Assembly: GCA_036172245.1 (NCBI GenBank) | Contig: JAYWIR010000094.1 | Location: forward strand, 186,001-250,000 | Direction: 5' to 3' | Source of the DNA: Raillietiella orientalis | Taxonomy: Eukaryota | Length of the DNA: 64,000 nucleotides | Shown: positions 1-64,000 of the stretch, one piece after another | How the letters are laid out: the number at the start of each line of letters is the position of its first letter | How positions within the stretch are numbered: position 1 is the first letter of the stretch | The notes under the pieces: model-generated | Told to the model about the DNA's origin: nothing | Databases searched by the model: none | Seen by the model: only the letters and a program-made list of their open reading frames with translations | Made by a program: the position numbers and the translations under genes

Positions 1-2377
1 ATGCAACAACAGCAACGTCGACTCTTTCCACTTAAGGGGCAGGATCCTGGATTCCGGAAGAAGCGAGGGCCACTTCAGCACATCCATAGGGATGGTCAGC
101 AGCTCGCCCCATCTTCTTAGTCCTCGCGGCTGGACGCTCGGGGTCGTGGCGTCGGCCAGTTCTCCTGTTGTCCAGCCGCTAATCAAATTCTCGCGTCCCA
201 GGATGCAGCAGGAGACTTGTCACCTTGGCGTCAGGCTGCTGTGAAGTGCCCTATTTAGGAAGGACAGCGCCGTAGCTAGGCAGGTCGTCTCTGCCCACGT
301 GCATCTTGCTGGACTCTCCAGGAGATTCCGCAGCGTGCAGCGGACGTAGGGGCTGCATCGGAGACGATTCCACGTCTCGTGGCTCCTCTGGTTAACCGCT
401 GCCCACGTTCCAATATTCTCCTCCAGCCAGGCGGGGGAGTTGGAGGGGCAGCAAACCATCCAGCTGTTCTTCTTGGCCAATGTTGCCATGCGCTTGAGCA
501 GTAGGCCGCACCTTCGCATCTTCCGGCCACGGCTCAGAAGAAAAGACGCGATTCCATCGCACCGGGACACACGGCTGGCCAGGAGGTGGGCCGGAGTGCA
601 CCAAAGGGTGCTCCACATCTTCGCTGCGATGGCAAGGGTTAGCTATCGCAGCTGCTTCTCCACGCGCTCCAGCGTCAGGAGGCCAAGACCGCGGTCCCGA
701 CGCGGAGCGCACAAGTTCTTCAGAGGGACTCGGGGCCTCCCCTCGCCCCAAAGGGCGATACGGAAGAGGTCCTTTGTCCTCTTTTTCGATTCAACGGTGG
801 GGGGGCAAACAAAAAGCAAGGAACGGAGAATGGTAGCCGCAAAGGCGTTCCAAACCGCGACCCGTTCCGGCAAGTGAAACTTGCCTTCCAGGAACGGGCC
901 GATCGCCGTCTCGACTTTTTGGAGGCAGCTAAACCACGCTTCCGCAGGGAAGTAGTCCCCCAACGGCACACCAAGGTACTTGAAGCACCTCGCCGTGGGG
1001 ATCCCCAGACGGACCCAGTCCTGCTGCCCTGCCCACTCCGCACCTATAGGCACAACCGACGACTTCGCCCTGTTAACCTGCAGTCCGGTCCCGCGGCTGA
1101 GCAGATCGAAGAAGTCTCCGACCGCCTTCGCCGGGGTGGACATTGGCAACAAGACCAGAAGATCGTCGGCGTACGCTGCTACGGCGGGCGTGCCGGGGCA
1201 CGAGCTCGGCAAGGGGGCCAAAGTCACCCTGTACGCTCTCAGCACCAACTCAATGTAGGTGCTAAAGAGCAGGGGGCTGAGGCTATCGCCCTGCCTTATG
1301 CCCCACCGCACCGGCACGCCATACACCTTCTGTCCACTGAAACAGACGGTAATCATCGTATTCCGCCAGCAAGAGCGCACGTAGGAAATCAGGGAGGGTG
1401 GGAAGCCCATGCGACCCAGGAGATCCAAGAGGAGTTCCTGGTCTACACAGTCGAACGCCTTGTGGAAATCAACTGAGAGCGCTAGGGCCCCCTTCCCCGC
1501 CCGGGGTTTCCTTCATAGCCCGGGTTGCGGCCTCAACGTGGGGTTGCCGACTGTTCATATCCCTTTCTTTTATCATCTCAGCAGGTACACCCATGTGCCT
1601 GCGAAGAAGAGGTTGGCATCCATCCTTCGCCCGGGAACAGCATAAGTCTGCTCCGGGCTAATTACGGATTCTGCCACCTGCCCCAGACGCGAAACCCATA
1701 GTCCTGCTCTCAACTTGGCGTCTGTATTCACGATCGTGATTGGACGCCAGTTCTTCAAATTCCTGAGGTCTCCCCCTTTCGTGAGGAGCCTCACTCTGGG
1801 TGACCGAAACTAGGCGGGAACATCGCCTTCGTCTCGGATCAGCCTGATCAACTTAAGCAGCAGGGATGCCAGCTCTACCGCGAAGCTCTTAAAGACCTCC
1901 GCGGGAAAGCCGTCTTCCCCTGGAGCTTTACGCCTCTTGAGCCTTTTGATACCGGCGAGAATTTCGACGGTGGTAAAAGGCTCGTCGAGGCTTTCCATCT
2001 CCTCCTCTTCTATTGTCAAGGCGCCATCGGGAAGCAAGCGCCGAGAGGTGTTTCGATCCGGGGGCTCCCTGGGGTAAAGGGAGGAATAAAAACTCCGCAC
2101 AAGATGCCGTGCCGACGCCGGGGAAGAACATTCCCGGCCCTGGTCGTCCAGCAATCTGGCCGACCCCTATTGCTAGGCTTGGCGTTCGCCCTCGGCGCGG
2201 TACTTGGCCAGGCAACGAACATTAAGAGTTCCTTCGTACCTACGAGCAAGTAAATAGGCCCGATGGTTGCGAGCACTCTCGCCGAATCCGGGGGGCAGGC
2301 GATCCAGGGGGAACTGCTCACAGAACTCGTAAAACCGATTCCTTAAAGAGGTCCCAGTCCTGGAGATTGCGGAGCGT
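1..2377 (-). mobile_element. Element A: non-LTR retrotransposon ORF2 (linker, RT, C-terminal region), degenerate; runs off the left edge and is cut at 2377 by element B
   Basis: Minus-strand frames give KAPGEDG, WRPITIVNTDAKL, GIRQGDSLSPLLF, AYADDLL, KYLGVP and GLGLL, with internal stops and frameshifts. Confidence 0.93.
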
Positions 2378-2495
2378 CGAGCGGACGTGTCTTTTCGTTG
2401 CTCCTGAGTTTCATTTCCGTTGGTGCTTGTGCGTGGTGTGGGTGGAGGATTAGGCAGCAATACCTGATACAACTACCGGAGAGGATCCGGGGGCG

Positions 2496-4101
2496 ATGAC
2501 GTCATTGCCCAAGGAGGAGATGGAGGTGGGGGCTCCCGCGTCAGTGGTGGTTTCCGCCAGCATGAATGCGCCCCCGGCCCTACCCAGGGCTTGGAACGCC
2601 GTGGCTGCGGCACCAACGCCAGCGGCTATAGCGGAAATGCGCGCTTACCTGGAGAAGGGGTATAACCCACCCCTTCTATATAGGTTAGGCGGTTTATATA
2701 ATCCCGAGAACGCGCGCGCCTTTTCGCAGGCGATGCGCGTTCTCGGTGTACAAAAAGAGGAGCTTCTGGCTATGTCCGTCAGAAGCAAGGGTCAATTTGT
2801 GGGAATTATCTGCAAGGAGGCAACTCTTGCGCATAGACTTTTGCAAACTGCCGTAATTATGGGCACCTGGAGGCTTCTCCCCATTACTGAAGAGCGGTCG
2901 GTGATGATTCACCTGACCGGTATCACGTTCCGGATGACGAAGGAGGCCGTCCGGGACGAATTAGAAAAATTCCGAACAGTGCACGCGCTGTGGGGAAAAC
3001 CTACACCGTTTGTTGATTACGACGGGGTGCTTGGCGGCCTGGGTGCAGCGCGAGTGACGGTTCGCGAGATGTGAGTTTCCCCACAAACTCACCGTCAACG
3101 GTGAATCCGTTGACGTGTGGTACGTGGGGAAACACAAGTTTTGCGGCTGCTGCAGCAGATTTGGTCACCTTAAAATGAGGTGTCCGATCGTGCAGTGCCA
3201 GCAATGCAAAGAAGCGGGGCACACCCGTCTGGTGTGATCCCAAAACACAGTCCGCGTCGTGTCCGCGAAAAACGCGAAAAAGCGCGCGGCAAAAAAAAGA
3301 AAGAAGCTGGCAGCTCGTGCTGCTGCTAAGGAGGTCACCTCCGCTACCAAGGCGAAGGCCAGCCCCGAGACTTCGGCGGAAAACGCCGAAAAGGTCGAGG
3401 GCGAGGGTCAAGAGCCAGGGTGGCAGAAGGTCGACCTTAAGAAAACCTCCCATAAGAAGGGAAAGAACGTGGCGAAACGGAGTGAAACCGCTCTGCGCCG
3501 CGAAAAAATTAAAAGCTGCTGCGTCGTTGTAGAGCGGATTCCCGCCATCGACGGATGCGGTGCTAAAGAACTCGCTGCTGCCCCTGCTCAACCCTCCGTT
3601 GACAAAGTCAACAAGGAGGGGAGCGAGGCGGCGGCGTCCGTCATCGAGCCCACGCTCGATGACGTCGCCTTCGAGCGTGCCGCGGAGGAGCTGGCTGCCT
3701 CGTTGCAGCCGGTTGCCCCCAAGGCTGGCAAGAAGGCCGTCAGGCGTCCGGCTTTTCCTCAGGAGTCGGTCACTTCCGACTCCGAGGTGAAGGCCTGAAA
3801 CACAGCATCCATCTCCGCGGCACCCCGCAAAAAGGCAGTACGAAAGTCCACAATGCCCCGGAAGATCGTCTAGCCCGACGAAGGGGAAGAGATGGCTTCT
3901 GGTAGCGAGGGTGCTATGAGCGTGGGAAACTCCCGGGACCCGTCGCCCAGGAGAATTCCACGCTCGGACACGGAGGGGATGGTAAGGATGGAGGCCGACA
4001 AGGTAATCCAGGCTCCTGAGGTGGCCTCCGTTCTCGTACCGATGGACCTTTCCTACACCTGCCCCGCGGCAGGTGTCGCGACGCCACTTTGCCAGCCATA
4101 A
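2496..4101 (+). pseudogene. B ORF1 (zinc-knuckle RNA-binding protein), disrupted
   Basis: MTSLPKEEMEVG...; knuckles CGCCSRFGHLKMRC and CQQCKEAGHTRLV* near 3140-3237; stops at 3072-3074 and 3796-3798. Confidence 0.85.
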
Positions 4102-7100
4102 TGCCGGGAATCGCCTCTCGTTGTCGTCTTCTGATCGCCTGTTGGAACGCGAACGGGCTAAACGACGACGGCAAGGGGCGTGACGTGGCCGCTACCCTGG
4201 CATCCTTCGACCTGGTGCTGCTGCAGGAGATCCACGTGATCTCCGCAGATCAAGCCCGGGAAATCGAACGGATCTCGTGTGGGCGGCTGTTGTTACGTTG
4301 CGGCACCGCGAAATCAAGCGGTGTCGCCTTCCTGCTTCGGCCAGCAATCGAGACCGCAATAAAGGACGTTCGGTCTGATGACGCAGGTCGCGTCGGTCAG
4401 CTGACTCTCAGCTGGTCCGACTCTATCGACCTGGTCGTCACCAACCTATACGCTCCTAGCGGAAACGCCGCGTTGAGGGCGAAGGCAAGAAGGGAATTCC
4501 ACCTTGCCCTGAGACGCGATTGGCTGACCGATGCAGGAGTTCGCAAAGCGCACCTGATCGCAGGTGATTTCAACCTGCGCCTGCTTTCAGGTGCGCCGGA
4601 TACACTGAATGACCGCGTCAACGAGTTGTGCGCAGAAACGAACACGCGCAACTTGTTGGCCGGGAACACGGCCATGGAAAGCAGCATCGATCACGTGTAC
4701 CTTGATCAGCACCTATGCTCTCGGGTTGGCAGGCGCGGCAAGGTACCATCCGAGCTGTCGGACCATGGTCGGATCATGTTCGAAGTGCGTCCGCGAGACA
4801 AGGGCGCCCACTCGTCCGCGTGGCATCTGCCAGGGGACTGGCTGAAGTTTCCCGACGCGGCGAAGCACCTCCGCGCGTTTATTAGGAGCTTCAGGATGCA
4901 GACACTTCAGGACTGGGACCGCTCCAAGCGGTCGGTTCAGGTGTTCTGCGACCATTTCCCCCTGCATCGCCTACATGCGGGATTTGGGAAGGGGCCGCGT
5001 AACAAAAGGTGCTATCTAAAGGCCCGACGTTACGCAAGAACCCCCGACATGCGCAGGTTAGCAGAGTACCGAGCGGGAGCCGAGAGGCAAGCCTGGCAAT
5101 CCGGATCGGCCAGCTTGCTGGACGACCAGGGCCGGGAGCACTCGGTTCCCGCTCAGAAACGCGGGATAGTAAGAAAATTTTACTCCTCCCTGTACGCCAG
5201 GGCGCCTCCGGAGCGAGACGTCTCACGACTTCTGCTTCCGGAAGGTGCTCCAGCGATCGGGGAGGAGGAGAAAAGAAGCCTCGACAAGCCTTTCACGATG
5301 GGCGAGATCATCTCCGCCATCCTAAAGCTCAAGAGGCGGAAGGCTCCAGGGGAGCACGGCCTGCCTGCGGAGTTTTATCAAACTTTTGCAGCAGAGCTTA
5401 CTCCCCTGGTACATCAGCTCACCTTGCTGATCCGTGAAACATGTGACGTTCCAACCTCGTTTCGTTCAGCAAAGGTGCGGCTCCTTTCTAAGGGAGGAGA
5501 CCTTAGGAGCATAAACAACTTCCGTCCTATCACAATAGTGAATTCGGACGCCAAGTTGCTTGCCAAACTGTGGGCAGAGCGCCTGGGACGGTTCGCCAAC
5601 ATCTTCATAAGCTCGAAACAGACATATGCTGTTCCCGGGCGAAGTATGGAGGCGAACCTGTTCCACGCTTCCACATGGATAGAGCTCCAACAAGGAAGAA
5701 GCATAATAAGCAACCGGAATTCCGGTGCGTCCGTCGGTGGGAGACGGGATGGTTGGGAGGGGAGAGGAGCCCTCGCGGTCGCAGTCGATATGCATAAAGC
5801 ATTCGATTGCGTCGACCAGAATCTCCTTTTGGAGCTTCGGGATTGCTTGGGCTTCCCGGCCTCTTTGCTGGTCTACCTGCGCTCCAGCTGGCGCGACGCG
5901 CTTATTAATGTTTTTTTTAGTGGATGCACCGTGTACGGCGTACCGGTGCGACGCGGCATACGGAAGAAAGACAGCCTCAGCCCCTTGCTCTTCAGCGCCT
6001 ATTTCGAATTGGTGCTGAGAGCGTACAGGGAGACTCTGGCACACCTGCCGTGCGATTGTCCCGGTACGCCTGCGGTTTCGGCGTACGCGGACGACCTTCT
6101 GCTGCTGCTGCTTATGTCCACCCCGGTCGCGGCGGTCGAGGAGTTCTTCGACCTGCTGAGTCGGGAAACAGGACTGACGGTGAACAGGGCGAAGTCGTCC
6201 GTAATGTCAGTCGGAGCGGCGTGGGCAGTGCAGCAGGACTGGGTCCGTTTGGGGATCCCCACGGTGAGGTACTTCAAGTACCTTGGTGTGCCGTTGGGGG
6301 ACTACTCCCCTGCGGAAGCTTGTCCGGCTGCCTTCAGAAGGCTCAGGCGGCGATCGGCCCTTTCCAGGACGGCAGGTTCTACCTGCAGAAACGGGCCACG
6401 GCGTGGAACGCGCTTGCGACCCCCCTCCTTCGCCCATTGCTTCTTGTTTGCCCACCCTCAGCGGAGTCAAAGAAGAGGACGAAGGACTTCCTGAGGATCG
6501 CCCTTTTGGGCAGAGGGAGGCCCCTAGTCCGTCTTTCGGACTTGTGCGCTTCTCGTCGGGATGGTGGTCTGGGCCTCCTGACGTTGGAGCGGCTGGAGTT
6601 ACAGCTCCAGTTCCGAGTTGTTGCCTTTATGGCAGAAAATTGGTGCACCCCTTGGTGCCTCCCTGCACGTGTCCTCGTCGAGCGGGCCACCGGCAATGCT
6701 GGACTCTTGTCTTACTTTGCACTCCGAAGCCCCATCTGCCACTGAGGACTTCAACTTCGGAGGGGGGCCAAGCTCGTGAAGAACAACTCGGCGCGGATCC
6801 TCGTACGCCCGCGAACGGTCCTGCCTGGTTGCAGGAAACCGTCCGCACGTGGGCGATGATTCAGGAGCAGAGCCCGCAACACGAGCGAATAGCTCTGTTC
6901 GGGCCGCATGCCCACCACACGCTCCGAGAAATCATCGAGAATCCCCGAAGGAGAGCGTGGGCACAAAGAACCTCCCTTGCTGCGGTACTGCCTACCCTAC
7001 GGGAACATCTGGGCATCGACGTCGCGGCACAATGGGAGGTTACTGTCAAGATCGCCAGCAGGGCAAAGAAGATCGGGGATGGGAGAACGGGTCAGCTCAC

Positions 7101-7245
7101 CAACGCTGCGACCCCGAGGACCACCCCAAATGGACTGTTGCGCTTGGGAGAGCTACTGGATGTTCCAGAGGAACATCTCGAGTGGCCCCCGGTGCTCATG
7201 GACTCGCGCACCCTCTTCATGAAGTGGCAACAGTCGGCACTGCTT
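4101..7245 (+). pseudogene. B ORF2 (AP endonuclease + reverse transcriptase), frameshifted near 6320 and truncated
   Basis: WNANGL, LQEIH, NLYAP, GDFN, IDHVY, SDH (APE); HKAFD, AYADD, KYLG (RT); 801-aa open stretch. Confidence 0.93.
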
Positions 7246-7493
7246 TAACACACGGATGCGCCGGGGCGTTTATTTCTTTAATAAAAAAAAATAAACAAGC
7301 AAGTGTAGGGCTATCTCCCCTACAGTGTTCAGAACATGTTCTTCTGAACTCGTCGAGTGGGCAGCACGCAGGCTCCCAAGGTCGACTCGGCAGCGGAGTG
7401 GGAAGGGACAAATAGAAAAAAACAAAAAGAAAACACTATTTACAAAAGCAGGGAGGGGTTGGGGAAGGGATCACGTTCCGCTGGAGACGTCCT

Positions 7494-10400
7494 CTACATC
7501 CTTTGCAGGATGCCGGCAAGTTCAAACTGCATGTGTCCCAGATGGGTCCATCTGGCTGCCGTCCTCAGGAAGCGCAGTACGTAGCACAAGATGTCCCTAT
7601 CGTTCGGTTTAGCAGTGGCGGTGCTCCAAGCCGCTACAATCCCTGGTAGGCAGCAGAGGGCTGCAAGGGCTGCGGCAGGCGAAAGGGCGTCGCGCACGAA
7701 GAGGCGCTTTAAAACGTCTCTGAAAGCGTGCAAGGGTGCACCAACGGCTGTTGCAAAGCGCAACCACAGGGGCCGGAGGGCAACACAGTCAACGAGCAGG
7801 TGCGGGAGAGTTTCTCGTTCCCCGCACCTGACACAGTTTGGGTCCACAACCCCCCTCGTCCAATGAGAGCGGCGGGCGTTGCTTTGGAGTCCCCAGTGCA
7901 ACACCAGGAACGCCGACTCCTGCCACTTTAGGGGGAGGGCCCGAGTATTCCTCAGCACTGGGGGCCACTCGAGTTCATCCCGCGGGATGCACAGCAGCTC
8001 GCCCCAGCGCAACAGTCCTCTCGGTGGGGAACTTGGGATCGCGGCATCAGCAAGCTGACCCGTGGTCCAACCACCTTGTTCTTTCTCAGTGTCCCTGATC
8101 GTATACCGGACCTCCCACATGGCCGGCTGGCTACTGCCCAGATGTTCCTAGAGGTGGGACAGAGCTGTGGCAAGGGAGGTCCTCTCAGCCCACGCACTCA
8201 AGGCGGGCTGCACGATGATGTCCTGCAGCGAGCGGCTCTTATGATAGGAGTGCAGCAGTCGCTGCCGCAACTCCGGGCTCGCTTCCTCGATCTGGGCCCA
8301 CGTGCGAAGGCTTTCCTGCAACCAGGAAGTGCCGTTCGCGGGCCGGCAGGAGATCCAGGTGTTCTTCCTGGTCAGCTTCGCCACTCGCCGAAGAGCCAGT
8401 CCGCAGTGGAACAGGTACCGGCGTTTGCGGCGCGCTAGGAAGGTAGACAGTCCCGCGCAGCCGCCGACTCGCTGAACCAGGCATCGTGCAGGCTCGCACC
8501 AGCTGGCGCTCCACAACTTCGCCACTAGGGCGATTGTTCGGAACTGCAGCTGCAGTTCGAGGCGCTTCAGCGTGAGGAGGCCAAGGCCCCCATCGCGACG
8601 AGGGGCGCACAAGTCCTTCCAAGGCGCGCGGGCCTTCCTCTGCCCCAGATGGCGATTCTGAGGAGGTCCTTTGTACGTGTTCTCACACCACGGGGTGGGG
8701 GAGAAACAAAAAGCAAAAAGCGAAACAGGGGGGCCACGAAAGTGTTCCACAGCACGGCCCGTTCCGGCAAGAACTTGCCATCCAGGAACGGGCCGATCGC
8801 TCTCTCGGCCTTTTGGAGGCAGCAAGACCATTGTTCCGCTGGGGAGTAGTCCCCCAACGGCACACCGAGGTACTTAAGGTACCGTACCGTGGGGATCCCC
8901 AAGCGAGACCAGTCTAGCTGCCCTGCCCACGAGGAACCGACTGCAACAACGGACGACTTTGCTCTGTTCACCTTCAGTCCTGTCCCGCGACGCAGCAGCT
9001 CGAAAAAGTTTTCGACCGCCGACGCCGGGGTGGACATGGGGAGCAGCAGCAGAAGATCGTCCGCATACGCAGCCAAGGCCGGTGTACCTGGGCACACGCG
9101 CGGCAGGCGACCAAGAGTCTCCCAGAATGCCCTCAGCACCAACTCGAAGTAGGTGCTGAAGAGCAAGGTGCTCAAGCTATCACCCTGCCGTATCTTGCGG
9201 CGCACCGGCACACCGAACACGTTCCTTCCCCTGAAAGAAATGTTGGTCAGCGCGTCGCGCCAGCAAGAGCGCAGAAAGGCCAATAAGAAGGCCGGGAAGC
9301 CCAAGCGCTCCAGAAGCTCCAGCAGGAGCTCCTGGTCGACACTGTCGAATGCTTTCCGCAAATCGACAGCGACCGCGAGGGCCCCTTCTCTCTCCCGACT
9401 ATCCCGCGAACCACCAGCGGACGTCCCGCAAATCGGGCTGCCGACCTTGTTCCATCCATTCATTCTGGTTCTTTGAAGTTCGAACCAGGTGTTCGCGAAG
9501 AGCAGGTTGGCGTCCATGCTTCGCCCGGGAACAGCGTAGGTCTGCTCCGGGCTGATGACGCTTTCCGCCACCCGCCCCATTCGCTCCGACCATAGCTTCG
9601 CAACCAGCTTGGCGTCCGCGTTCAGTACGGTAATCGGACGCCAATTGCTGAGGTTCCGTAAGTCTCCTCCTTTCGGTAGGAGACGCATACGTGCCGATCG
9701 GAAGGAGGCGGGAACGTCTCCTGTCTCCCGGATCAGCAGCGTTAGCCGCTGCACCAGAGGAGCCAGCTCCGCCGCGAAGCACTGAAAAAACTCCGCGGGC
9801 AGGCCGTCTTCCCCCGGTGACTTCCGCCTTTTGAGCTTCCCGATTGCGGTGATGATTTCACCCATCGTGAAAGGCTCGTCCAGGCGTACTCTCTCTTCTT
9901 CCCCGATCGCCGGGGCACCGTCCGGAAGCAAAAATTGGGAAAATTCCCGGTCCGGAGGCACCCTGGTGTACAGGGAAGAATAATAGCCGTGCACTAGGCT
10001 ACTCACCTCTGCCGGGGCCGAGTGCTCTTGGCCTTCGTCGTCCAGCAGGCTGGGCGACCCCGATTGCCAGGCCTGCCGCTCGGCCCCGGCTTTAAATTCC
10101 GCCAGTCTTCGGACGTCTGGTGTTCGGGAGTAACGACGGGCCTGCAGGTAAGCCCTATCGTTCCGAACACCTTCTCCAAATCCTTTCGGGAGACGGTTAA
10201 TGGGGAACTGTTGGCAGAACTCTCGCACCGAGACTTTCAAATCGTCCCAGTCGTCGAGCGTCTGCAGGCTGAAACCTCGCAAGAACGCGCGGAGGTGTTC
10301 CGCTGCGCCTGGCTTGGTCAGCCAGTCCCCCGGTAGACGCCACGCCTGCGCGGGGGGCCCCCTGCGCGCGGGCGAATGACGAGTTCCACACGGGAGTGGT

Positions 10401-11055
10401 CGGAGACTGCGGACTGTATCTTACCTCGCCTGCCCACGCGACAGCGCAGGTGATCGTCGAGGAAGACGTGGTCCACGCTCCGTTCCATCACGGTATCCCC
10501 GGCTAACAAGTTGTATGCGTGCACCGCAGCGCACATCTCGTTAACCGGGGTGGCCTCTGTCCTCGCCGCACCTGATAGCAGGCGAATATTAAAATCTCCG
10601 GCTATCAGGTGCGCCGTGCGCGCGCCTGCCTCCGACAGCCAGTCGCGCTTGAACGCACGGAAAAACGCCGTCCGTGCCACGCGCGCGTGACCGCCGCTCG
10701 GCGCGTACACGTTCGTGACGACGAGTTTGATGGAGTCGGACCACCTGAAGGTGATTTGCCCGACCCGACCTGCCTCATCGAAACGAACTTTCCGCACCGC
10801 GCGTTGTAGGGCAGGCTCCAGAAGGAAAGCGACCCCGCGCGTACGGCGGTGGCCGCATCGCCACATAAGCTGACCACCTGCTATCCGTTCGATCTTTTGC
10901 GCATGTTCTGCGGAAATCTCATGGATCTCCTGCAGCAGCACGAGGTCGAAGGCTTGCAAGGTGGCAGCTATGTCTCGTCTCCTGCCGTCATCGCAAAGCC
11001 CGTTGACGTTCCAGCTGGCGATGCGTATTTGACGGCAGGTGGCGAGTCCCGGCAT
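7494..11055 (-). pseudogene. C ORF2 (APE-RT-zinc finger), with frameshifts near 10340 and 8630
   Basis: ORFs 10318-11055 (APE), 8567-10282 (RT), 8148-8831 and 7494-8120 (CVRCGERETLPHLLVDC). Confidence 0.92.
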
Positions 11056-12251
11056 TACTGCTGGGAAAGTGATGCTGCGTCTCCCGCCTCACCTAGGGGC
11101 GGGACGCCGGCTTTCTCCTGTGCGGTGGGGGGTGGCTCGACGACCCCCTCCGTCTCCATCGGCTCCGTCTCGACCGATCGTGGGAGTTCAGGACTCGTGT
11201 CCATCCCTCCCACGCTCGCCGCACCCTCGTTTCCGGAGGATTTCCCTTCCTCGGAGGAGACGATCCTCCTCGGGTTACGGATTTTCCTCCCGGTCTTCCT
11301 CGGGGGTGCAGATGCGGATGGTGCGTGTCCGGTCTCCGGGTCCGAGTCCGAGGTCCCGGTCCCCCTCCTCTCGGCCGGACGTCGAACGGCCTTCTTCCCG
11401 ACCTTTGCGGGAGGCTGCTGACTGGCGGCGAGCTCGGCGGCGGCTTTTGCAAAGCCCGCGTCATCGCGGCTCTCCCCGTCGCCGCAGCCCTCGGACGCTG
11501 TTTGCACAGCGACGGGGCTGTCAGCGTTGTTGCACACGGCAACGTCCTGTTCGCACGGCACTTCGGCGTCTGCAAGGCGCTCCAGTGAGACCGTGCATTT
11601 TTTCAGTCCCTGCTTTTTCGCGGGTTTCGCGGTTTTTGCAGGGACTTTATTTTTATTATTTACGTCCTCTTTTTCTGTCTTTTTCTTTGGACTGACCTTT
11701 TGCCAGCCAGGCTCTTCTACTTCCACCTCGGTTGCCTGCGTTTCTGCAGACGGGGTGGTCGGGATGCCCTTTTTGGCTGGCTCCGGGTCAACCGTATTTT
11801 CAGACGGCGGCCTGGTCTTGCCAGGCTTCTTGCTCGCGTTCGTGCCGCTCACGGCAGCAGCCGGCGCGCGCAAAGTCTTTTTGGGGCACACTTCTTCCGT
11901 GTGCCCGATTGCCTCGCACTTGCGGCAGGTGTTGTTGGGGCAGCGTTTCTTCACGTGCCCCGTACCATCACAAAACGCACAGTATTTGGGTTTCTCCAGA
12001 TACCAGACGTCGACAGAATCTCCGTCGACTACTAGTTTATGGGGAACCCCAATGTCCTTATTCACAGTCACACGTGCCGCGGCGAGTCCGCTCAAGAGTC
12101 CGTCATAAGTACGGAACCTGCTGGGCTTCAGCCACAGCGCGTGTACGGTGCCGAATTTGCTGAGTTCAGCCCTAACGGCGCTCGGTGGCATCCGCACGGT
12201 GATTCCACGGAGGTGGACAACTATTGGGTTGTCCTCTGGCAACGCTGCCAT
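11055..12251 (-). CDS. C ORF1, an open 398-aa frame with two CCHC knuckles that lacks the usual N-terminal block
   Basis: MAALPEDNPIVVHLRG...CAFCDGTGHVKKRC PNNT CRKCEAIGHTEEVC...; its TAA overlaps the ORF2 ATG. Confidence 0.85.
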   Translation of the reverse strand: MAALPEDNPIVVHLRGITVRMPPSAVRAELSKFGTVHALWLKPSRFRTYDGLLSGLAAARVTVNKDIGVPHKLVVDGDSVDVWYLEKPKYCAFCDGTGHVKKRCPNNTCRKCEAIGHTEEVCPKKTLRAPAAAVSGTNASKKPGKTRPPSENTVDPEPAKKGIPTTPSAETQATEVEVEEPGWQKVSPKKKTEKEDVNNKNKVPAKTAKPAKKQGLKKCTVSLERLADAEVPCEQDVAVCNNADSPVAVQTASEGCGDGESRDDAGFAKAAAELAASQQPPAKVGKKAVRRPAERRGTGTSDSDPETGHAPSASAPPRKTGRKIRNPRRIVSSEEGKSSGNEGAASVGGMDTSPELPRSVETEPMETEGVVEPPPTAQEKAGVPPLGEAGDAASLSQQ

Positions 12252-12343
12252 CGGACACCGACGATGTGCACGCACAAATCATTTAAGAAGAAAAAACACT
12301 CGCTTTGCCACGCAGGCGGAGCGCAGGAAAAGCACGTCCGCTC

Positions 12344-15301
12344 TCCACAGCGGGGATTCGGCCAAGGGGCTCGCAACGAACGCGCGTATTTGCACGCGCG
12401 TCGTCACGAGAGGAACCTCAATGTCCGTCGTTTGGCCTTATACCGTGCCGAAGCCGAGCGACAAGCCTGGCAATCCGGGTCAGCCAGCATGCTGGGTGAC
12501 CTGGGCCGGGAACGTTCGTCGCCGTCTAAGGTACGGAATCTCGTGCGGTGTTTTTATTCCTCCCTTTACGCCAAAGCACCACCCTAACAAGACGCTCCGC
12601 GGCGATTGCTCATGAGTGGTTCCGTGGCGATAGGGGAGGAGGAGAGAGAAAGCCTCGATGAGCCTTTCACGACCGGTGAAATTCTCGCCGGTATCAAAAG
12701 GCTCAAGAAACGTAAGGCGCCAGGGGAGGACGGCTTGCCCGCGAAGTTTTTTCAGAGTTTCGCGGAAGCGCTGGCCCCCTTGGTGCTCGAGTTGACAAGG
12801 CGAATCCGAGACGAAGGCGATGTTCCCGCCTCGTTTTGGTCAGCAAGGGTGAGGCTCCTCTCGAAGGGAGGAGACCTCGGGAAGCTTTGCAACTGTCGTC
12901 CGATCACGATTGTGAACACGGACGCCAAGTTGATTGCCTGGCTGTGGGCTCCGCGACTGAAGCAGGTGTCCAATTCCATAATTAGCCCGGAGCAGACTTA
13001 CGCTCTTCCCGGCCGAAGTATTGAGGACAACCTCTTCTTCGCGAGCACATGGATGCACGCGCAGCGGAGTAATAAAGAAGAGAAAGGAAAAATTTGCAAC
13101 CCTACTTTGGGGCCGCCAGTGGGACAGGGAAGGGACCCTCATGTGGGAAAGGGGGCCTTAGCGATCGCAGTCGACCTCCGTAAGGCATTCGACTGTGTTG
13201 ACCAGGAACTCCTCTTGGAGCTCCTGGGTCGTATGGGCTTCCCACCCTCCTTGATTACCTACCCGCACTCTTGCTGGCGGAACGCGATAATCTCAATTAC
13301 TTTCAGTGGACAAAAGGTGTATGGCGTGCCGGTGCGGCGGGGTATAAGGCAGGGCGACAGCCTCAGCCCCCTGCTTTTTAGCACCTACGCTGAGTTGGTG
13401 CTAAAAGCGTACAGGGTGACTTTGGCCCCCTTGCCGAGCTCGTGCTCCGGCACGCCAGCCGTAGCGGCATATGCCGACGATCTTCTGCTCCTCTTACCTA
13501 TGTCCACCCCGGCGAAGGCGGTCGGAGATTTCTTCGAACTGCTTAGCCGTGGGGCCGGATTACAGGTTAACAGGGCGAAGTCGTCAGTGTTGCCAGTTGG
13601 AGCGACGTGGGCAGGGCAGCAGGACTGGGTCCGTCTGGGGATCCCCACGGTGAGGTGCATCAAGTGCCTTGATGTGCCGTTGGGGGACTACTCCCCTGCG
13701 GAAGCGTGGTCCAGCTGCCTCCAGAAAGTCGAGACGGCGATCGGCCCGTTCCTGGAAGGCAAGTTTCACATGATGGAACGGGCCGCGGTTTGGAACGCCT
13801 TTGCGGCCCCCCTCCTCCGCCTCTTGCTTGTTGTTTGCTCCGCCCCCGTGAAATCAAAAAAGCGGACAAAGGACCTCCTCCGCATAGCTCTTTGGGGCAA
13901 GGGGAGGCCCCGAGTCCCTTTGAAGGACTTGTGCACTCCGCGTCGGGACGGCGGTCTCAGCTTCCTGACGCTTTAGAGCGTGGAAATCCAGCTGCGATGG
14001 CGTACCCTCGCCATCGCAACGAAGATGTGGAGCACCGCTTGGTGCATTCCGGCCCGCCTGCTGGCCAGGCGTGTGTCCCGCTGCGAAGGACGCGCATCGT
14101 TTCTTCTGTGCCCTTATCAGAAGATTCGAAGATGCGGTGTAATGCTCGGCCGCATGGCAACCCTGGCAAAGGAGAACGACTGTATGGTTTGTGGCCCTGC
14201 TAACTCCTCCGCTTGTCAGGAAAAGACCGCTGGCACCTGGGCTAAGCAGAACCAGAGGTGCGAAGACCGGATGAACTGCCTGCTAGTAGGCTTATACGCC
14301 CGCCGCACTTTCCGTGAAATTCTTAAATTTCCACCGAGTTGCACGTAGGCGGAAGGCACACCCCTTGTTACAACGATGCCCTTCCTCCAAAGGGCGCTCC
14401 ACGGAAGCCGGAATCCAAGGTGGCAAGTCTGCTGCCGTATCGCTGGCAGAGAGAAGATGATGAGCGTCTGGACCATGGGAGAGTTGACAGATGCAACGAC
14501 CCCTAGTCTCCAGCCGCGTGGATTAAGAAGATGGGGCGAGCTGCTCGGCATTCGATTGAATGACCTGAAGTGGCCCCCGGTTCTACTTGGATCCAGGATT
14601 CTCCCCGTGAAGTGGCAGGAATCGGCGCTTCTGTGGCTGCATTGGGGTCTACCCTGCAACGCGCGCCGCTTCCACTGGACGCGGGGAAGAGTAAATCCTG
14701 CGTGTGCCAGGTGTGGGGAGCGGGAGTCGCTCCCCCACCTCTTAGTTGAATGTCCTGCCGTCCAGATTCTTTGGGATCGTCTGAAAACGGCCCTCCAATA
14801 ACCGGATGGTGGCAATGTTGAATGTATCTTCAGTCTTGTCTTCGTGCGGGACGCCCTCAGTTCAGCCGCAGCCCTGGCAGCACTTTGCTGCATTCGTGGT
14901 ATCGTGGCGGCCTGGAGTGATGCCGAAGATGAAGACTGCATCGTGAGGGACGTCATCGAGTATGCTTCTCGCTTCCTGCAGAGAGCTACCCGATGGCCCC
15001 ATCTAGGAAAGCTGAAAATGGAACTAGAAGGCATCCTGCAAAGGATGGGCGCTCCTAGCAGTTTTCTGTGATCCCTTCCCGGCCCTCCAAACTTTTTTTT
15101 TTTGTGGTTTGTTTTTCTCTTTTATTTTATTTTTGTTTTTTCCCCCATTCCCCTCCACTGCCGAGGAGAGCCACACCGGGCTGCGTCCCGGTGTCCCGGC
15201 AGTTCCGGCATTCCGTGGCCGTCAGTGAAGCCTTGTACCACGTTCTGTATTGACCGTTGAAATGTTTTTTAATAAACGTCCCGGCGTATCCGGGTGGCAT
15301 C
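12344..15301 (+). mobile_element. Element D: ORF2 from the GFG linker site to the 3' terminus, degenerate
   Basis: GFGQGARNERAYL..., RT ORF 12606-13976, CARCGERESLPHLLVEC, T-rich UTR, AATAAACGTCCCGGCGTATCCGGGTGGCAT at 15271-15300. Confidence 0.93.
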
Positions 15302-17909
15302 GCCGAAACCTGGAGGAAGTTGATGGAGGGGAAACTGGTCACAGAACTCTCGGACTGAACGTTTTATTTTGTCCCATTCAGCGAGAGTCTGCAGTTCGCA
15401 ACTACGCAGGAATGCGCGCAGATGTTTGCGCGCTCCTGCGAGTCACAACCAGTCCCCCGGCAGGCGCCACGCTTCGGAGGGTGAACCTCTGTCGCGCGAA
15501 TGAATGTTGATCACTAGCCGAGGGTGATCGGACAGCTCCGACGCAATTGCTCCTCGAGTCCCCACCCGCGTACACAAGTGGTTATCGAGGAACACGTGGT
15601 CGATTCTGCTTCTCGCCCCGGCTTCATCGGCAAACAAGTTGCATCTATGGCCATCGGTCAACGAGTTGTGTGCATAGCCGCACACAACTCGTTGACCAAT
15701 TGTGCTCGTATGTCGGGGGCTTCCGACAGCAGGCGGACGTTGAAGTCTCCCGCTATCAGATGCGCCCGCCGCACGCCTGCTTCGGCCAGCCAGTCTCGCC
15801 GCAGGTCTTCGAAGAACGCAGTGCGTTCTGTGCGCCTGTGGCTGGTGCAGGGCGCGTACAGGTTCGTGACTACGAGGTCGATCGATTCGGACCACTTAAG
15901 GACAAGTTGTCCGACTCGACCTTCCTCGTCGAACTGTGCACTGCGCACCGCATTGGCGACGGCCGGCTTCAGCAGGAAAGCCACTCCGCGGCAGTGGTCT
16001 CCTCCACCACGCCAAAGTAGCCTCCCCCCTGTGAGCCTCTCGATTTCCTGGACGTCCTCTGCTCTGAGGGCATGCACCTCTTGAAGAAGTGCCAGATCGA
16101 AAGGTCGCAGGGTGTCGGCCACGCTACGCCTCTTGCTTTCGCTACGCAGCCCGTTGACATTCCAACAGGCTATACGCAGCTGCCGGCAAGAGGCGATTCC
16201 ACGCATCATACTAGTGATGGTGGTGGCGTGTGTATTGCCGCCTCCTGTTCGGGAGGCGGCTGGTCGTTGTTCATCTGCGCTGGTGGCGTTCCCCCAACGA
16301 CCGGAACGTCGGCAGTCGGACTGAGGTCGATAGGAAGGTCCGACCGGATGCTATCCATGAAGGGATCCCGCTACCTCGCGGACATCGCCTCTGCGCTATC
16401 CGAGCGCATCTCCTCCTCCTCAGCCTGAGGGGGAGCGACGCGCATAGGGTTGCGCGACTTCCGGCCCGCCTTCCTCTTCGGAAGTGCGACGGTGGGAGGG
16501 TTTCCGGCTTCCGCCTCGGACCCGGAAACTTCCGGGCCCTTATCTCCGCCGGACGTCTGACGGCCTTCTTTGCAGCCTTAGGCGGCTGCATTAAGGTGGC
16601 CGCGAGTTCCTCCGCCGGCTTCGCGAAGTTTTTCTCGTCGCTGCTGCGCGCGTGTTTGTCGCAGGATTCCTGCGGCGGTTCTGCGGCGTTCGCGACGGTT
16701 GCGGGAGTCGCGTTCACCGATCGACACTCGATCGACGGAACGCGCTCGATTGTAACGCGGCATTCCTTTATGGACTCGCGCGGCGAAATTTTTGGTTCGC
16801 CGACCGCGGGTTTTTTGGGAACGCTCGCGTTCTGATTTTTGTTATTTTTTGTAGGTATTTTTTTTTTTTTTTTTGTGTTTCTTTTGCTTTTTTGTTTGAA
16901 ACGACTTTCTAGTTTTCCTCGTCGGCAGTTGGCTCAGAAGTCTCCTGCTCCTTGTGCACGACTTCTTCTGAGGTCGGCTGTTGGTTGCTTGTTTTTTGGT
17001 TTTATGCCTTCTTCTCCTCATTTGTCGAAGGGGCTGAAGGCGTTGTCGCGGCGTTTTTCGGGCACACAGCACTAGTGTGGCCCTTCGCGCCGCAGGTTGG
17101 GCATGTGGCATGCGGGCATCTCTTTTTAAGATGCGCGAATGTGTTGCACAGCCCACAGTATTTTTCCTTCCCCACGTACCAGAGGTCCACGAGCTCGTCG
17201 TTGACCTCCAGCTTGTGGGGAAGTTTTTGTTTTCGCGGAGAGTTACGCGTGCGGCAACTCGCCCACTGAATGCGCCTCGATAAGTAAAGGCGTTGGGCTC
17301 CGAACACATCAGGTATATCTCCGCGAACTTGTTGATTTCAGTGCGGATGGCTTCGTCGCTCATCCGCATCGTTGTACCGGTTAGGTGGATCACCATGGAG
17401 TGATCCACCGTGTGTGGGAGGAGATTCCGCCCATCGAACGGAACGGGCGTGCAGAGCAGTTTGTGCGTGAGCGCTGCATCTCTGCAGATCAGCTCCGCGA
17501 ACTGCTCGCCGCTTCGAATCGAGAAGCATAGAATCTCCTCGTCAGAAATTCCCATCTTACGGATGGCATTACCAAATTTCCGCGTTGTAAGCGGAGAATA
17601 TAAGTTTCCCACCTTATAAAGGAGGGCTGGGTTGCAGCCCTCCTTTATGTAGGCTTGCAATTCAGCAGCCACGTCCGGCGGAGCCGCCGCGGCCACCTTG
17701 TTCCACGCCCTCGCCGGGGTGGCGGGGGCTGATTTTGTGGTGGGGCATGACCCCACCTCCATAGGTTGGGGAGACGTGGGCCTCACGTCTCCCGTCGCAG
17801 GTACTGCGGCGTCTTCAGGCATTTCTGCCTTCCAACGGCCGCACTTCCACACTTCCAACAACTGTTCTTGGATTCGCTCACGGGCGCTAACCAAAAACGC
17901 GTGCGGCAC
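15302..17909 (-). mobile_element. Element E: 5' UTR, ORF1 and APE, cut at the GFG site by D
   Basis: ORF1 knuckles CGLCNTFAHLKKRC/CPTCGAKGHTSAVC; APE WNVNGL..GDFN..SDH; ends ...QFPLHQLPPGFG. Confidence 0.9.
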
Positions 17910-17934
17910 CGGCGCAGGTTTGCCGCAAGTTTGC

Positions 17935-18530
17935 CAGGGGTCACTTCAGGTCATCCAATCGAATGCCGAGCAGCTCGTCCCATCTTATTGAACCACGCGG
18001 CTGGACACTAGGCTTCGTACCATCTGTCAGTTCTCCCATGGTCCAGCCGCTCAATATCTTCTCTCTGCCTGCGATAGGGCAGCAGACTTGCAACCTTAGC
18101 TGCCGGCTTTCGTGAAGCGCCCTTTGGAGAAAGGGCATCGCCGTTGCAAGAGGTGTCCGTTCCGTCCACGTGCAACTCGGTGGAAGTTCAAGAATTTCAC
18201 GCAGAGTGCGGCGGGCGTAGAAGCCGATTCGCAAACGGTTCTACCTTTCGTGGCTCCTCTCATGTATCTTCGCCCACGTGCCAGCAGTCTCCGCCAGCCA
18301 TGCGGAGGAGTTGGCGGGGCTGCATACCATCCAGCCAATCTCCTTAGCCAAGGTGAAGATGCGTCGAAGGAGCAGACCGCATCTTCCCATCTTTTGGACG
18401 GAGCACAGAAGATAAGATGCTTGTCCTTGCGTCCTGGAGACACGCCTGGCAAGAAAGCGGGCGTGAACGCATCAAGTGGTGCTCTACGAATTGGTGATGT
18501 CACTCAAACAGCTGCCTCCGTCCATTAGCA
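17935..18530 (-). mobile_element. Element F: ORF2 C-terminal fragment
   Basis: YARRTLREILE...WTMGELTDGT...WDELLGIRLDDLK, closely similar to D 14280-14580. Confidence 0.85.
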
Positions 18531-18719
18531 TTTGCGGCGTCGGCGGAAGAGGGGACCGTTCCTCTCTTTACAGAGGCACCACTCTCTTCGGAGTCACACT
18601 GCACCCCAGGCGGTTTTCCGCATCATATAAGGGATACTAGAAGCTCAAAGTCGCCCAATCGAGTGACGTCACATGTACAAAGAGACATGCAACTGATGTA
18701 TGCATGGAATTTAGCTCTC

Positions 18720-19257
18720 CTAGTTGGCAAAACGCGCACTCAGCGAATGTTCGGTTTCCTTGGAGCGCGTGGAGGTCCCCGAGACCGAAACCGGGAGAGA
18801 TATCCCCCTCCTCGTTGACAACGAAGTCGCGACCGCGGAAGGCAAACCCTCTGTGCAAACAGAGGAAGAACAGCGCGACGCGCTCGCCGCAATTGAGGAG
18901 GCCGCCTTTCAAAAGACGGCGGAAGAGCTCGCGGCCGAACTCGTCGACCGTTAGAACCGAGCGAGTAAGGCCTTACAAAGGCCGGCAGCGAGCACCGCAC
19001 CTTCTATAGGTGAGCACGACCCGGATGGGGAAGTGCGTAATCCTTCGCGGAGGCGCTTTCGAAGAAGACTTCACGGAAGTCCAACAAACCGAAGAGGCGC
19101 ATCACGACGAAGAAGTGGGGGACGCACCGGCAACCGAGAGGGAAGCCGACACCTTGGGACCGGAGGAAGGAATTTTCCCACCATCCGCTACCGAGCAGCT
19201 GGCAAACCCTATGGAGGAGGGGGAGCAGGTAAGTGATTCCTTCCCCCTTCCATCGGT
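18720..19257 (+). mobile_element. ORF1 C-terminal fragment
   Basis: ECSVSLERV...AAFQKTAEELAAEL matches motifs shared by the other ORF1 copies. Confidence 0.75.
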
Positions 19258-20915
19258 GGGCCGACGTGTGTTTCTTTCGTTTCCGAGTGAGTCGACAGGA
19301 AGCGGTTTCTTTCGTGTTGTTTTTGTGTGGAACGTAGTAGGTGTCGGAAAGCAACCTTCCCTGAGAACTCCACGATGGAAGTAGGTGTGGAAAAGGCTTG
19401 TCCATCCCCACAGCCTACTGGATCAGGGGCATCCAACCCGGAGTCATCCTCGGCAACTCCGACGACGTGAAGCGCCATGGTGGATGCGTTTAGCGCAACA
19501 GTCATGGAGGAGATGGCCCCCTACCGGGCAGCTGGGTACAAGCCCAGCTTAGTATACCGTGTAGGCAATCTTTTTGTTGAGCGAACTGCACGCAGCTTTA
19601 CGAAGGCGCTCCAGAACACCAACGTACTAGAAAAGGATCTCAATGGTCTATCTATGCTTAGCGGGAGTCAGCTCGTCGATGTTGTCTGTAAGGACATTAT
19701 TTTCGCGCAAAATCTGATCACCACCCCGCAGAACCTGGATGAGCGCATGATCCTGCCAGTGACGATGGACCGCTCCGTAGTGGTCCATCTGACTGTTATC
19801 ACCAGCCGCATGACGCGGTCTGCGGTTGGCGAGGAACTGCAGAAGTTCGGTGAGGTAGACGCGCTGTGACCAAAGGCCACTATCTTCGAGGGCAACAATA
19901 GCCTTTTCGTGGGGAAGCCCGCCGTGCAGGTATCTGTGAACGAGGGTGGAGCGCCACCTTACAAGTTGGAGGTCTGCCAGGAAGCACTAGACATCTGGTA
20001 CATGGGGAAACGCCGCTACTGTGGGTACTGTAGCACAGTAGGTCACCTCCGCAAAAGGTGCCCAAATAAACAGTGCCACCTGCGCGGGAAGCAGAGCCAC
20101 GTTCGACGAGTGTTCCCCAAGCGCCCCAGCCCGGTGCAACCTGCAGCCAAAAAGGCGCTGGTAAAAAAAACCAAGCAGGTCGCAAGACCTATAGTTGGAA
20201 GTGGCCGTCAGAAGATGCCACCACCTCAACCTTTGAAGCAAAAGTCGAAGGAACAACCTTTCCAAGTAGTGGGAGGGGCAGACGGTTAACAGGATGTAAA
20301 GACCCGTAAGTAAAAAAGGTTCTCAACCAGGAAGCCGCAAGAGCGGAGAGAAAGCCGGCCGGTAAGGAGACAGAACCTGAGCCGCGCTCAAAAACTCAGC
20401 GGGAGTGCACAATTGCACTCGAATGCATTGCCGTTCCCGAGGTTGCCACACTGGGCGACGAGCCTCTTTTCGCCGTTTCCGCCGCGCCGGAAGCTCGCGA
20501 GGGCGAACCCTCTGTACAAACAGAGGGTGAGCCGAGGGACGCGCGAGCCGAAAGCGAGGACGTTGCATTCGCGGAGGCGGCGGAGTTCGCGGACACACTG
20601 GTTGAGCGTGACAACCTCTCTTGCAAGGCCTTGCGAAGGACGGCTCCGGCAAAGAAAACCTTCTCAGGTGAGTTAGACCTCGGGGCAAGAAGCACATATT
20701 CCTCCACGGAGTCACCCTTCAGAAAGTCGGGACGCAAGTCCCAGAAGCCCAGGAGGTGCCTCCCCTCCTTCAGCGAGGAGGAGAAGCAGGAAGGTAGCGG
20801 AAGCGTGGGAATCCCGGGGAGGGAAGTCCCACGCTCCGAAGCCGTCGAACCGGCTACCCCCATGAAGGACGGTGAGTTGGGGGGAAAGTCCTCCCTGCAG
20901 TAGCCAAGCATGAAC
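19258..20915 (+). mobile_element. Element G: 5' UTR and degenerate ORF1 (same subfamily as Q)
   Basis: GGGCCGACGTGTGTTT start; UTR similar to the reverse complement of 42150-42242; YRAAGYKPSL, CGYCSTVGHLRKRC. Confidence 0.85.
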
Positions 20916-20974
20916 AGCACGCCCTCATGGAGGAGGGCCTACAGGTGCCCTACGTCTGCAACGTACACCTGTTT

Positions 20975-23112
20975 TTTGGGGGAATCGCCGCCTCCACCCC
21001 TTCAGGGAGGATAGATCCATCCTGATCCATCTCCTCGGAATCAATTTCCGGATGTCCAAAGAGGATGTCCGAAAGGAATTATTAAAATTTGGCACCGTAA
21101 ACGCGCTGTAGAAAAAGCCTACTCCGTTTTGGAAGTATGATCTTCCCAATTGCTGTGAGGCTTCCGCGCGAATCACGGTGCGCGAAACTTGCTCCTTTCC
21201 AAACTAGCTGGAGGTAAACGACGAGCCCGTTGACGTTAAGTATGTTGGTAAGCCGCATTTTTGCGGGCATTCCAGCACTTGAGGTCACCTAAAAAAAAGG
21301 TACCCCTACTTGCAGTGCAAACAATGCCAGCAACCCAGGCACACTTTTCCGGTGTGCCCTCCAAATCAAGTCGGCGTCGCGTCCGCACGGAATGCTAACC
21401 ACTGCGGCCAAAAAAAAAGAGTTCTGGCAGCGCGAGAGCGAGCCGCCACTAAAGACCAAGCTATCGTGCCCCAGATAAAAGCCTGCTCCGAGATCCCGGA
21501 ATACTCGGACAAGGTCGAAGAGAACGGCCAGGAACATGGAGGGCACGTAGTAAAATCCAAGTTGCAGAAAAACCTCAATGAACCAAAAAAAAATTTCGCA
21601 AAACGCAGCGAGAATCTGCCGAGTCACGAAAAGATCGAACGCTGCTCTGTCGTCATCAAGCCCATTCCTGCGGTCGAACAGAGTGGCGAAATTGAACTCT
21701 TCGCTGCCCACTCTAAGCCCTCCGGCAAATTAATGCCGGTGGATACCGAACTGGCGGTATTGTCCGTCGTCAAACTCCTGCTCGAAGACGTCGCCTTTGA
21801 GCGAGCGGCGGTGGAGCTCGCTGCGTCCTTGCAGCGTCCCTCCAACCCCGCGAAAAAGACCTTAAGGCGTCCGACCTCGATCAAGAAGTCGGAGATCTCG
21901 AACTCTGACGCAGAGGAGGAAAACACAGACTGCGGCCTCGCGGCCTCGCGCCCGAGGGCCAGTAACACGAAGAAGGCTACCCGCAAACTTATCCCGTACG
22001 TTGAAAATGGAGACAATCAAGGGGAGCGAGCGTGCGAAGAGAGTGGGGAACACCAGGGACTCTCCTCCAGAGTTAATCAGACGCTGCGACGCTAGAGGAA
22101 GGGAAAAGGTAGAGTCTGTGCCCCAGGTGATTCAACTGCCTGAGATGGCCCCGGTATCCTTACTTGTCTCACCCACCTGTCCCTTGACAGGTGCTGCAAC
22201 ACGACGTTCCCAGCCTGAATGCAGGGAATCGCCTCTTGCCGCCTTCTGCGAATTGCCTGTTGCACCGTCAACGGGCTAAGCGACAACGGAAAGAGACGAG
22301 AGGTGGCCGCCACCCTGGCATCGTTCGACCTCGTGCTACTGCAGGAGATCCACGCGATCTCCGCAGACCAAGCAGCGGAGATCGAGTGTATCTCGGGTGC
22401 ACGGCTGCTGTGGCGCTGCGGCGCCGTTAAATATTGCGGTGTCGCGTTCCCAATTCTGCCAGCTGTCGAGGCCACGGCAAAGGGCGTACGGTTCGATAGT
22501 GCAGATCGAGTCGGGCAGTTGACCATAAGGTGGTCCGACTCCATCGATCTGGTCATTAAAAAGTGTACGCCCCAAGCGACAGCGACGCGTTAAGGGCAAA
22601 GGCAAGGAGAGATTTCTTCCTTACCCTGAGGAGCGAATATCTGGACGAATCGGGAGAGCGCAAAGCGCACCTAATCGCAGGTGACTCTAACCTTCACCTG
22701 CTGTCAGGTGCGTCCGACACACTTCGAAACCTTGTTAACAAGCTAGCGCAGAGATGCACACGCGCAACTTGGTCGCTGTGGATCCGGAAATAACCGACAG
22801 CATACATCTCGTGTTTCTTTACCAGCACCTATGCTTACGCGCGCGCAAGCGGGGCAAGTTACCGTCGCAACTGTCGGACCATGACCGGATCGTACTGGAT
22901 TTGCGCCTATGCGATAGAGGTCCCCCGTCATCTGCGTGGCGATTATCATCTGCGAGGGGGACTGGCTGAAGATTCCGGTAGCCGCGGAACATCTCCGCGG
23001 GTTTCTACGAGGTTACAGCTTGCAGACGCTTCAGGACTGCGACCAATTCAACCGCTCGGTCTGGAAGTTTTGTGACGAGATCTCTATGAACCTCCTACCT
23101 GCCGGGTCAGGC
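20975..23112 (+). mobile_element. Element H: partial ORF1 and APE, cut at the GFG-equivalent site by I
   Basis: CKQCQQPRHTFPVC; MQGIASCRLLRIAC at 22219; ends ...NLLPAGSG. Confidence 0.85.
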
Positions 23113-25477
23113 GTTGCCACCCGTGTACGCTTGGGGCCTTTATTAAACAAAACTCTCTATGAAACTTAATATAAGGCCTCATTGCGTCCTCAGACACGGA
23201 ATATGTCGACACAGGGAAGAAGCCCGTCGTGGCACGCCCCGACAGCGAAAGGGCATGGGGGAAATACCAAAAAGAAAATTGAAGACATAAACAAACGAAA
23301 AGAGTTTGGAGAGCAGGGAACGGATCACCGGACGGTGTGAAAAGGGCCCTTTGGTCGAAGGAAGCCCTCGAAGTCTGTACGCATACTTCCCAGATGGAAT
23401 TATCGAGCAGCTCTTCGCAAGAGGCGTACTGCATGCTGGATGACTTCCCTCTCGTTCCAATCTTCATTTTCGCTGCTGGCGTCGCTCCAACCCGCCACGA
23501 TGCCTCGAACGCAGCAAATAGCCGCGAGGGCTGCTGATGGCTTCAGAGCGTCCCGCACAAAGAAAAGGCGGAAAACGTCTCGGTGTGCAATGCCCATAGG
23601 GAGCCCGAGAATCGTCCCGAACCGTTCCCAAAGTGGTCGGAGAGCATGAGAATTCAATCTAAGGTGGGGGAGCGATTCCCGCTTTTCGCACCTGGCACAC
23701 GCAGGATCCACAGCCTTTTTCGTCCAGTGAAATCGGCGCGCGTTGCAGGGTAGACCCCTATCCAACAGGAGCAACGCGGACTCTTGCCACTTAAGGGGCA
23801 GGATACTGGATTCCTTCATAAATAAGGGGCCACTCGAGCTTATCCCTGGGGATGCGAGCAGCACGCCCCTTCTCAATATTCCACGCACCTGGACGCTCGG
23901 GGTCGTGGCGTCCGATAGTTGACCCATGGTCCAGCCGCACAACTTCTTCCCTCCTCCCTAGAAGCAGCAGGAGACTTGCCACATTGGCGTGCGGCCGTTG
24001 CGAAGAGCCCTCTTCAGTAAGCTCATCGCCGTAGCAAGGCAGGTTGTATCGGTCTACGTGCTTGCAGCGGGATTTTCCAAGGGATCCCGCAGCGTGCAGC
24101 AGACGTTGGGGCCGCATCGGAAACGCTTCCAGCCTTCGTGGGTTCTCCGGATTAACACAGCTCAGGTGCCGATGTTCTCCACCAACGAGGGGGAGGAGTT
24201 GGCAGGGTTGCAAACCATCCAGCGGTTCTCCATGGCCAGGGTTGCCATGCGCCTGAGCAGTAGGATGGATCTTCTTATCTTCCGGCCTGAGCACAGAATA
24301 AAGCACGCGAATCCCTCGCAACATGACACACGGCTGTCTAGGAGGCGGGCCGGAATGCATCAAGGGGCGCTCCACATCTTCGCTGCGATGGCGAGGTTCC
24401 GCCATGGCAGCTGCTTCTTCACGCGTTCCAGCGTCGGGAGGCCAAGACCGCCGTCCCGAGAAGGAGCGCACAAGCCCTTTAGACGGACTCGGGCCTTTCC
24501 CTTGCCCTAATGGGCTATACGGAGGAGGTCCTTTGTGCTCTTCTTAATCTCTAAGAGGGCGGGCAAACAAAAAGCAAGCGGTGGAGGATGGAAGCCGCAA
24601 ATGCATTCCGAACCGCTTCCCGTTCCGGCAAGTGAAACTTTCCTTCCAGAGACTGGCCGAACGCCGTCTCTACTTTTCGGAGGCAGCTGAACCACGCTTC
24701 CGCCGGGGAATAGTCATTAAACGGCACACCAAAGTACTTCGACCACCTAACCGTGGGGATCCCCAAAGACAACCAGTCCTGCTGCCCTACCCACGCCGCA
24801 CCTAATGGAACCACCGACGACTTCGCCCTGTTAACCTGCAGTCCGGTCCCGCGGCAAAGCAGATCGAAGAAGTCCTCGACTGCCTTTGCCGGAGTGGACA
24901 TGGGTAACATAAGCAGAAGATCGTCGGCGTACGTTGCTACGGCGGGCGTATCGGGGCACGAGCACGGCAAGGGAGCCAAGGACACCCTGTACGCTCTCGG
25001 CACCAAACAAAGGTAGGTGCTGAAGTGCACGCGGTTGAGACTATCTCCCTGCCATATACCGCGCCGCGAGGGTACACCATACAATTTCTGACTGCTAAAA
25101 CGGATTGAGATTATCGCATTGCGCCAGCAAGAGCACAGGTAGGAAATCAGAAAGGGTGGGAAGCCCATGCGACCCAGGAGCTCCAAGAGGAGTTCCTGAT
25201 CCACACAGGCGAACGCCTTGTGGAGATCTACTGCGAGCGCTAGGGCCCCTTGTTCGCCCGGGGATTACTTCCCAGCCCGGGTGAAGACCGCAATGTGGGG
25301 TTGCTGGTTTTCCCTTTCACTTTCTTTTTTCTCCTCTGCAGGTGCATCCATGTGCTCGCGAAGAAAAGGTTGGCATCCATATTTCGCCCGGGAACAGTAT
25401 AAGTCTGCTCCCGGCTATTTATGGATTCTGCCACCTGCTTCAGACGCGAAGCCCATAGCCTTGCTGGCAACTTGGCG
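23113..25477 (-). mobile_element. Element I: RT from the DAKL site to the 3' terminus, degenerate
   Basis: TYADDLL, CARCEKRESLPHL; terminus AATAAAGGCCCCAAGCGTACACGGGTGGCAAC. Confidence 0.9.
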
Positions 25478-27994
25478 GGCAAACGTGTTTTTTCCGCGCT
25501 CCTCGGCGCCTGTTGTAAAGGCTTTCTTTGCGTTAGTGTTTGTGTGTGGTGCATCTGCGGTGTGCAATGGCAGAAATTCCAGCGGACACCGCCATGGAGA
25601 TCGGAGGGAGAGAGCCTTTTTATACTCCGCAACCCATAGAGGTGGGGGCGACCACCCCCACGGAGACGAGGGCAATTACCCTCTTGAAAAAGGGATCAAC
25701 CGCCCAGTCGGAAGCGAAAGCTGCCGCTTCCTGGGAAAAAGAAGCAACGGTTACCGTGCAAAAGTATGCAACCGCCCACTTGAAAAACGGGGCAACCGCA
25801 TAATTGGATACTTCCTCGGCAACGACGAATACCTGGAGCGCCATGGAAGCAGCACAATTTCCTGAAGTCATTGGCGAACAGTGTGCCCACAGGGATCAAG
25901 GGTATAAATCATCCTTGATTTCTATGGCAGGGAACCTTTTTGTTGGAAACACCGCTCGGAATTTCGAATGAGAGCTACAACGGTTGCAGGAAAGAAGCAT
26001 GGTTGGCACAAAAACTGCTGCGAACTTTTGTCAGGATCGAAAGTTGCCAGACCTTTCTTGTCCCGGTTGAAAACTTAATAGTTGTTTACCTCCGCGGAAT
26101 CACCTCACGGATGCCACCGAGTGCCGAGAGGGCTGAATGAAGCGAATTCGGCACTGTGCACGCACTGTGGGCGAAGCCCAACAGACTCCGTTCTTATGAC
26201 GGACTTCTAGGCGTGCTCGCTGCTGCGAGCATCACGGTTGCCAATGACGTTGGGATTACCCACAAAATTGTTGTCAACGGAGGTACTGTCGACATCTGGT
26301 ATCTGGGGAAACCCAAATACTGCGCGTTCTGTTATGCTATGGGTCACGTTAAGAAACGTTGTCTAAACATCAGCTGCCGCAAGTGCGAGGTGACCCGGCA
26401 CACGGAAGAAGGCCGTGCCGAACACCCCGTCTGCGGAAACGCATGCAACCGGGGCGGAAGGAGAAGAGTCGGACTGGAAAAAGGTCAGCTACAAAGAAGG
26501 AAATTTGAAAAAGAAGAATAAAGTCCCTTGTAAATCTGCTAAACCCGCAAAAAAGCAGGGACTGAAAAAACGCACGATCGAACTGGAGCGCCTTACAGAC
26601 GCCGAAGTGGCATGCCAACAGGCCTTTGCCGTGTGCAACAACGCCAAAAGTCACGTCGCTGTTCGAAGAGCATCCCAGGGCAGTAGTGAGGGGGAAAGCC
26701 GCGTTGACGCGTACTTTGCGAAAGCTGCCGCCGAGTTCGCCGCCGCCGTTCCGCAATCACTTGCAAAGGGCGAGAAGGCCGCTCAGAGTTCTGCCGAAAG
26801 GAGGGAGACCGGATCCTCGGAATCGGACCCGGAGGCCGGGCACGCACTATCCGTGTCTGCAACACCATGCAAGACCGCAGGGAAAATCCGTGACCCGAGG
26901 AGGATCGTTTCCTCCGAGGAGAAGGAATCTTCCGAAAACGAGGGTGCGTCGAGCGTGGGAGGAATGGACACGAGCCCTCAACTCCCACGCCCGGTCGAGA
27001 CACAGCCGATGCAAGCCGAGGGGGTTCTAGAGGCGCCTTTCACTGCAGACGAGCAAGGAAACATCCTGCCCGATGGGGAGGCGGGAGACGCTGCATCGCT
27101 TTCCCAGAGGTAATGCCGGGACTCGCCAACTGCCGTCAAATCCGCATTGATAGTTGGAACGTCAACGGGCTTTGCGAAGACGGCAGGAGACCACACATAG
27201 CTGCCACCTTACAAGCCTTCGAACTTGTGCTGCTGCCGATGATCCACCAGACCTCCGCAGAACATGCGCGGGAGATCGAGAGGATAGCAGGTGGTCAGCT
27301 AATGTGGCGATGCACCCTCAAACGTACACGAGGGGTCGTCTTCCTTCTGAAGCCTGCGTTACACCGTTCAGTAAGGAAAGTTCGTTTCGATGACACAGGT
27401 CGGGTCGGGCACATCACCTTCAGGTGGTCAGGATCGATCGATCTCGTCGTCACGAATGTGTACGCGTCGAGCGGCGGTCACGTGCGCGTGGCACGGACGG
27501 CATTCTTCCGTGCGTTCCAGCGCGACTGGCTGTCGGAGGCAGGCACGCTCACGGCGCACCTGATGGCCGCCGATTTTAATATTTGCCTGCTATGAGGTGC
27601 GGCGACGACAGAGGCCACCCGGGTTAACGACATGTGCGCCACGGTGCACGCATCCAACTTTTTGGCCGGGGATTCTGGGCTGGATCGGAGCGTGGACCAC
27701 GTCTTCCTCAACGTTCACTTGCGCTTTCGCGTGGGCAGGAGAGGTAAGATACACTCCACCCTCTCCGATCACTCCCGTGTAGAATTTGTCTTTCGCCTGC
27801 GCCAACCGGGGCCACCCTAGCAGGCGTGGCGTCTACCGGGGGACTGACTGACGAAGCCAGGCGTAGCGGAACACCACCGCGCGTTCTTGCGAGGTTTCAG
27901 CCTGCAGATGCTCGACGACTGGGGCGATTTGAAAGTCTCGGTGCGAGAGTTGTGCCAGCAGTTTCCCAGAGCCCGTCTCCCGAAAGGATTTGGT
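25478..27994 (+). mobile_element. Element J: 5' UTR, degenerate ORF1 and APE, cut at the GFG site
   Basis: GGCAAACGTGTTTTTT start; ORF1 and APE closely similar to C; TAATG at 27111-27115; ends ...RLPKGFG. Confidence 0.9.
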
Positions 27995-28117
27995 GTTGCC
28001 ACCCGGGTACGCCCTGGACGTTTATTGAAAAATACTCTTATTAAAGCGTGGTATAAGGCCCCAGTGCGGCCTTAGACACGGGACCTGTCGGGAAAGCGGC
28101 ATGCAGCCCGGCATGGC
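27995..28117 (-). mobile_element. Element K: 3' terminal fragment only
   Basis: AATAAACGTCCAGGGCGTACCCGGGTGGCAAC plus UTR similar to R and I. Confidence 0.85.
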
Positions 28118-28277
28118 AACTCTGCTGCTTCAGTTGATGAAGCTGATCCGAGACGAATGCGATGTTCCCGCCTCGTTTTGGTCAGCCAGAGTGAGGCTCC
28201 TACCGAAAGGGGAAGACTTCAGTTATTCAAGGAACTGGCGTGCGATCACGATTGTGAATACGGACGCCAAGTTGCTA
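28118..28277 (+). mobile_element. RT N-terminal fragment cut at DAKLL
   Basis: LIRDECDVPASFWSARVRLLPKG...NWRAITIVNTDAKLL. Confidence 0.85.
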
Positions 28278-28372
28278 GTTGCCACCCGGTCACGCCGTGG
28301 CGTTTATTAGAAATTCTCTATAATTCTTAGTACGAGGCCCCACTACGGCCAACTCAAAAGGACCTGCCGGGT
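28278..28372 (-). mobile_element. Element L: 3' terminal fragment only
   Basis: AATAAACGCCACGGCGTGACCGGGTGGCAAC. Confidence 0.8.
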
Positions 28373-30254
28373 TGCGGGCGTGAGTGTGAAGCGGAAGAAC
28401 ACCGTGGTCGTACCTGTAGGAGCGTCGTGGGAGGGGCAGTACGACTGAATCCGCCTGGAAATCCCCAAAGCAGGGTATATCAAGTTGCTTGGAGTTCCGC
28501 TTGGGGACCTTGGTTCTGCCGAGGCGTGGTCGGGCTGTTTTCAAAAGACAGAGACAGCAGCCAGGCCATTTACTAACGGCAAGTTCACCTTGCCGGAACG
28601 GGCAACTATTTCGAACACCTTTGTAGCACCTTCCTTTGATCCCTGTTTTTTGTCTCGGACCCCCCTTACGTGGCCAAAGAACGGGGAAAACGCTTGCTAA
28701 AGAACGCACTCTGGGGTACTGCTCGATCCAGGATCCGCCTGAAAAACTTCGCGGCTCCAGTCGGGATGCTGGTGTTGGCATCCTCACGATGGAGAGAATC
28801 GGACTGCAAGTGCAGTTCAGGATGCTCGCACTTTGTGCAGAGCTATGGACTTTCCCCTTATGTGCGCCTCCGCGCATCTACCTAAAGAGGTGTGCGGGCA
28901 GTGAAGGACTTCTTTACTTGGTGCCTGGCATGCGTCACAGGAAACAGGAATTTGGCTACCCTCTGAGGAAAATCGCCTCCCTATTAAAAGCCGATGCGTG
29001 GATTTCCTGCTGCCCGATGAACTGCAATGCTTGGCGGCAGGAAACCATTGATTCTTGGGCTGTATCCTTAGGAATGAGCCGTGAAGAATTCCGCCCCCTG
29101 CGTCGATTTCAACCTTGGTACCTCCAAAATGTCACGCAAGACGAGGTGAAGTTTTCCTCCCTGGCTGCCACGCCGCTCGCCAAAGCACTGTCTGCACTCC
29201 TGGATCGAGATGACAGTAGCCAGCTATTAAAGTGGGAGTTCTCCCGCACTATTGCAGGAAGAACAAAACCAGTTGGCGAATGGGCCACGAGCGAGTTCGC
29301 GGATGCCGCCACTCTTGGTGCAACACCAAAGGGATTACTTCGGTGGGGAGAAGCACTAAGTGCTGCCCCCGAGGAACTTACAATCCCTCCTTGGTGTTTG
29401 GACGGTTCGGTGATTCCCCTTACATGGAAGCAAGACGTCTTGCTCTTCTTACACTGCGGCTTCGGCTAGTACGAGCGGCGACACCGAGTTTCCGGTGGGG
29501 TACCTTCTCCCTACTGTGTTGGTTGCGGGGCGACGGAGTCGTTCCCGCACCTTGTTATGGACTGCGATGCCCTCCATGAACTCTGGAGGAGGCTAGCATC
29601 AGCTCTCCCGCTTCCAAGTGACACCGCTTGAGAAGTGCTGCGACGGTTGTTCCAGCCACAAGGACTTTCGATGGTTGCGACGATTTCCACTATTGGGTGC
29701 ATCCGCGGCATCGTCACGATCCGAGACGTGATGGAGAACCCGGGACAGCAATGTTGTGCAACCAGGAAGGCAGCCTACTTCAACAGGTGGACAGCTGGGT
29801 GGCGACAATTATGGGAAGACACAACGGAGCAGCTAACCGGTATCCATCGCCGGATGAGAAACGGCTTAGAACGACGAACACGGTGATCCGCCATCATTAT
29901 ATTTTTAATTGATTTTTTTATTCTCGCATCCTCTTACCTATACGCTCCGCAGTGGTGTTTGTGCTGAAACTTTTGAGTTTCCCGGTGACTGCGGAGCGTC
30001 CCTAACGTTCCCTGGCCCACTCCTACAGTTTAGAATTTTGTTGTTGTTTTTTTGTTTTCCTTTTTTGTTTTGTTTTATTTTGTTTTTGTTTTGTTTTTGT
30101 TTTTGGAATCCCCTCAGTCGTCCGTGTAATTCCGTTTTCCTGACCTGCGTGGCAGTGGTGAATCTCCGCTGCTTGTCTTTATAGTCGTGTCCTGGAAACA
30201 ACTGTTTCTAGCTCGTTTATATCAATAAACGTCCCGGCGTTATCGGGTAAAAAA
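28373..30254 (+). mobile_element. Element M: ORF2 C-terminal half and 3' end of a divergent subfamily (like O)
   Basis: LGVPLGD, RDAGVGILTMERIG, CVGCGATESFPHLVMDC; AATAAACGTCCCGGCGTTATCGGGTAAAAAA. Confidence 0.87.
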
Positions 30255-31221
30255 TTCCAACGTTCGCCTTAACCAGATGGGTACAATCACGAGCGTGACC
30301 TGGTCAACGAGGTGTGCATAGCGGTGCACACCTGTAATTAGTTGGTCAGTGCACCGGAGATCAAATACAGTATGGACCAAGTGTTCCCTGATCAGCACCT
30401 GTGTCCTCGCGTGGGCAGGCGCGGCAAGTTACCATATGACCTGTCCGACCATCGTCCGATAGTTCTCGAGATCCAACCGCGCGACAGGGGCCGCCCCTCG
30501 TCAGCGTAGCGTATACCAGGGGACTGGCTGTAGCTCTCGGACGCGGCGCAACATCTTTACACGTTCATACTGAACTTCAGGCAGCGGACACTCTAGGATT
30601 GCGACCGCTTCAAGCGGCCGTCCTAGGAGTTTTGCTACCAGTTGCCTCTGCACCGCCTACCTACAAGTTTTGGGACCAGGGCCCGTAATGACCGAGCTTA
30701 CCTGCAGGCCCGTCGTTACGCCAAGATCCCCGAGATTTGAAGGATCGCGGAATACAAAGACGGAGCCGAGAGGCGAGCCTTACAGTCCGGATCGGCCAGC
30801 TTCCTGGAAGATCAGGGCGAGAAGCACTCGGCACCCGACCAAATCCGCGGCGTAATGGGGAGACACTACTCCTCCCTGCATGTCAGGGCGCCTCCGGAGA
30901 GAAATGTCTCAAGACTCCTGCTTCCGGAAGGCGCTTCGATGATCGGGGAGGAGACAAAGCCCCTGGACGAGATTCTTTCGGACATCGGAAAGCTCAAGAG
31001 GAGCAAGGCTCCAGGAGAGGACGGCCTGTTCGCGGATTTTTATCAAACTTTCGTCACTGAGCTCATCCCCCTGATGCAGCAACACCATGCTAATACGCGA
31101 GACAGGTGACGTTACCGCCTCGTATCTTTCGGCAAAGGTGCGGCTCCTCCCTAAGGGAAGAGACCTAAGGAGAATAAACTGGCGTGGAATCACAATATTG
31201 AATGCGGATGCCAAGTTGCTA
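30255..31221 (+). mobile_element. Element N: late APE, linker and early RT (P-like), many stops, cut at DAKLL
   Basis: Similar to 35660-36650; KAPGEDGL; ends NADAKLL. Confidence 0.85.
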
Positions 31222-33424
31222 GTTGCCACCCGGTCACGCCGGGGCGTTTATTAATAAAAATGAACTGGTTAGGGACAATGTCCATAACCAACAAAACGAC
31301 AGAGAACATAGAATAATTACCGGCACGCAGGCCTGGTAAACAAACCGCTCGCAGCGTTGGAGGAATGAGGGGAAACAAACAAAAATCAAAAACTGGAGGG
31401 AAGGGGAACGGGTTTTTGGTTATGCTCCATACTCACGGGGATTTAAACGATGAGCACCTAAAATGTTCCGGAGCCTATGGGGACGCGGGTGTAAAAAGAA
31501 AATACAAAAATAGTTTATGGAGGGTAGGGCAATGATCACCGGGTTGGCCGCTGCTGAGCGTGTGTAAACCGGCGGTGTATTGCGGCGAAATTCCTTTTTG
31601 TCTCCTCTGTTAAATGAGGCCATCTAGCGGATGCTCCCATGTAGAAGGATGCTTTGCTGATCACCTCTTGGTGCTGTCCGTTGATTACCAACGCCTGGCG
31701 GACGGAAACTATCGCGCGTATGCAACCGATGGTTGCAATCCTTGCGCTTAGTGACAGCCCGCTCGGCGTGAAGAATCGTCGCAGCAAGTCTCTTGCGGTG
31801 TCCACGGGATGCATTAATGCTGTTGCCAGCCTAAGTTACAGTCCTTGTAGGACACCGCAGTCCAGAAGTAGGTGCGGAATCGACTCCGTCGATCCGCACC
31901 GAACGCAGTTCGCTGGCGCAAGTCCCCCAGAGTCACGATGCCAACGCTCGTTGCACTGAAAACCTCAGTGAACGAAAAGCAGCACGGCTTGTTTCCAAGC
32001 AAGGGGGAGCAGCGAACTGTCCATACACTGTGGAGAGACTACAAGTTCTTCGGGGGTGACAGCAAGTTCTTCTGCCCACCGGAGGAGTCCCTTTGCAGTA
32101 ACACGAGGAGTAGCGGCGTCCGCCAACTCACTTGTCTTCCAGGTGCCAAGGAGTTTGGTTCTTCCCGCTATCGTGCAGGAAACCTCCCACCTCGCCGGTT
32201 GGTAACTGTCGTTTCTTGCCCTGAGGGCAGACAGCGCAACAGCAAGAGACGTGGCAGACAGGGTAGAAAACTTCACCTCGTCCTGCAGTACTTCTTCCAA
32301 GGATCGTGGAAAAAATTGGCGCAGGGGGCGAAAATCTTCAGGGCGTATTCCTTGGAACGCCGCCCAGGATTCAACAGACTCCTGCCGCAAAGCTTTAAAG
32401 TTCATTGGGCGGCAGGAGATCCACGAGTGTGCTTCCAGAAGTGCGGTCAAATGCCGCAATGGAAACCCGATACCCCGCTTCCTGTATTGAGTGCCCGGCA
32501 AAAGCGAGAGAAATCCTCCGCTGTCGGCGCATCTCCGCAGGAGAATGCGGGCTGGCACACACAGGGGGATGTCCATAGCTGGGTACACAGTGCAAGCAGT
32601 AGGAACTGCACATGAAGTCCGATTCGCTCCATTGTCAGGATACCCAAACCAGCATCCCTACGCGGAGCTAACAAATCTTTAAGGCGGATTCTGGATCTCG
32701 CCGGACCCCAGAGAGCGTTCTTGAGCAGGCGTTTAGCCCGCTGTTTTGCCGCATAGGGGGCGTTTAAAACCAAAAAAAGCGGACGGAGGAGGGGGGCCAC
32801 AAAGGTGTTCCAAATAGTCGCCCGATCCTGCAAAGTAAACTTGCCGTTAAAGAACGGGCTGATGGCCAACTCTGCTTTCTGAAGACAGTCCGCCCACGCT
32901 TCGGCTGCGCCGAAAGCGCCCAACGGAACGCCAAGGTACTTAAAGTACCCGCCCGTGGGGATCCCCAGGCGGATCCAGTCGGACTGCCCCTCCCACGACG
33001 TACCCACAGGAACGACCACGGTGTTCTCTCTGTTCACGTTCATACCCCCTCCCCGACAAATCAGGTCAAAGAAATCCTCGACACTGGACGCCGAAGTGGA
33101 CATGGGGAGCAGAAGAAGCAGGTCATCAGCGTAGGCGGCCACGGCAGGCGTTCCCGGGCAGGAGCTTGGCAAGTGATACAGCGTCAGCCTGTATGCTCTT
33201 AGCACCAACTCAAAGAAGATGCTGAAGAGCAATGGGCTTAAGCTGTCGCCCTGTTGGATGCCCCTACGAACAAGAATACCATACACGCGGCAGCCGCTGA
33301 AAGTGATGCAGCTTAGCGCGTGGCGCCAGCACGCGCGCAAATACAGCAGTAGTTGCGCCGGGAACCCAAGTTGTTCCATAAGCTCCAAGAGCAGCTTCTG
33401 GTTTACGCAGTAGAATGCCTTGTG
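31222..33424 (-). mobile_element. Element O: RT from the HKAF site to the 3' terminus
   Basis: 313-aa ORF with GIQQGDSLSPLLF, AYADD, KYLGVP; terminus AATAAACGCCCCGGCGTGACCGGGTGGCAAC. Confidence 0.9.
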
Positions 33425-33431
33425 TGCTCCA

Positions 33432-36400
33432 GGGTGGACGTGTTTTCTCGGTGCTCCTCGTGCCAGGAAGTCTCCCCCAGTGCAAGCGTCGTGTGGTTCG
33501 GTGGTCGATCAGGCAGCGATGCCTGACGCGACCACCAGGGATGGACAGGGGGCAGCAGCAACGCCGCCCCCAGAGGCGATGGAAAGCCAGGGGGTGCGGC
33601 AACGTCGCCCCCGGAGGCGATGGAGGTGGGGGCATCCGCCCCCACAGAATCGGTCCCCGCTGCAGCGCGGGCGTGGAGCGCCGTTGTGTCGGCGCCATCG
33701 CCTGCAGCCGCGGCGGAATTGTCGGCCTATGTAGAGGAGGGGTGCAACCCCTCATTGTTCTACAAGGTAGGCAATTTATATTCTCCGGAGAGCGCTCGCG
33801 CCTTCTCGAAGGGGATGCGCGCTCTCGATGTGAAAGAGGAGGAGCTCAGCGCTATGACCATCCGCAGGGGGGTCAGTACGTTCAGGTCATCTGCAAACAT
33901 GCAGATCTGGCCCAACGACTGCTTATAACCCCTGTTGTGATAGGGAAGCGCAGGCTTCTCCCCACTACGGCGGACCGCAGCATGGTGGTCCACATGTTAG
34001 GCGTAAACGCGCGAATGCGCGACGAACAGGTTCACGCCGCTTTGGAACAGTTCGGAACGGTACACGCGCAGTGGACGAAAGTAAGTCCTTTCGAGGACTA
34101 CACGGGCTGCAACACGGCCTCACTGCTGCGCGCGTGACCGTTCAAGAGGGCTGCACTCTTCCGCACAAACTGGTGGTCGAAGGCGAAACCGTCGCCCTCT
34201 GGTATGTGGGGAAGCCGAAATACTGTGGCTTCTGCTATACTTTGGGTCACCTCAAAAAGAGGTGTCCCAATGTGCAGTGCCAAGTATGCGGAACAATGGG
34301 TCACACGAGGGAGGTGTGCCCAAAAGCAACAGTGCAGGTGGTTTCCAAGAAAAACCTTAAAAAACGCCCTCGGCTTCTGCAGAAAAGGCTGGCGGAGAAA
34401 GCTGCCGCGAAGGCTGTGCCACCCGCGCCCAAGACCCAGGCCGCACCCGGGACCCTGGCGACCAACGCCGAAAAAGTTCAGGGAGCCGGCCAGGAGACTG
34501 GGTGGCAAGTGGCAACGGCCAAAAAATCAAACAAGGAGAGGAGGATGGAAAAGAAAATCGCCTACCAACAAAAGAAAAAAGAGCAGGGTAGCGCGATAAT
34601 TAAAGAGTGCAGCGTCGTTGTCGGACGCGTTCTCGATGTTGCCGAACGCTGCCGGAAAGAACTCGCCGCTACCGATGACCTCCCCTCTGTTGACACTGTC
34701 AACAGCGAGGGGAGCGAGCCGGCGGCGGCGTCCGTCATCGACACCACCATCGATGACGTAGCCTTTGCGCGAGCCGCGGAGGAGCCGGCAGCCTCGTTCC
34801 AGCCAGAACCCTCCAAGGCTGGCAAGACGGCCGTAAGGCGTCCGGCCTCCCCTCAGGAGTATCCCACTCCCGACCCCGAGGTGGAGGCCGGAAGCGCAGC
34901 CTCCGTTTCCACGGCACCGCGCAAGAAGGCTGGACGTAATTCCACAAAGCCATGGAAGCTCGTCTTCCCCGTCGAAGGGGAAGAGATGGCTTTCGCAAGC
35001 GAGGGTGCCATGAGCGTGGGAAATTCTCGGGACCCGTCGCCGGAGTGACTACCACGCGCGGACACGGAGGGGATGGAGGGGGTGGAGGCCGAACAGGTGC
35101 CTTAGGTGCCTGAGAAGGCCGAGACCCCCATGGAAATCCCGCCCGCCTCGCAAGATGAGGCGTCCCCCACACCTTAATCTTCCCAGCAGTAATGCTGGGA
35201 ATCTCCTCCCGCCGTCGTCTGCGCATCGCTGTTTGGAACGTGAACCGCATGACAGACGCCGGCAGGAGACGAGACATGGCCGCCCTTCTGGAGTCCTACG
35301 AGCTTGCGCTGCTGCAGGAGATCCACGTGATCTCTGCAGAACAAGCGCAAGAGATCGAACAAATCTCCGGAGGGCGGCTATGGTACAGGTATGGGAGAGC
35401 GAAAAGTTGCGGTGTCGCCTACCTGCTTCGGCCAGCCGTCGACGCCGCGGCTCGGGGCGTGGGGTTCGACGATCGCGGTCGTGTCGGCCAGCTGACTCTC
35501 AGGTGGTCCGAGTCGATCGATCTGCTCGTCACGAACGTGTACGCACCGAGCGGCAAGGACGTGATGAACAGGAGGGCGAGGAAAGAGCTTTTCCTTGCTC
35601 TCCGGCGAGACTGGCTGACCAAAGCAGGCGTGCGGAATGCCCATCTAATTGCAGGAGATTTCAACGTCCGCATGAAACCAGATGATCAGAATCCCGAGCG
35701 TGACCTGGTAAACGAGGTGTGCATGGCGGTTCACACCTGTAATCTGTTGGCCAGTGCACCGGGGATGGAGGACAGCATTGACCACGTGTTTCTTGACGAG
35801 CACCTGTGCCCTCGTGTGGGCAGGCGCGGCAAGTTACCGTGCGAGCTGTCCGACCATCGCCCGCTTGTCCTCGAGATCCATCCGAGCGACAGGGGCCCCC
35901 CCTCGTCAGCGTGGCGTCTCCCAGGGGACTAGCTAAAGCTCCCGGATGCGGCGAAACATCTCCGCACGTTCATACGGAGCTTCAGGCTGCGGACAATCCA
36001 GGATTGGGACCGCTGTAAGCGGTCGGTCCAAAAGTTCTGCGACCAGTTCCCTCTGCACCGCCTACCCACGGGTTTTGGGATCAGAGTCCGTAACGAACGA
36101 GCCTACCTGCAGGCCCGTCGTTACGTTAGGACCGCCGACATTTGCAGGGTGGCGGAATACAAAGAGGGAGCCGAGAGGCAAGCCTGGCAGTCCGGATCGG
36201 CCAGCTTACTGGACGATCAGGTCCAGGAGCACTCGGCACCTGCCCAAATCCGCGGCCTGCTGCGGAGTTACTACTCCTCCCTGTATGCCAGGCCACCTCC
36301 GGATAAAAACGTCTCACGACTCCTGCTTTCGAAAGGCGCTCCAGCTATCGGAGAGGAGCAGAGAAAGACCCTCGACGAGCCTTTCACGATGGACGAGACC

Positions 36401-38990
36401 CTGTCGGCCATCGGAAAGCTCAAGAGCCGAAAGGCACCAGTAGAGGACGGCCTGCCCGCGGAGTTCTATCAAACTTTCGCTGCTGAGCTTACCCCCCTTT
36501 TACAGCAACTCACCTTGCTGATACGCGAAACAGGTGACGTTCCCGCCTCGTTTCGTTCGGCAAAGGTGCGGCTCCTCCCTAAGGGAGGAGATCTGAGGAG
36601 CATGAACACCTGGCGTCCCATCACAATAGTGAATGCGGACGCCAAGTTGATAGCCAAGATGTGAGCAGAGCGTCTGCGACGGGTTGCCAGCATCTTTATC
36701 AGCCCGGAACAGACATATGCTGTTCCCAAGCGAAGCATGGAGGCGAACCTGTTCCTCGCTTCCACCTGGCTAGAGCTCCAACATGAAAGGAGCTTGGTGC
36801 GCAGCCGGAATTCCGGTGCGTGCGCCGGCATGGGGTGGGATGGTCGGGTGGGGTAGGGAGCCCTTGCGGTCGCAATCGACTTGCGGAAAGCATTCGATTG
36901 CGTCGACCAGAATCTCCTTCTGGAGCTTCTGGAACGCTTGGGCTTCCCGGCCTCATTAGTGGCCTATCTACGCTCCTGCTGGCGCGACGCGCTCATCAAT
37001 GTTACTTTCAGCGGGCAGACCGTTCACGGCGTGCTAAAGCGGCGTGGAATCCGGCAGGGAGACAGCCTGAGCCCCTTGCTCTTCAGTACCTACTTTGAAT
37101 TGGTACTGAGAGCGTACAGGGGAACTCTGGCGCACCTGCCGCACGACTGTGCCGATCCGCCGGCCGTTTCAGCATATGCGGACGACCTTCTGCTGCTGCT
37201 CCCTATGTCCACCCTGGCTGCGGCGGTCGAGGAGTTCTTCGACCTGCTGCATCCGGGAACCGGACTTACGGTGAACAGGGCGAAGTCGTCCGTGATGCCA
37301 GTTGGTGCGGTGTGGGCAGGGCAGCAGGACTGGGTCCGTTTGGGAATCCCTACGGTGAGGTACTTCAAGTACCTTGGTGTGCCGTTGAGGGACTACTCCC
37401 CTGCGGAAGCGTGGTCCAACTGCCTTCAAAAAGTAGAGACGGCGATCGGCCCGTTCCGAGGCGGCAGGTTTTTCCTGCCTGAACGGGCCGCGGTTTGGAA
37501 CACGTTCTCGGCTCCTCTCCTAAGCCCCCTGCTTTTTGTTTGCCCCAACACAGAGAGAATAAAAAAGCAAACAAAGACCTCCTCCGTATCGCCCTTTGGG
37601 GCAACGGGAGGGCCCGAGTCCGCTTAAAGGACTTGTGCGCTCCTCGTCGGGATGGTGGTCTGGGCCTCCTGACGCTGGAGCGGCTGGAGCTTCAGCTCCA
37701 GTTCCGCTTGTCGGCACTCGTTCCAGAGTTGTGGTGCACCTGTTGGTGCGTCCCTGCACGTCTCCTTCTCCAGCAACCCACCGGCAAGACGGGACTGACG
37801 TCGTTTCTTGCACTCCGTCGCCTTGTGAACCGATACGAACTCCAGCTACGGAGGGTGGCTGCGCTGTATCGGAAAAACCCAGGATTGCTCACCTGTCGCC
37901 CGTTGAACGGTAGTGCCTGGTTGCAGGAAACCGTTCGAACGTGGGGACAGTTCGGCATGCAACGCTCCCAACAGGAACAAAGGTTCCTGTTTGGGGGTTA
38001 CAGAAGTTGCACGCATCGCGAGATCCTAAAGGATCCAAAGAAGAGAGCGTGGGCAGGAAGAACCCCCCTCGCTGCTGCGCTACCCTCCCTGATGGAAGAT
38101 CTGGACAGCGATGTTGCGGCGAAGTGGGTGGTTACAGTAACAATTTCCGGAAAGGAGAAGAAGATAGGAGAGTGGAAGACGGGCCAGTTAACAGACGCTG
38201 CAACCCCAAGTACGCCTCCCAATGGACTTCTGCGCTGGGGCGCGCTGCTCGATGTTCCCATTGAACATTTGAAGTGGCCCCCGGTGCTCATGAACACTTC
38301 CGCCCTCCCCTTAAAATAGCAGGAGTCGACTCTCCTTTTGCAGCACTGGGGACTACCCTGCAACGCCCGCCGACACCACTGGACCTGAGGAGCGGTGGAC
38401 CACAATTGCGTCAGGTGTGGGGATAGGGAGTCCGTCCCCCACCTGCTAGTGGATTGTGTTGCCCTTTGGCCCCTTTGGTTTCGCTTTGCCGCGGCCATCG
38501 GAATCCCCTGCGGCAACCCCAGGGACGCACTGAAAGCCCTCTTCGTTGCCGACGCCCTTCGGCCAGCGGCCTCGTTAGCAGTTTTGTGCTGCCTGCGCGG
38601 GATCGTCACCGTTCGGAGCAAGGCTACGGAAGGACAACGCGATCAGGGTGCCATCCAGCCAGCCTTCCAGTTCCTTAGGAGGGCGTGTCGATGGCCCATC
38701 CTGGATCCAGAAATACAGAAGGAGCTTGCCGGCATCCTACAAAGGATGCAACGGCCCCACCAGCAACTGTGATCCCTTCCCTTACCCTCCCAACTTTTCT
38801 TTTCTTTCTTGTTTTGTTTTTTGTTTTTCCCCCTTCCCCCTGCTGCCGTAATGGACCGTACCGGTCTGCGAACCGGTGACCCGGCAGGCTCTGTGTTCCT
38901 TCGTGCGTGGCTGGAGCAATGGTCTAGCCACCGCACGTCTTTGTAAATGTTTATTTTACAATAAACGCCCCGGCGAAATCCGGGCGAAAA
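33432..38990 (+). mobile_element. Element P: full-length (~5.56 kb) but mutated copy; the best structural reference in the window
   Basis: GGGTGGACGTGTTTT start; ORF1 ~33519-35192; TAATG; ORF2 35192-38772 with stops and frameshifts; AATAAA-hairpin at 38960-38990; imperfect 14-bp direct repeat on both flanks. Confidence 0.95.
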
Positions 38991-41900
38991 TCGAACGCCT
39001 TGTGGAGAGCGACTGCGAGCGCAAGGGCCCCCTTCCCCGCCCGGGGGTCCCTTCCCAACAAGGCTGGCGGCCCCAATGTGGGGTTGCCGACTTTCCCTAT
39101 CCCTTTATTTTCTCTTCTCTGCAGGTGCACCCATGTGCTTGCGAAGAAGAGGTTGGCATCCATACTTCGCCCGGGAACAGCATAAGTCTGCTCCGGGCTG
39201 ATTACGGATTCTACCACCTGCCCCAGACGCGAAGCCCATAGCCCTGCTATTAACTTGGCGTCCGTATTTACGATCGTGATCGGACGCCAGTTCTTTAAAT
39301 CCCTGAGGTCTCCCCCTTTCGGAAGGAGCCTCACTCTGGCTGACAGAAACGAGGCGGGAACATCGCCTTCGTCTCGGATCAGCCTGTTCAACTCAAGCAG
39401 CAGGGGTGCCAGCTCTTCCGCGAAGCTCTGAAAGAACTTTGCGGGCAAGCCGTCTTCCCCAGGAGCTTTACACCTCTTGAGCCTTTCGATACCGGCGAGA
39501 ATTTCGCCGGTGGTAAAAGGCTCGTGGAGGCTTTCCATCTCCTCCTCCCCTATTGACGGGGCGCCATCCGGAAGCAAGCGCCGGAAAGGGTTTCAATCCG
39601 GGAGCTATCCGGCGTAAAGGGAGGTATAAAAACTCCGCACGAAATGCCGTACCGACGCCGGGGACGAACATTCCCGGCCCTGGTCGTCCAGCAAGCTGGC
39701 CGACCCGGATTGCCAGGCTTAGCGTTCGACCCAGGCGCGATACTCGGCCAGGCGACGGACATTAGGGGTTCCCTCGTACCTGCGAGCCCGTAAATAGGCC
39801 CTATGGTTGCGAGCACCCTCGCCGAATCCGGGGGGCAGGCGATCCAGGGGGAACTGCTCACAAAACTCTTGGACCGATTCCTTAAAAAGGTCCCAGCCCT
39901 GGAGATTGTGGAGCGTGACGCCTCTCAGGTATTCGCGAAGGTGTTCCTTTGCACCGGCAGACGCCAATCCCTGGATGGCGGTTTGCCAAACAGTCGCGCT
40001 TCAGGGATTCCAGCAACCTGGTACCCTAGCTGTATCCCCCCTTCTTGCTTGGAGCGTAAACGTTCGTGACGATCAGTTCGATCGAGTAGGACCAGCTGAG
40101 AATCAGCTGACCGATCCGACCGTCGTCATCGAAGCGCACGCCCTTCACGGCAGCGTCCAGAGCCGGCTTCACGAAGAAGGCGACCCCGCAGGTGTTGCCG
40201 AGGCCGCACCGGCAATACATACGACCCCCGCGATCGTCTCGATCTCCTGGGCGTCTGTCGCGGTGATCACGTGGATCTCCTGCAGCAGGGCCAAATGGAG
40301 CTCACGCAGGGTGTCGGCCGTATCTCGCCTGTTACCGTCGTCGCGCAGCCCGTTGACGTTCCAGCAGGCGGAGCGAATCCGACGGCGACTGGCGAGCCCA
40401 GGTGCTACTTCTGGGAAGAAGGCGATGCGGCGTCCGCAACCTGCTGAGGCGGGACGCTAGGTGGAATAGGAGGGTCAGGTGCTGAAAGCACTTAATCCCA
40501 CTCCTCTATAGGAAACTGTACGTCGAGCGGGTCACCCACAGGTGGGGTCGCGCCTACCTGTTCGCCCCCCTCCATGGGGGCGGGCTGTTCAGGCTCGGCG
40601 ACTGCAGGTAGGACTTCGCCCCCCTGCTCACACGCCTTCATGGGGTTGGCCGGCTCGACGGCTTCCGAGCGTAGGAGTTCCCCTCCGGGATTCCCACGCT
40701 ACCGCTAGCTTCCTGCTTCTCCTCCTCGCTGGTAAAGGGGAGGCGCCTCCTGGGTTTCTGGGACTTGCGTCCCGACTTCCTGGGGGGTGCCTCCGAGAAT
40801 GAGGATGCACTTCCGGCCCCCAGGTCCGACTCACCTGTGGGGGCCTTTTTCGCGGGAGCCGGCGTTCGCACGGCCTTGCGTGAGGGGTTCTCACGCTCCG
40901 CCAGCGTGGCCGCGAGCTCCTCCGCCGCCTTTGCGAACGCGGCGTCCTCGGTGTCGACCGGCGCGTCGCGCGGCTCACCCTCTGTTTGCACAGAGGGTTC
41001 GCCGTCGCGAACTTCGGGCGCGACGAAAACGGCGAGGGGAGGCTCGTCGCTCCGGGTGGCATCTTCGGGAACGACGATACGTTCCAGTGCCACCGTGCAC
41101 TCGCGTACGGTTTTCGAACGCGGCCAGGGTTTTTTCGCCTTACCTGCCGGCTTTTCTTTTTTCTCCTTCAAAGGAGCTTTTCTCTCTTTCCTGGCTGCTA
41201 CAAGTTGCCAGTCCTCTTCACCTTCCGCCTCTTGGGAAGGTTTATCCTCCGTCTTTTCTTTTGGAGGTTGAGGATCTGGCAGCTTCAGCCGGCTAGCGTC
41301 CGCCTTAGGTCTTGTGACCTCTAGTGCGGGTTTCCTCTGCGCCTTTTTTGCGGCAGGAGTAACCGGGGTGGAGCATTTTGGGCACACACGTCGAACGTGG
41401 CCCTTCTCCTTGCACATGTGGCATTGGATGTTAGGACACCTCTTGCGAAGGTGTCCTATGGTATCGCAGTAGCCGCAATACCGGGGCTTTCCCACGTACC
41501 AGAGGTCCACGCTCTCTTGCGCGACCTCCAGCTTGTGGGGAAGCCCACAGTTCTTACTCACGGTTACCCGCGCTGCAGCCTGGCCTCCGAAATGGCTATT
41601 AAAGTCTTCAAAGATTGTTGCCTTAGGCCACAACGCGTGCACCTCGCCGAACTTCTGTAGTTCTTGTGCTACCGCAGCGCGAGTCATACGGCTCGTTATT
41701 CCAGTTAAATGGACCAACATGGTGCGGTCCATCGTCACCGGCAAGATCTTCCGGCCGTCGACGTTCAACGGATTGGTGATTAGAGTCTGAGCCAACGTGA
41801 TCTTCTTGCACACCACCTCGACTCGCTGACCTCCGCTGAGAACGGACAAACCGTCCAGATCTTGTTCTCTTACTCCGGCGTTTTGCAGCACTTTCGAAAA

Positions 41901-42242
41901 CGCGCGTGCCGTTTTTCCGTCAATTAAGGGGCCTACCTCGTACATCAAGCGTGGCTTGTACCCAGCTGCTTGGTAGGCCGCCATCTCGGCCACGGTTTCC
42001 GCGCTCGGCGCGGCCACCATGGCGCTCCAGCTTTTCGCCTTGAACGGCTAGGGCGATTCCGGGGCGGACGCCCCTGATTCTGTAAACTGTGGGGGTGGGC
42101 AAGCCTCCCTCACCCCTACCTCCATCGTGGTGTCCTCAGACATTGCTTCCAACGGACACCAACGATGTTCCACAGTAAACAACACAAGAAAAAACCGCTA
42201 CCTGTCGACTCACTCGGAAGCGAAGAAAAAACACGTCCACTC
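38991..42242 (-). mobile_element. Element Q: 5' UTR, ORF1, internally deleted APE, and RT up to HKAFD
   Basis: GAGTGGACGTGTTTT start; 460-aa ORF1 stretch 40638-42020 (CGYCDTIGHLRKRC/CHMCKEKGHVRRVC); APE breaks off after NVYAPS near 40040. Confidence 0.92.
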
Positions 42243-42257
42243 GCCAAGGGCTTCTGC
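42243..42257 (+). repeat. Isolated 15-bp target-site remnant between tandem elements Q and R
   Basis: GCC AAG GGC TTC TGC resembles the host P-K-G-F-G codons. Confidence 0.75.
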
Positions 42258-45200
42258 GTTGTCACTCGGGTACGCCTGGGGCGTTTATTTGTAAACTCTA
42301 CATGCGTGGTACGAGGCCCCACCACGGCCGTAAACACGCGACCTGTCGGGACACCGGGACGCAGCCCGGTGTGGCACTCCCCGAAAGCGAAGGAGGATGG
42401 GGATAAGACAAAAAGAAAAATAAAAAGAAACAAACAAAAAGGAGTTGGAGGGAAGGGAAGGGATCACTGTTTGCTGTGGGGAGGGCCCATCCGTCGAACG
42501 AAGCCCTCGAGGTCAGTCTGCATATTCCCCAGTTGGAGCCATCCGGCAGCTCTTCGCAAGAAGCGTTGGACATGCGGGATGACATCCCTCGCCTGTGGAC
42601 CCACTCCTTCGTTGTTGGGTCGCTCCATGCCGCCACGATGCCACGGACGCAGCACAAGGCTGCGATGGCTGCGGCTGGCTGTAGTGCGTCCTTCACGAAG
42701 AGGAGCCGAAGAACGTCTCTGGGGGTGCTGCCCGTACAGAGCCCAAGGTTCGTCCCGAACCGTTCCCAAAGGGGTCGGAGGGCTGCACAATACACAATAA
42801 GGTAGGGAAGCGACTACCGCTCCCCGCAACTGGCACACGCAGGATCCACAGCTCCCCTCGTCCAGTGAAAGCGGCGCGCGTTGCAGGGTAAACCCCAATG
42901 CAACAACAGCAACGCCGACTCTTTCCACTTAAGGGGCAGGATCCTGGACTCCTTCATCACCGGGGGCCACTTCAGCTCATCCCTGGGGATGGCGAGCAGC
43001 TCGCCTTATCTTAATAATCCTCGCGGCTAGACGCTCGGGGTTGTGGCGTCGGCCAGTTCTCCTGTTGTCCAGCCGCTGATCAACTTCTTGCGTCCCTCGA
43101 TGCAGCAGGAGACTTGCCATCTTGGCGTCCGGCTGCTGTGAAGTGCCCTCCTCAGGAAGGGCAGCGCCGTAGCTAGGCAGGTCGTCTCTGCCCACGTGCA
43201 TCTTGCTCGACTCTCCAGGAGATTCCGCAGCGTGCAGCGGGCGATGCCACCCGGATACGCCGAGACGTTAATTAAAAACATTTCAACGGTCAATACAGAA
43301 CGTGGTACAAGGCCCCACTGACGGCCACGCAATACCGGAACTGCTGGAACACCGGGACGCAGCTCATTGTGGCTCTCCTCGGCAGTGGAGGGGGATGGGG
43401 GAAAAAACAAAAATAAAATAAAAGAGAATAACAAACCACAAAAAAAAAAAAAACAGTTTGGAGGGCCGGGAAGGGATCACAGTAAACTGCTGGGAGCTCT
43501 CATCCTTTGCAGCGGGCGTAGGGGCTGCATCCGAGAGGATTTCACGTTTTGTGGCTCCTCTGGTTAACCGCTGCCCACGTTCCAATATTCTCCTCCAGCC
43601 AAGCGGGGGAGTTGGCAAGGCAGCAAACCATCCAGCTGTTCTCCTTGGCCAATGTTGCCATGCGCCCGAGCTGTAGACCGCATCTTCGCATCTTCCGGCC
43701 ACGGCTCAGGAGAAAAGACGCGAGTCCATCGAACCGGGACACACGGCTGGCCCGGAGGCGTGCCGGAGTGCACCAAGGGGTGCTCCACATCTTCGCTGCG
43801 ATGGCGAGGGTTCGCCACCGCAGCTACTTCTCCACGCACTCCAGCGTCAGGAGGTCAAGACCGCCGTCCCGACGCGGAGCGCACAAGTCCTTCAGAGACA
43901 CTCGGGGCCTCCCCTTACCCCAAAGGGCGATACGGAGGAGGTCTTTCATCCTGTTCATCGATTCCACGGTGAAGGGGCACACAAAAAGCAAGGGGCGGAG
44001 GATGGGGGCGCGAAGGCGTTCCAAACCGCGGTCCGTTCCGGCAAGTGAAACTTGCCTCCGAGGAACGGGCCAATCGCCGTCTCCACTTTTCGGAGGCAGC
44101 TGGACCACGCTTCCGCAGGGGAGTAGTCCCCCAACGGCACACCTAGGTACTTGAAGCATTTCGCCGTGGGGATCTTCAGACAGACCCAGTCCTGCTGCCC
44201 TGCCCACGCTGCACCAACAGCCATCACGGACGACTTTGCCCTGTTCACCGTAAGCCCGGTGCCTCGATTCAGCAGGTCGAAGAACTTCTCGACCGCGGAC
44301 GCCGGGGTGGACATAGGGAGCAGTAGCAGAAAATCGTCCGCGTATGCCGAAACCGCAGGCGTACCAAGATAATCGCGCGGCAGGTGTGCCAGAGTCTCCC
44401 TGTACGCTCTCAGCACCAATTCGAAAAAGGCGGTTAAGAGCAGGTGGCTCAGGCTGTCTCCCTGCCGTATGCCGCGTCGCACCGGTACTCCGTGCACGGT
44501 TTGCCCTCTGAAAAGAACATTAATGAGCGCGTCGCGCCAGCTGGAGCGCAGGTAGGCCAACAAAGATGCCGGGAAGCCCAAGCGTTCCAGAAGCTCCAGT
44601 AGGAGATTCTGGTCGACGCTGTCAAATGCTTTACGCAAGTCGACAGCGACCGCAAGGGCTCCCTTCCTTACCCGACCGTTCCGTCTCCCGCCAACGGACG
44701 CACCGGAATTCCGGATGCTCAATAAGCCCCTTTTTTGTTGGAGCTTTAACCATGTGGAAGCGTGGAACAGGTTTGCCTCCATGCTCCGCCCGGGAACAGC
44801 ATAAGTCTGTTCCGGGCTGATGAAGATGTTGGCAACCCGTTCCAGACGCTCTACCCACATCTTGGCTATCAACTTGGCGTCCGCATTCACTATTGTGATG
44901 GGACGCCAGTTGTTCATGCTCCTTAGGTCTCCTCCCTTCGGGAGGAGCCGCACCTTTGCTGAACGAAACGAGGTGGAAACGTCACCTGTTTCGTGGATCA
45001 GCAAAGTGAGATGATGTACCAGAGGGGTAAGCTCTGTCGCGAAAGTTTGGTAAAACTTCGCGAGCAGGCCGTCCTCCCCTGAAGCCTTCCGCCTCTTGAG
45101 CTTTCCGATGGCCGAGAGAATCTCGTCCATCGTGAAATGCTCGTCGAGGCTTCTTTTCTCCTCCTCCCCGATCGCTGGAGCACCTTCCGGAAACAGAAGT

Positions 45201-45448
45201 CGTGAGACGTCTCGCTTCGGAGGCGCCCTGGCGTACAACGAGGAGTAAAATTTCTTCACAATTTCGCGCTTCTGAGCAAGAGCCGAGTGCTCCCGGCCCT
45301 GGTCGTCCAGCAAGCTAGCCGACTTGGATTGCCAGGCTTGCCTCTCGGCTCCCGCTCGATACTCTGCTAACCTCCGCATGTCGGGGGTTCTCGCGTAACG
45401 TAGGGCCTGAAGATAGCACCTCTCGTTACGCGACCCATTCCCGAATCC
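42258..45448 (-). mobile_element. Element R: ORF2 from the GFG site to the 3' terminus; chimeric; contains S
   Basis: GFGNGSRNERCYL...AYADDF...; terminus AATAAACGCCCCAGGCGTACCCGAGTGACAAC. Confidence 0.93.
43244..43507 (-). mobile_element. Element S: 264-bp 5'-truncated D-type copy with a perfect 11-bp TSD
   Basis: TGCAGCGGGCG at 43233-43243 and 43508-43518; the insert matches D ~15040-15300. Confidence 0.92.
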
Positions 45449-45458
45449 CTCTCCTCGA

Positions 45459-45825
45459 AAGCGGACGTGTTTTTCCGGCGCTACGCGAACGAGCAGCGGA
45501 AAGCGGTTTTTTTTTGGTTCAGTGTGTGCTTTTTCACATCGTTGGTGTCCGATGGCATCGCTGCCAGAGGACACCACGATGGAGGTAAGCGTGAGGGAGG
45601 GTAGCCTCCCCCCCACGGCCTACAGAATCAGGGGCATCCGCCCCGGAATCGCCCTCGTCGCCCAAGACGAGGAGGTGGAGCGCCAAGGTCGCCGCGCCGA
45701 GCGCGGAAACTTTGGCTGAGCAAGCGGCCTACAGGGCCTCCGGATATAAACCATCCCTGGTTTATAAGGTAGGAAACCTGTTCGACGGTCGCACCGCGCA
45801 TGCCTTTAGCAGGGCACTACAGGAA
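45459..45825 (+). mobile_element. Element T: 5' UTR and ORF1 start
   Basis: AAGCGGACGTGTTTTT; MASLPEDTTMEV; YRASGYKPSLVYKVG. Confidence 0.85.
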
Positions 45826-46350
45826 TTCCCCGGATCGTTCCATCGTCACCGGGTAAATCTTGCGGCTGTCTACCGTGAGTGGGTTACTTTGCAAACGGTG
45901 TGCCAAGGTGATGTCTTTGCACACTTCCTCGATGCGGTGACCCCCGCTGAGGGCGGAGAGGCCGTCAAGGACTTGTTCCAGTACATTCGCAGACTGCAGC
46001 GCCTTCGTGAAGGCACGTGCAGTATTGCCGTCCAATAATGGGCCTATCTTATAGACAAGCAAGGGCGTGTACCCTTCTAACCTTTAGACCGACTGTTCAG
46101 CCAAGGTTTCCGCGCAAGGCGAGGCTACCGTGGAGCTCCATGTCCTCGCCGTCGGAGAAGATGACTCCGTGTCGGATGCCTCCGTCAAAGTAGGCTGTGG
46201 GGATGAACTCACCTCCTTGATACCTACATCCATCGCGATGTCCTCAAGCATCGAAGCCACTGTACACCTTCGATGCGAAATCAAACACCACACAGGAAAA
46301 AAAACGCTTTCCGAACTCGTTAGCGGACCGACGGAGAAACACGTCCGCTC
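45826..46350 (-). mobile_element. Element U: 5' UTR and ORF1 start
   Basis: GAGCGGACGTGTTT at 46350; LVYKIGPLLDGNTARAF. Confidence 0.85.
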
Positions 46351-46860
46351 GCGGCAGGATCTGGGCAGCGGGTCCGCAACGAAAGGGCGTATTTGTATGC
46401 CCGTAATTACGTAAGGACCCCAACGTCCGTCGTCTGGCCGAATACCGCGTCGGGGGTGAGCGCGAAGTTTGGTAATCCAGGTCGGCCAGCTTGCTGGTCG
46501 ACCAGAGCCTGGAGCACTCGGCCCCGGCTAGAATACAACACCTCGTGAGATTTTATTCCTCCCTCTACACCAGGGCCTCCCCGGAGCGAGACGCCTCCCG
46601 GAGCTTGCTTCCGGATGATGCCTCAGTAATAGGAAAGGAGGAGAATTTAAGTCTCGACGAGGCTTTTACCACCGTCGAAATCCTCTCGGGTATCCAAAGG
46701 CTCAAGAGGCGTAAAGCTCCAAGGAAGGACGACTTGCCCGCAGAGTTCCTCCGGTGCTACGCGATAGTGTTGGCACCCCTGGTGCTTCAGTCGACATGAC
46801 TGATACGAGAGGAAGGCGGTGGGCAGCCAAACTAAACCAGAGGGGCAACGAAACGTGGAT
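46351..46860 (+). mobile_element. Element V: ORF2 fragment from the GFG-equivalent site, internally deleted
   Basis: AAGSGQRVRNERAYL...LKRRKAP; 46817-46860 encodes WAAKLNQRGNETW, homologous to WAAVNQRSHETW in A. Confidence 0.82.
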
Positions 46861-47640
<780 letters not shown>

Positions 47641-47654
47641 CTTGATGGCATCTA

Positions 47655-47958
47655 TACCCGAATGCAGAGGCCTCCCCACGGCGTACCGTGATCAGTTCCA
47701 TTTCCTCATTTTCCAAAAAACAGTGTCTTCTTAGCCTTTTTTCTTTTTTTCCCTATCTTTTCAGCCTTCTGAGCCAGAGGAGAGGACCTTACCTGCTTCA
47801 GGTTCGGTAAGGACAGGTCTTTAAAGACCTTCAGAACTCTGTCTGTCGAAACAAAAAGAAGAAAACTTTATTAATTTTTTTCAAAGACAGGACTGTTTAT
47901 GGAATTTTTATAGGTGAAAATTTTCCATAGTAAAAGCCCTGGCATAACCGAGTAGAGA
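47655..47958 (+). mobile_element. Element Y: 3' terminal fragment of the W/X family
   Basis: GGCCTCCCCACGGCGTACCGTGATC is shared with X near 51200-51225; end AGTAAAAGCCCTGGCATAACCGAGT. Confidence 0.7.
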
Positions 47959-47959
47959 T

Positions 47960-49000
47960 CCACGAAGATTCACTCGACGATACTTGAACTAGATTATGAA
48001 AAACCCGCGCAAATTGCTGTGCTGGCTCCTTCTACCTTTTTTTCTCCCTTGCTTCTCTTCCTCACAAACACTAGGGACAGAAACAATCAAGCACTGTTGG
48101 AGGTGTCCTGTTTCATTGGAGGCACAAGGAGACTATTAGAAGCGTGAACGATACAAGAGATATTGGACATTCCGTCTTCGAGCTTCAAGTCTAAAAAACT
48201 TCTGAATCCAAGCGAACTGCTCGGACCACGATCTTTTTGAGGACTTAGTAAAGATGGTCTCACAAAAATAATTTAAACGGAGAGCATGTCAGAGCCCGAA
48301 GACGAATCTGAACGAACAGTGATTAATTCACTGCCTTCCCTTGCTACAATAAATGTTTCGTCCTCTTTTTCAATTCTTTTCCTTTATTTGTGTGTTTCTT
48401 CTTCCTTTTCTTTCGTCCTTGAAGATCAGCGTTGTAAAGAAAATCTTCTTAATGAATACTTCGACATATCTGGTTGTTAAACATCGTTTTAGGTCGAGCA
48501 TTTCCTGCTCCTCTCGTGGGGTGGGCAATCCGTCCTGCACTACCAGATTTAGCGCTCGGCACTTGCCTTTCACTCTGCAAGATGCTGGAAGTACACGATT
48601 GTGGAAAAGGTAAGCGCCTTCAGAAATTTTCAACTATTAGCCACGAGTTTCCCGGGGCCGCGTGGAAGGCGATGCAAAGGGAACCAGCTGCAGAGCTCGC
48701 GGACAAAGCTTTTCAGATGGCCAGTGTCCGAGTGTTTTCAGATTACAAAGTCGCGGAGATGCTGACAAACATGTTCAGCGGCTTAACAATAGCTATGCCA
48801 TTTCCTTGAAAAGCTCCTGTTCTTGTACAGAGGGCTCTTGCCTAGCATGGGAAGCTCGAATTCCAATCTGTGCTGGTCCGGCAGCTCAGGTGGCATTCTT
48901 CCTGTCCTCTTCACGCAGGAATACAGGTTATCATCGAAAACCAAATAAATTAGCGATCCTTTTACCCCAGGTTCGCGGTTCATGAAGTTGGTTGCGTGCA
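47960..49000 (+). mobile_element. Possible highly decayed APE/RT relic
   Basis: Only weak motifs: SEL.SDH-like near 48215-48230 and SDYKVA near 48740. Confidence 0.35.
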
Positions 49001-50689
49001 CATACGCGCACATCTCGATGGCTAGCGAGCACACCATTGGGTAGATCCAGTCGTCCGATAGCAGGCAGACTTTGCAGTCCCTCGAGAATATGTGAGCCAA
49101 TTATAGGCTAAAAATATTCAGTTAGTGGCACTGCACTTTGCAAAAGAATGCGATCGATTTGGCGAGACAGTTTATGCCACTCGGCTCCTAGACGTTCGTA
49201 GCGAGAAGATCGATTGAGTCGAACCCTTTAACGACAGCTTGGTCCAATAGTCCGGTCTTGTCGTAATCAACGCCACGCATTGATTTCTCGAATTTGCCTC
49301 TTGCGAGAAACGCCACTGCATTCATACGTGCGACATCGCATTACAAAGGTGGCGTTCCCTCATCGCGTTTCTCGATATAGGCAGGGTTTAGTATTAATAG
49401 GTTTTTTTTTTGTAAAGTTGTCAGTTTATGGGGTTCATTTGTGACTTCCAAAAGCTCATGTGGAGTGTATTTCTTATGATTTTATGATTCCTCCTGGGAA
49501 TATATTAGAATAAGGAGGGTATGGAATAGAGCGGTTGTTTCTGAAGTATACTTATGGATTGCGCGAAAATCTCCAGAGAGATCTTGGTGCATTCCCTACG
49601 GAGGCACGAGCTTGATGGAGTGAAGGCCGTTGCCTGCTAGTTGCCTCTTTTCGACGTCCTGCATTTCGGTGACGTTCGCGCATGCAACAAACAGATGCCG
49701 ATAAGACGCATTTCTTCTTATTAGTGCTGATAAGATGTCAGCTTTTTGCTAGTTTTATTAGTCAGGAGGACAGTGAGCAGCACCACTTGTTGGACAGTAA
49801 TTTCGCCCACGGCCGCTATCGCTCTGCATGCAGCCGTGTGGCAACTCTGCAGTGCTTCCCTGAATCTTCTTCTTCACTTCCTAAGAAGCGGAGCACGTCC
49901 ACCCTATCCAACTGCTTTCGCTAACAAGTTCTTGTCCTGGTTCTTTATTCTGAGTGACTCCAGCAAATCTGCCGAAGGTGCAGACTTTTGGTAGGACAAA
50001 AAGCAATCGATGATCCCCCGATGGCAACTTGATGGAACTCAGAAATCGCTGGCTCTTCGCCTTCATCGAAAAACTGGCAGTGTCTGCTAGCTCCAAGGCA
50101 GTTCTGACATTGGGTTCCGTGATCACAGCGTCTCTTTTAGTTACGGTTGCTTTGCGGATGCGCGAGATTTGAATAGCGAATCGCGCTATCGCGTGAGGAG
50201 CCTGCTCACGGAATCCTCATCGCTCATTGCTTTTGAGAGAATCTTGGAACCAGGTTTTCGAGCGCATTTTATAGCCTTTTCATTCATGCTCTTCTTCACA
50301 ATCGTGCGTCTTACTTGACCATCGTTGGAAGCGATCGCATATCACTTCTTCAGAACTTCCGACGTTTCCACCACGACAAACAGCGGCAGTGCCTTCGCAG
50401 CAGGTTTGAACCGCTTTTTCGGGGTCTCGTTGGCAACTGCCAATGCTTGCCCTCTCACTGTGGAAGTGTAAAGCTTCTCGCGGCTGCGCGCCTGGACGCG
50501 GAAAGTGTTTTGGATTTCCAACATTCCAAGGTGGATTTCTCTTGCCTCCATCGAGGCATGAACGCTAACCAGCTACTGCGGTAGATCGTAAAACGATAAA
50601 CGACGTAAAACTCATGAAGGCGTGGACGCCCCGGAAACTAGGAGAAGCTACAACAACGAGTGTGCCGCCAAATAGAATTGTGCGCTGAA

Positions 50690-51494
50690 GCGAGGTGCTC
50701 GGTGTGTCTACGGAGAAGGTGAAATGGCCCCCATCGTTTCGTGGATATGGCATTCTTACCCTGGAATGGTAGAAGATGGCGTTGCTTCTGCTCCATTGGG
50801 GACTTTAAGCAGAGTGCGCCTGTCTCACTGGACATCGGAGAGTATGGATGTCAACTGCGCAGAGTGCGGAGAGGGAGACACCTGCCCCCACGTACTCATC
50901 GAGTGTGGTGCCCTCCGTCAGATGTGGGATCGACTCTCGTCGATCTTGAACATTCCGTGGGGCGACCTTCAGAACATTTTTAGACGCCTACTGAAGCAAG
51001 ACGCCATGCCAGCTTGCGGGTGTGTAGCTGTGCTCTGTTGCATACGCGGAATTCTAAAAAAATTAAACCGCCTCGAGGAGAGGCCTCATCAGTCGGACTG
51101 TCATCCACTGGGCAGCCATCTCGTTGGAGAAGGCCTGCCGTTGGCGTCGACTGAACAAACATTTGCCGGCACTTGTTCACATTCAAACCCGGATGCAAAG
51201 GCCTCCCCACGGCGTACCGTGATCCCTTTCCTTCCCTAACCACCCTATAGACATTGTCCTCCAAGCGTTTTTTCTTTTTATTGTTTCTTTGTTTTGTTTT
51301 TTTTGCTCTTCTTCCCGTTTCCTTCGTCAGTGGAGAAGACCTCATCGGCATACATTTCGGAAATGACAAGTGCATAAGACAATAAAAACAATGTGTTCTG
51401 AATGGAACACAAGTACAGACGAGAGGATTTCATTGTAAAATACGTGATTGTAAAAATTTTTAATAATAAAAGCTCCGGCTAACCCGGGTGGAAA
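50690..51494 (+). mobile_element. Element X: ORF2 C-terminus and 3' end, W/X/Y family
   Basis: CAECGEGDTCPHVLIEC, AVLCCIRGI; AATAAAAGCTCCGGCTAACCCGGGTGG at 51465-51491. Confidence 0.85.
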
Positions 51495-52719
51495 TCCAAG
51501 GTGTATCGGATCTCTCCTTATTTTCTTTTTCTTTTAAGCCATTCGGGGGGGTAAGAGGGGAACAAACACGCTTTGCTTCATCGACATTGCTATTCGTTCC
51601 ATATTTTGTCACCGCCAATCACTCGGGCTTCATGAAGCCCGATGGCGCTAGTGTGGTTACCCGACCTGAGGCAAGAGCGCTTTCCATAGGCGCGAATTTC
51701 CTCTTGGGGCTACCCTGCCCTAAGAGGGGCACTCGTTGCTTCAAGAGCGAGGTCTTTTGCTGCTGACAAACACTTTTACCTGTCTTCTACCGCACCTTTT
51801 GTTTTTCTCTTAGAGTGTTCTTTTTAACCGCGAACTTTTCCGCACCGCAATACCTTAAATCTGCCTTTTTGCGTTTAATTTTCATACAATTTCTTATGTC
51901 GTTTCCGGGTAACCTGTTGTATCTGCATTGACACAAAGGGCAATTTCTGGATTGGTGTCCTCGTTCTCCGCATTTTAAGTGTGATGGAAACTTGAGTGCG
52001 AACTACAGATGAACGTAAGTGTTTTCCACCTATGGATTCGTAGGCAGAAGACGAAGGTCGGACGTGATGAGCCGCACCGCATTGGTTCCGCTGTGAATAA
52101 ACAGGATGTCCTTTAAGGTGCTCCAAACCATCAATAGTGCGTGGACCTTGGCGAATCTCGCTAATGCGCTGCATATTTCGCGGTCAAAAACTTCGAGCTG
52201 AGAATATTGTGATTTTGAATAAATAGTAACAACGCTCGTTATGTAATGAATAGAAGCCAACAGGAAAGCATAATAAAGCACTCCGTAGAATACCGAATGG
52301 TCATAAAATGTTGTGAACGCAACTCTGAAAACTGTTAGTTTCGTATGCTATTTGCAATTTTCAAGGGTTCAGTTGACACATGGAGCATGTTGTGGTGTTT
52401 TCTCAGTACATCTTCTCAAGTTCTCATCGCCAAGCTAGGAATTATGAGCTCTGCGACTCTTATGTAGCTGCAGTTCGTATTTCCTTAAAAGACAAAACCG
52501 GAAGCTACAGGGACTTTATTCTACGCAGCAACTAAATTGCAGCGTCGTTCAATCAGTTTCTCCCTTCAACTTCACCGCCACAACTGTTCCTGCAGGCCAA
52601 CGGCATCTTAGGCTGCCAGGTACTGGCTGAAGGTTACGGCCTCTACGTAATCTGAAAAATTTCTTAGGGTCCTCTTGGGAATCGAATAATCTTCATCGAA
52701 ATCCGAAAATACATGCAAT

Positions 52720-53420
52720 GAAGATAACTTACATGCAATTCTATGAGGAACTGCTGCGATAGAATTTAGAAACAGTGTAAGAAAAGAAGTCGATACAATC
52801 CCAAATAACCACAACCCCATACAAGAGAAATTATGGGTGATCTGAGAAGGAACTTGCGCAGAAATCAAATGCTTTGCTATGGAGAAAAATGCTTTCGTTG
52901 CTCACACATTCCACGAATTCAACATGTGCAAGCACGATATTTGGTACGTACTGTCACACACCACGCGTCAGAATGAATGGAAACATGAAATATATTCTCA
53001 TAACCCAAAATGCTATATGCAAAGCCTCTGGAAAACCAAACTAGATTGTAGAACGATACGTACGTTACAATTCTATCTGGGTAGTTTACAGTACAAGAAT
53101 CATCTGGACCATCAAGAAAATAATTAATATACTCCGTAGCATAAGGTCCTGCCACCTAGAGGCATTATAATAACCAGTGGCTAAGTGCACTCCACTTACC
53201 TCGATGTCCAGCCGACAACTCCCCACAGGACTAACAAGAAATCGATTACTATATAACATTTCACACTTTGTAGCAGTGTTGTCGAAAAAGAGAATGCAAG
53301 ATCCATCCAAACGTGTAAAGAATAGTAGATCCACTATGATTCTATCCTTATCCAAAGTTACGTTTTTACTGACACAAGCGCAGTCAGTTGGGGTACTGCA
53401 GAGCATACTTACAGTAGTCA
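52720..53420 (-). other. Possible spliced host gene or pseudogene fragment with short introns; product unknown
   Basis: GTAAGT..TAG intron 53199-53156 joins two open frames (..CRLDIE|VAGPYATEY..); GTACGT..TTCCAG at 53063-53028; hydrophobic segment downstream. Confidence 0.35.
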
Positions 53421-53779
53421 TCTACACAAAATTAAATTCAGTGACATTTTAAAATACTTAATAACATTGGTGCAGAGAGCAAAACATCGACATGCACAAC
53501 CAGAGCAATAAATTTTCTTCATAGTAAAAGTCTGACTTGAAATGCAAGAAATACCCAGAAAAGCATGCTAAAACTGAGAACAATTTAACTTAAAGTGAAA
53601 CTAGAAAAGAAAAAGGTTTCTCAGGGAGTAAAGTCTGGTCGCCATACTACGCAAAAGTATATACTTCATGACAAATAAAAACAGTTTAAGACATTACTTC
53701 TTGAGCAACGGCAAAGGAACTAGAGAACAAAAAATGTAAACCATGCTAAAGAGAGCAATAGTGCCCATCTCCTGCTTCA

Positions 53780-54185
53780 GCAACTATTCTTACAACAAAG
53801 AAAAAGATTCTCCAATGCATCTTCCCTCCGATAGATCCACACAGAATGAGTCCGAATAACCAATGCCGCACTCTAACGAAATGCACCAACGCATCTAAAG
53901 AAATCAGAAATTACGCGGACTGCAAACCAATAAGAACCGTGGTCAACACTTGCAACGATATGAGCCAAACTTGTCCAGCACACACAGCTTTCGAAATCAT
54001 CCCACTCGAGTACACGTGATGCAAAGATCCAGGATTCCCAGCTGAAGGGGCGTTTGCTGCCAGACGGAGAAGCGGAGCGAGTGCAGAACCGAGATCACAA
54101 GCTGCGTACAGCGCGTCGAGAGAAAGATGTCATAGCAATTTAGCAATCCAACAGGCCACACGGCAAAGAGCTTTGCCGTGTGGCC
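53780..54185 (+). repeat. Unidentified dispersed repeat, copy 1, ending in a 15-bp perfect hairpin
   Basis: Reverse complement aligns by eye with 58360-58730 (e.g. ATCTTTGCATCACGTGTACT, CAAGTGTTGACC, ATTGGTTTGCAGTC). Confidence 0.8.
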
Positions 54186-57100
54186 CAGTAGAGCTTTACG
54201 CTCCTACTCCAAACGTCTTAACCGCTGAATTCATGCAACGGTTCCCATTCACCGAACCTGCAAGGAGAGATCAGGCTACTCGCTGAATGATATGCATGTC
54301 AAAACAGAAAAATATGGCAGCCTGATAAATCGTCCACAGCAAGAGGCGATGTTGAAAATACAATAAAAAGCAATCGGCATTCGTAGCAGTCTCCCTATTT
54401 GAATCAGTTCCAGCTCGCTGCAATATACTGTACAGTACGGCGCCAATGAAGCAAGATGTCCTTCAGCTGGAACATCACGACAGACTTATCCAACACTACT
54501 GACACTAATCTCTTTTACGTGCATCGTTCCGTGTTTCCAGCGCAACTCACTTCCTTTCCAGCGGATCGGATACGATGATGTTAACTTTCTTACAAGAAAG
54601 GTAACAAGCGTACCGTTTTGCTCTTAGAATCTCTCCAGTTGTTCCCACTTCCAGCATCTGCTGCGTGTACGCGCTCGCCATATACATCTCCCGAGAGAAG
54701 CACGATATATTTCGACGATAGTTTAAGCACGATAGATTCTTCAAAATACCGTTCAGAAAGCCTGCCGGCTATCCAAGGCTACTATGTGGAATTCTATGTG
54801 TAGGTGAAGCAGTCGTGAGCAGAGTGGTCATTGAAACATCAGCAGGATTCGCCATAAACCCGGCGCGCGTTCCCCTCGCCTTTACTACCTGTATAGGTTG
54901 GGAAACGGAAGAGGGAAGCCTTGCACCGACAGGAGAGCATCGTCCAACAAGGTGTGACACGGTTGCATCCAGTTCGGAGTTCAGCCATCACAGTCTCAGT
55001 TCTTACTGCGTCATTTGACTTTCTAAATCGAAAGTTTTCAGGATAATACCAATATTCAGAAGCGCCCGTTCCCAGAAAGGAAACTGGAAGAAAACCCAAT
55101 GCACGACACGATCGTGCGTTGGGTTTTGCCCAAGTGCAAAACAAGGTGCAAAAAGAAAAAGAAGATTCACGATAACGGATGGGTTCACCGCACGAGAATG
55201 AATAGAGGAAGGCAAAGTGCTCTTCAACACGGAAATAAGCAAGGAGCTCACAGCTACGATGCAGAACACTTGAACTTAGAGCCGAAAGAGACTGATGATG
55301 CTAACGCATCTACTTCGACCCATCTCTGCATAAAAAAACAAAAAATGGCAACACTCATCAAAGAGAACGAATCCGAATTCAAGTGGCTTCTGCGGATACG
55401 CTGTTAACTCTTCTAAAGCTGAACTTCTCTGGGTCGTCTGAAGTCGCTCATAGCTGGAAGGCAGTTGCTGCGTAGAAACGGAAAATAAAGACCCAAGTGA
55501 AAAGGAATTGATTGCAAACTAAAATTATGCAGAAAGAGGACAGACTCTTCAGCTTCGTTCATGACGATCCAAGAGCTAAGACCTTGCATTTCGGAAATGC
55601 GTGTTCATGAGCGGTTCATCTCTCAAAACCGCAGTGTAATGGCTCCTTAGTAATCCGCTGCAATAAAACTCCAGACGCTTAAATTACACAGAAGGAGTAA
55701 AATCCAAGCGGTGGTTGCGCGAAGGTGCAGCAGCGTGAAGCTTGCATTGCCGCCGTACCTTTTGAGGAAATCTCTCTCGATAGATGCCTTAGAGTCTAGT
55801 CGGATAAAGTAGAAATTTCCGGAGATCTAACTTGGATCAGATTGGCAATTTTTATCTAGCGTAACGAGTCAATGCAGTACAGCCGTACTGATCCGTGCGG
55901 TTCAGTTCACGACTCCACCAAAGGTGCTGAAAGCAAAGAACTTTGATCGTGCCACGTAACAACAACGAGTTGAACTGCTACAAAATCCCGTGAGCTCCTA
56001 CAATTCCGTCATAATTTCGATGAAATCTTCGTTTATCCCAGCACTTGACATTCGCATCTGGCAGCCGAGTTGGGACGTCAAGTCTCTTCTGTTACGTAGG
56101 AATCAACCTTTTCAGTATCTCCACTTCTCAGAGTTTCCCTCTTATTCTCGGCACTTTAAAAGATACGGCGCTGCTTAGAGCAGCCGTTTAGAGAAATGGT
56201 GCAACCTTGAGGAATATTTCTCTTGGACTGCTAGTACGCTTAGTGTCGCAAAACTTATCGAGCTCAAACTCTCCTACTCCACGATGGTACTGTATAATTG
56301 ACATGAACAGTGTTGTTTTGTTGCGCTTCCATCTCCTTCTTGTAGTTTCATATTTCTCCACCCGCAACGCTTGGATGTTTTCTCCCCAAAGCTCCAAGAA
56401 TTTATCTTCTTCATTTCCTTACGGTGTACTCCCTGTAGCATCTGTTACATAAATGTATTCAGTGTTTTTGGATGCACGTGTTTTCCATAAAGAACGTCAT
56501 GATATCCAAGAATATCCTACGACTCCCCCATCATCCAGTACGCCCACAGTTCTACGATCCCAGGCTTGTGATGGACTTAATTATGATGTGATGCAACATT
56601 TCGTCCTAATTTCTTGATTTGAAAAACGGCCACAGTCGATCTTCGAAAAGCAAACCATTGGATAGCAATGCATCTTCATGCCCTCATAAAAAGTAGATTC
56701 CCCTGCTGACTCCTAGCACACAAGACAACATGAAAGTAAATCAACTTTGGAACAAGTTTGATACCGCACGATCTTCATCCACTTTTCGTATTAAAATCAA
56801 CTGGTAGTGTGGTGCAAAATGTGTTAACTTCTGTAAGTTTCAGTCCACACGCGTTTTCACATCTGTGGGTTTGAACTTGAAAGGAACACAAGAAATACCA
56901 AACCACCGTCATTTTTTCGCAGGTGCCGTGAGACCTGAAGTGGCAACGAAACAACGCTTTCGTGATTTCAACATTGGCTGCTTTTCTCATCGTTGCCACC
57001 GCAACTCGTAAATCTCAGCTGGAGGGGAGTGCATCTGTCATGCGTCAGTGGCTCAATCCCTCGAGAAATTACCAAATGACTTTCGGCGCACAGATTGCAA

Positions 57101-58359
57101 TTTGGATAGAGATGCTCTTGTAAGCAACCTGTTTCGCATCGCGTAAAGTCAATTGATTTCGCAGAATATTCCATGGACTTGAAACATAAGAATTCCCTAC
57201 TGAAAGGTCAAGTTGTCCTTTATTGCTTCGCACAGGAAATAACTTCATCATGGGGTGGAGAGTGAAGACTTTTCGCCGAAATGCGTAGTCTCACTTGGAC
57301 GGGTCAGAGTACTCGTTCTGAAAAGGAAACTAAATGATAGGAGAAGAAGATTCAACAGGAAAATCGAAATGCCTTATTCCGCATACAGAATTTAATTGTG
57401 CAGACTGAGCGTGCTACGAATCATGTCGCAAATAGAAACCATTCGCCAAAGAAACCACCTGGTTTCTCTGGCGAAGCAGTTTAAGATAAGAACAAACAAA
57501 AAAACGTGGTAGGAAATAATGAATACAACTCAAGCAGATAGTTTTGAATCTTTCAGAAGGAGCTGGAGCCCAAGTATCACAGAGTATTCCGTTAACATTC
57601 TCTCAAGGATGTCTGAGATCTCTTGGTTACGTCGGATAGAAAGTTATGGGGACGTTCCACAACATAGAAAGGAATCGCATAGGCTACCTCTGATTCTGTC
57701 CTCGAGATTCTCTGCCAGCAGACGAATAAGGAAGAGACGTAATTGCCGCGTCAGGTGGCATGACCTTAAGGGCGAAGAAGCTCTTGAATGATTCCTTCTA
57801 GCGGTTAACTGGTAAATAGTCGAACGCTATCTACCGCTGTTCCTCCCACAACAGAGGTCATCTTTTAGGTGTGAAAAAGTATCCGTGCTTGCTTCTACGA
57901 ACAAAACGTATGGAAAAAATGTGGAAGAGCTGACTGCTTTTCTTCGATGACAGCGATCTCTGAGTCGCGTGGGATACTTCCCGATTTGTTATTCCCTTCC
58001 TTTCTTCCCTTCTGAAGACTGCGCCAAATGTGCCGCGCGGCCATCGTTCGTACGCACCTATTTCTCACCCGCTGCATCAATTCACTGCCAAAAATTCACG
58101 CCTGACTGGATTCTCCGTAGAGTCCACTCGACCTGTGCAGCGAATGCCTTGCACGGGTGTTTTTCGTGCTGCTTGTCGAATGAAAAGAAAGAAACACCGA
58201 GGAAGGCAGAGCAGTCATTTCCATTAATCAGTCGCACATTTCTTTGCTTTTTAGCATGCATAGCATTCTCCGACCATCCTGATCTCTTCTTGCACGTATT
58301 GTGAGTGGAAATTGTTAAAGCAACTCTGCGGTTAAGCCGCTTGGAGTAGTTGCGTAAAT

Positions 58360-58730
58360 TTCTTCGCTGTGTGGTCACTTAAAATGAATAATTGCAATCA
58401 CAGCTTTCTCTGGACGCGCTGCACGCAGCTTGTTAGGTCTTGGTTCTGCACCCGCTGCATCTGAAAGCAAACTCTCCTACAGCTGGTAAACCTGTATCTT
58501 TGCATCACGTGTACTGGAGTGTGATGTTTTTGGAAGCTGTGGGTGTTGGACATGTTTTTCTCTTGTCGTTACAAGTGTTGACCGCAGTTCCTATTGGTTT
58601 GCAGTCTGCGCAATTTCTTATTTCTGTAGAAGCTGTGGTGAATTTTGGTAGCATGCGGCATTCGTTATTATTTCTCATCCCGTGTGCAGTATTGCAAGGC
58701 AGGATGCTGTGGAGATTCTTCTTCACCTAC
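58360..58730 (-). repeat. Unidentified dispersed repeat, copy 2 (inverted, diverged)
   Basis: See copy 1. Confidence 0.78.
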
Positions 58731-61700
58731 GTAAGGAAATCCATCTGCATATCAGCCTTTCTTCGCATAAATCCTGGTTCTTTTTGTTAAGGGCTGTCTC
58801 ATCTGGCGTACTTTTTATATTCATGGCTAAACTTATGGAAACCAGTTTTTTTTTTTGGCTTGCAATTTCTCTTTTGAGCGTGTTTTGACCTTCCAGGGAA
58901 TCTTTGTCATTCCACTGTGCCTGCACTGTTTGTCTTTTTAAGTTTCCTTGGAGATTGAGATTTGTTGCAGCGTGTTTCGATTGTGACTTCACGCAGTTTA
59001 CTTTGTATGTACTGTTTTGGTGCTCAACAAACGGTTCTACTTAAGTGGCTTTATGTATTTTGTTGGTTGTTCTCTAGAATGGTTTGCTTTTTGTTGGTGT
59101 TTCTCGTCTATTTATTTTTGCAACGTAGTTCTGACATTTTCACTTCACTCACTGAGTGGTCTTTCATTTGTTCAATTTCGTGTTCTAAGCGATGTTCGGT
59201 GCGCTTTACATCTCATTGCTTTATGCAAGCAGTTCAATTTAAATGGAACGAACGACTGTGAGCCGAGTGCTGCTTGTTGTTCTCTTTGAAGAAACACGCT
59301 CATTCTTTCGATTGTTCTATATGCAAAAGCAACTGCCTCAGCGTGAAGGAGCATACCAGTTGTAGTGTGATGAATTCTTTCCTCTTTTCCTTTTCTGCAT
59401 ACTCTCTTTCTGATTTTGCCTTCGTTCTTGTAACACTTATGCGCACTTCGTTGTTGCTGATGCCACTGTTTCTAATTTTCGTAAATGTTCGCAATGATGT
59501 TTCAATTCTTTTATTGTGGGAAAAGATAGGAATAGAGCTGGCTGTTTGACGACAGCGTCGAACACAAGCCACGTCTTAAAGAGGACAGATGGTGCTCAAC
59601 CTAATCGAAGAGTTTGCTGATCGGGAATCCGTGAGTGGCGTGTGGAAACCTTTTTCTTTTAGCTGTGTATACTGCTTAACCTACTTCTTTTGTATACATT
59701 TGTTCTCTTATGCTTGCTTTCGAGTGTAAGGAAATTTTTCGCAGCCATTCTACGTCACCGCGAAGTTTTCTACTCCATGTCCCCTTTCGGACGCTAAAGT
59801 GACACCGAATCCTTTTTCTTGTAGACTGTGCTATTGAGCTATGGTGCGCATGGCTCTGCATCTTCTTACAAGGAAAACGTTACAATTCCATTGGAGAGAA
59901 CGCTCGCACATGTCATCGGCCTTGTGGACAAGAGAGGGCCTTGTTCTTCTGTTTTCGGAAATGATTTTGGAAAGTGTCAACTGTCGTTTACTAATTCGCG
60001 GGTTCCACTGCCACGTGGCTCGTGTTCCCTGTCTTTTTTTGTAAGCGCAGATTTGCAATGTAATAGGACTTAGCAAAATTTTAGCTACCAGATTTCCAAG
60101 GAAGTATGATTGCGGAATTCACTGTGAATGTATTCAATGGGGATTGCTACCTACAACCTAAAGGAGGTGTATCTCGGAGGTATGTTTTAATTCGATTCTT
60201 TGCGTGTGTTCGGATACGCTGCACTTTGAACACCAGTGTTGCTATTTATTTTGTTGATGAGAAGTTTCTAGAAACGTGGAAAAGCGTGGTTTGATTTTAA
60301 CTATTTGGAACTGATTGCTTTGTCTTCTTTGAATTATGTGGGAAGTGTAAAGGTGCATTTTTCGAAAACAGTCGTTTCCATGTATCACTTTGTTTACAAT
60401 GGAAAAAGTTTCGTAAAGATATTTGACATTCTTTTACTCTTTATTTCATCATATGATGTTCCCGTTACACAAGAAAACAAGAACTCACAATTATCATTAG
60501 GAATATGCTTGGAAAGTTTGAATCCACGTATACATCATGTGTGTCTTGGATCTTTTGATAACGTATTGTGCTTTGATTATGCTTCAGGCTCAACCCTGGC
60601 AAAAATACTGGATATGTTCCGAGTACACTGAAGTGTAGCTGGAAACCTCCACCAAATAAGGATTTTGTAGTTATATTGGCAAGTCCCTCTCCGTGAACTA
60701 AGTGTTCTCTGAGCGATATTAAAAGGTTCGGTCACATCATTCATTGATGACAATAAAAATTTGCACTTGATCTAAAACTACCTGAAGTAAATTTGTCTTC
60801 TTTTGGATATAAAAAACACTAAAGATCTCAAACATTCGACGTAAGCAGAACAAAAGACATGGGAATTTGAAACTAAAATATTTTCAGTAATTCATTCAAA
60901 GCATTACGAGTATTCTAGTCTCAGTTTTGAATTTTATGTGACCTAACGCCTGTAATGTGTATTTTACTTTCTGTTCGGACCGCAGGGCCCTTGCGTGACC
61001 CTCTCACCATGACAATTCGGAAAGGGAATGCGGGATGAATTTTGTTCTAAAAACAGAAAGCATTTGCGTGCTTTAGTGATGAAATCATCAATCACTCACG
61101 AAAGCACAACACGATGACTGTGATTATTGTCGTACAAAACTTCTTGGAAAATGGACACTATCTTGTGGGAATGAAATGAAAATGAAAGCGTCCATAGACT
61201 CTCAATAGATGCTTAGGTTTTTCAATTGCGTCTGGAATACGTGGCTTACCTGCATCATTCGCAGATACATGCTGATGCTCATTTGGAACCACATATGCAT
61301 CACTAAAAAAGAAGATGTACTTAAATTTCGTATTGCTATACCGAGAAGCAGTTGCAAACTTCATTAGTACATGACGTACTCAAATCTTGTGACTTATGTC
61401 CTTTGCCTATTAGAAAGCAAGCATTATATTTTTTTAACATGGGAATCCGGTGTTTCGTTTGTCCGTTAAACGATTCTTGAACGATTTTCACAGCCGTAGA
61501 GGTCCCTATGGAGTCATTGCTATTCTGATTACTCGTCTTCTTTGTTTTTTGATTAAGTCAGACTGATATATAAGGTTTTGGAACAAAATTCGGACAGCAA
61601 CTTTCCAAAGAAGGTGAGTCCATTTTCACGTAGAGAGCGGGAAAGAATACATGATATTTCGTAAGACAGCAAAAATTACATTTAGAGGCGTGATCAGCAT

Positions 61701-63299
61701 GTAGAAAGAGACCCACGCAAATAAGAAGAGGATTATTCTAAACAGATTACGACACTGATGTTGTTCAGTCTTATGATTCTCCAAATGCTGCAAGCTGTTC
61801 ACGCTACGTCCCCTAAAACCAAAACGCACAATTGATTGCACATGAAAGAAAAATAAAGCAATACACAAGGAAGACAAAACCGGGTTCTGAATGGTAGAGA
61901 ACTTTCTTTTCGTTGTTTATTGTTTCACGATGTGCGGAGTAGGATTTTTGTGAGATCTACATCTTTGTAGGTCACTCGTAAGCCTTCGTTTATCTCCGCC
62001 ATCATGAAGGAATTCAGTCCTTCTTTGCGAACTTTGACTCTCATTAATCGCCCTGTTTTTCCTCGACATTCCTTATTAAACGAAATAATGACAAACTCCT
62101 GCCATAAATGCCCACATATGGTGGAGCACTTGTTTGAACCATGTGCCGTGAACGGTGTCACATTACGCTTGCATCCCTCCTTGGCATTGTATCCAGGATA
62201 CTGACAAGTAGTGTTTCGATGTTGCCTAGGTAGAGACGCTTTTCAGGCATCTTTGAAAGCATCTGTGACAACTAGATGCCGTGCCTACTATTCGCGCTTA
62301 TACTTTTCGCCTTTTAGGCTGTCACCAAATTGCGGATGCAGCATAGAACTGCTAAGGATGCGGTTGAATTCAGAGAATCACGCATTTAAAGGTGTATGAA
62401 TCAGTCGCTGGATTAACCTTTCGAAGTTCCTAGGATCTTCGAGAAACGATCCGAGGAAAAGAGAAACGCAGAACACTCTACCGGAAGGCACCGTAATGTT
62501 TTGTTCTCTTCGCTCTTTGCAAGTGCGCATGGACACTACCGTGTGTACAATAACGGTCGCATGCTGTAGATGAAATTTCGCTTTGTTTACTCTTGCAAGA
62601 TGAAGAGAACAATGTCACTGTTGCAAAACGCTGGAGGCTACTTTTCTATCTCCAGAAGTGATGCCATCAGCCTGTTCCAGAGTGATAATCCTAAAGACTT
62701 GATCTGTTAATTTATACATGCACTAAGCAGTTCGATATTTCGCGTATTCTGAAAAGAAGCTTCAATATGATCAATGCCACAGCAAGCCCTAATGGCAAAC
62801 GTGGGCCACGGATAAAGTAAATTTTTCTCTGCTCCAGCTAGTTCAGGTTTCGGATGTGTATCTAGTGTTTTTGCGGCCGATAGAGAGCACGAATACCTAA
62901 GAGCGCGACAACTTTTCTCAAAGGAGGCGCAAGGACGACGTCCATTCAGATTATGAAGTAGGGTCATGCCCTAACACCCAATGGTTCTGTGCCGTTCCGA
63001 CGAGAGCAGCGAGCGCGGAGACAAAAAGAAAAAACACCTGAAGAGGCCGCGAAATTCGAAGCCTGCATCCAATAACGGCGGCTTCAATATCGAGTACTCA
63101 TCCTCGCGGCAAAATTCCGCACAATGCGATCGTTGAAAACCTACGTTTCTTTTCCAGCAGATCAACCGGTTGCGAACGATTTTCTTGCATTCTCGTGTCT
63201 TACGAACGCAGCAATATCCAATGGAATCCTTAGATGCTCCAGAAGGCTACCCTAGTGATGGAGAATACGTGAACCGTCTGCCTTTCCGCGAACCGGTGC

Positions 63300-64000
63300 C
63301 TGATTTCAGGAATTTATTTTCGCAAGGGAAAGAATCAACAGCTCGAGTGAAAGGGAATATGTCTGCCTCCCACTAGCAACATACGCCCGGGAGCCCTTGA
63401 AGGAGATTGCAAAGAATCCACGCGAGATCCTTTGGCTTTCCTTTACTTCACTTGCCTCCATGCTGTCCTCCCTTAGGAACGCTAGGCAGAGCAACGATCG
63501 AGCATTGTAGCAGTGTTCTGTACCATATGATGCACGAAAAAACTGTTGTTGGCGTGAAGAACTTCGTAGTTATCTGACGCTGCCATCCCGAGCGTCCCAT
63601 CTTAAGGACTTCTGCGCTGAGACGAGCTGCTCACAATACCTCAGGGTTAGGCGAAATGACCCTTAGCGCGTCGGAACACTGGTATCTTTTCATGAAGAGT
63701 CAGGAGACGGGTTTCATGTTGTTGCATCGGGAAACCCCATAAAAGGCACGCCATTATCATGGAACACTTCAGTGTGAATGTCCGTTGTGCAGAGTGCGGC
63801 GAAAGTGTTCTTCCATCTCCTAATGGACTGCGTCTCCCTCTGGGCACTTTGTGGTCGACTTCCGTTGATCGTCAAGATCGCTACAGTCGATTCTGTAGGC
63901 ATTATCCGGTGCCTCTTCATGCATAATTCCTTGCGCTCCGTTTCTAGCAGTTCTTTTCTGTGTATGCAGGATCGTGTCAAGGTGGAACGCTAAAAAAAGA
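63300..64000 (+). mobile_element. Old decayed ORF2 C-terminal relic
   Basis: LKEIAKNP; QETGFMLLH; VRCAECGE..HLLMDCVSLW across a frameshift. Confidence 0.65.

Follow-up and report, generated by a model that had tools for sequence, protein, structure and literature searches.

Among the closest described counterparts of the locus analyzed here are the site-specific APE-type LINEs (R1 group; Tx1 group of the L1 clade). They share with it the combination of APE and RT domains and short target duplications, and they likewise insert again and again, in a fixed orientation, at a single position within a multicopy target. PMC3747384 describes the Tx group as target-specific, and the R1Bm endonuclease, which is described as cleaving both strands of its own site, is an example of a sequence-specific APE endonuclease. 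The targets at this locus, in contrast, are three sites in the ORF2 of related copies and not rRNA, snRNA or microsatellite DNA; site use is preferential, with 8 junction sites elsewhere, and the comparison is one of features. Zepp and the Zepp-like L1 clusters of green algae are, as described in PMC3446292 and PMC8226300, also GC-rich, mutually nested LINE copies forming a local cluster in DNA of lower GC content. Table 3 of PMC3747384 gives (A)n tails for Zepp and L1-1_CR, whereas the tails of the copies analyzed here are not poly(A), and most of them contain AATAAA. A single nested cluster on each chromosome, sited at the centromere, is a further feature of Zepp/ZeppL. For human TEs, Levy et al. 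2010 (PMC2836564) report that most nested insertions hit particular positions within the TE they target, and they attribute the bias in orientation that L1 and Alu show when inserted into L1 and Alu to features of the target sequence. The human bias is reported as about 2:1 in favour of sense, with an A/T-rich nick motif, whereas here all insertions at three GC-rich coding sites are antisense. Dual-strand piRNA/siRNA clusters, which are defined by the small RNAs they yield, likewise hold fragmented TE copies on both strands; the present cluster resembles them in this DNA arrangement. In the literature we searched, no LINE was described as inserting antisense at fixed positions within its own ORF2; the two original Zepp papers, Higashiyama 1997 and Yamamoto 2003, may bear on this point.

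A pile of LINE copies spans ~47 kb of the window, the whole 64-kb stretch of DNA that was analyzed. Judged from its sequence, the cluster from position 1 to ~46860 is composed of diverged copies of one group of APE and RT containing non-LTR retrotransposons, with pairwise identities of ~65-90% (Table 1). Copy A carries an 824-aa open stretch (4020-6494) with both the APE and RT domains in a single frame (PF03372, 4e-15; PF00078, 1e-14); the RT domain was found in five more frames and PF03372 additionally in 10318-11088. An ORF2 with an apurinic-like endonuclease and an RT domain, a target-site duplication and frequent 5' truncation (R1 and the other tail-only copies, K and L) are the features of APE-type LINEs. 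Of the features expected in the L1 clade/Tx1 group, zf-RVT, the C-terminal zinc-binding motif of ORF2, scored 23.3 bits (E=1e-4), below the cut-off of 27.5, and every score for CCHC knuckles, expected in ORF1, was below cut-off. In the sense direction the elements begin with approximately RGCGGACGTGTnTTT and end in a conserved ~32-nt tail, AATAAACGYCCCGGCG...CCGGGTGGCAAC, without poly(A). All 11 tails finish in the conserved sequence of the ...CCGGGTGGCAAC type or in no more than 4-6 A, and 9 of them have AATAAA ~25 nt upstream of the element end. A predicted tail hairpin was dropped, having just 5 pairs and no compensatory changes. A protein search returned just 13 homologues, all weak and mostly without a name, the closest named matches being 24-28% identical; matches in the protein atlas were to generic APE/RT clusters only. 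A metagenome scan yielded 80 loci, all of them distant LINEs of ~21-30% identity (the best ~26-30%), and no close relatives. There were no Rfam matches in the window and no Pfam matches among 44 flank ORFs, and a weak Sclerostin match was dropped because no homologues were found. The tail at 46861 is supplied by a second, more divergent LINE family.

Table 1. Parts of the LINE cluster and orientation of the junctions listed in the earlier note. Element coordinates (nt) are in the numbering of copy B, the reference; HS321, HS515 and HS594 are recurrent insertion sites in ORF2.
Feature	Position	Strand	Description
W	1..2377	-	LINE copy, nt ~2549-4914; continues past left window edge; contains the 5' junction of A, 78-97 nt upstream of HS321
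A	2378..7245	+	5' end intact; cut by C's tail at nt ~4911
C	7246..12343	-	full-length, 5098 nt; 3' junction in A (one-off), 5' junction in E at HS321
E	12344..15300	+	downstream part, HS321 to 3' tail; tail adjoins H1 at HS321
H1	15301..17909	-	upstream part, 5' end to HS321; 5' end adjoins H2, sense
H2	17910..18493	-	fragment of ORF2 C-terminal region, nt ~4294-4858
Y1	18731..19257	+	fragment of ORF1 3' part; host of F1's 5' junction, sense
F1	19258..20946	+	5' end to ORF1/ORF2 spacer
G	20947..23112	+	nt ~479 to HS321; probably a 5'-truncated sense insertion in F1
I	23113..25477	-	3' tail back to HS515; tail adjoins G at HS321
J	25478..27994	+	5' end (adjoining I at HS515) to HS321
K	27995..28112	-	tail fragment, 118 nt, in HS321 of J
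J'	28113..28277	+	ORF2 fragment, nt ~3060-3223, stops at HS515
L	28278..28365	-	tail fragment, ~90 nt, in HS515 of J'
M	28366..30253	+	nt ~3820 to 3' tail; tail adjoins N, sense
N	30254..31221	+	nt 2224-3223, stops at HS515
O	31222..33431	-	3' tail (adjoining N at HS515) back to HS594
B	33432..38990	+	full-length, 5559 nt; between O and P at HS594
P	38991..42242	-	5' end to HS594
remnant	42243..42257	+	15-16-nt host piece, bounded by the 5' end of P and the tail of Q
Q	42258..43243	-	3' tail to nt ~4575; resumes as R2
R1	43244..43507	-	264-nt 5'-truncated sense insertion
R2	43508..45458	-	Q continued, back to HS321
S	45459..45825	+	5' end (adjoining R2 at HS321) to nt ~350
T	45826..46350	-	nt ~520 back to 5' end, which adjoins U at HS321
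U	46351..46860	+	HS321 to nt ~3105; cut at 46861 by tail of second LINE family
3' junctions, antisense	7245, 15301, 23112, 27994, 28277, 31221, 38990, 42257, 46860		
3' junctions, sense	30254, 43243		
5' junctions, antisense	2378, 12343, 25478, 33432, 42242, 45459, 46350		
5' junctions, sense	17909, 19258		

The earlier note had listed 20 junctions between copies and claimed a strong antisense bias among them, even at sites used once. All 20 junctions are real: each is the 5' or 3' terminus of a LINE, with the conserved terminal sequence, adjoining another copy. The host peptides TLRN (2378), QSALL (7245) and ETW (46860) also held when the host bases were translated by eye. Orientation was called from tblastn and from nhmmer mapping against two of the full-length copies; at 42242 and 42257, where the host is only the remnant 42243-42257, we infer it. 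Antisense junctions number 16 and sense junctions 4, and 20946/20947 is a further sense junction beyond those listed. The excess in numbers is therefore as stated, but the junctions are not independent, since 13 of the 16 antisense junctions fall at just three sites in ORF2. The two-sided p=0.012 for 16/20 is valid only for independent junctions, which these are not; counted per insertion event, 13/18 are antisense (p=0.096). The extension of the bias to one-off sites was not confirmed: all four listed sense junctions are one-off, and outside the three hot spots there are 3 antisense against 4 sense junctions, or 3 against 5 with 20946/20947 (3/8 non-hot-spot sites antisense, p=0.73). Three antisense sites out of three give p=0.25 alone. 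All counts come from a single cluster in one 64-kb window. Where sites recur in nested clusters, orientation counts of junctions are pseudo-replicated, and a silencing role should be proposed only after tests made for each site and each event.

The clustering of the junctions at recurrent sites is itself pronounced. There are 21 pairs of host positions within 25 nt of each other, whereas 20,000 random placements gave 1.57 such pairs on average and never more than 10. The three sites lie at codons ~321, ~515 and ~594 of copy A and account for 6, 5 and 2 junctions, respectively, all antisense; in terms of events, 11 of 11 are antisense. HS321 falls in the linker that joins the endonuclease domain to the RT domain (...GGATTTGG^), HS515 within the N-x-D-A-K-L motif of the RT (...GCCAAGTTGnTA^) and HS594 within its K-A-F-D motif (...CAAGGCRTTCGA^). 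Two of the three targeted positions are thus in core RT motifs. Ranked by conservation of 12-nt windows, HS515 is in the top 1.2%, HS594 at 25% and HS321 at 66%, so that the idea of the hot spots as conservation peaks holds for HS515 only. The three share no short motif that would explain their choice, loose motifs being present on both strands, and microhomology between primer and tail is at chance level (mean longest match 2.91 vs 2.75 +/- 0.26, p=0.31). As in site-specific LINEs, insertion returns to the same nucleotide position with its orientation unchanged, but it is not confined to these targets: of the 8 junction sites elsewhere, 5 are sense.

The ends of the interrupted hosts overlap by 10-20 nt, as expected of staggered nicks. 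At HS321 three upstream parts stop at alignment columns 151-152 and three downstream parts begin at 133-137; at HS515 two upstream parts stop at column 95 and one downstream part begins at 83. At HS594 the upstream part extends to column 106, the downstream part begins at 86, and CACAAGGCRTTC is repeated on the two sides of B with 12/14 bases. None of the insertions at HS321 has both flanks from one demonstrable host, and the flanks of C (element nt 4911 and 2638) cannot come from one host; the evidence that these overlaps give for duplication at conserved motifs is therefore indirect. The remnant at 42243 begins CGCCAAG, like the downstream parts at HS515, and may be read as the middle copy of a target duplication after two insertions at one site. 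Ordinary insertion behaviour is seen as well. R1 is flanked by a perfect 10-11-bp target duplication, GCAGCGGGCG, and a contig of the DNA run X1 (0.13 share of words) links 43232 to 43508 with R1 absent; K, L and R1 are 5'-truncated.

Could the recurrent junctions go back to a few ancestral ones that were multiplied by old segmental duplication or by recombination? The copies are mosaic, a sign of active recombination or gene conversion. Q/R2 resembles A (84-91%) as far as element nt ~3900 and W (82-95%) beyond it, the similarity of W to O/P changes at HS594, and S/T with its neighbouring pieces is in inverted arrangement. However, in 7 pairs of same-site junctions the flanks are just 67-80% identical on both sides, no closer than any random pair of copies. 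The nick positions at a shared site vary by 1-4 nt, tail variants differ among elements inserted at one site, and a complete element terminus stands at every junction, which neither duplication nor crossover predicts. We consider this origin very improbable.

Our preferred reading, to which we give a probability of roughly 65%, is that the antisense excess is the product of recurrent sites used in one orientation and not of a general rule of nesting. New copies would enter resident copies through target-primed reverse transcription, most of them at the three preferred sites in ORF2. At each hot spot the coding strand of the host would be nicked first and serve as primer; priming from the coding strand would always place the new copy antisense to its host, and with orientation fixed at all three sites the antisense excess becomes a property of the sites. 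The suggestion of strand-specific nicking in the earlier note comes close to this anatomy. Each insertion would supply fresh targets on the opposite strand, and repeated rounds could build a zig-zag, strand-balanced pile. The sites were probably chosen by the element's own endonuclease or by another DNA-recognising part of its proteins, and missing host halves were presumably lost in deletions linked to insertion or occurring later. The position of B allows two explanations. P is 78-91% identical to W and O only 49-71%, the affinity changing right at HS594, so that B either sits in a recombinant host or links two different ones.

A general preference for antisense insertion, or better survival of antisense insertions, would also give 16/20 junctions and 13/18 events. 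In the survival version, sense-nested copies form direct repeats with their host and are lost by recombination or selected against. Deletions clearly happen, as many halves of hosts are absent, and contigs of run X1 contain an extra antisense joint of tail to host near 35355, which comparison with 35345-35365 places in the endonuclease region, outside the hot spots. Yet outside the hot spots sense junctions are at least as frequent as antisense ones (5 against 3), R1 is a sense insertion that has kept its perfect duplication, and the 13 junctions at three positions account fully for the excess. Loss of direct repeats, which the earlier note had offered as another cause, is thus not needed. We regard a general preference or survival effect as unlikely.

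The strand-alternating cluster might instead, as the earlier note proposed, be a source of dsRNA or small RNA that silences the family; in an animal it would resemble a dual-strand piRNA cluster. The cluster comprises 24,196 bp on the plus and 22,427 bp on the minus strand, so that ORF2 sequence is present nearly equally on both, and the strand switches at 19 of the 25 boundaries within it. Past the 3' tails of B, C and O/P, the first base is already antisense ORF2. The AATAAA present in 9/11 tails nevertheless argues against routine read-through, if the organism uses this signal. The copies are 65-90% identical, only 569 start positions in 46.8 kb have an exact inverted match of at least 21 nt within the cluster, and the orientation pattern does not require any silencing function. 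The support for a silencing locus goes no further than the presence of ORF2 sequence on both strands, and on the basis of these sequence features it appears rather improbable.

A broader form of the site-based reading is that a LINE lineage has evolved homing into defined positions of the RT gene of its relatives, always priming on the coding strand and so producing a self-limiting, strand-alternating island. We put this forward tentatively, at less than even odds. If true, the family would feed on its own dead copies, bridging insertions (C and perhaps B) would delete the intervening DNA, and RNA of both sense and antisense polarity would be readily available from the island. Should the site rule hold genome-wide, the safe haven of this LINE would be the coding sequence of its own family, and nested LINE islands could arise without a host function; the three sites would also provide defined DNA targets for testing how APE-type endonucleases read sequence.

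Some pairings of parts were also considered. W and H1 are ruled out as halves of one host, since both contain the same ~97 nt, and in this overlap their identity is only roughly two-thirds (aligned rows compared by eye). J, J' and M are only candidate parts of a single host with target deletions, since the copies are mosaic. The S/T boundary is an internal-to-internal junction. A palindromic duplication relating R2/S to U/T is unlikely, as the arms are only ~65-70% identical; their closest relatives also differ, R2 being nearest to A (about 84%) and U to W (about 75%).

The GC-rich part of the window (52-62% GC from position 1 to ~46860, 56-61% in most 2-kb bins, and 38-49% in the remaining 17 kb) consists almost entirely of copies of one non-LTR retrotransposon group. 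Apurinic-type endonuclease and reverse transcriptase (RT) domains (PF03372 and PF00078) lie in one 824-aa frame at 4020-6494, and the RT domain occurs in five further frames of the cluster; matches to zf-RVT at the ORF2 C-terminus and to CCHC knuckles in ORF1 are weak. The copies are ~65-90% identical to each other and none in the cluster has a complete ORF2. Protein relatives are distant (24-28% identity, except for one 72% fragment), a metagenome search found no close loci, and no recognisable gene was found in the 17 kb beyond the cluster. Read in the sense direction, the elements begin with approximately RGCGGACGTGTnTTT and end in a conserved tail of ~32 nt (AATAAACGYCCCGGCG...CCGGGTGGCAAC) that lacks poly(A); AATAAA is found in 9 of 11 tails, ~25 nt before the element end. 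Zepp and Zepp-like elements are reported to form GC-rich clusters of nested LINEs (PMC3446292, PMC8226300), but Zepp tails are given as (A)n (PMC3747384), unlike those of the window. The 237 bp between H2 and Y1 (18494-18730) match neither of the full-length LINE reference copies. In copy B, 41 nt of the 5' region are duplicated in tandem (33546-33624), and copy M carries a T-rich microsatellite in its 3' part (30036-30105).

All 20 junction coordinates listed in the earlier note are element termini adjoining another copy, and their orientations (inserted copy relative to host) agree with tblastn maps and with nhmmer maps built on full-length copies B (33432-38990) and C (7246-12343): 16 are antisense and 4 sense. 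For 42242 and 42257 the host sequence is a remnant of only 15-16 nt, and the element tail at 46861 is from a second LINE family. Broken and unbroken copies were aligned around every recurrent breakpoint, and 13 of the 16 antisense junctions fall at three sites in ORF2 (table below). When each junction site is represented by a single host position (19 in all), 21 pairs are no more than 25 nt apart; 20,000 random placements gave 1.57 such pairs on average and at most 10.

Recurrent insertion sites, other junction sites and pieces of the second LINE family
Feature	Position in element	Orientation	Window coordinates
HS321	codon ~321 of copy A, element nt ~2640	antisense	15301, 23112, 27994, 12343, 45459, 46350
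HS515	element nt ~3222, RT motif N-x-D-A-K-L	antisense	28277, 31221, 25478, 42242, 42257
HS594	element nt ~3460, RT motif K-A-F-D	antisense	33432, 38990
Sites outside hot spots		antisense	2378, 7245, 46860
Sites outside hot spots		sense	17909, 19258, 30254, 43243, 20946/20947
Second LINE family (more divergent, AT-richer, similar tail)			46861-47964; 48504-49277; 50552-51498; 62147-62692; 63072-63990

At HS321 the upstream host parts stop after GGATTTGG or a variant of it, H1 at alignment column 152 and both G and J at column 151; the downstream parts E, R2 and U begin at columns 133, 133 and 137. The upstream parts J' and N stop at an identical column of HS515, after GCCAAGTTGCTA; the downstream part of copy I begins 12-13 nt earlier, with CGCCAAGTTGC, and the remnant at 42243 begins likewise with CGCCAAG. 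At HS594, P stops after CACAAGGCGTTCGA and O begins ...CACAAGGCATTC. Upstream ends thus overlap downstream starts by a steady 10-20 nt, the pattern expected from staggered nicks and target duplications.

The junction count (16 of 20 antisense if treated as independent, two-sided p=0.012) overstates the statistical weight of the bias through pseudo-replication. Counted as insertion events, 13 of 18 are antisense (p=0.096); hot-spot events are antisense in 11 of 11 cases (p=0.001), which as sites are 3 of 3 (p=0.25). The bias had been said to hold even at one-off sites, but away from the hot spots only 3 of 8 sites are antisense (p=0.73), so that the excess is a property of the three sites. Among the sense sites is 20946/20947, where copy G begins at element nt ~479 immediately after F1, presumably as a 5'-truncated insertion.

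Same-site junctions could also be very old duplications of single events. In seven same-site pairs, however, host flanks are 67-75% and insert flanks 68-80% identical, not above the identity of any two copies (an eighth pair, with only 7 bases of host sequence, is uninformative); nick positions vary by 1-4 nt and the tail variants differ. These comparisons favour separate insertion events, with old duplication the less probable source. The copies are mosaics, and recombinant elements do exist in the family: Q/R2 (42258-45458) changes from A-like to W-like at about element nt 3900, and R2 matches A at 84-91% identity before that point and W at 82-95% after it.

The antisense excess is most likely caused by site-determined target-primed insertion. 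By analogy with sequence-specific APE LINEs, the likeliest agent of recognition would be the element's endonuclease or another element protein. Loose motifs common to the three sites are present on both strands of full-length copies, and similarity of primer end to tail is at chance overall (2.91 vs 2.75 +/- 0.26, p=0.31); HS515 and the cDNA start have GTTGC in common, and of the three sites only HS515 lies in sequence of exceptional conservation (among the top 1.2% of 12-nt windows). Hot spots and orientation bias of nested human L1 and Alu are attributed to target sequence in one study (PMC2836564). The literature covered contained no account of LINEs that insert in antisense at fixed positions of their own ORF2.

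The earlier note had proposed a possible dsRNA/small-RNA silencing locus fed by read-through antisense to ORF2. Any long cluster transcript would indeed carry both ORF2 senses, but the AATAAA signals, if used by the organism, argue against routine read-through. Exact inverted matches of at least 21 nt have only 569 start positions in 46.8 kb. The strands are balanced (24,196 bp + and 22,427 bp -, with switches at 19 of 25 boundaries between pieces), a balance that the insertion rule accounts for by itself and that needs no function.

Several joints do not fit a simple nest. The other half is missing for most hosts in the cluster. Full-length C abuts A (element nt ~4911) with its tail and E (HS321) with its 5' end, positions that cannot belong to one host; such flanks, without a target duplication, suggest that the insertion bridged two copies and removed the intervening DNA. 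The flanks of B diverge in affinity exactly at HS594, P being 78-91% identical to W and O only 49-71%, and deletion-like internal-to-internal joints occur at 28112/28113, ~28365, ~45825 and 18493. Presumably some insertions spanned cut sites of two copies, or the missing partners were deleted later. More ordinary is R1 (43244-43507), a tail-only sense copy of 264 nt flanked by a 10-11-bp duplication without mismatch. In the DNA sequencing run X1, one contig connects 43232 to 43508, with 11 letters fitting either side, and is a related copy without this insertion. K and L are also tail-only (118 and ~90 nt). In contigs of X1 (31222-31227; near 35355) an O-like tail abuts, in antisense, endonuclease-region sequence of the B type at about element nt 1924, a junction absent from the window.

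Just outside the cluster, second-family pieces at 46861-~47587 (-) and 47586-47964 (+) stand head to head, the arrangement expected if a single break had been primed twice. Within these fragments lies an uninterrupted run of ~133 G (47139-47271, 96% matches).

Follow-up and report, generated by a model that had tools for sequence, protein, structure and literature searches.

A family of APE-type non-LTR retrotransposons (LINEs) has repeatedly inserted new copies in antisense orientation into the ORF2 of its older copies, forming a dense nested island. Our analysis confirmed that the recurrent antisense insertion at one spot of ORF2 in related copies, called site A in the following, is real. 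The targeting of this spot is strong yet not absolute, i.e. it is preferential and not exclusive. All evidence comes from one window of 64 kb, the whole stretch of DNA that was analysed. It covers one edge of a GC-rich island of at least 47 kb, which consists almost wholly of one L1-like LINE family (Table 1). The GC content of the island is approximately 58% and that of the adjoining flank 40-47%; one 3' fragment lies outside the island at 50.7-51.5 kb, in flank that does not belong to the family.

The assignment to the APE-type LINEs is based on the ORF2 of the reference copy E1 (window 4020-6494), after which all amino acid positions are numbered. It contains an Exo_endo_phos match at aa 42-249 (E = 4e-15) and, in the same ORF, an RVT_1 match at aa 498-758 (E = 1e-14), hence APE endonuclease (EN) and reverse transcriptase (RT) are both located within ORF2, while ORF1 of the family carries two CCHC knuckles. 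Further hallmarks of LINEs are 5'-truncated copies with complete 3' ends (72, 124 and 270 nt) and target-site duplications, which comprise 12 nt for E5 and 9-10 nt for the 270-nt insert. Among solved proteins the human L1 ORF2p was closest (E = 1.7e-41, compared to 1e-10 for R2; a sequence match and not a tree), and the EN part matched only L1 endonuclease chains. The elements can probably be regarded as L1-like LINEs of the APE+RT type. Their 3' end reads AATAAACG..GGGTGGCA(A/T)C, with GGGYGRAAATC as variants, and has no poly(A) tail, and the complete 5' end corresponds to GCGGACGTGTTTTT with 0-1 mismatch.

Table 1. Copies and fragments of the LINE family along the window. A slash within or after a motif marks a junction; aa positions refer to ORF2.
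Feature	Position	Strand	Content	Boundaries and site A
M0	1..2379	-	resident copy, ORF2 from ~aa 292 to end (tblastn, sequence)	site A intact at 2281; upstream end adjoins E1 5' end
E1	2380..7249	+	5' end, ORF1, ORF2; reference for aa numbering	site A intact at 4988; ORF2 C-terminal region cut (...KWQQSALL/, site S) by E2 3' end
E2	7250..12343	-	full-length copy	3' end in E1 (site S), 5' end at H2 site A (12343/4); own site A intact at 10175
H2	12344..15301	+	host RT half	resumes ~19 nt before site-A nick; 3' end (GGGTGGCATC) in site A of H1
H1	15302..17906	-	5' end, ORF1, host EN half	stops exactly after GFG (GGTTTCGGC/)
H3	20941..23112	+	ORF1, host EN half	stops after GSG (GGGTCAGGC/)
I3	23113..25476	-	insert	3' end at H3 site A; itself cut at site B (AKLL/A) by H4 5' end
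H4	25477..27994	+	5' end, ORF1, EN half	stops after GFG (GGATTTGGT/)
124-nt insert	27995..28118	-	5'-truncated, 3' end only	at H4 site A
X/M0-like piece	28119..28277	+	ORF2 aa 459-514, 89% identical to X	stops at site B
~72-nt fragment	28278..28350	-	3' end	inserted at site B
V	30255..31221	+	ORF2 aa 184-514, E5-like (81%)	stops at site B; site A intact at 30674; left end adjoins sense-oriented 3' end at 30254
X, 3' part	31222..33431	-	ORF2 aa 592 to 3' end	3' end adjoins V at site B
E5	33432..38990	+	full-length copy	antisense in X at HKAF/D (site C); flanks CACAAGGC(G/A)TTC; 5' boundary uncertain by ~6 nt
X, 5' part	38991..42242	-	5' end to ORF2 aa 596	5' end adjoins W scrap; site A intact at 39821
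W	42243..42257	+	15-nt scrap of host site A (GCCAAGGGCTTCTGC)	between X 5' end and Y 3' end
Y	42258..45459	-	RT half to 3' end; carries sense-oriented 270-nt 3' fragment, 43243-43512	3' end at site A of W; own site A taken by P 5' end
P and Q	45460..46350	P +, Q -	head-to-head 5' fragments, P from 45460 and Q to 46350; each 5' UTR + ORF1 start	internal join near 45830-45930
Z	46351..46856	+	host RT half	resumes ~16 nt before site-A nick; second cut near aa 498, antisense 3' end at 46857

Site A lies right after the second Gly codon of LPxGFG (aa 323/324 in E1), between the Exo_endo_phos and RVT_1 matches. Eight junctions at this point had been listed in a first-pass annotation of the window, and all of them were found again. 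Four are element 3' ends, at 15301/2 (host on the minus strand, GGTTTCGGC/GATGCCACC), 23112/3 (GGGTCAGGC/GTTGCCACC), 27994/5 (GGATTTGGT/GTTGCCACC) and 42257/8 (GGCTTCTGC/GTTGTCACT), which all hit the same phosphodiester in hosts of differing sequence. The other four, at 12343/4, 42242/3, 45459/60 and 46350/1, are complete 5' ends, beyond which the host ORF2 resumes 15-21 nt upstream of the site-A point. Inspection of the sequence showed all eight to be antisense. Moreover, inserts became hosts themselves: H2 was inserted in H1 and then struck by E2; H4 entered I3, an insert in H3, and was in turn struck at its own site A; and Y was inserted at W and then struck by P. The 15-nt scrap W between two inserts is read as a target-site duplication that was struck a second time, since such a remnant is expected if the duplicated target is used again. 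Six copies in the window keep site A unoccupied.

Because the two flanks of a site-A insertion never come from one and the same host in the window, a target-site duplication at this position is something we infer and do not see. The flanks are mismatched in the case of E2 (site S of E1 versus site A of H2), X (site B of V versus site A of W) and the 124-nt insert at 27995 (H4 versus an X-like piece). Twin priming was considered and rejected, because termini meet internal sites at the junctions, both antisense partners (E2 and X) are full-length copies, and the subfamily of E2 is not that of the host that it adjoins.

The family does not restrict itself to site A. In addition to the eight junctions already listed, 12 further family-into-family junctions were found at other positions, hence the fixed position assumed for the family in the first-pass annotation accounts for only 8 of the 20 junctions counted. 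What stands of the original claim are separate antisense events at the same nucleotide position in diverged subfamilies; its exclusivity does not. A second antisense hot spot, site B (AKLL/A, aa 514), accounts for three junctions, and the two junctions at site C (HKAF/D, aa 595) belong to one antisense event with the 12-nt duplication. The remaining seven are located elsewhere, four of them in sense orientation.

Furthermore, the motif GGNTTYGG by itself does not define the target. The occupied sites of H3 (GGGTCAGGC), Z (GATCTGGGC) and W (GGCTTCTGC) are without GGNTTYGGN, and 12 other occurrences of GGNTTYGG in the window bear no insert. When a weight matrix was built from site A, sites B and C ranked beyond the 1000th of approximately 10,000 positions, hence the hot spots as a whole are not explained by a single simple motif; the sense-oriented site in Y ranked 883rd of 93,954. 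An RNA gene is not the target either, because Rfam gave no family in the window.

Several explanations without a preferred target have to be weighed. Chance clustering or assembly chimeras are hardly credible. The region is nearly pure repeat and difficult to assemble, but if junctions fell uniformly along an element of 5.6 kb, in either orientation, finding 8 of the 20 family-into-family junctions within one 21-nt interval would have P = 1.9e-17, and finding 4 of 11 3' junctions at one phosphodiester P = 2e-14; antisense orientation (16 of 20 junctions) gave a two-sided P = 0.012. Moreover, a mis-join needs shared sequence, which is absent between the GFG codons and the 3' terminus that adjoins them in antisense, and the termini are complete to the last base. 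A comparison by eye of the antisense 3' end with the stretch that follows GFG gave approximately 43% likeness, which is not meaningful. Logan contigs of one DNA run (X1, 0.14 of words) were compared with window positions 2380-22379 at 80% likeness, which resulted in 1005 matching contigs and 498 loose ends; the contigs were mostly approximately 300 nt long and less than 90% alike, and among the joints listed they split between paralogous copies, so that they carry no usable information on the breakpoints or on the validity of the junctions. It is also very improbable that the GFG junctions are segmental duplicates (which the first-pass annotation had named as the alternative to separate events) or retrotransposed composite copies of one or two ancestral insertions. 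The island is clearly rearranged, with mismatched flanks and head-to-head 5' fragments, and the insert termini at the two site-B 3' junctions are nearly identical. However, the identities of hosts and inserts do not support an origin from one event. As had been proposed, the hosts come from different subfamilies: the seven broken hosts are 58-76% identical among themselves, yet reach 87-89% identity with copies that are intact at the site. The EN halves of H1, H3 and H4 share 58-62% pairwise, compared to 87% for H4-E2 and 73% for H3-E1, with site A intact in E2 and E1; among the RT halves, identity is 89% for Y-E1, 75-76% for H2-X/M0 and 74% for Z. The host flanks at the four site-A 3' junctions all differ, and the inserts, too, derive from different subfamilies, with identities of 65-77% in their terminal 120 nt and of 55-75% in their initial 150 nt.

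Two further explanations concern how the site is chosen. Transcribed resident copies might expose their coding strand in R-loops or hairpins, so that a weakly specific endonuclease nicks favoured points; this is rather unlikely, even though it predicts antisense insertions at several discrete positions and the three antisense hot spots found (A, B and C) do not look related to each other, with GGNTTYGG alone being insufficient. It also fits the predicted folding: in all 7 copies folded, an inverted repeat of up to 12 bp is located 4 nt to the 5' side of site B, and in all 5 copies folded, site C falls within the 3' arm of an 8-9 bp inverted repeat. But these hairpins may merely follow from conserved codons, around site A the copies do not share a conserved predicted fold, and the use of one phosphodiester by all four site-A 3' junctions in differing hosts is a mark of sequence-specific nicking. 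Homing by 3' read-through, as reported for R1 of Bombyx, is improbable. Here, the transcript of a donor residing at site A would run into the antisense host flank, and this extension would anneal to the nicked coding strand of a different copy and thereby fix the junction, and the choice of the site would be inherited from the location of the donor. The two site-B inserts would fit such a heritable choice, with 97% identity over their last 32 nt and a terminus (GGTCACGCC) that differs from that of the site-A inserts. In contrast, the host sequence beside the junction agrees with the subfamily of that host (the 21 nt of H4 up to the junction match E2 in full, 21/21), hence nothing shows a donor-derived flank. 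Moreover, a 3' fragment with 93% identity to the terminus of H2 was found at a clearly different position, in sense orientation.

We consider it likely that new copies integrate preferentially into resident copies at the GFG site by target priming, with recursive nesting and at least one further antisense hot spot (AKLL/A). In the resident ORF2, the nick in the coding strand would follow the second Gly codon of LPxGFG, in the stretch that separates the APE from the RT domain, and the free 3'-OH would prime reverse transcription of the incoming RNA, with the consequence that the new copy lies antisense. The other strand would be cut approximately 10-20 nt upstream. Since each new copy would bring an intact site, nesting becomes recursive and the island grows on itself. 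Target-primed reverse transcription and the order of the two nicks are deduced here, and recognition of the sequence may be due to the element's own endonuclease or RNP. The ideas that ORF2 represents a safe site and that its disruption disables a competitor may likewise apply.

Self-nesting LINEs are already known, namely Zepp and CNL1. The elements of the Tx1 group (Tx1L in Tx1D, Keno, Dewa) and of the R1 clade are APE-type with a defined 3' end without poly(A), as is the family described here. They integrate at one nucleotide position of a repeated target, which for Tx1L is another transposon; the targets are foreign (a DNA transposon, snRNA, tRNA or rRNA genes) and occupancy is near-exclusive. 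In contrast, the present family targets its own ORF2, always antisense, and has just 8 of 20 junctions at site A, which differs from strictly site-specific elements of the R1/R2/Tx1 type with essentially all copies at one target. In the descriptions available, CNL1 of Cryptococcus neoformans is placed with the R2/MoTeR group and is subtelomeric, beside telomere repeats, with a sequence specificity said to be undefined, whereas the family here is APE-type, apparently L1-like and not visibly telomeric. Zepp (Chlorella/Coccomyxa) and ZeppL (Chlamydomonas) are described as poly(A)-tailed L1-clade LINEs, of which Zepp nests into 3' regions and thereby forms tandem arrays of mostly 3' ends (PMC8226300). 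The clusters of Zepp are described as local GC peaks, with 61% versus 53% (PMC8226300; PMC3446292), and resemble in this respect the island and its flank reported here. However, compared with the description in PMC8226300, the insertions here are antisense at a coding position between APE and RT (those at sites A, B and C all being internal to ORF2), full-length copies are common and the 3' ends lack poly(A). The sole sequence link is a match to a Coccomyxa L1 ORF2 with 27% identity.

A fixed antisense target in ORF2 was not found described in the literature searched, in which subscription journals are few; relative to this literature, the antisense geometry at a fixed codon represents a new aspect. 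The target choice of APE-type LINEs is poorly understood, and the island offers one precisely defined putative nick site and at least one secondary site, both open to testing in vitro. Preferential self-integration would show a retrotransposon that confines itself to the "safe" niche of its own dead copies, and a route by which LINE-only islands, like the Zepp clusters of green algae, could grow. More speculatively, and with considerable doubt, the family may have evolved to home to a block of codons in its own ORF2 that is under functional constraint, killing the resident and adding a target at the same time. The resulting self-perpetuating, strand-alternating island might act as a landmark of the chromosome, for example a centromere, the trait would predate the split of the subfamilies (25-40% diverged), and recognition beyond a short motif may be needed. 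If this were true, the target codon block could not mutate away without killing the element, and recognition could involve RNP-guided or structure-guided nicking at several positions of ORF2.

In the genome contigs scanned, the terminus pattern gave no match. A 5-bp stem in the 3' terminus was possible in 87% of cells, with no covariation. Among 13 matches from the protein search, P0001 on a 2.9-kb contig was the sole close relative (72% over 405 aa), and the remaining 12 had 22-28% identity; in the genome contigs, P0001 gave one match with 26% identity. The ESM Atlas returned generic APE+RT clusters only, and the relatives in metagenomes (80 of 132 loci kept) were all 21-30% identical.

In the window, the retrotransposon family strongly prefers one position of its own ORF2; further hot spots are secondary, and some of the insertions are untargeted. 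The targeting proposed in the first-pass annotation was right in kind, but too strict. The preferred position, named site A, immediately follows the GFG codons of LPxGFG. In the numbering of the reference copy E1 it falls between aa 323 and 324, where it separates the APE from the RT domain. All eight site-A junctions were read from the sequence and compared in host orientation, which confirmed the earlier observation. In the four 3' junctions, the second Gly codon of (L)PxGFG, or of an equivalent motif, is immediately followed by the reverse complement of an element's last bases; the host flanks end with GGTTTCGGC (H1), GGGTCAGGC (H3) and GGATTTGGT (H4) in the three EN-half hosts and with GGCTTCTGC in W, a 15-nt scrap of a host site A. 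In the four 5' junctions (W and the RT-half hosts H2, Y and Z), a complete 5' end adjoins ORF2 sequence restarting 15-21 nt ahead of this position. The range of 9-19 nt noted before is nevertheless fair, since the first 10 nt of the resumed sequence in Y, which are unlike its close relative E1, may represent filler. The insertions at site A are antisense in eight of eight cases, and an unoccupied site A is kept in six copies in the window.

The eight junctions were not the full set. Mapping of all termini resulted in 20 junctions in the window at which a terminus of the family meets DNA of the family, hence 12 more exist beyond site A, and the orientation over all 20 is 16 antisense versus 4 sense (two-sided P = 0.012). 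Site B (AKLL/A, aa 514, directly after GCCAAGTTGCTA) accounts for three of them; the hosts of its two 3' junctions share only about 70% nucleotide identity, but over 32 nt the termini of their inserts are 97% identical. At site C (HKAF/D, RT motif A) one event was found, the full-length copy E5 inserted antisense in copy X, with both flanks present and a 12-nt duplication containing one mismatch.

Coordinates of family features, junctions away from site A, inserts with mismatched flanks and further observations in the window
Feature	Position	Orientation or strand	Detail
Best-preserved reading frame	4020-6494		Exo_endo_phos (APE) aa 42-249; RVT_1 aa 498-758
Site B, 3' junctions	28277/8, 31221/2	antisense	
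Site B, 5' junction	25476/7		H4 5' end against I3 (insert in H3)
E2 3' end in E1 (site S)	7249/50	antisense	ORF2 C-terminal region
3' end in Z	46856/7	antisense	near aa 498
E1 5' end in M0 (resident ORF2 copy)		antisense	93 nt upstream of site A
270-nt 3' fragment in Y		sense	9-10 nt duplication
3' end adjoining V (E5-like ORF2 piece)	30254	sense	at aa 184
H1 5' end in another copy		sense	3' region
5' end adjoining another copy	19260	sense	
E2, flanks			site S of E1 versus site A of H2
X, flanks			site B of V versus site A of W
124-nt fragment, flanks	27995		H4 (E2-like) versus X-like piece
Predicted hairpins at sites B and C, examples	5516-5561, 5770-5815		
Head-to-head 5' fragments P and Q	45460-46350		internal joint near 45830-45930
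Open frame past E1 matches	7905-7250	-	
Open frame past E1 matches	14634-15301	+	
Solo 3' fragment	50680-51497	+	outside island; end at 51497 is CCGGGTGGAAATC
Distant LINE copy	48543-49424	-	
T-rich low-complexity stretch	16836-16897		within H1 ORF1

Most likely, these insertions result from target-primed reverse transcription at a nick of the coding strand, which is the mechanism we favour. The family's own endonuclease or RNP would nick the coding strand after GFG, reverse transcription would start from this nick, and the second strand would be cleaved 10-20 nt upstream. The main argument for a sequence-specific nick is that all four 3' junctions fall exactly on the same bond. Among the rivals is chance or an artefact; the pattern is far beyond chance, since uniform placement gives P = 1.9e-17 for eight of 20 junctions in one 21-nt window and orientation. 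Accessibility or structure of the strand is another candidate, and here sites B and C have to be considered: the NWRP and DAKL codons form a predicted inverted repeat that reaches up to 12 bp and ends 4 nt ahead of site B, and site C is located within the 3' arm of another predicted repeat of this type (8-9 bp, around the KAFD codons). Hairpins are predicted at both sites in every copy folded, while those predicted near site A are not conserved between copies. When a weight matrix based on nine sequences of site A is applied to E1 and E5, site A takes the first rank, and sites B and C come beyond rank 1000; the sense site in Y has rank 883 of 93,954. Of the 21 matches to the motif GGNTTYGG in the window, nine are at site A and 12 at none of the mapped termini, and the motif is absent from three occupied sites. 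A further rival is read-through homing, comparable to the read-through priming of R1.

Duplication of one event, which the first-pass annotation had itself named as the outcome that would speak against its reading, is opposed by the divergence of hosts and inserts. The EN-half hosts H1, H3 and H4 share only 58-62% identity over about 900 nt, and the RT-half hosts Y, H2 and Z 66-71%; no EN half and RT half match as a pair among the site-A hosts compared. Closer relatives are found elsewhere: H4 is 87% identical to E2, a copy with an intact site that matches H4 in all of the last 21 nt ahead of the junction; identity to E1 is 73% for H3 and 89% for Y, and identity to X and M0 is 75-76% for H2 and 74% for Z. 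The inserts are diverged as well, with 65-77% identity over the last 120 nt for the four at site A, and 55-75% over the first 150 nt. Seven hosts, together with the W scrap that lies between two different inserts, hence give eight events. Regarding INDEPENDENCE of site-A events, the sequence comparisons indicate that the events are independent. Moreover, inserts become hosts in turn: H1 carries H2, which carries E2; H3 carries I3, which carries H4 with the 124-nt fragment; and W carries X, which carries E5, as well as Y, which carries P.

The flanks of one insert frequently come from different hosts, and therefore both copies of a target-site duplication were seen at no site-A event in the window. 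Random deletion is unlikely, because the termini are complete. Ordinary explanations are unequal recombination between two inserts on the same strand or an insertion-mediated deletion through capture of the cDNA end at a second break. The head-to-head fragments P and Q belong to different subfamilies, comprise the 5' UTR and the first 90-110 ORF1 codons, and neither has a terminus at their joint. Copies truncated at the 3' end cannot be produced by LINE insertion, hence deletion or another rearrangement is needed at this place.

Self-nesting, site-preferring LINEs are already known as a kind, and we rate the antisense ORF2 position as a variant on them. Comparable systems are Tx1L in Tx1D, Keno and Dewa. 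A fixed antisense target within a LINE's own ORF2 was not found in the literature searched, although the primary Zepp papers may contain positional detail. Self-nesting Zepp LINEs are described as giving GC peaks, with a single peak on each chromosome (PMC3446292), and CNL1 is said to insert in its own copies (PMC12810828); PMC9940879 and three preprints gave no further positional detail.

The GC content of the window is 56-62% from 1 to about 47,100 and 38-49% from about 48 kb on, a sharp step (1-47100 versus 48000-64000) similar to the GC peaks reported at clusters of Zepp. The GC-rich part consists nearly completely of copies of this one family, and the island extends beyond the left end of the window. 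Complete 5' ends have the sequence GCGGACGTGTTTTT, and the 3' ends have AATAAACG(Y)CCCGGCG..GGGTGGCA(A/T)C, with variants and without poly(A); a 5-bp terminal stem is possible at the 3' end, but covariation gives no support for it. ORF1 contains two CCHC knuckles. ORF2 has more than 330 further residues past the preserved frame, where E1 has a frameshift and P0001, a close relative from a 2.9-kb contig, stays in one frame; the '650-nt 3' UTR' is thus partly coding, because ORF2 extends beyond the stop first assumed. In other copies, too, the frame remains open beyond the end of the tblastn matches to E1 (KWQESALL, then LLHWGLPCNARR), so the family ORF2 is longer than E1 suggests. The closest solved protein is human L1 ORF2p (E = 1.7e-41), followed by R2 proteins (1e-10 and below). 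Generally, the family is isolated: among 5.8 billion proteins one is 72% identical and all others reach at most 28%.

The flank of the solo 3' fragment (CAAGGTGTATCGG) is unlike family DNA, hence the family can also insert elsewhere. The distant LINE copy is about 30% identical to aa 65-359 of ORF2 and keeps the motif FPLHRLPRGPG uninterrupted. The T-rich stretch is probably a common simple repeat; in the DNA sequencing run X1 its bin has a mean contig depth of 1269 versus 2-68 in the other bins, and the majority of the loose contig ends listed sit there.

Follow-up and report, generated by a model that had tools for sequence, protein, structure and literature searches.

The window, i.e., the 64,000-nucleotide stretch of DNA analyzed in this study, contains two 3' ends of one retrotransposon family at the same nucleotide of the reverse transcriptase (RT) gene of older family members, within the codons for DAKL, and both are antisense to their hosts. 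Such exact-site antisense landing in the RT gene of kin looks like real site-specific self-targeting, and we assign a probability of roughly 0.7 to a self-nested LINE cluster in which target-primed reverse transcription uses a few preferred sites. The original prediction that DAKL is a second precise, recurrent, and antisense break site beside the GFG site is thereby upheld by two 3' junctions at one nucleotide. The sample is this single window, and its sequence is taken as assembled.

Positions 1 to ~46.9 kb are best read as a self-nested cluster of one endonuclease-plus-RT (LINE, L1-like) retrotransposon family with several subfamilies. More than 20 fragments of this family, nested in its own copies, occupy the region, and the GC content is ~58% in the cluster and 40-47% in the flank. 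A domain search of an 824-aa ORF (4020-6494) gave Exo_endo_phos (E = 4.3e-15) and RVT_1 (E = 9.5e-15), both of which were also detected in further copies; the APE domain lies upstream of the RT within ORF2, as in APE-type non-LTR retrotransposons. Other traits of this type are a target-site duplication (9 bp, at insertion v) and 5' truncation (tails of 95, 120, and 266 nt). The zf-RVT matches at the C terminus score 23.3 and 22.4 bits against a cut-off of 27.5, and the zf-CCHC_6 match in ORF1 (E = 0.0075) falls under its cut-off. The 3' end of the family, aligned in eight other copies downstream of the ORF2 stop, consists of AATAAA, 25 nt, and then the terminus, with no A-run; its terminal 19-mer is …CCGGGTGGCAAC and variants, and the conserved 5' core of the family is GCGGACGTG. 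Of the 12 tails in the window, eight have the ending ...GGGTGGCA(A/T)C or a variant of it and the other four finish with 3-6 A; a long A-run or poly(A) 3' tail was found in none. Folding of the 3'UTR yielded only small conserved hairpins with weak covariation. A poly(G) run of 133 nt at 47139-47271 hints at imperfect assembly nearby.

The 31-mer GCCAAGTTGCTA/GTTGCCACCCGGTCACGCC (the slash marks the junction) is present exactly twice in the window, at 28266-28296 and 31210-31240 on the plus strand, and was absent from all 100 shuffled sequences; when up to three mismatches are allowed, a shorter 18-mer still occurs in the same two places only. It is composed of 12 nt of host RT (…DAKLL) and the reverse complement of the conserved family 3' end. 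At the junctions (28277/8 and 31221/2), the hosts are in frame on the plus strand and read ...RAITIVNTDAKLL and ...RGITILNADAKLL, respectively; the host side is ...GCCAAGTTG, which is followed by CTA and then by the tail on the host sense strand. Since the sequence past each junction is the reverse complement of the family 3' end, both inserts lie on the minus strand, antisense to their hosts.

The first host, m (28114-28277, plus strand), is a 164-nt RT fragment of a group A subfamily that ends in ...ITIVNTDAKL(L). It maps to positions 2589-2749 of the copy refA and is 85-87% identical to copies S1 and s and 65% identical to the second host, p; its last three nucleotides, CTA (28275-28277), are assignable to host or insert. 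Adjoining host m is the terminus ...GGCGTGACCGGGTGGCAAC of insert n (28278-28372, minus strand), a 95-nt 5'-truncated 3' end recognized by alignment with the 3'UTR ends of U, l, and H8, and directly beyond it, from 28373 on the plus strand, lies fragment o, a different RT piece. Host p (30257-31221, plus strand) is a 5'-truncated copy of a group B subfamily that extends from the C-terminal part of the endonuclease to ...ITILNADAKL(L), with its GFG site intact; it maps to refA 1805-2749 and is 86% identical to r over the last 164 nt. Its insert, q (31222-33421, minus strand), comprises the 3'UTR and the C-terminal part of ORF2 back to the KAFD motif, with RVT_1 matched in 32447-33508 on the minus strand; its 3' terminus is identical to that of n at 31 of the last 32 nt.

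As originally noted, the identical 31-mer occurs in hosts of different subfamilies: m and p are 65.4% identical over the 164 aligned nucleotides upstream of the junction, and m clusters with S1, s, and S4 (79-87%), whereas p clusters with r, U, and S2 (79-86%). The insert bodies n and q also differ beyond the terminal 32 nt. Because the host subfamilies and the insert bodies both differ, the two 3' junctions are, as judged from these alignments, independent insertion events and not one duplicated locus. That DAKLL was fused to a sense-strand 3'UTR by an internal deletion is ruled out by the 3'UTR-end alignment and by q, which runs into antisense ORF2. That q, s, and t are one element is likewise ruled out by the identity to S1, which is ~68% for q and ~89% for s.

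A junction of the opposite type is located at 25477/8, where the 5' end of element J adjoins an antisense host resuming at CGCCAAGTTGCCA. This host, H8 (23100-25477, minus strand), is the RT downstream half of a group-A-like copy; it corresponds to refA 2740-5107 and reads CGCCAAGTTGCCAGCAAGG... on the minus strand from the junction, and its own 3' end lies in antisense orientation in copy c7, at the GFG/GSG site (23099/23100). J (25478-27993, plus strand) consists of the 5' end, the 5'UTR, ORF1, and the endonuclease domain, belongs to the same subfamily as refA, and begins with GGCAAACGTGTTTTTTCC, a match to the conserved 5' core when aligned with eight other 5' ends. It is cut at its GFG site (27993) by tail l (27994-28113, minus strand), a ~120-nt 5'-truncated 3' end in antisense orientation. 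The m-n junction as the inverted partner of the H8-J junction is unsupported, as the 3'UTR of n is unlike that of refA, the closest relative of J. The exact DAKL break can be placed after TTG or after CTA/CTAG, an ambiguity of 3-4 nt that would imply a duplication of 10 to 13-14 bp; J's own 3' junction is absent from the window. The junction behind the original estimate of ~13-14 bp is confirmed, and the length itself widens to this range.

No DAKL insertion with both ends and both host halves was found in the window: J is without its 3' part, n is followed by the unrelated fragment o, and p is without its downstream half. A candidate fourth DAKL junction is located at 42232-42257 (plus strand), where the reverse complement of the 5' core of the minus-strand element t directly precedes CGCCAAG (42242-42248), which is followed by 9 nt and then by the 3' tail of U from 42258; this 7-nt match to the start of the duplication is suggestive only. 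Three of the 10 copies covering DAKL are broken there. The site is intact in the other seven, i.e., in copy S2 (5547-5563, plus strand) and at sites starting at 1722(-), 9616(-), 12921(+), 36638(+), 39262(-), and 44881(-). The DAKL 12-mer GACGCCAAGYTG ranks first in conservation among the 3565 12-nt ORF2 windows of the copies in the window. The proposal that conserved codons are targeted therefore holds for DAKL but does not generalize, as GFG ranks only ~1800 of 3565.

Of 12 copies, six are broken at the GFG site: three are upstream halves terminating in a tail, and the other three are downstream halves adjoining full-length 5' ends. The two half-types overlap by ~9 nt (GGATTCGGC). The ~100-nt pieces that follow GFG align with the 3'UTR ends of full-length copies, which rules out an intron or a linker. 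KAFD is used once, in antisense, with both the 3' and the 5' junction present. By place, the 12 tails are distributed over GFG (three), DAKL (two), KAFD (one), and single sites (six), and seven of the nine tails with an identifiable host are antisense to it. Independent tails share one nucleotide at DAKL (two) and GFG (three), all of them antisense and in hosts of different subfamilies. The sister insertion v (43243-43508) is flanked by a perfect 9-bp duplication, GCAGCGGGC, and has an uninterrupted paralogue at 336-346. No sequence motif common to DAKL, GFG, and KAFD was found, and a short common motif was rejected as the site determinant: CGTT[CG]GA has 22 occurrences in the cluster, of which two are occupied. 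Several inserts are flanked by different hosts; S3 has S2 (refA ~4440) on one side and S4 (GFG) on the other, and r is flanked by q and s, members of different subfamilies. Later ectopic recombination or deletion within the cluster is the best explanation for these mismatched flanks, although a rearrangement must then be invoked each time that the flanks come from different hosts.

By target-primed reverse transcription, new copies would enter older ones at a few preferred ORF2 positions, nearly always in antisense. At DAKL, the host sense strand would be nicked within TTG/CTA/G, and reverse transcription primed by the 3'-OH of the nick would begin precisely at the terminal base of the incoming RNA (...GGGUGGCAAC, 25 nt after AAUAAA), with no poly(A) copied at the start of the cDNA. 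A second nick on the other strand, 10-13 bp upstream, would produce the duplication starting with CGCCAAG. The two independent 3' junctions, the 5' junction at a matching offset, the antisense orientation, the 5' truncation, and the 9-bp duplication of v are read directly from the DNA, and we infer the order of the nicks, the length of the DAKL duplication, and the source of the specificity.

The specificity could be carried by the RNA. Transcripts might extend past the element into the antisense host flank, by a few bases or by some tens, and this extension might anneal at the same conserved site in other copies and set the priming, in which case daughters would home to the parent's site with the endonuclease unchanged. 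This explanation is possible, if on balance improbable. The codon after DAKL in eight other copies is AGA, CTT, GTT, ATT, ATA (three copies), or CCA and in none of the eight CTA, whereas CTA follows DAKL at both junctions, which fits three nucleotides brought with the insert. The CTA may thus be part of the insert, and the duplication would then be 10 bp rather than 13, near the 9 bp at GFG and v. RNA-borne memory would also account for several discrete sites among close relatives (J and refA) and for the coincidence of the best site with the most conserved 12-mer. For R1Bm, the discussion in PMC7265360, citing Anzai 2005, gives downstream target sequence in the RNA as needed for accurate initiation. 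On the other hand, the informative nucleotides number three and are known here from DNA alone, the conservation of GFG is unremarkable, and CTA could reflect chance in the hosts or be required by the nuclease (TTGCTAGCAA would form a palindrome of 10 nt). In an extended form, which we consider unlikely, LINEs would inherit their landing site via antisense host bases at the RNA 3' end, and the family would split into site lineages (GFG, DAKL, and KAFD) under an unchanged endonuclease; competitors would be disabled at their least mutable sequence, within a safe-haven cluster that is maybe centromeric.

It is doubtful that the DAKL inserters are a separate subfamily whose endonuclease has come to recognize a new sequence, in the manner of R1, TRAS, or Tx1-type LINEs. 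Both DAKL tails have the terminal variant GGCGTGACCGGGTGGCAAC, with 31 of the last 32 nt identical, and carry ...GGCGTGACCGGG... (the TGACC variant), at which five other tails of the class, located at GFG or other sites, have TAC/TAT. The A-run tail class (r, o, 46860, and 51494) has its own flank consensus of approximately CGTTGGA directly before the break, so tail type and flank co-vary. The TGACC variant therefore hints at the distinct type of inserter postulated originally, with counts of just 2 versus 5 (p ~0.05, hand calculation). The shifted endonuclease specificity of a subfamily, postulated along with it, is not supported: J (DAKL 5' junction) and refA (GFG 5' junction) occupy different sites and yet belong to one subfamily, with 87% nucleotide identity and 230 of 300 identical codons in the endonuclease region. 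Moreover, the 3'UTR body of n is similar to the bodies of l and H8, which are GFG inserters, and not to that of q, and none of the three GFG and two DAKL 3' inserters is still linked to an endonuclease domain in the window.

A single original DAKL junction, of which segmental duplication, gene conversion, or a collapsed or chimeric assembly at the common 31-mer later made a second, would fit the identity over exactly 31 nt, the other rearrangements in the cluster, and the hint of imperfect assembly at 47139-47271, but it is highly improbable given host flanks that are 65% identical and keep their own subfamily signatures right up to GCCAAG, inserts that part ways after 32 nt, and a third junction of opposite type in another host (25477/8).

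A protein search returned one close relative (P0002, 72%), in which DAKLLAKLW is intact, and all other matches were at most 28% identical (remote, 22-28%). In a metagenome scan with the loose pattern GWTGCCACCCGGNNACGCC, none of the matches listed (at least 120 loci) had a TTTATT/TTAATT continuation, and these are thus chance matches. The longer tail pattern gave no match in genome contigs or in viral contigs, the ORF2 protein gave 13 pattern matches in genome contigs with none confirmed, and the ESM Atlas returned generic endonuclease-RT clusters only.

Known targets of site-specific LINEs are rRNA genes, telomeres, small RNA genes, and a few transposons, and green algae are known to harbor self-nesting LINE clusters. 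A family aiming, in a fixed antisense orientation, at exact codons of its relatives' ORF2, including the most conserved RT 12-mer, would be new; no description of antisense self-targeting at the codon level was found in the literature searched, a scope that ended short of the primary Zepp papers and is not proof that the phenomenon is unpublished. Target-primed self-insertion would provide a nucleotide-level mechanism for the growth of such clusters, which are candidate centromeres, a case of retrotransposons disabling rival copies, and a natural LINE with a defined 10-13-bp target as a model for targeted insertion like R2 or R1. The choice between nuclease specificity and RNA-guided homing is directly testable.

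The short 3' pieces (95, 120, and 266 nt) and the 9-bp target duplications resemble ordinary dead-on-arrival inserts of L1. L1 nicks a loose TTTT/AA consensus and inserts nearly anywhere, whereas 6 of the 12 tails in this study are at three exact positions. Zepp and ZeppL, L1-type LINEs of the green algae Coccomyxa and Chlamydomonas, are described in passages of PMC8226300 and PMC3446292 as inserting into their own older copies, often with 5' truncation, and as building up a single nested cluster that is richer in GC than its chromosome. The present cluster is likewise nested in the family's own copies and GC-richer than its flank. Those passages give no nucleotide-level target, orientation rule, or coding-sequence site. 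As a further difference, the elements in this study have no poly(A) tail. The Coccomyxa LINE-1 match (P0007, E = 1.8e-16, 27% identity over 46% of the query) is no closer than the animal and other remote matches.

As in R1Bm and SART1, according to the discussion in PMC7265360, the cDNA would start precisely at the last base of the element, with poly(A) not copied; a few flank nucleotides may travel with the RNA in those elements, an idea that is based here on the 3-nt CTA at two junctions. R1/Tx1-clade LINEs (R1, TRAS, SART, Tx1, and Keno) are presented in the introduction of PMC4640811 as elements with an APE endonuclease whose insertion into a multicopy target is exact to the nucleotide and fixed in orientation, with other transposons among their targets. 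The family in this study shares with this type, with no clade kinship implied, independent copies at the same nucleotide of a repeated target in a single orientation. It differs in that the target is the coding sequence of its own family, entered in antisense, and in that at least three unrelated sites (GFG, DAKL, and KAFD) are used within one family.

The sequence GCCAAGTTGCTA followed directly by GTTGCCACCCGGTCACGCC occurs only at 28266-28296 and 31210-31240 of the window and in 0 of 100 shuffles. To the left of the junctions, at 28277/8 and 31221/2, the + strand RT of the broken hosts reads ...ITIVNTDAKLL (copy m) and ...ITILNADAKLL (copy p). To the right stand tails in reverse complement, which places the inserts n (28278-28372, 95 nt) and q (2.2 kb, to 33421; 3'UTR, then antisense ORF2) on the - strand. 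A single base separates n from q over their last 32 nt; further in, their 3'UTRs are dissimilar, that of n resembling U, H8, and the tail l at the GFG site of element J. Of the 31 identical nt, 12 hardly vary within the family and 19 belong to a conserved tail. Across 16 aligned ORF2 pieces, GACGCCAAGYTG ranks first of 3565 12-nt windows by conservation (0.975). The hosts are not one duplicated locus: m and p share 65.4% identity over the 164 aligned nt that precede the junction, m groups with copies S1, s, and S4 (78.7-87.2%) and p with r, U, and S2 (79.2-86.2%), and each retains the bases of its own subfamily right up to GCCAAG.

At 25477/8, the - strand host H8 (23100-25477; positions 2740-5107 of the reference copy refA) begins with CGCCAAGTTGCCAGCAAGG, next to the 5' core of element J (+ strand, 25478-27993). 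The original prediction of identical 3' junctions in hosts of different subfamilies, and of a J 5' end abutting a host that resumes at the same site, is thus borne out. Of 10 copies covering DAKL, 3 are broken at the site and 7 are intact. Within the window, none of the DAKL insertions is complete: J stops at a break in GFG, with nothing left of its downstream half, and n gives way directly to a + strand fragment unrelated to it, o (refA 3353-5107). The downstream half of p is likewise missing, unless CGCCAAG at 42242-42248 is what remains of it; this heptamer adjoins the 5' core of element t in the same arrangement as at J.

The GC content is ~58% from 1 to ~46.9 kb and drops to 40-47% beyond. 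The GC-rich cluster, which continues past the left edge of the window, is filled by a single retrotransposon family, of which more than 20 fragments lie in either orientation (pairwise identity, 60-91%). A 133-nt G run (96% matches) at its edge, 47139-47271, may be genuine or may have arisen in sequencing or assembly. More diverged fragments (~60% identical to refA), one with a recognisable 3' tail, lie in the AT-richer flank at 50549-51494 and 63445-63851. The best-preserved ORF (4020-6494, 824 aa) encodes APE-type endonuclease and RT domains; profile matches to zf-RVT downstream and to a zinc knuckle in ORF1 are both weak. A protein search gave one close relative outside the window (P0002, on a metagenome contig, 72% identical), every other match being at most 28% identical; relatives of the family were not found among the matches listed in the collection scans. 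Coordinates were measured on refA, also called S3, a full-length copy of 5107 nt (reverse complement of 7247-12353), in which GFG, DAKL, and KAFD lie at ~2178, ~2749, and ~3004. Between the endonuclease and the linker/RT, refA (10318-10420) and J (27790-27830) have in common a stop with a change of frame (...RGVYRGT[G/D] and stop), at a place where S2 has a single continuous ORF; the change is either a programmed frameshift of their subfamily or a defect from a common master copy.

All junction, tail, and break counts refer to one 64-kb window, which holds 12 tails (10 aligned 3' ends and 2 found by motif). After the ORF2 stop, the aligned ends comprise a T-rich stretch, small hairpins, and AATAAA, and they finish ~25 nt beyond it; in none of the 10 does an A-run follow. 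The 3'UTR of o contains a (TTTTG)n-like tract (30036-30105). Eight of the 12 tails finish in ...GGCG-NNN-CCGGGTGGCA(A/T)C or a variant and four in 3-6 A, and nine 5' ends have the core G(A/T)G(C/T)GGACGTGTTTTTCC. Three tails lie at GFG, two at DAKL, one at KAFD, and six at single sites; where the host can be named (nine tails), seven are antisense and two are sense (v in U; o before p).

Half of the copies examined at GFG are broken there (6 of 12): three upstream halves run into a tail (15301, 23099, and 27993), three downstream halves adjoin full-length 5' ends (12354, 45448, and 46348), and the two kinds overlap by ~9 nt, GGATTCGGC. The proposal that conserved codons are targeted holds for DAKL but fails for GFG, which ranks ~1800 of the 3565 windows and is not specially conserved (KAFD, ~333). 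G-S-G (TCA/TCT) replaces G-F-G only in c7 (23085-23099) and z (46348-46362). The two may derive from a single host split at GFG, which would make everything between 23.1 and 46.3 kb one nest within that site; over their 9-nt overlap, only 6 positions agree. At KAFD, which we take to be RT catalytic motif A, the full-length element r (33422-38990; 41-nt tandem duplication in its 5' region, 33546-33624) is inserted antisense, its 3' end at ...AAGGCGTTCGA in s (38991-39955) and its 5' end adjoining q (31222-33421), which resumes at AAGGCATTC. Both flanks are broken at KAFD; q is ~68% and s ~89% identical to S1, and their origin in different subfamilies suggests that two similar insertions recombined. 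Copy refA joins S2 (refA ~4440) at its 3' end and S4, at the latter's GFG site, at its 5' end. Such mismatched flanks may have arisen where like-oriented inserts recombined ectopically or lost the DNA between them, or where 5' ends joined a second nicked site, as is plausible in a cluster of this kind. Insertion v (43243-43508, 266 nt, 5'-truncated, sense in U) has a perfect 9-bp duplication, GCAGCGGGC; its uninterrupted paralogue at 336-346 shows a target resembling the family's own 5' core (GCGGACGT).

The polarity of the junctions fits target-primed reverse transcription, in which the host sense strand would offer a 3'-OH at the break and run straight on as the complement of the last bases of the incoming RNA, and a staggered second nick would place the 5' junction 10-13 bp upstream on the host. 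The exact DAKL break is ambiguous, and the junction offsets suggest a duplication of 10-13 bp. Both 3' junctions read TTG-CTA-G-TTGCC, and CTA follows DAKL in none of 8 other copies (AGA, CTT, GTT, ATT, ATA three times, and CCA in H8). This can be read in one of two ways. The nuclease or annealing step may require TTGCTAGC, in which case TTGCTAGCAA would be a 10-nt palindrome; or CTA was brought in by the inserts, so that the break would fall after TTG with a 10-bp duplication, CGCCAAGTTG, close to the 9 bp at GFG and v.

Two explanations of the site specificity stand about equal, neither being shown. The first, as originally predicted, is that the DAKL inserters are a subfamily with a shifted endonuclease. 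It draws some support from TGACC, common to the two DAKL tails where five others of the class have TAC or TAT, and from the A-ended tails at 38990 (r), 30254 (o), 46860, and 51494 (...CCGGGCGAAAA, ...CGGGTAAAAAA, and similar). The flanks of these four end alike, in GCGTTCGA, ACGTTGGA, ACGTGGA, and CCTTGGA (consensus, ~CGTTGGA), which suggests a separate short target preference; CGTT[CG]GA is far from sufficient, with 2 of 22 sites in the cluster occupied. However, a different subfamily is not what the 5' junctions indicate: J (at DAKL) and refA (at GFG) belong to one subfamily, their endonuclease regions agreeing at 87% of nucleotides and in 230 of 300 codons, and none of the DAKL or GFG 3' inserters in the window is still joined to an endonuclease. 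The second explanation is that transcripts may carry some flanking host sequence at the 3' end, whose annealing would guide the next insertion, as has been described for R1Bm (PMC7265360). Such guidance would account for CTA at both junctions and would explain why close relatives use several sites.

In arrangement, the cluster resembles the nested, self-targeting LINE clusters described for Zepp and ZeppL in green algae, although the protein search did not bring out kinship to Zepp; the available sections of PMC8226300 and PMC3446292 gave no nucleotide-level sites or orientation rule for these. Exact-site, fixed-orientation insertion by an APE-type LINE is shared with the R1 and Tx1 clades, whose targets include transposons (PMC4640811). 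Unlike in these clades, the target is the family's own ORF2, in antisense and at several discrete sites, one of them, DAKL, being the most conserved 12-mer of that ORF2.
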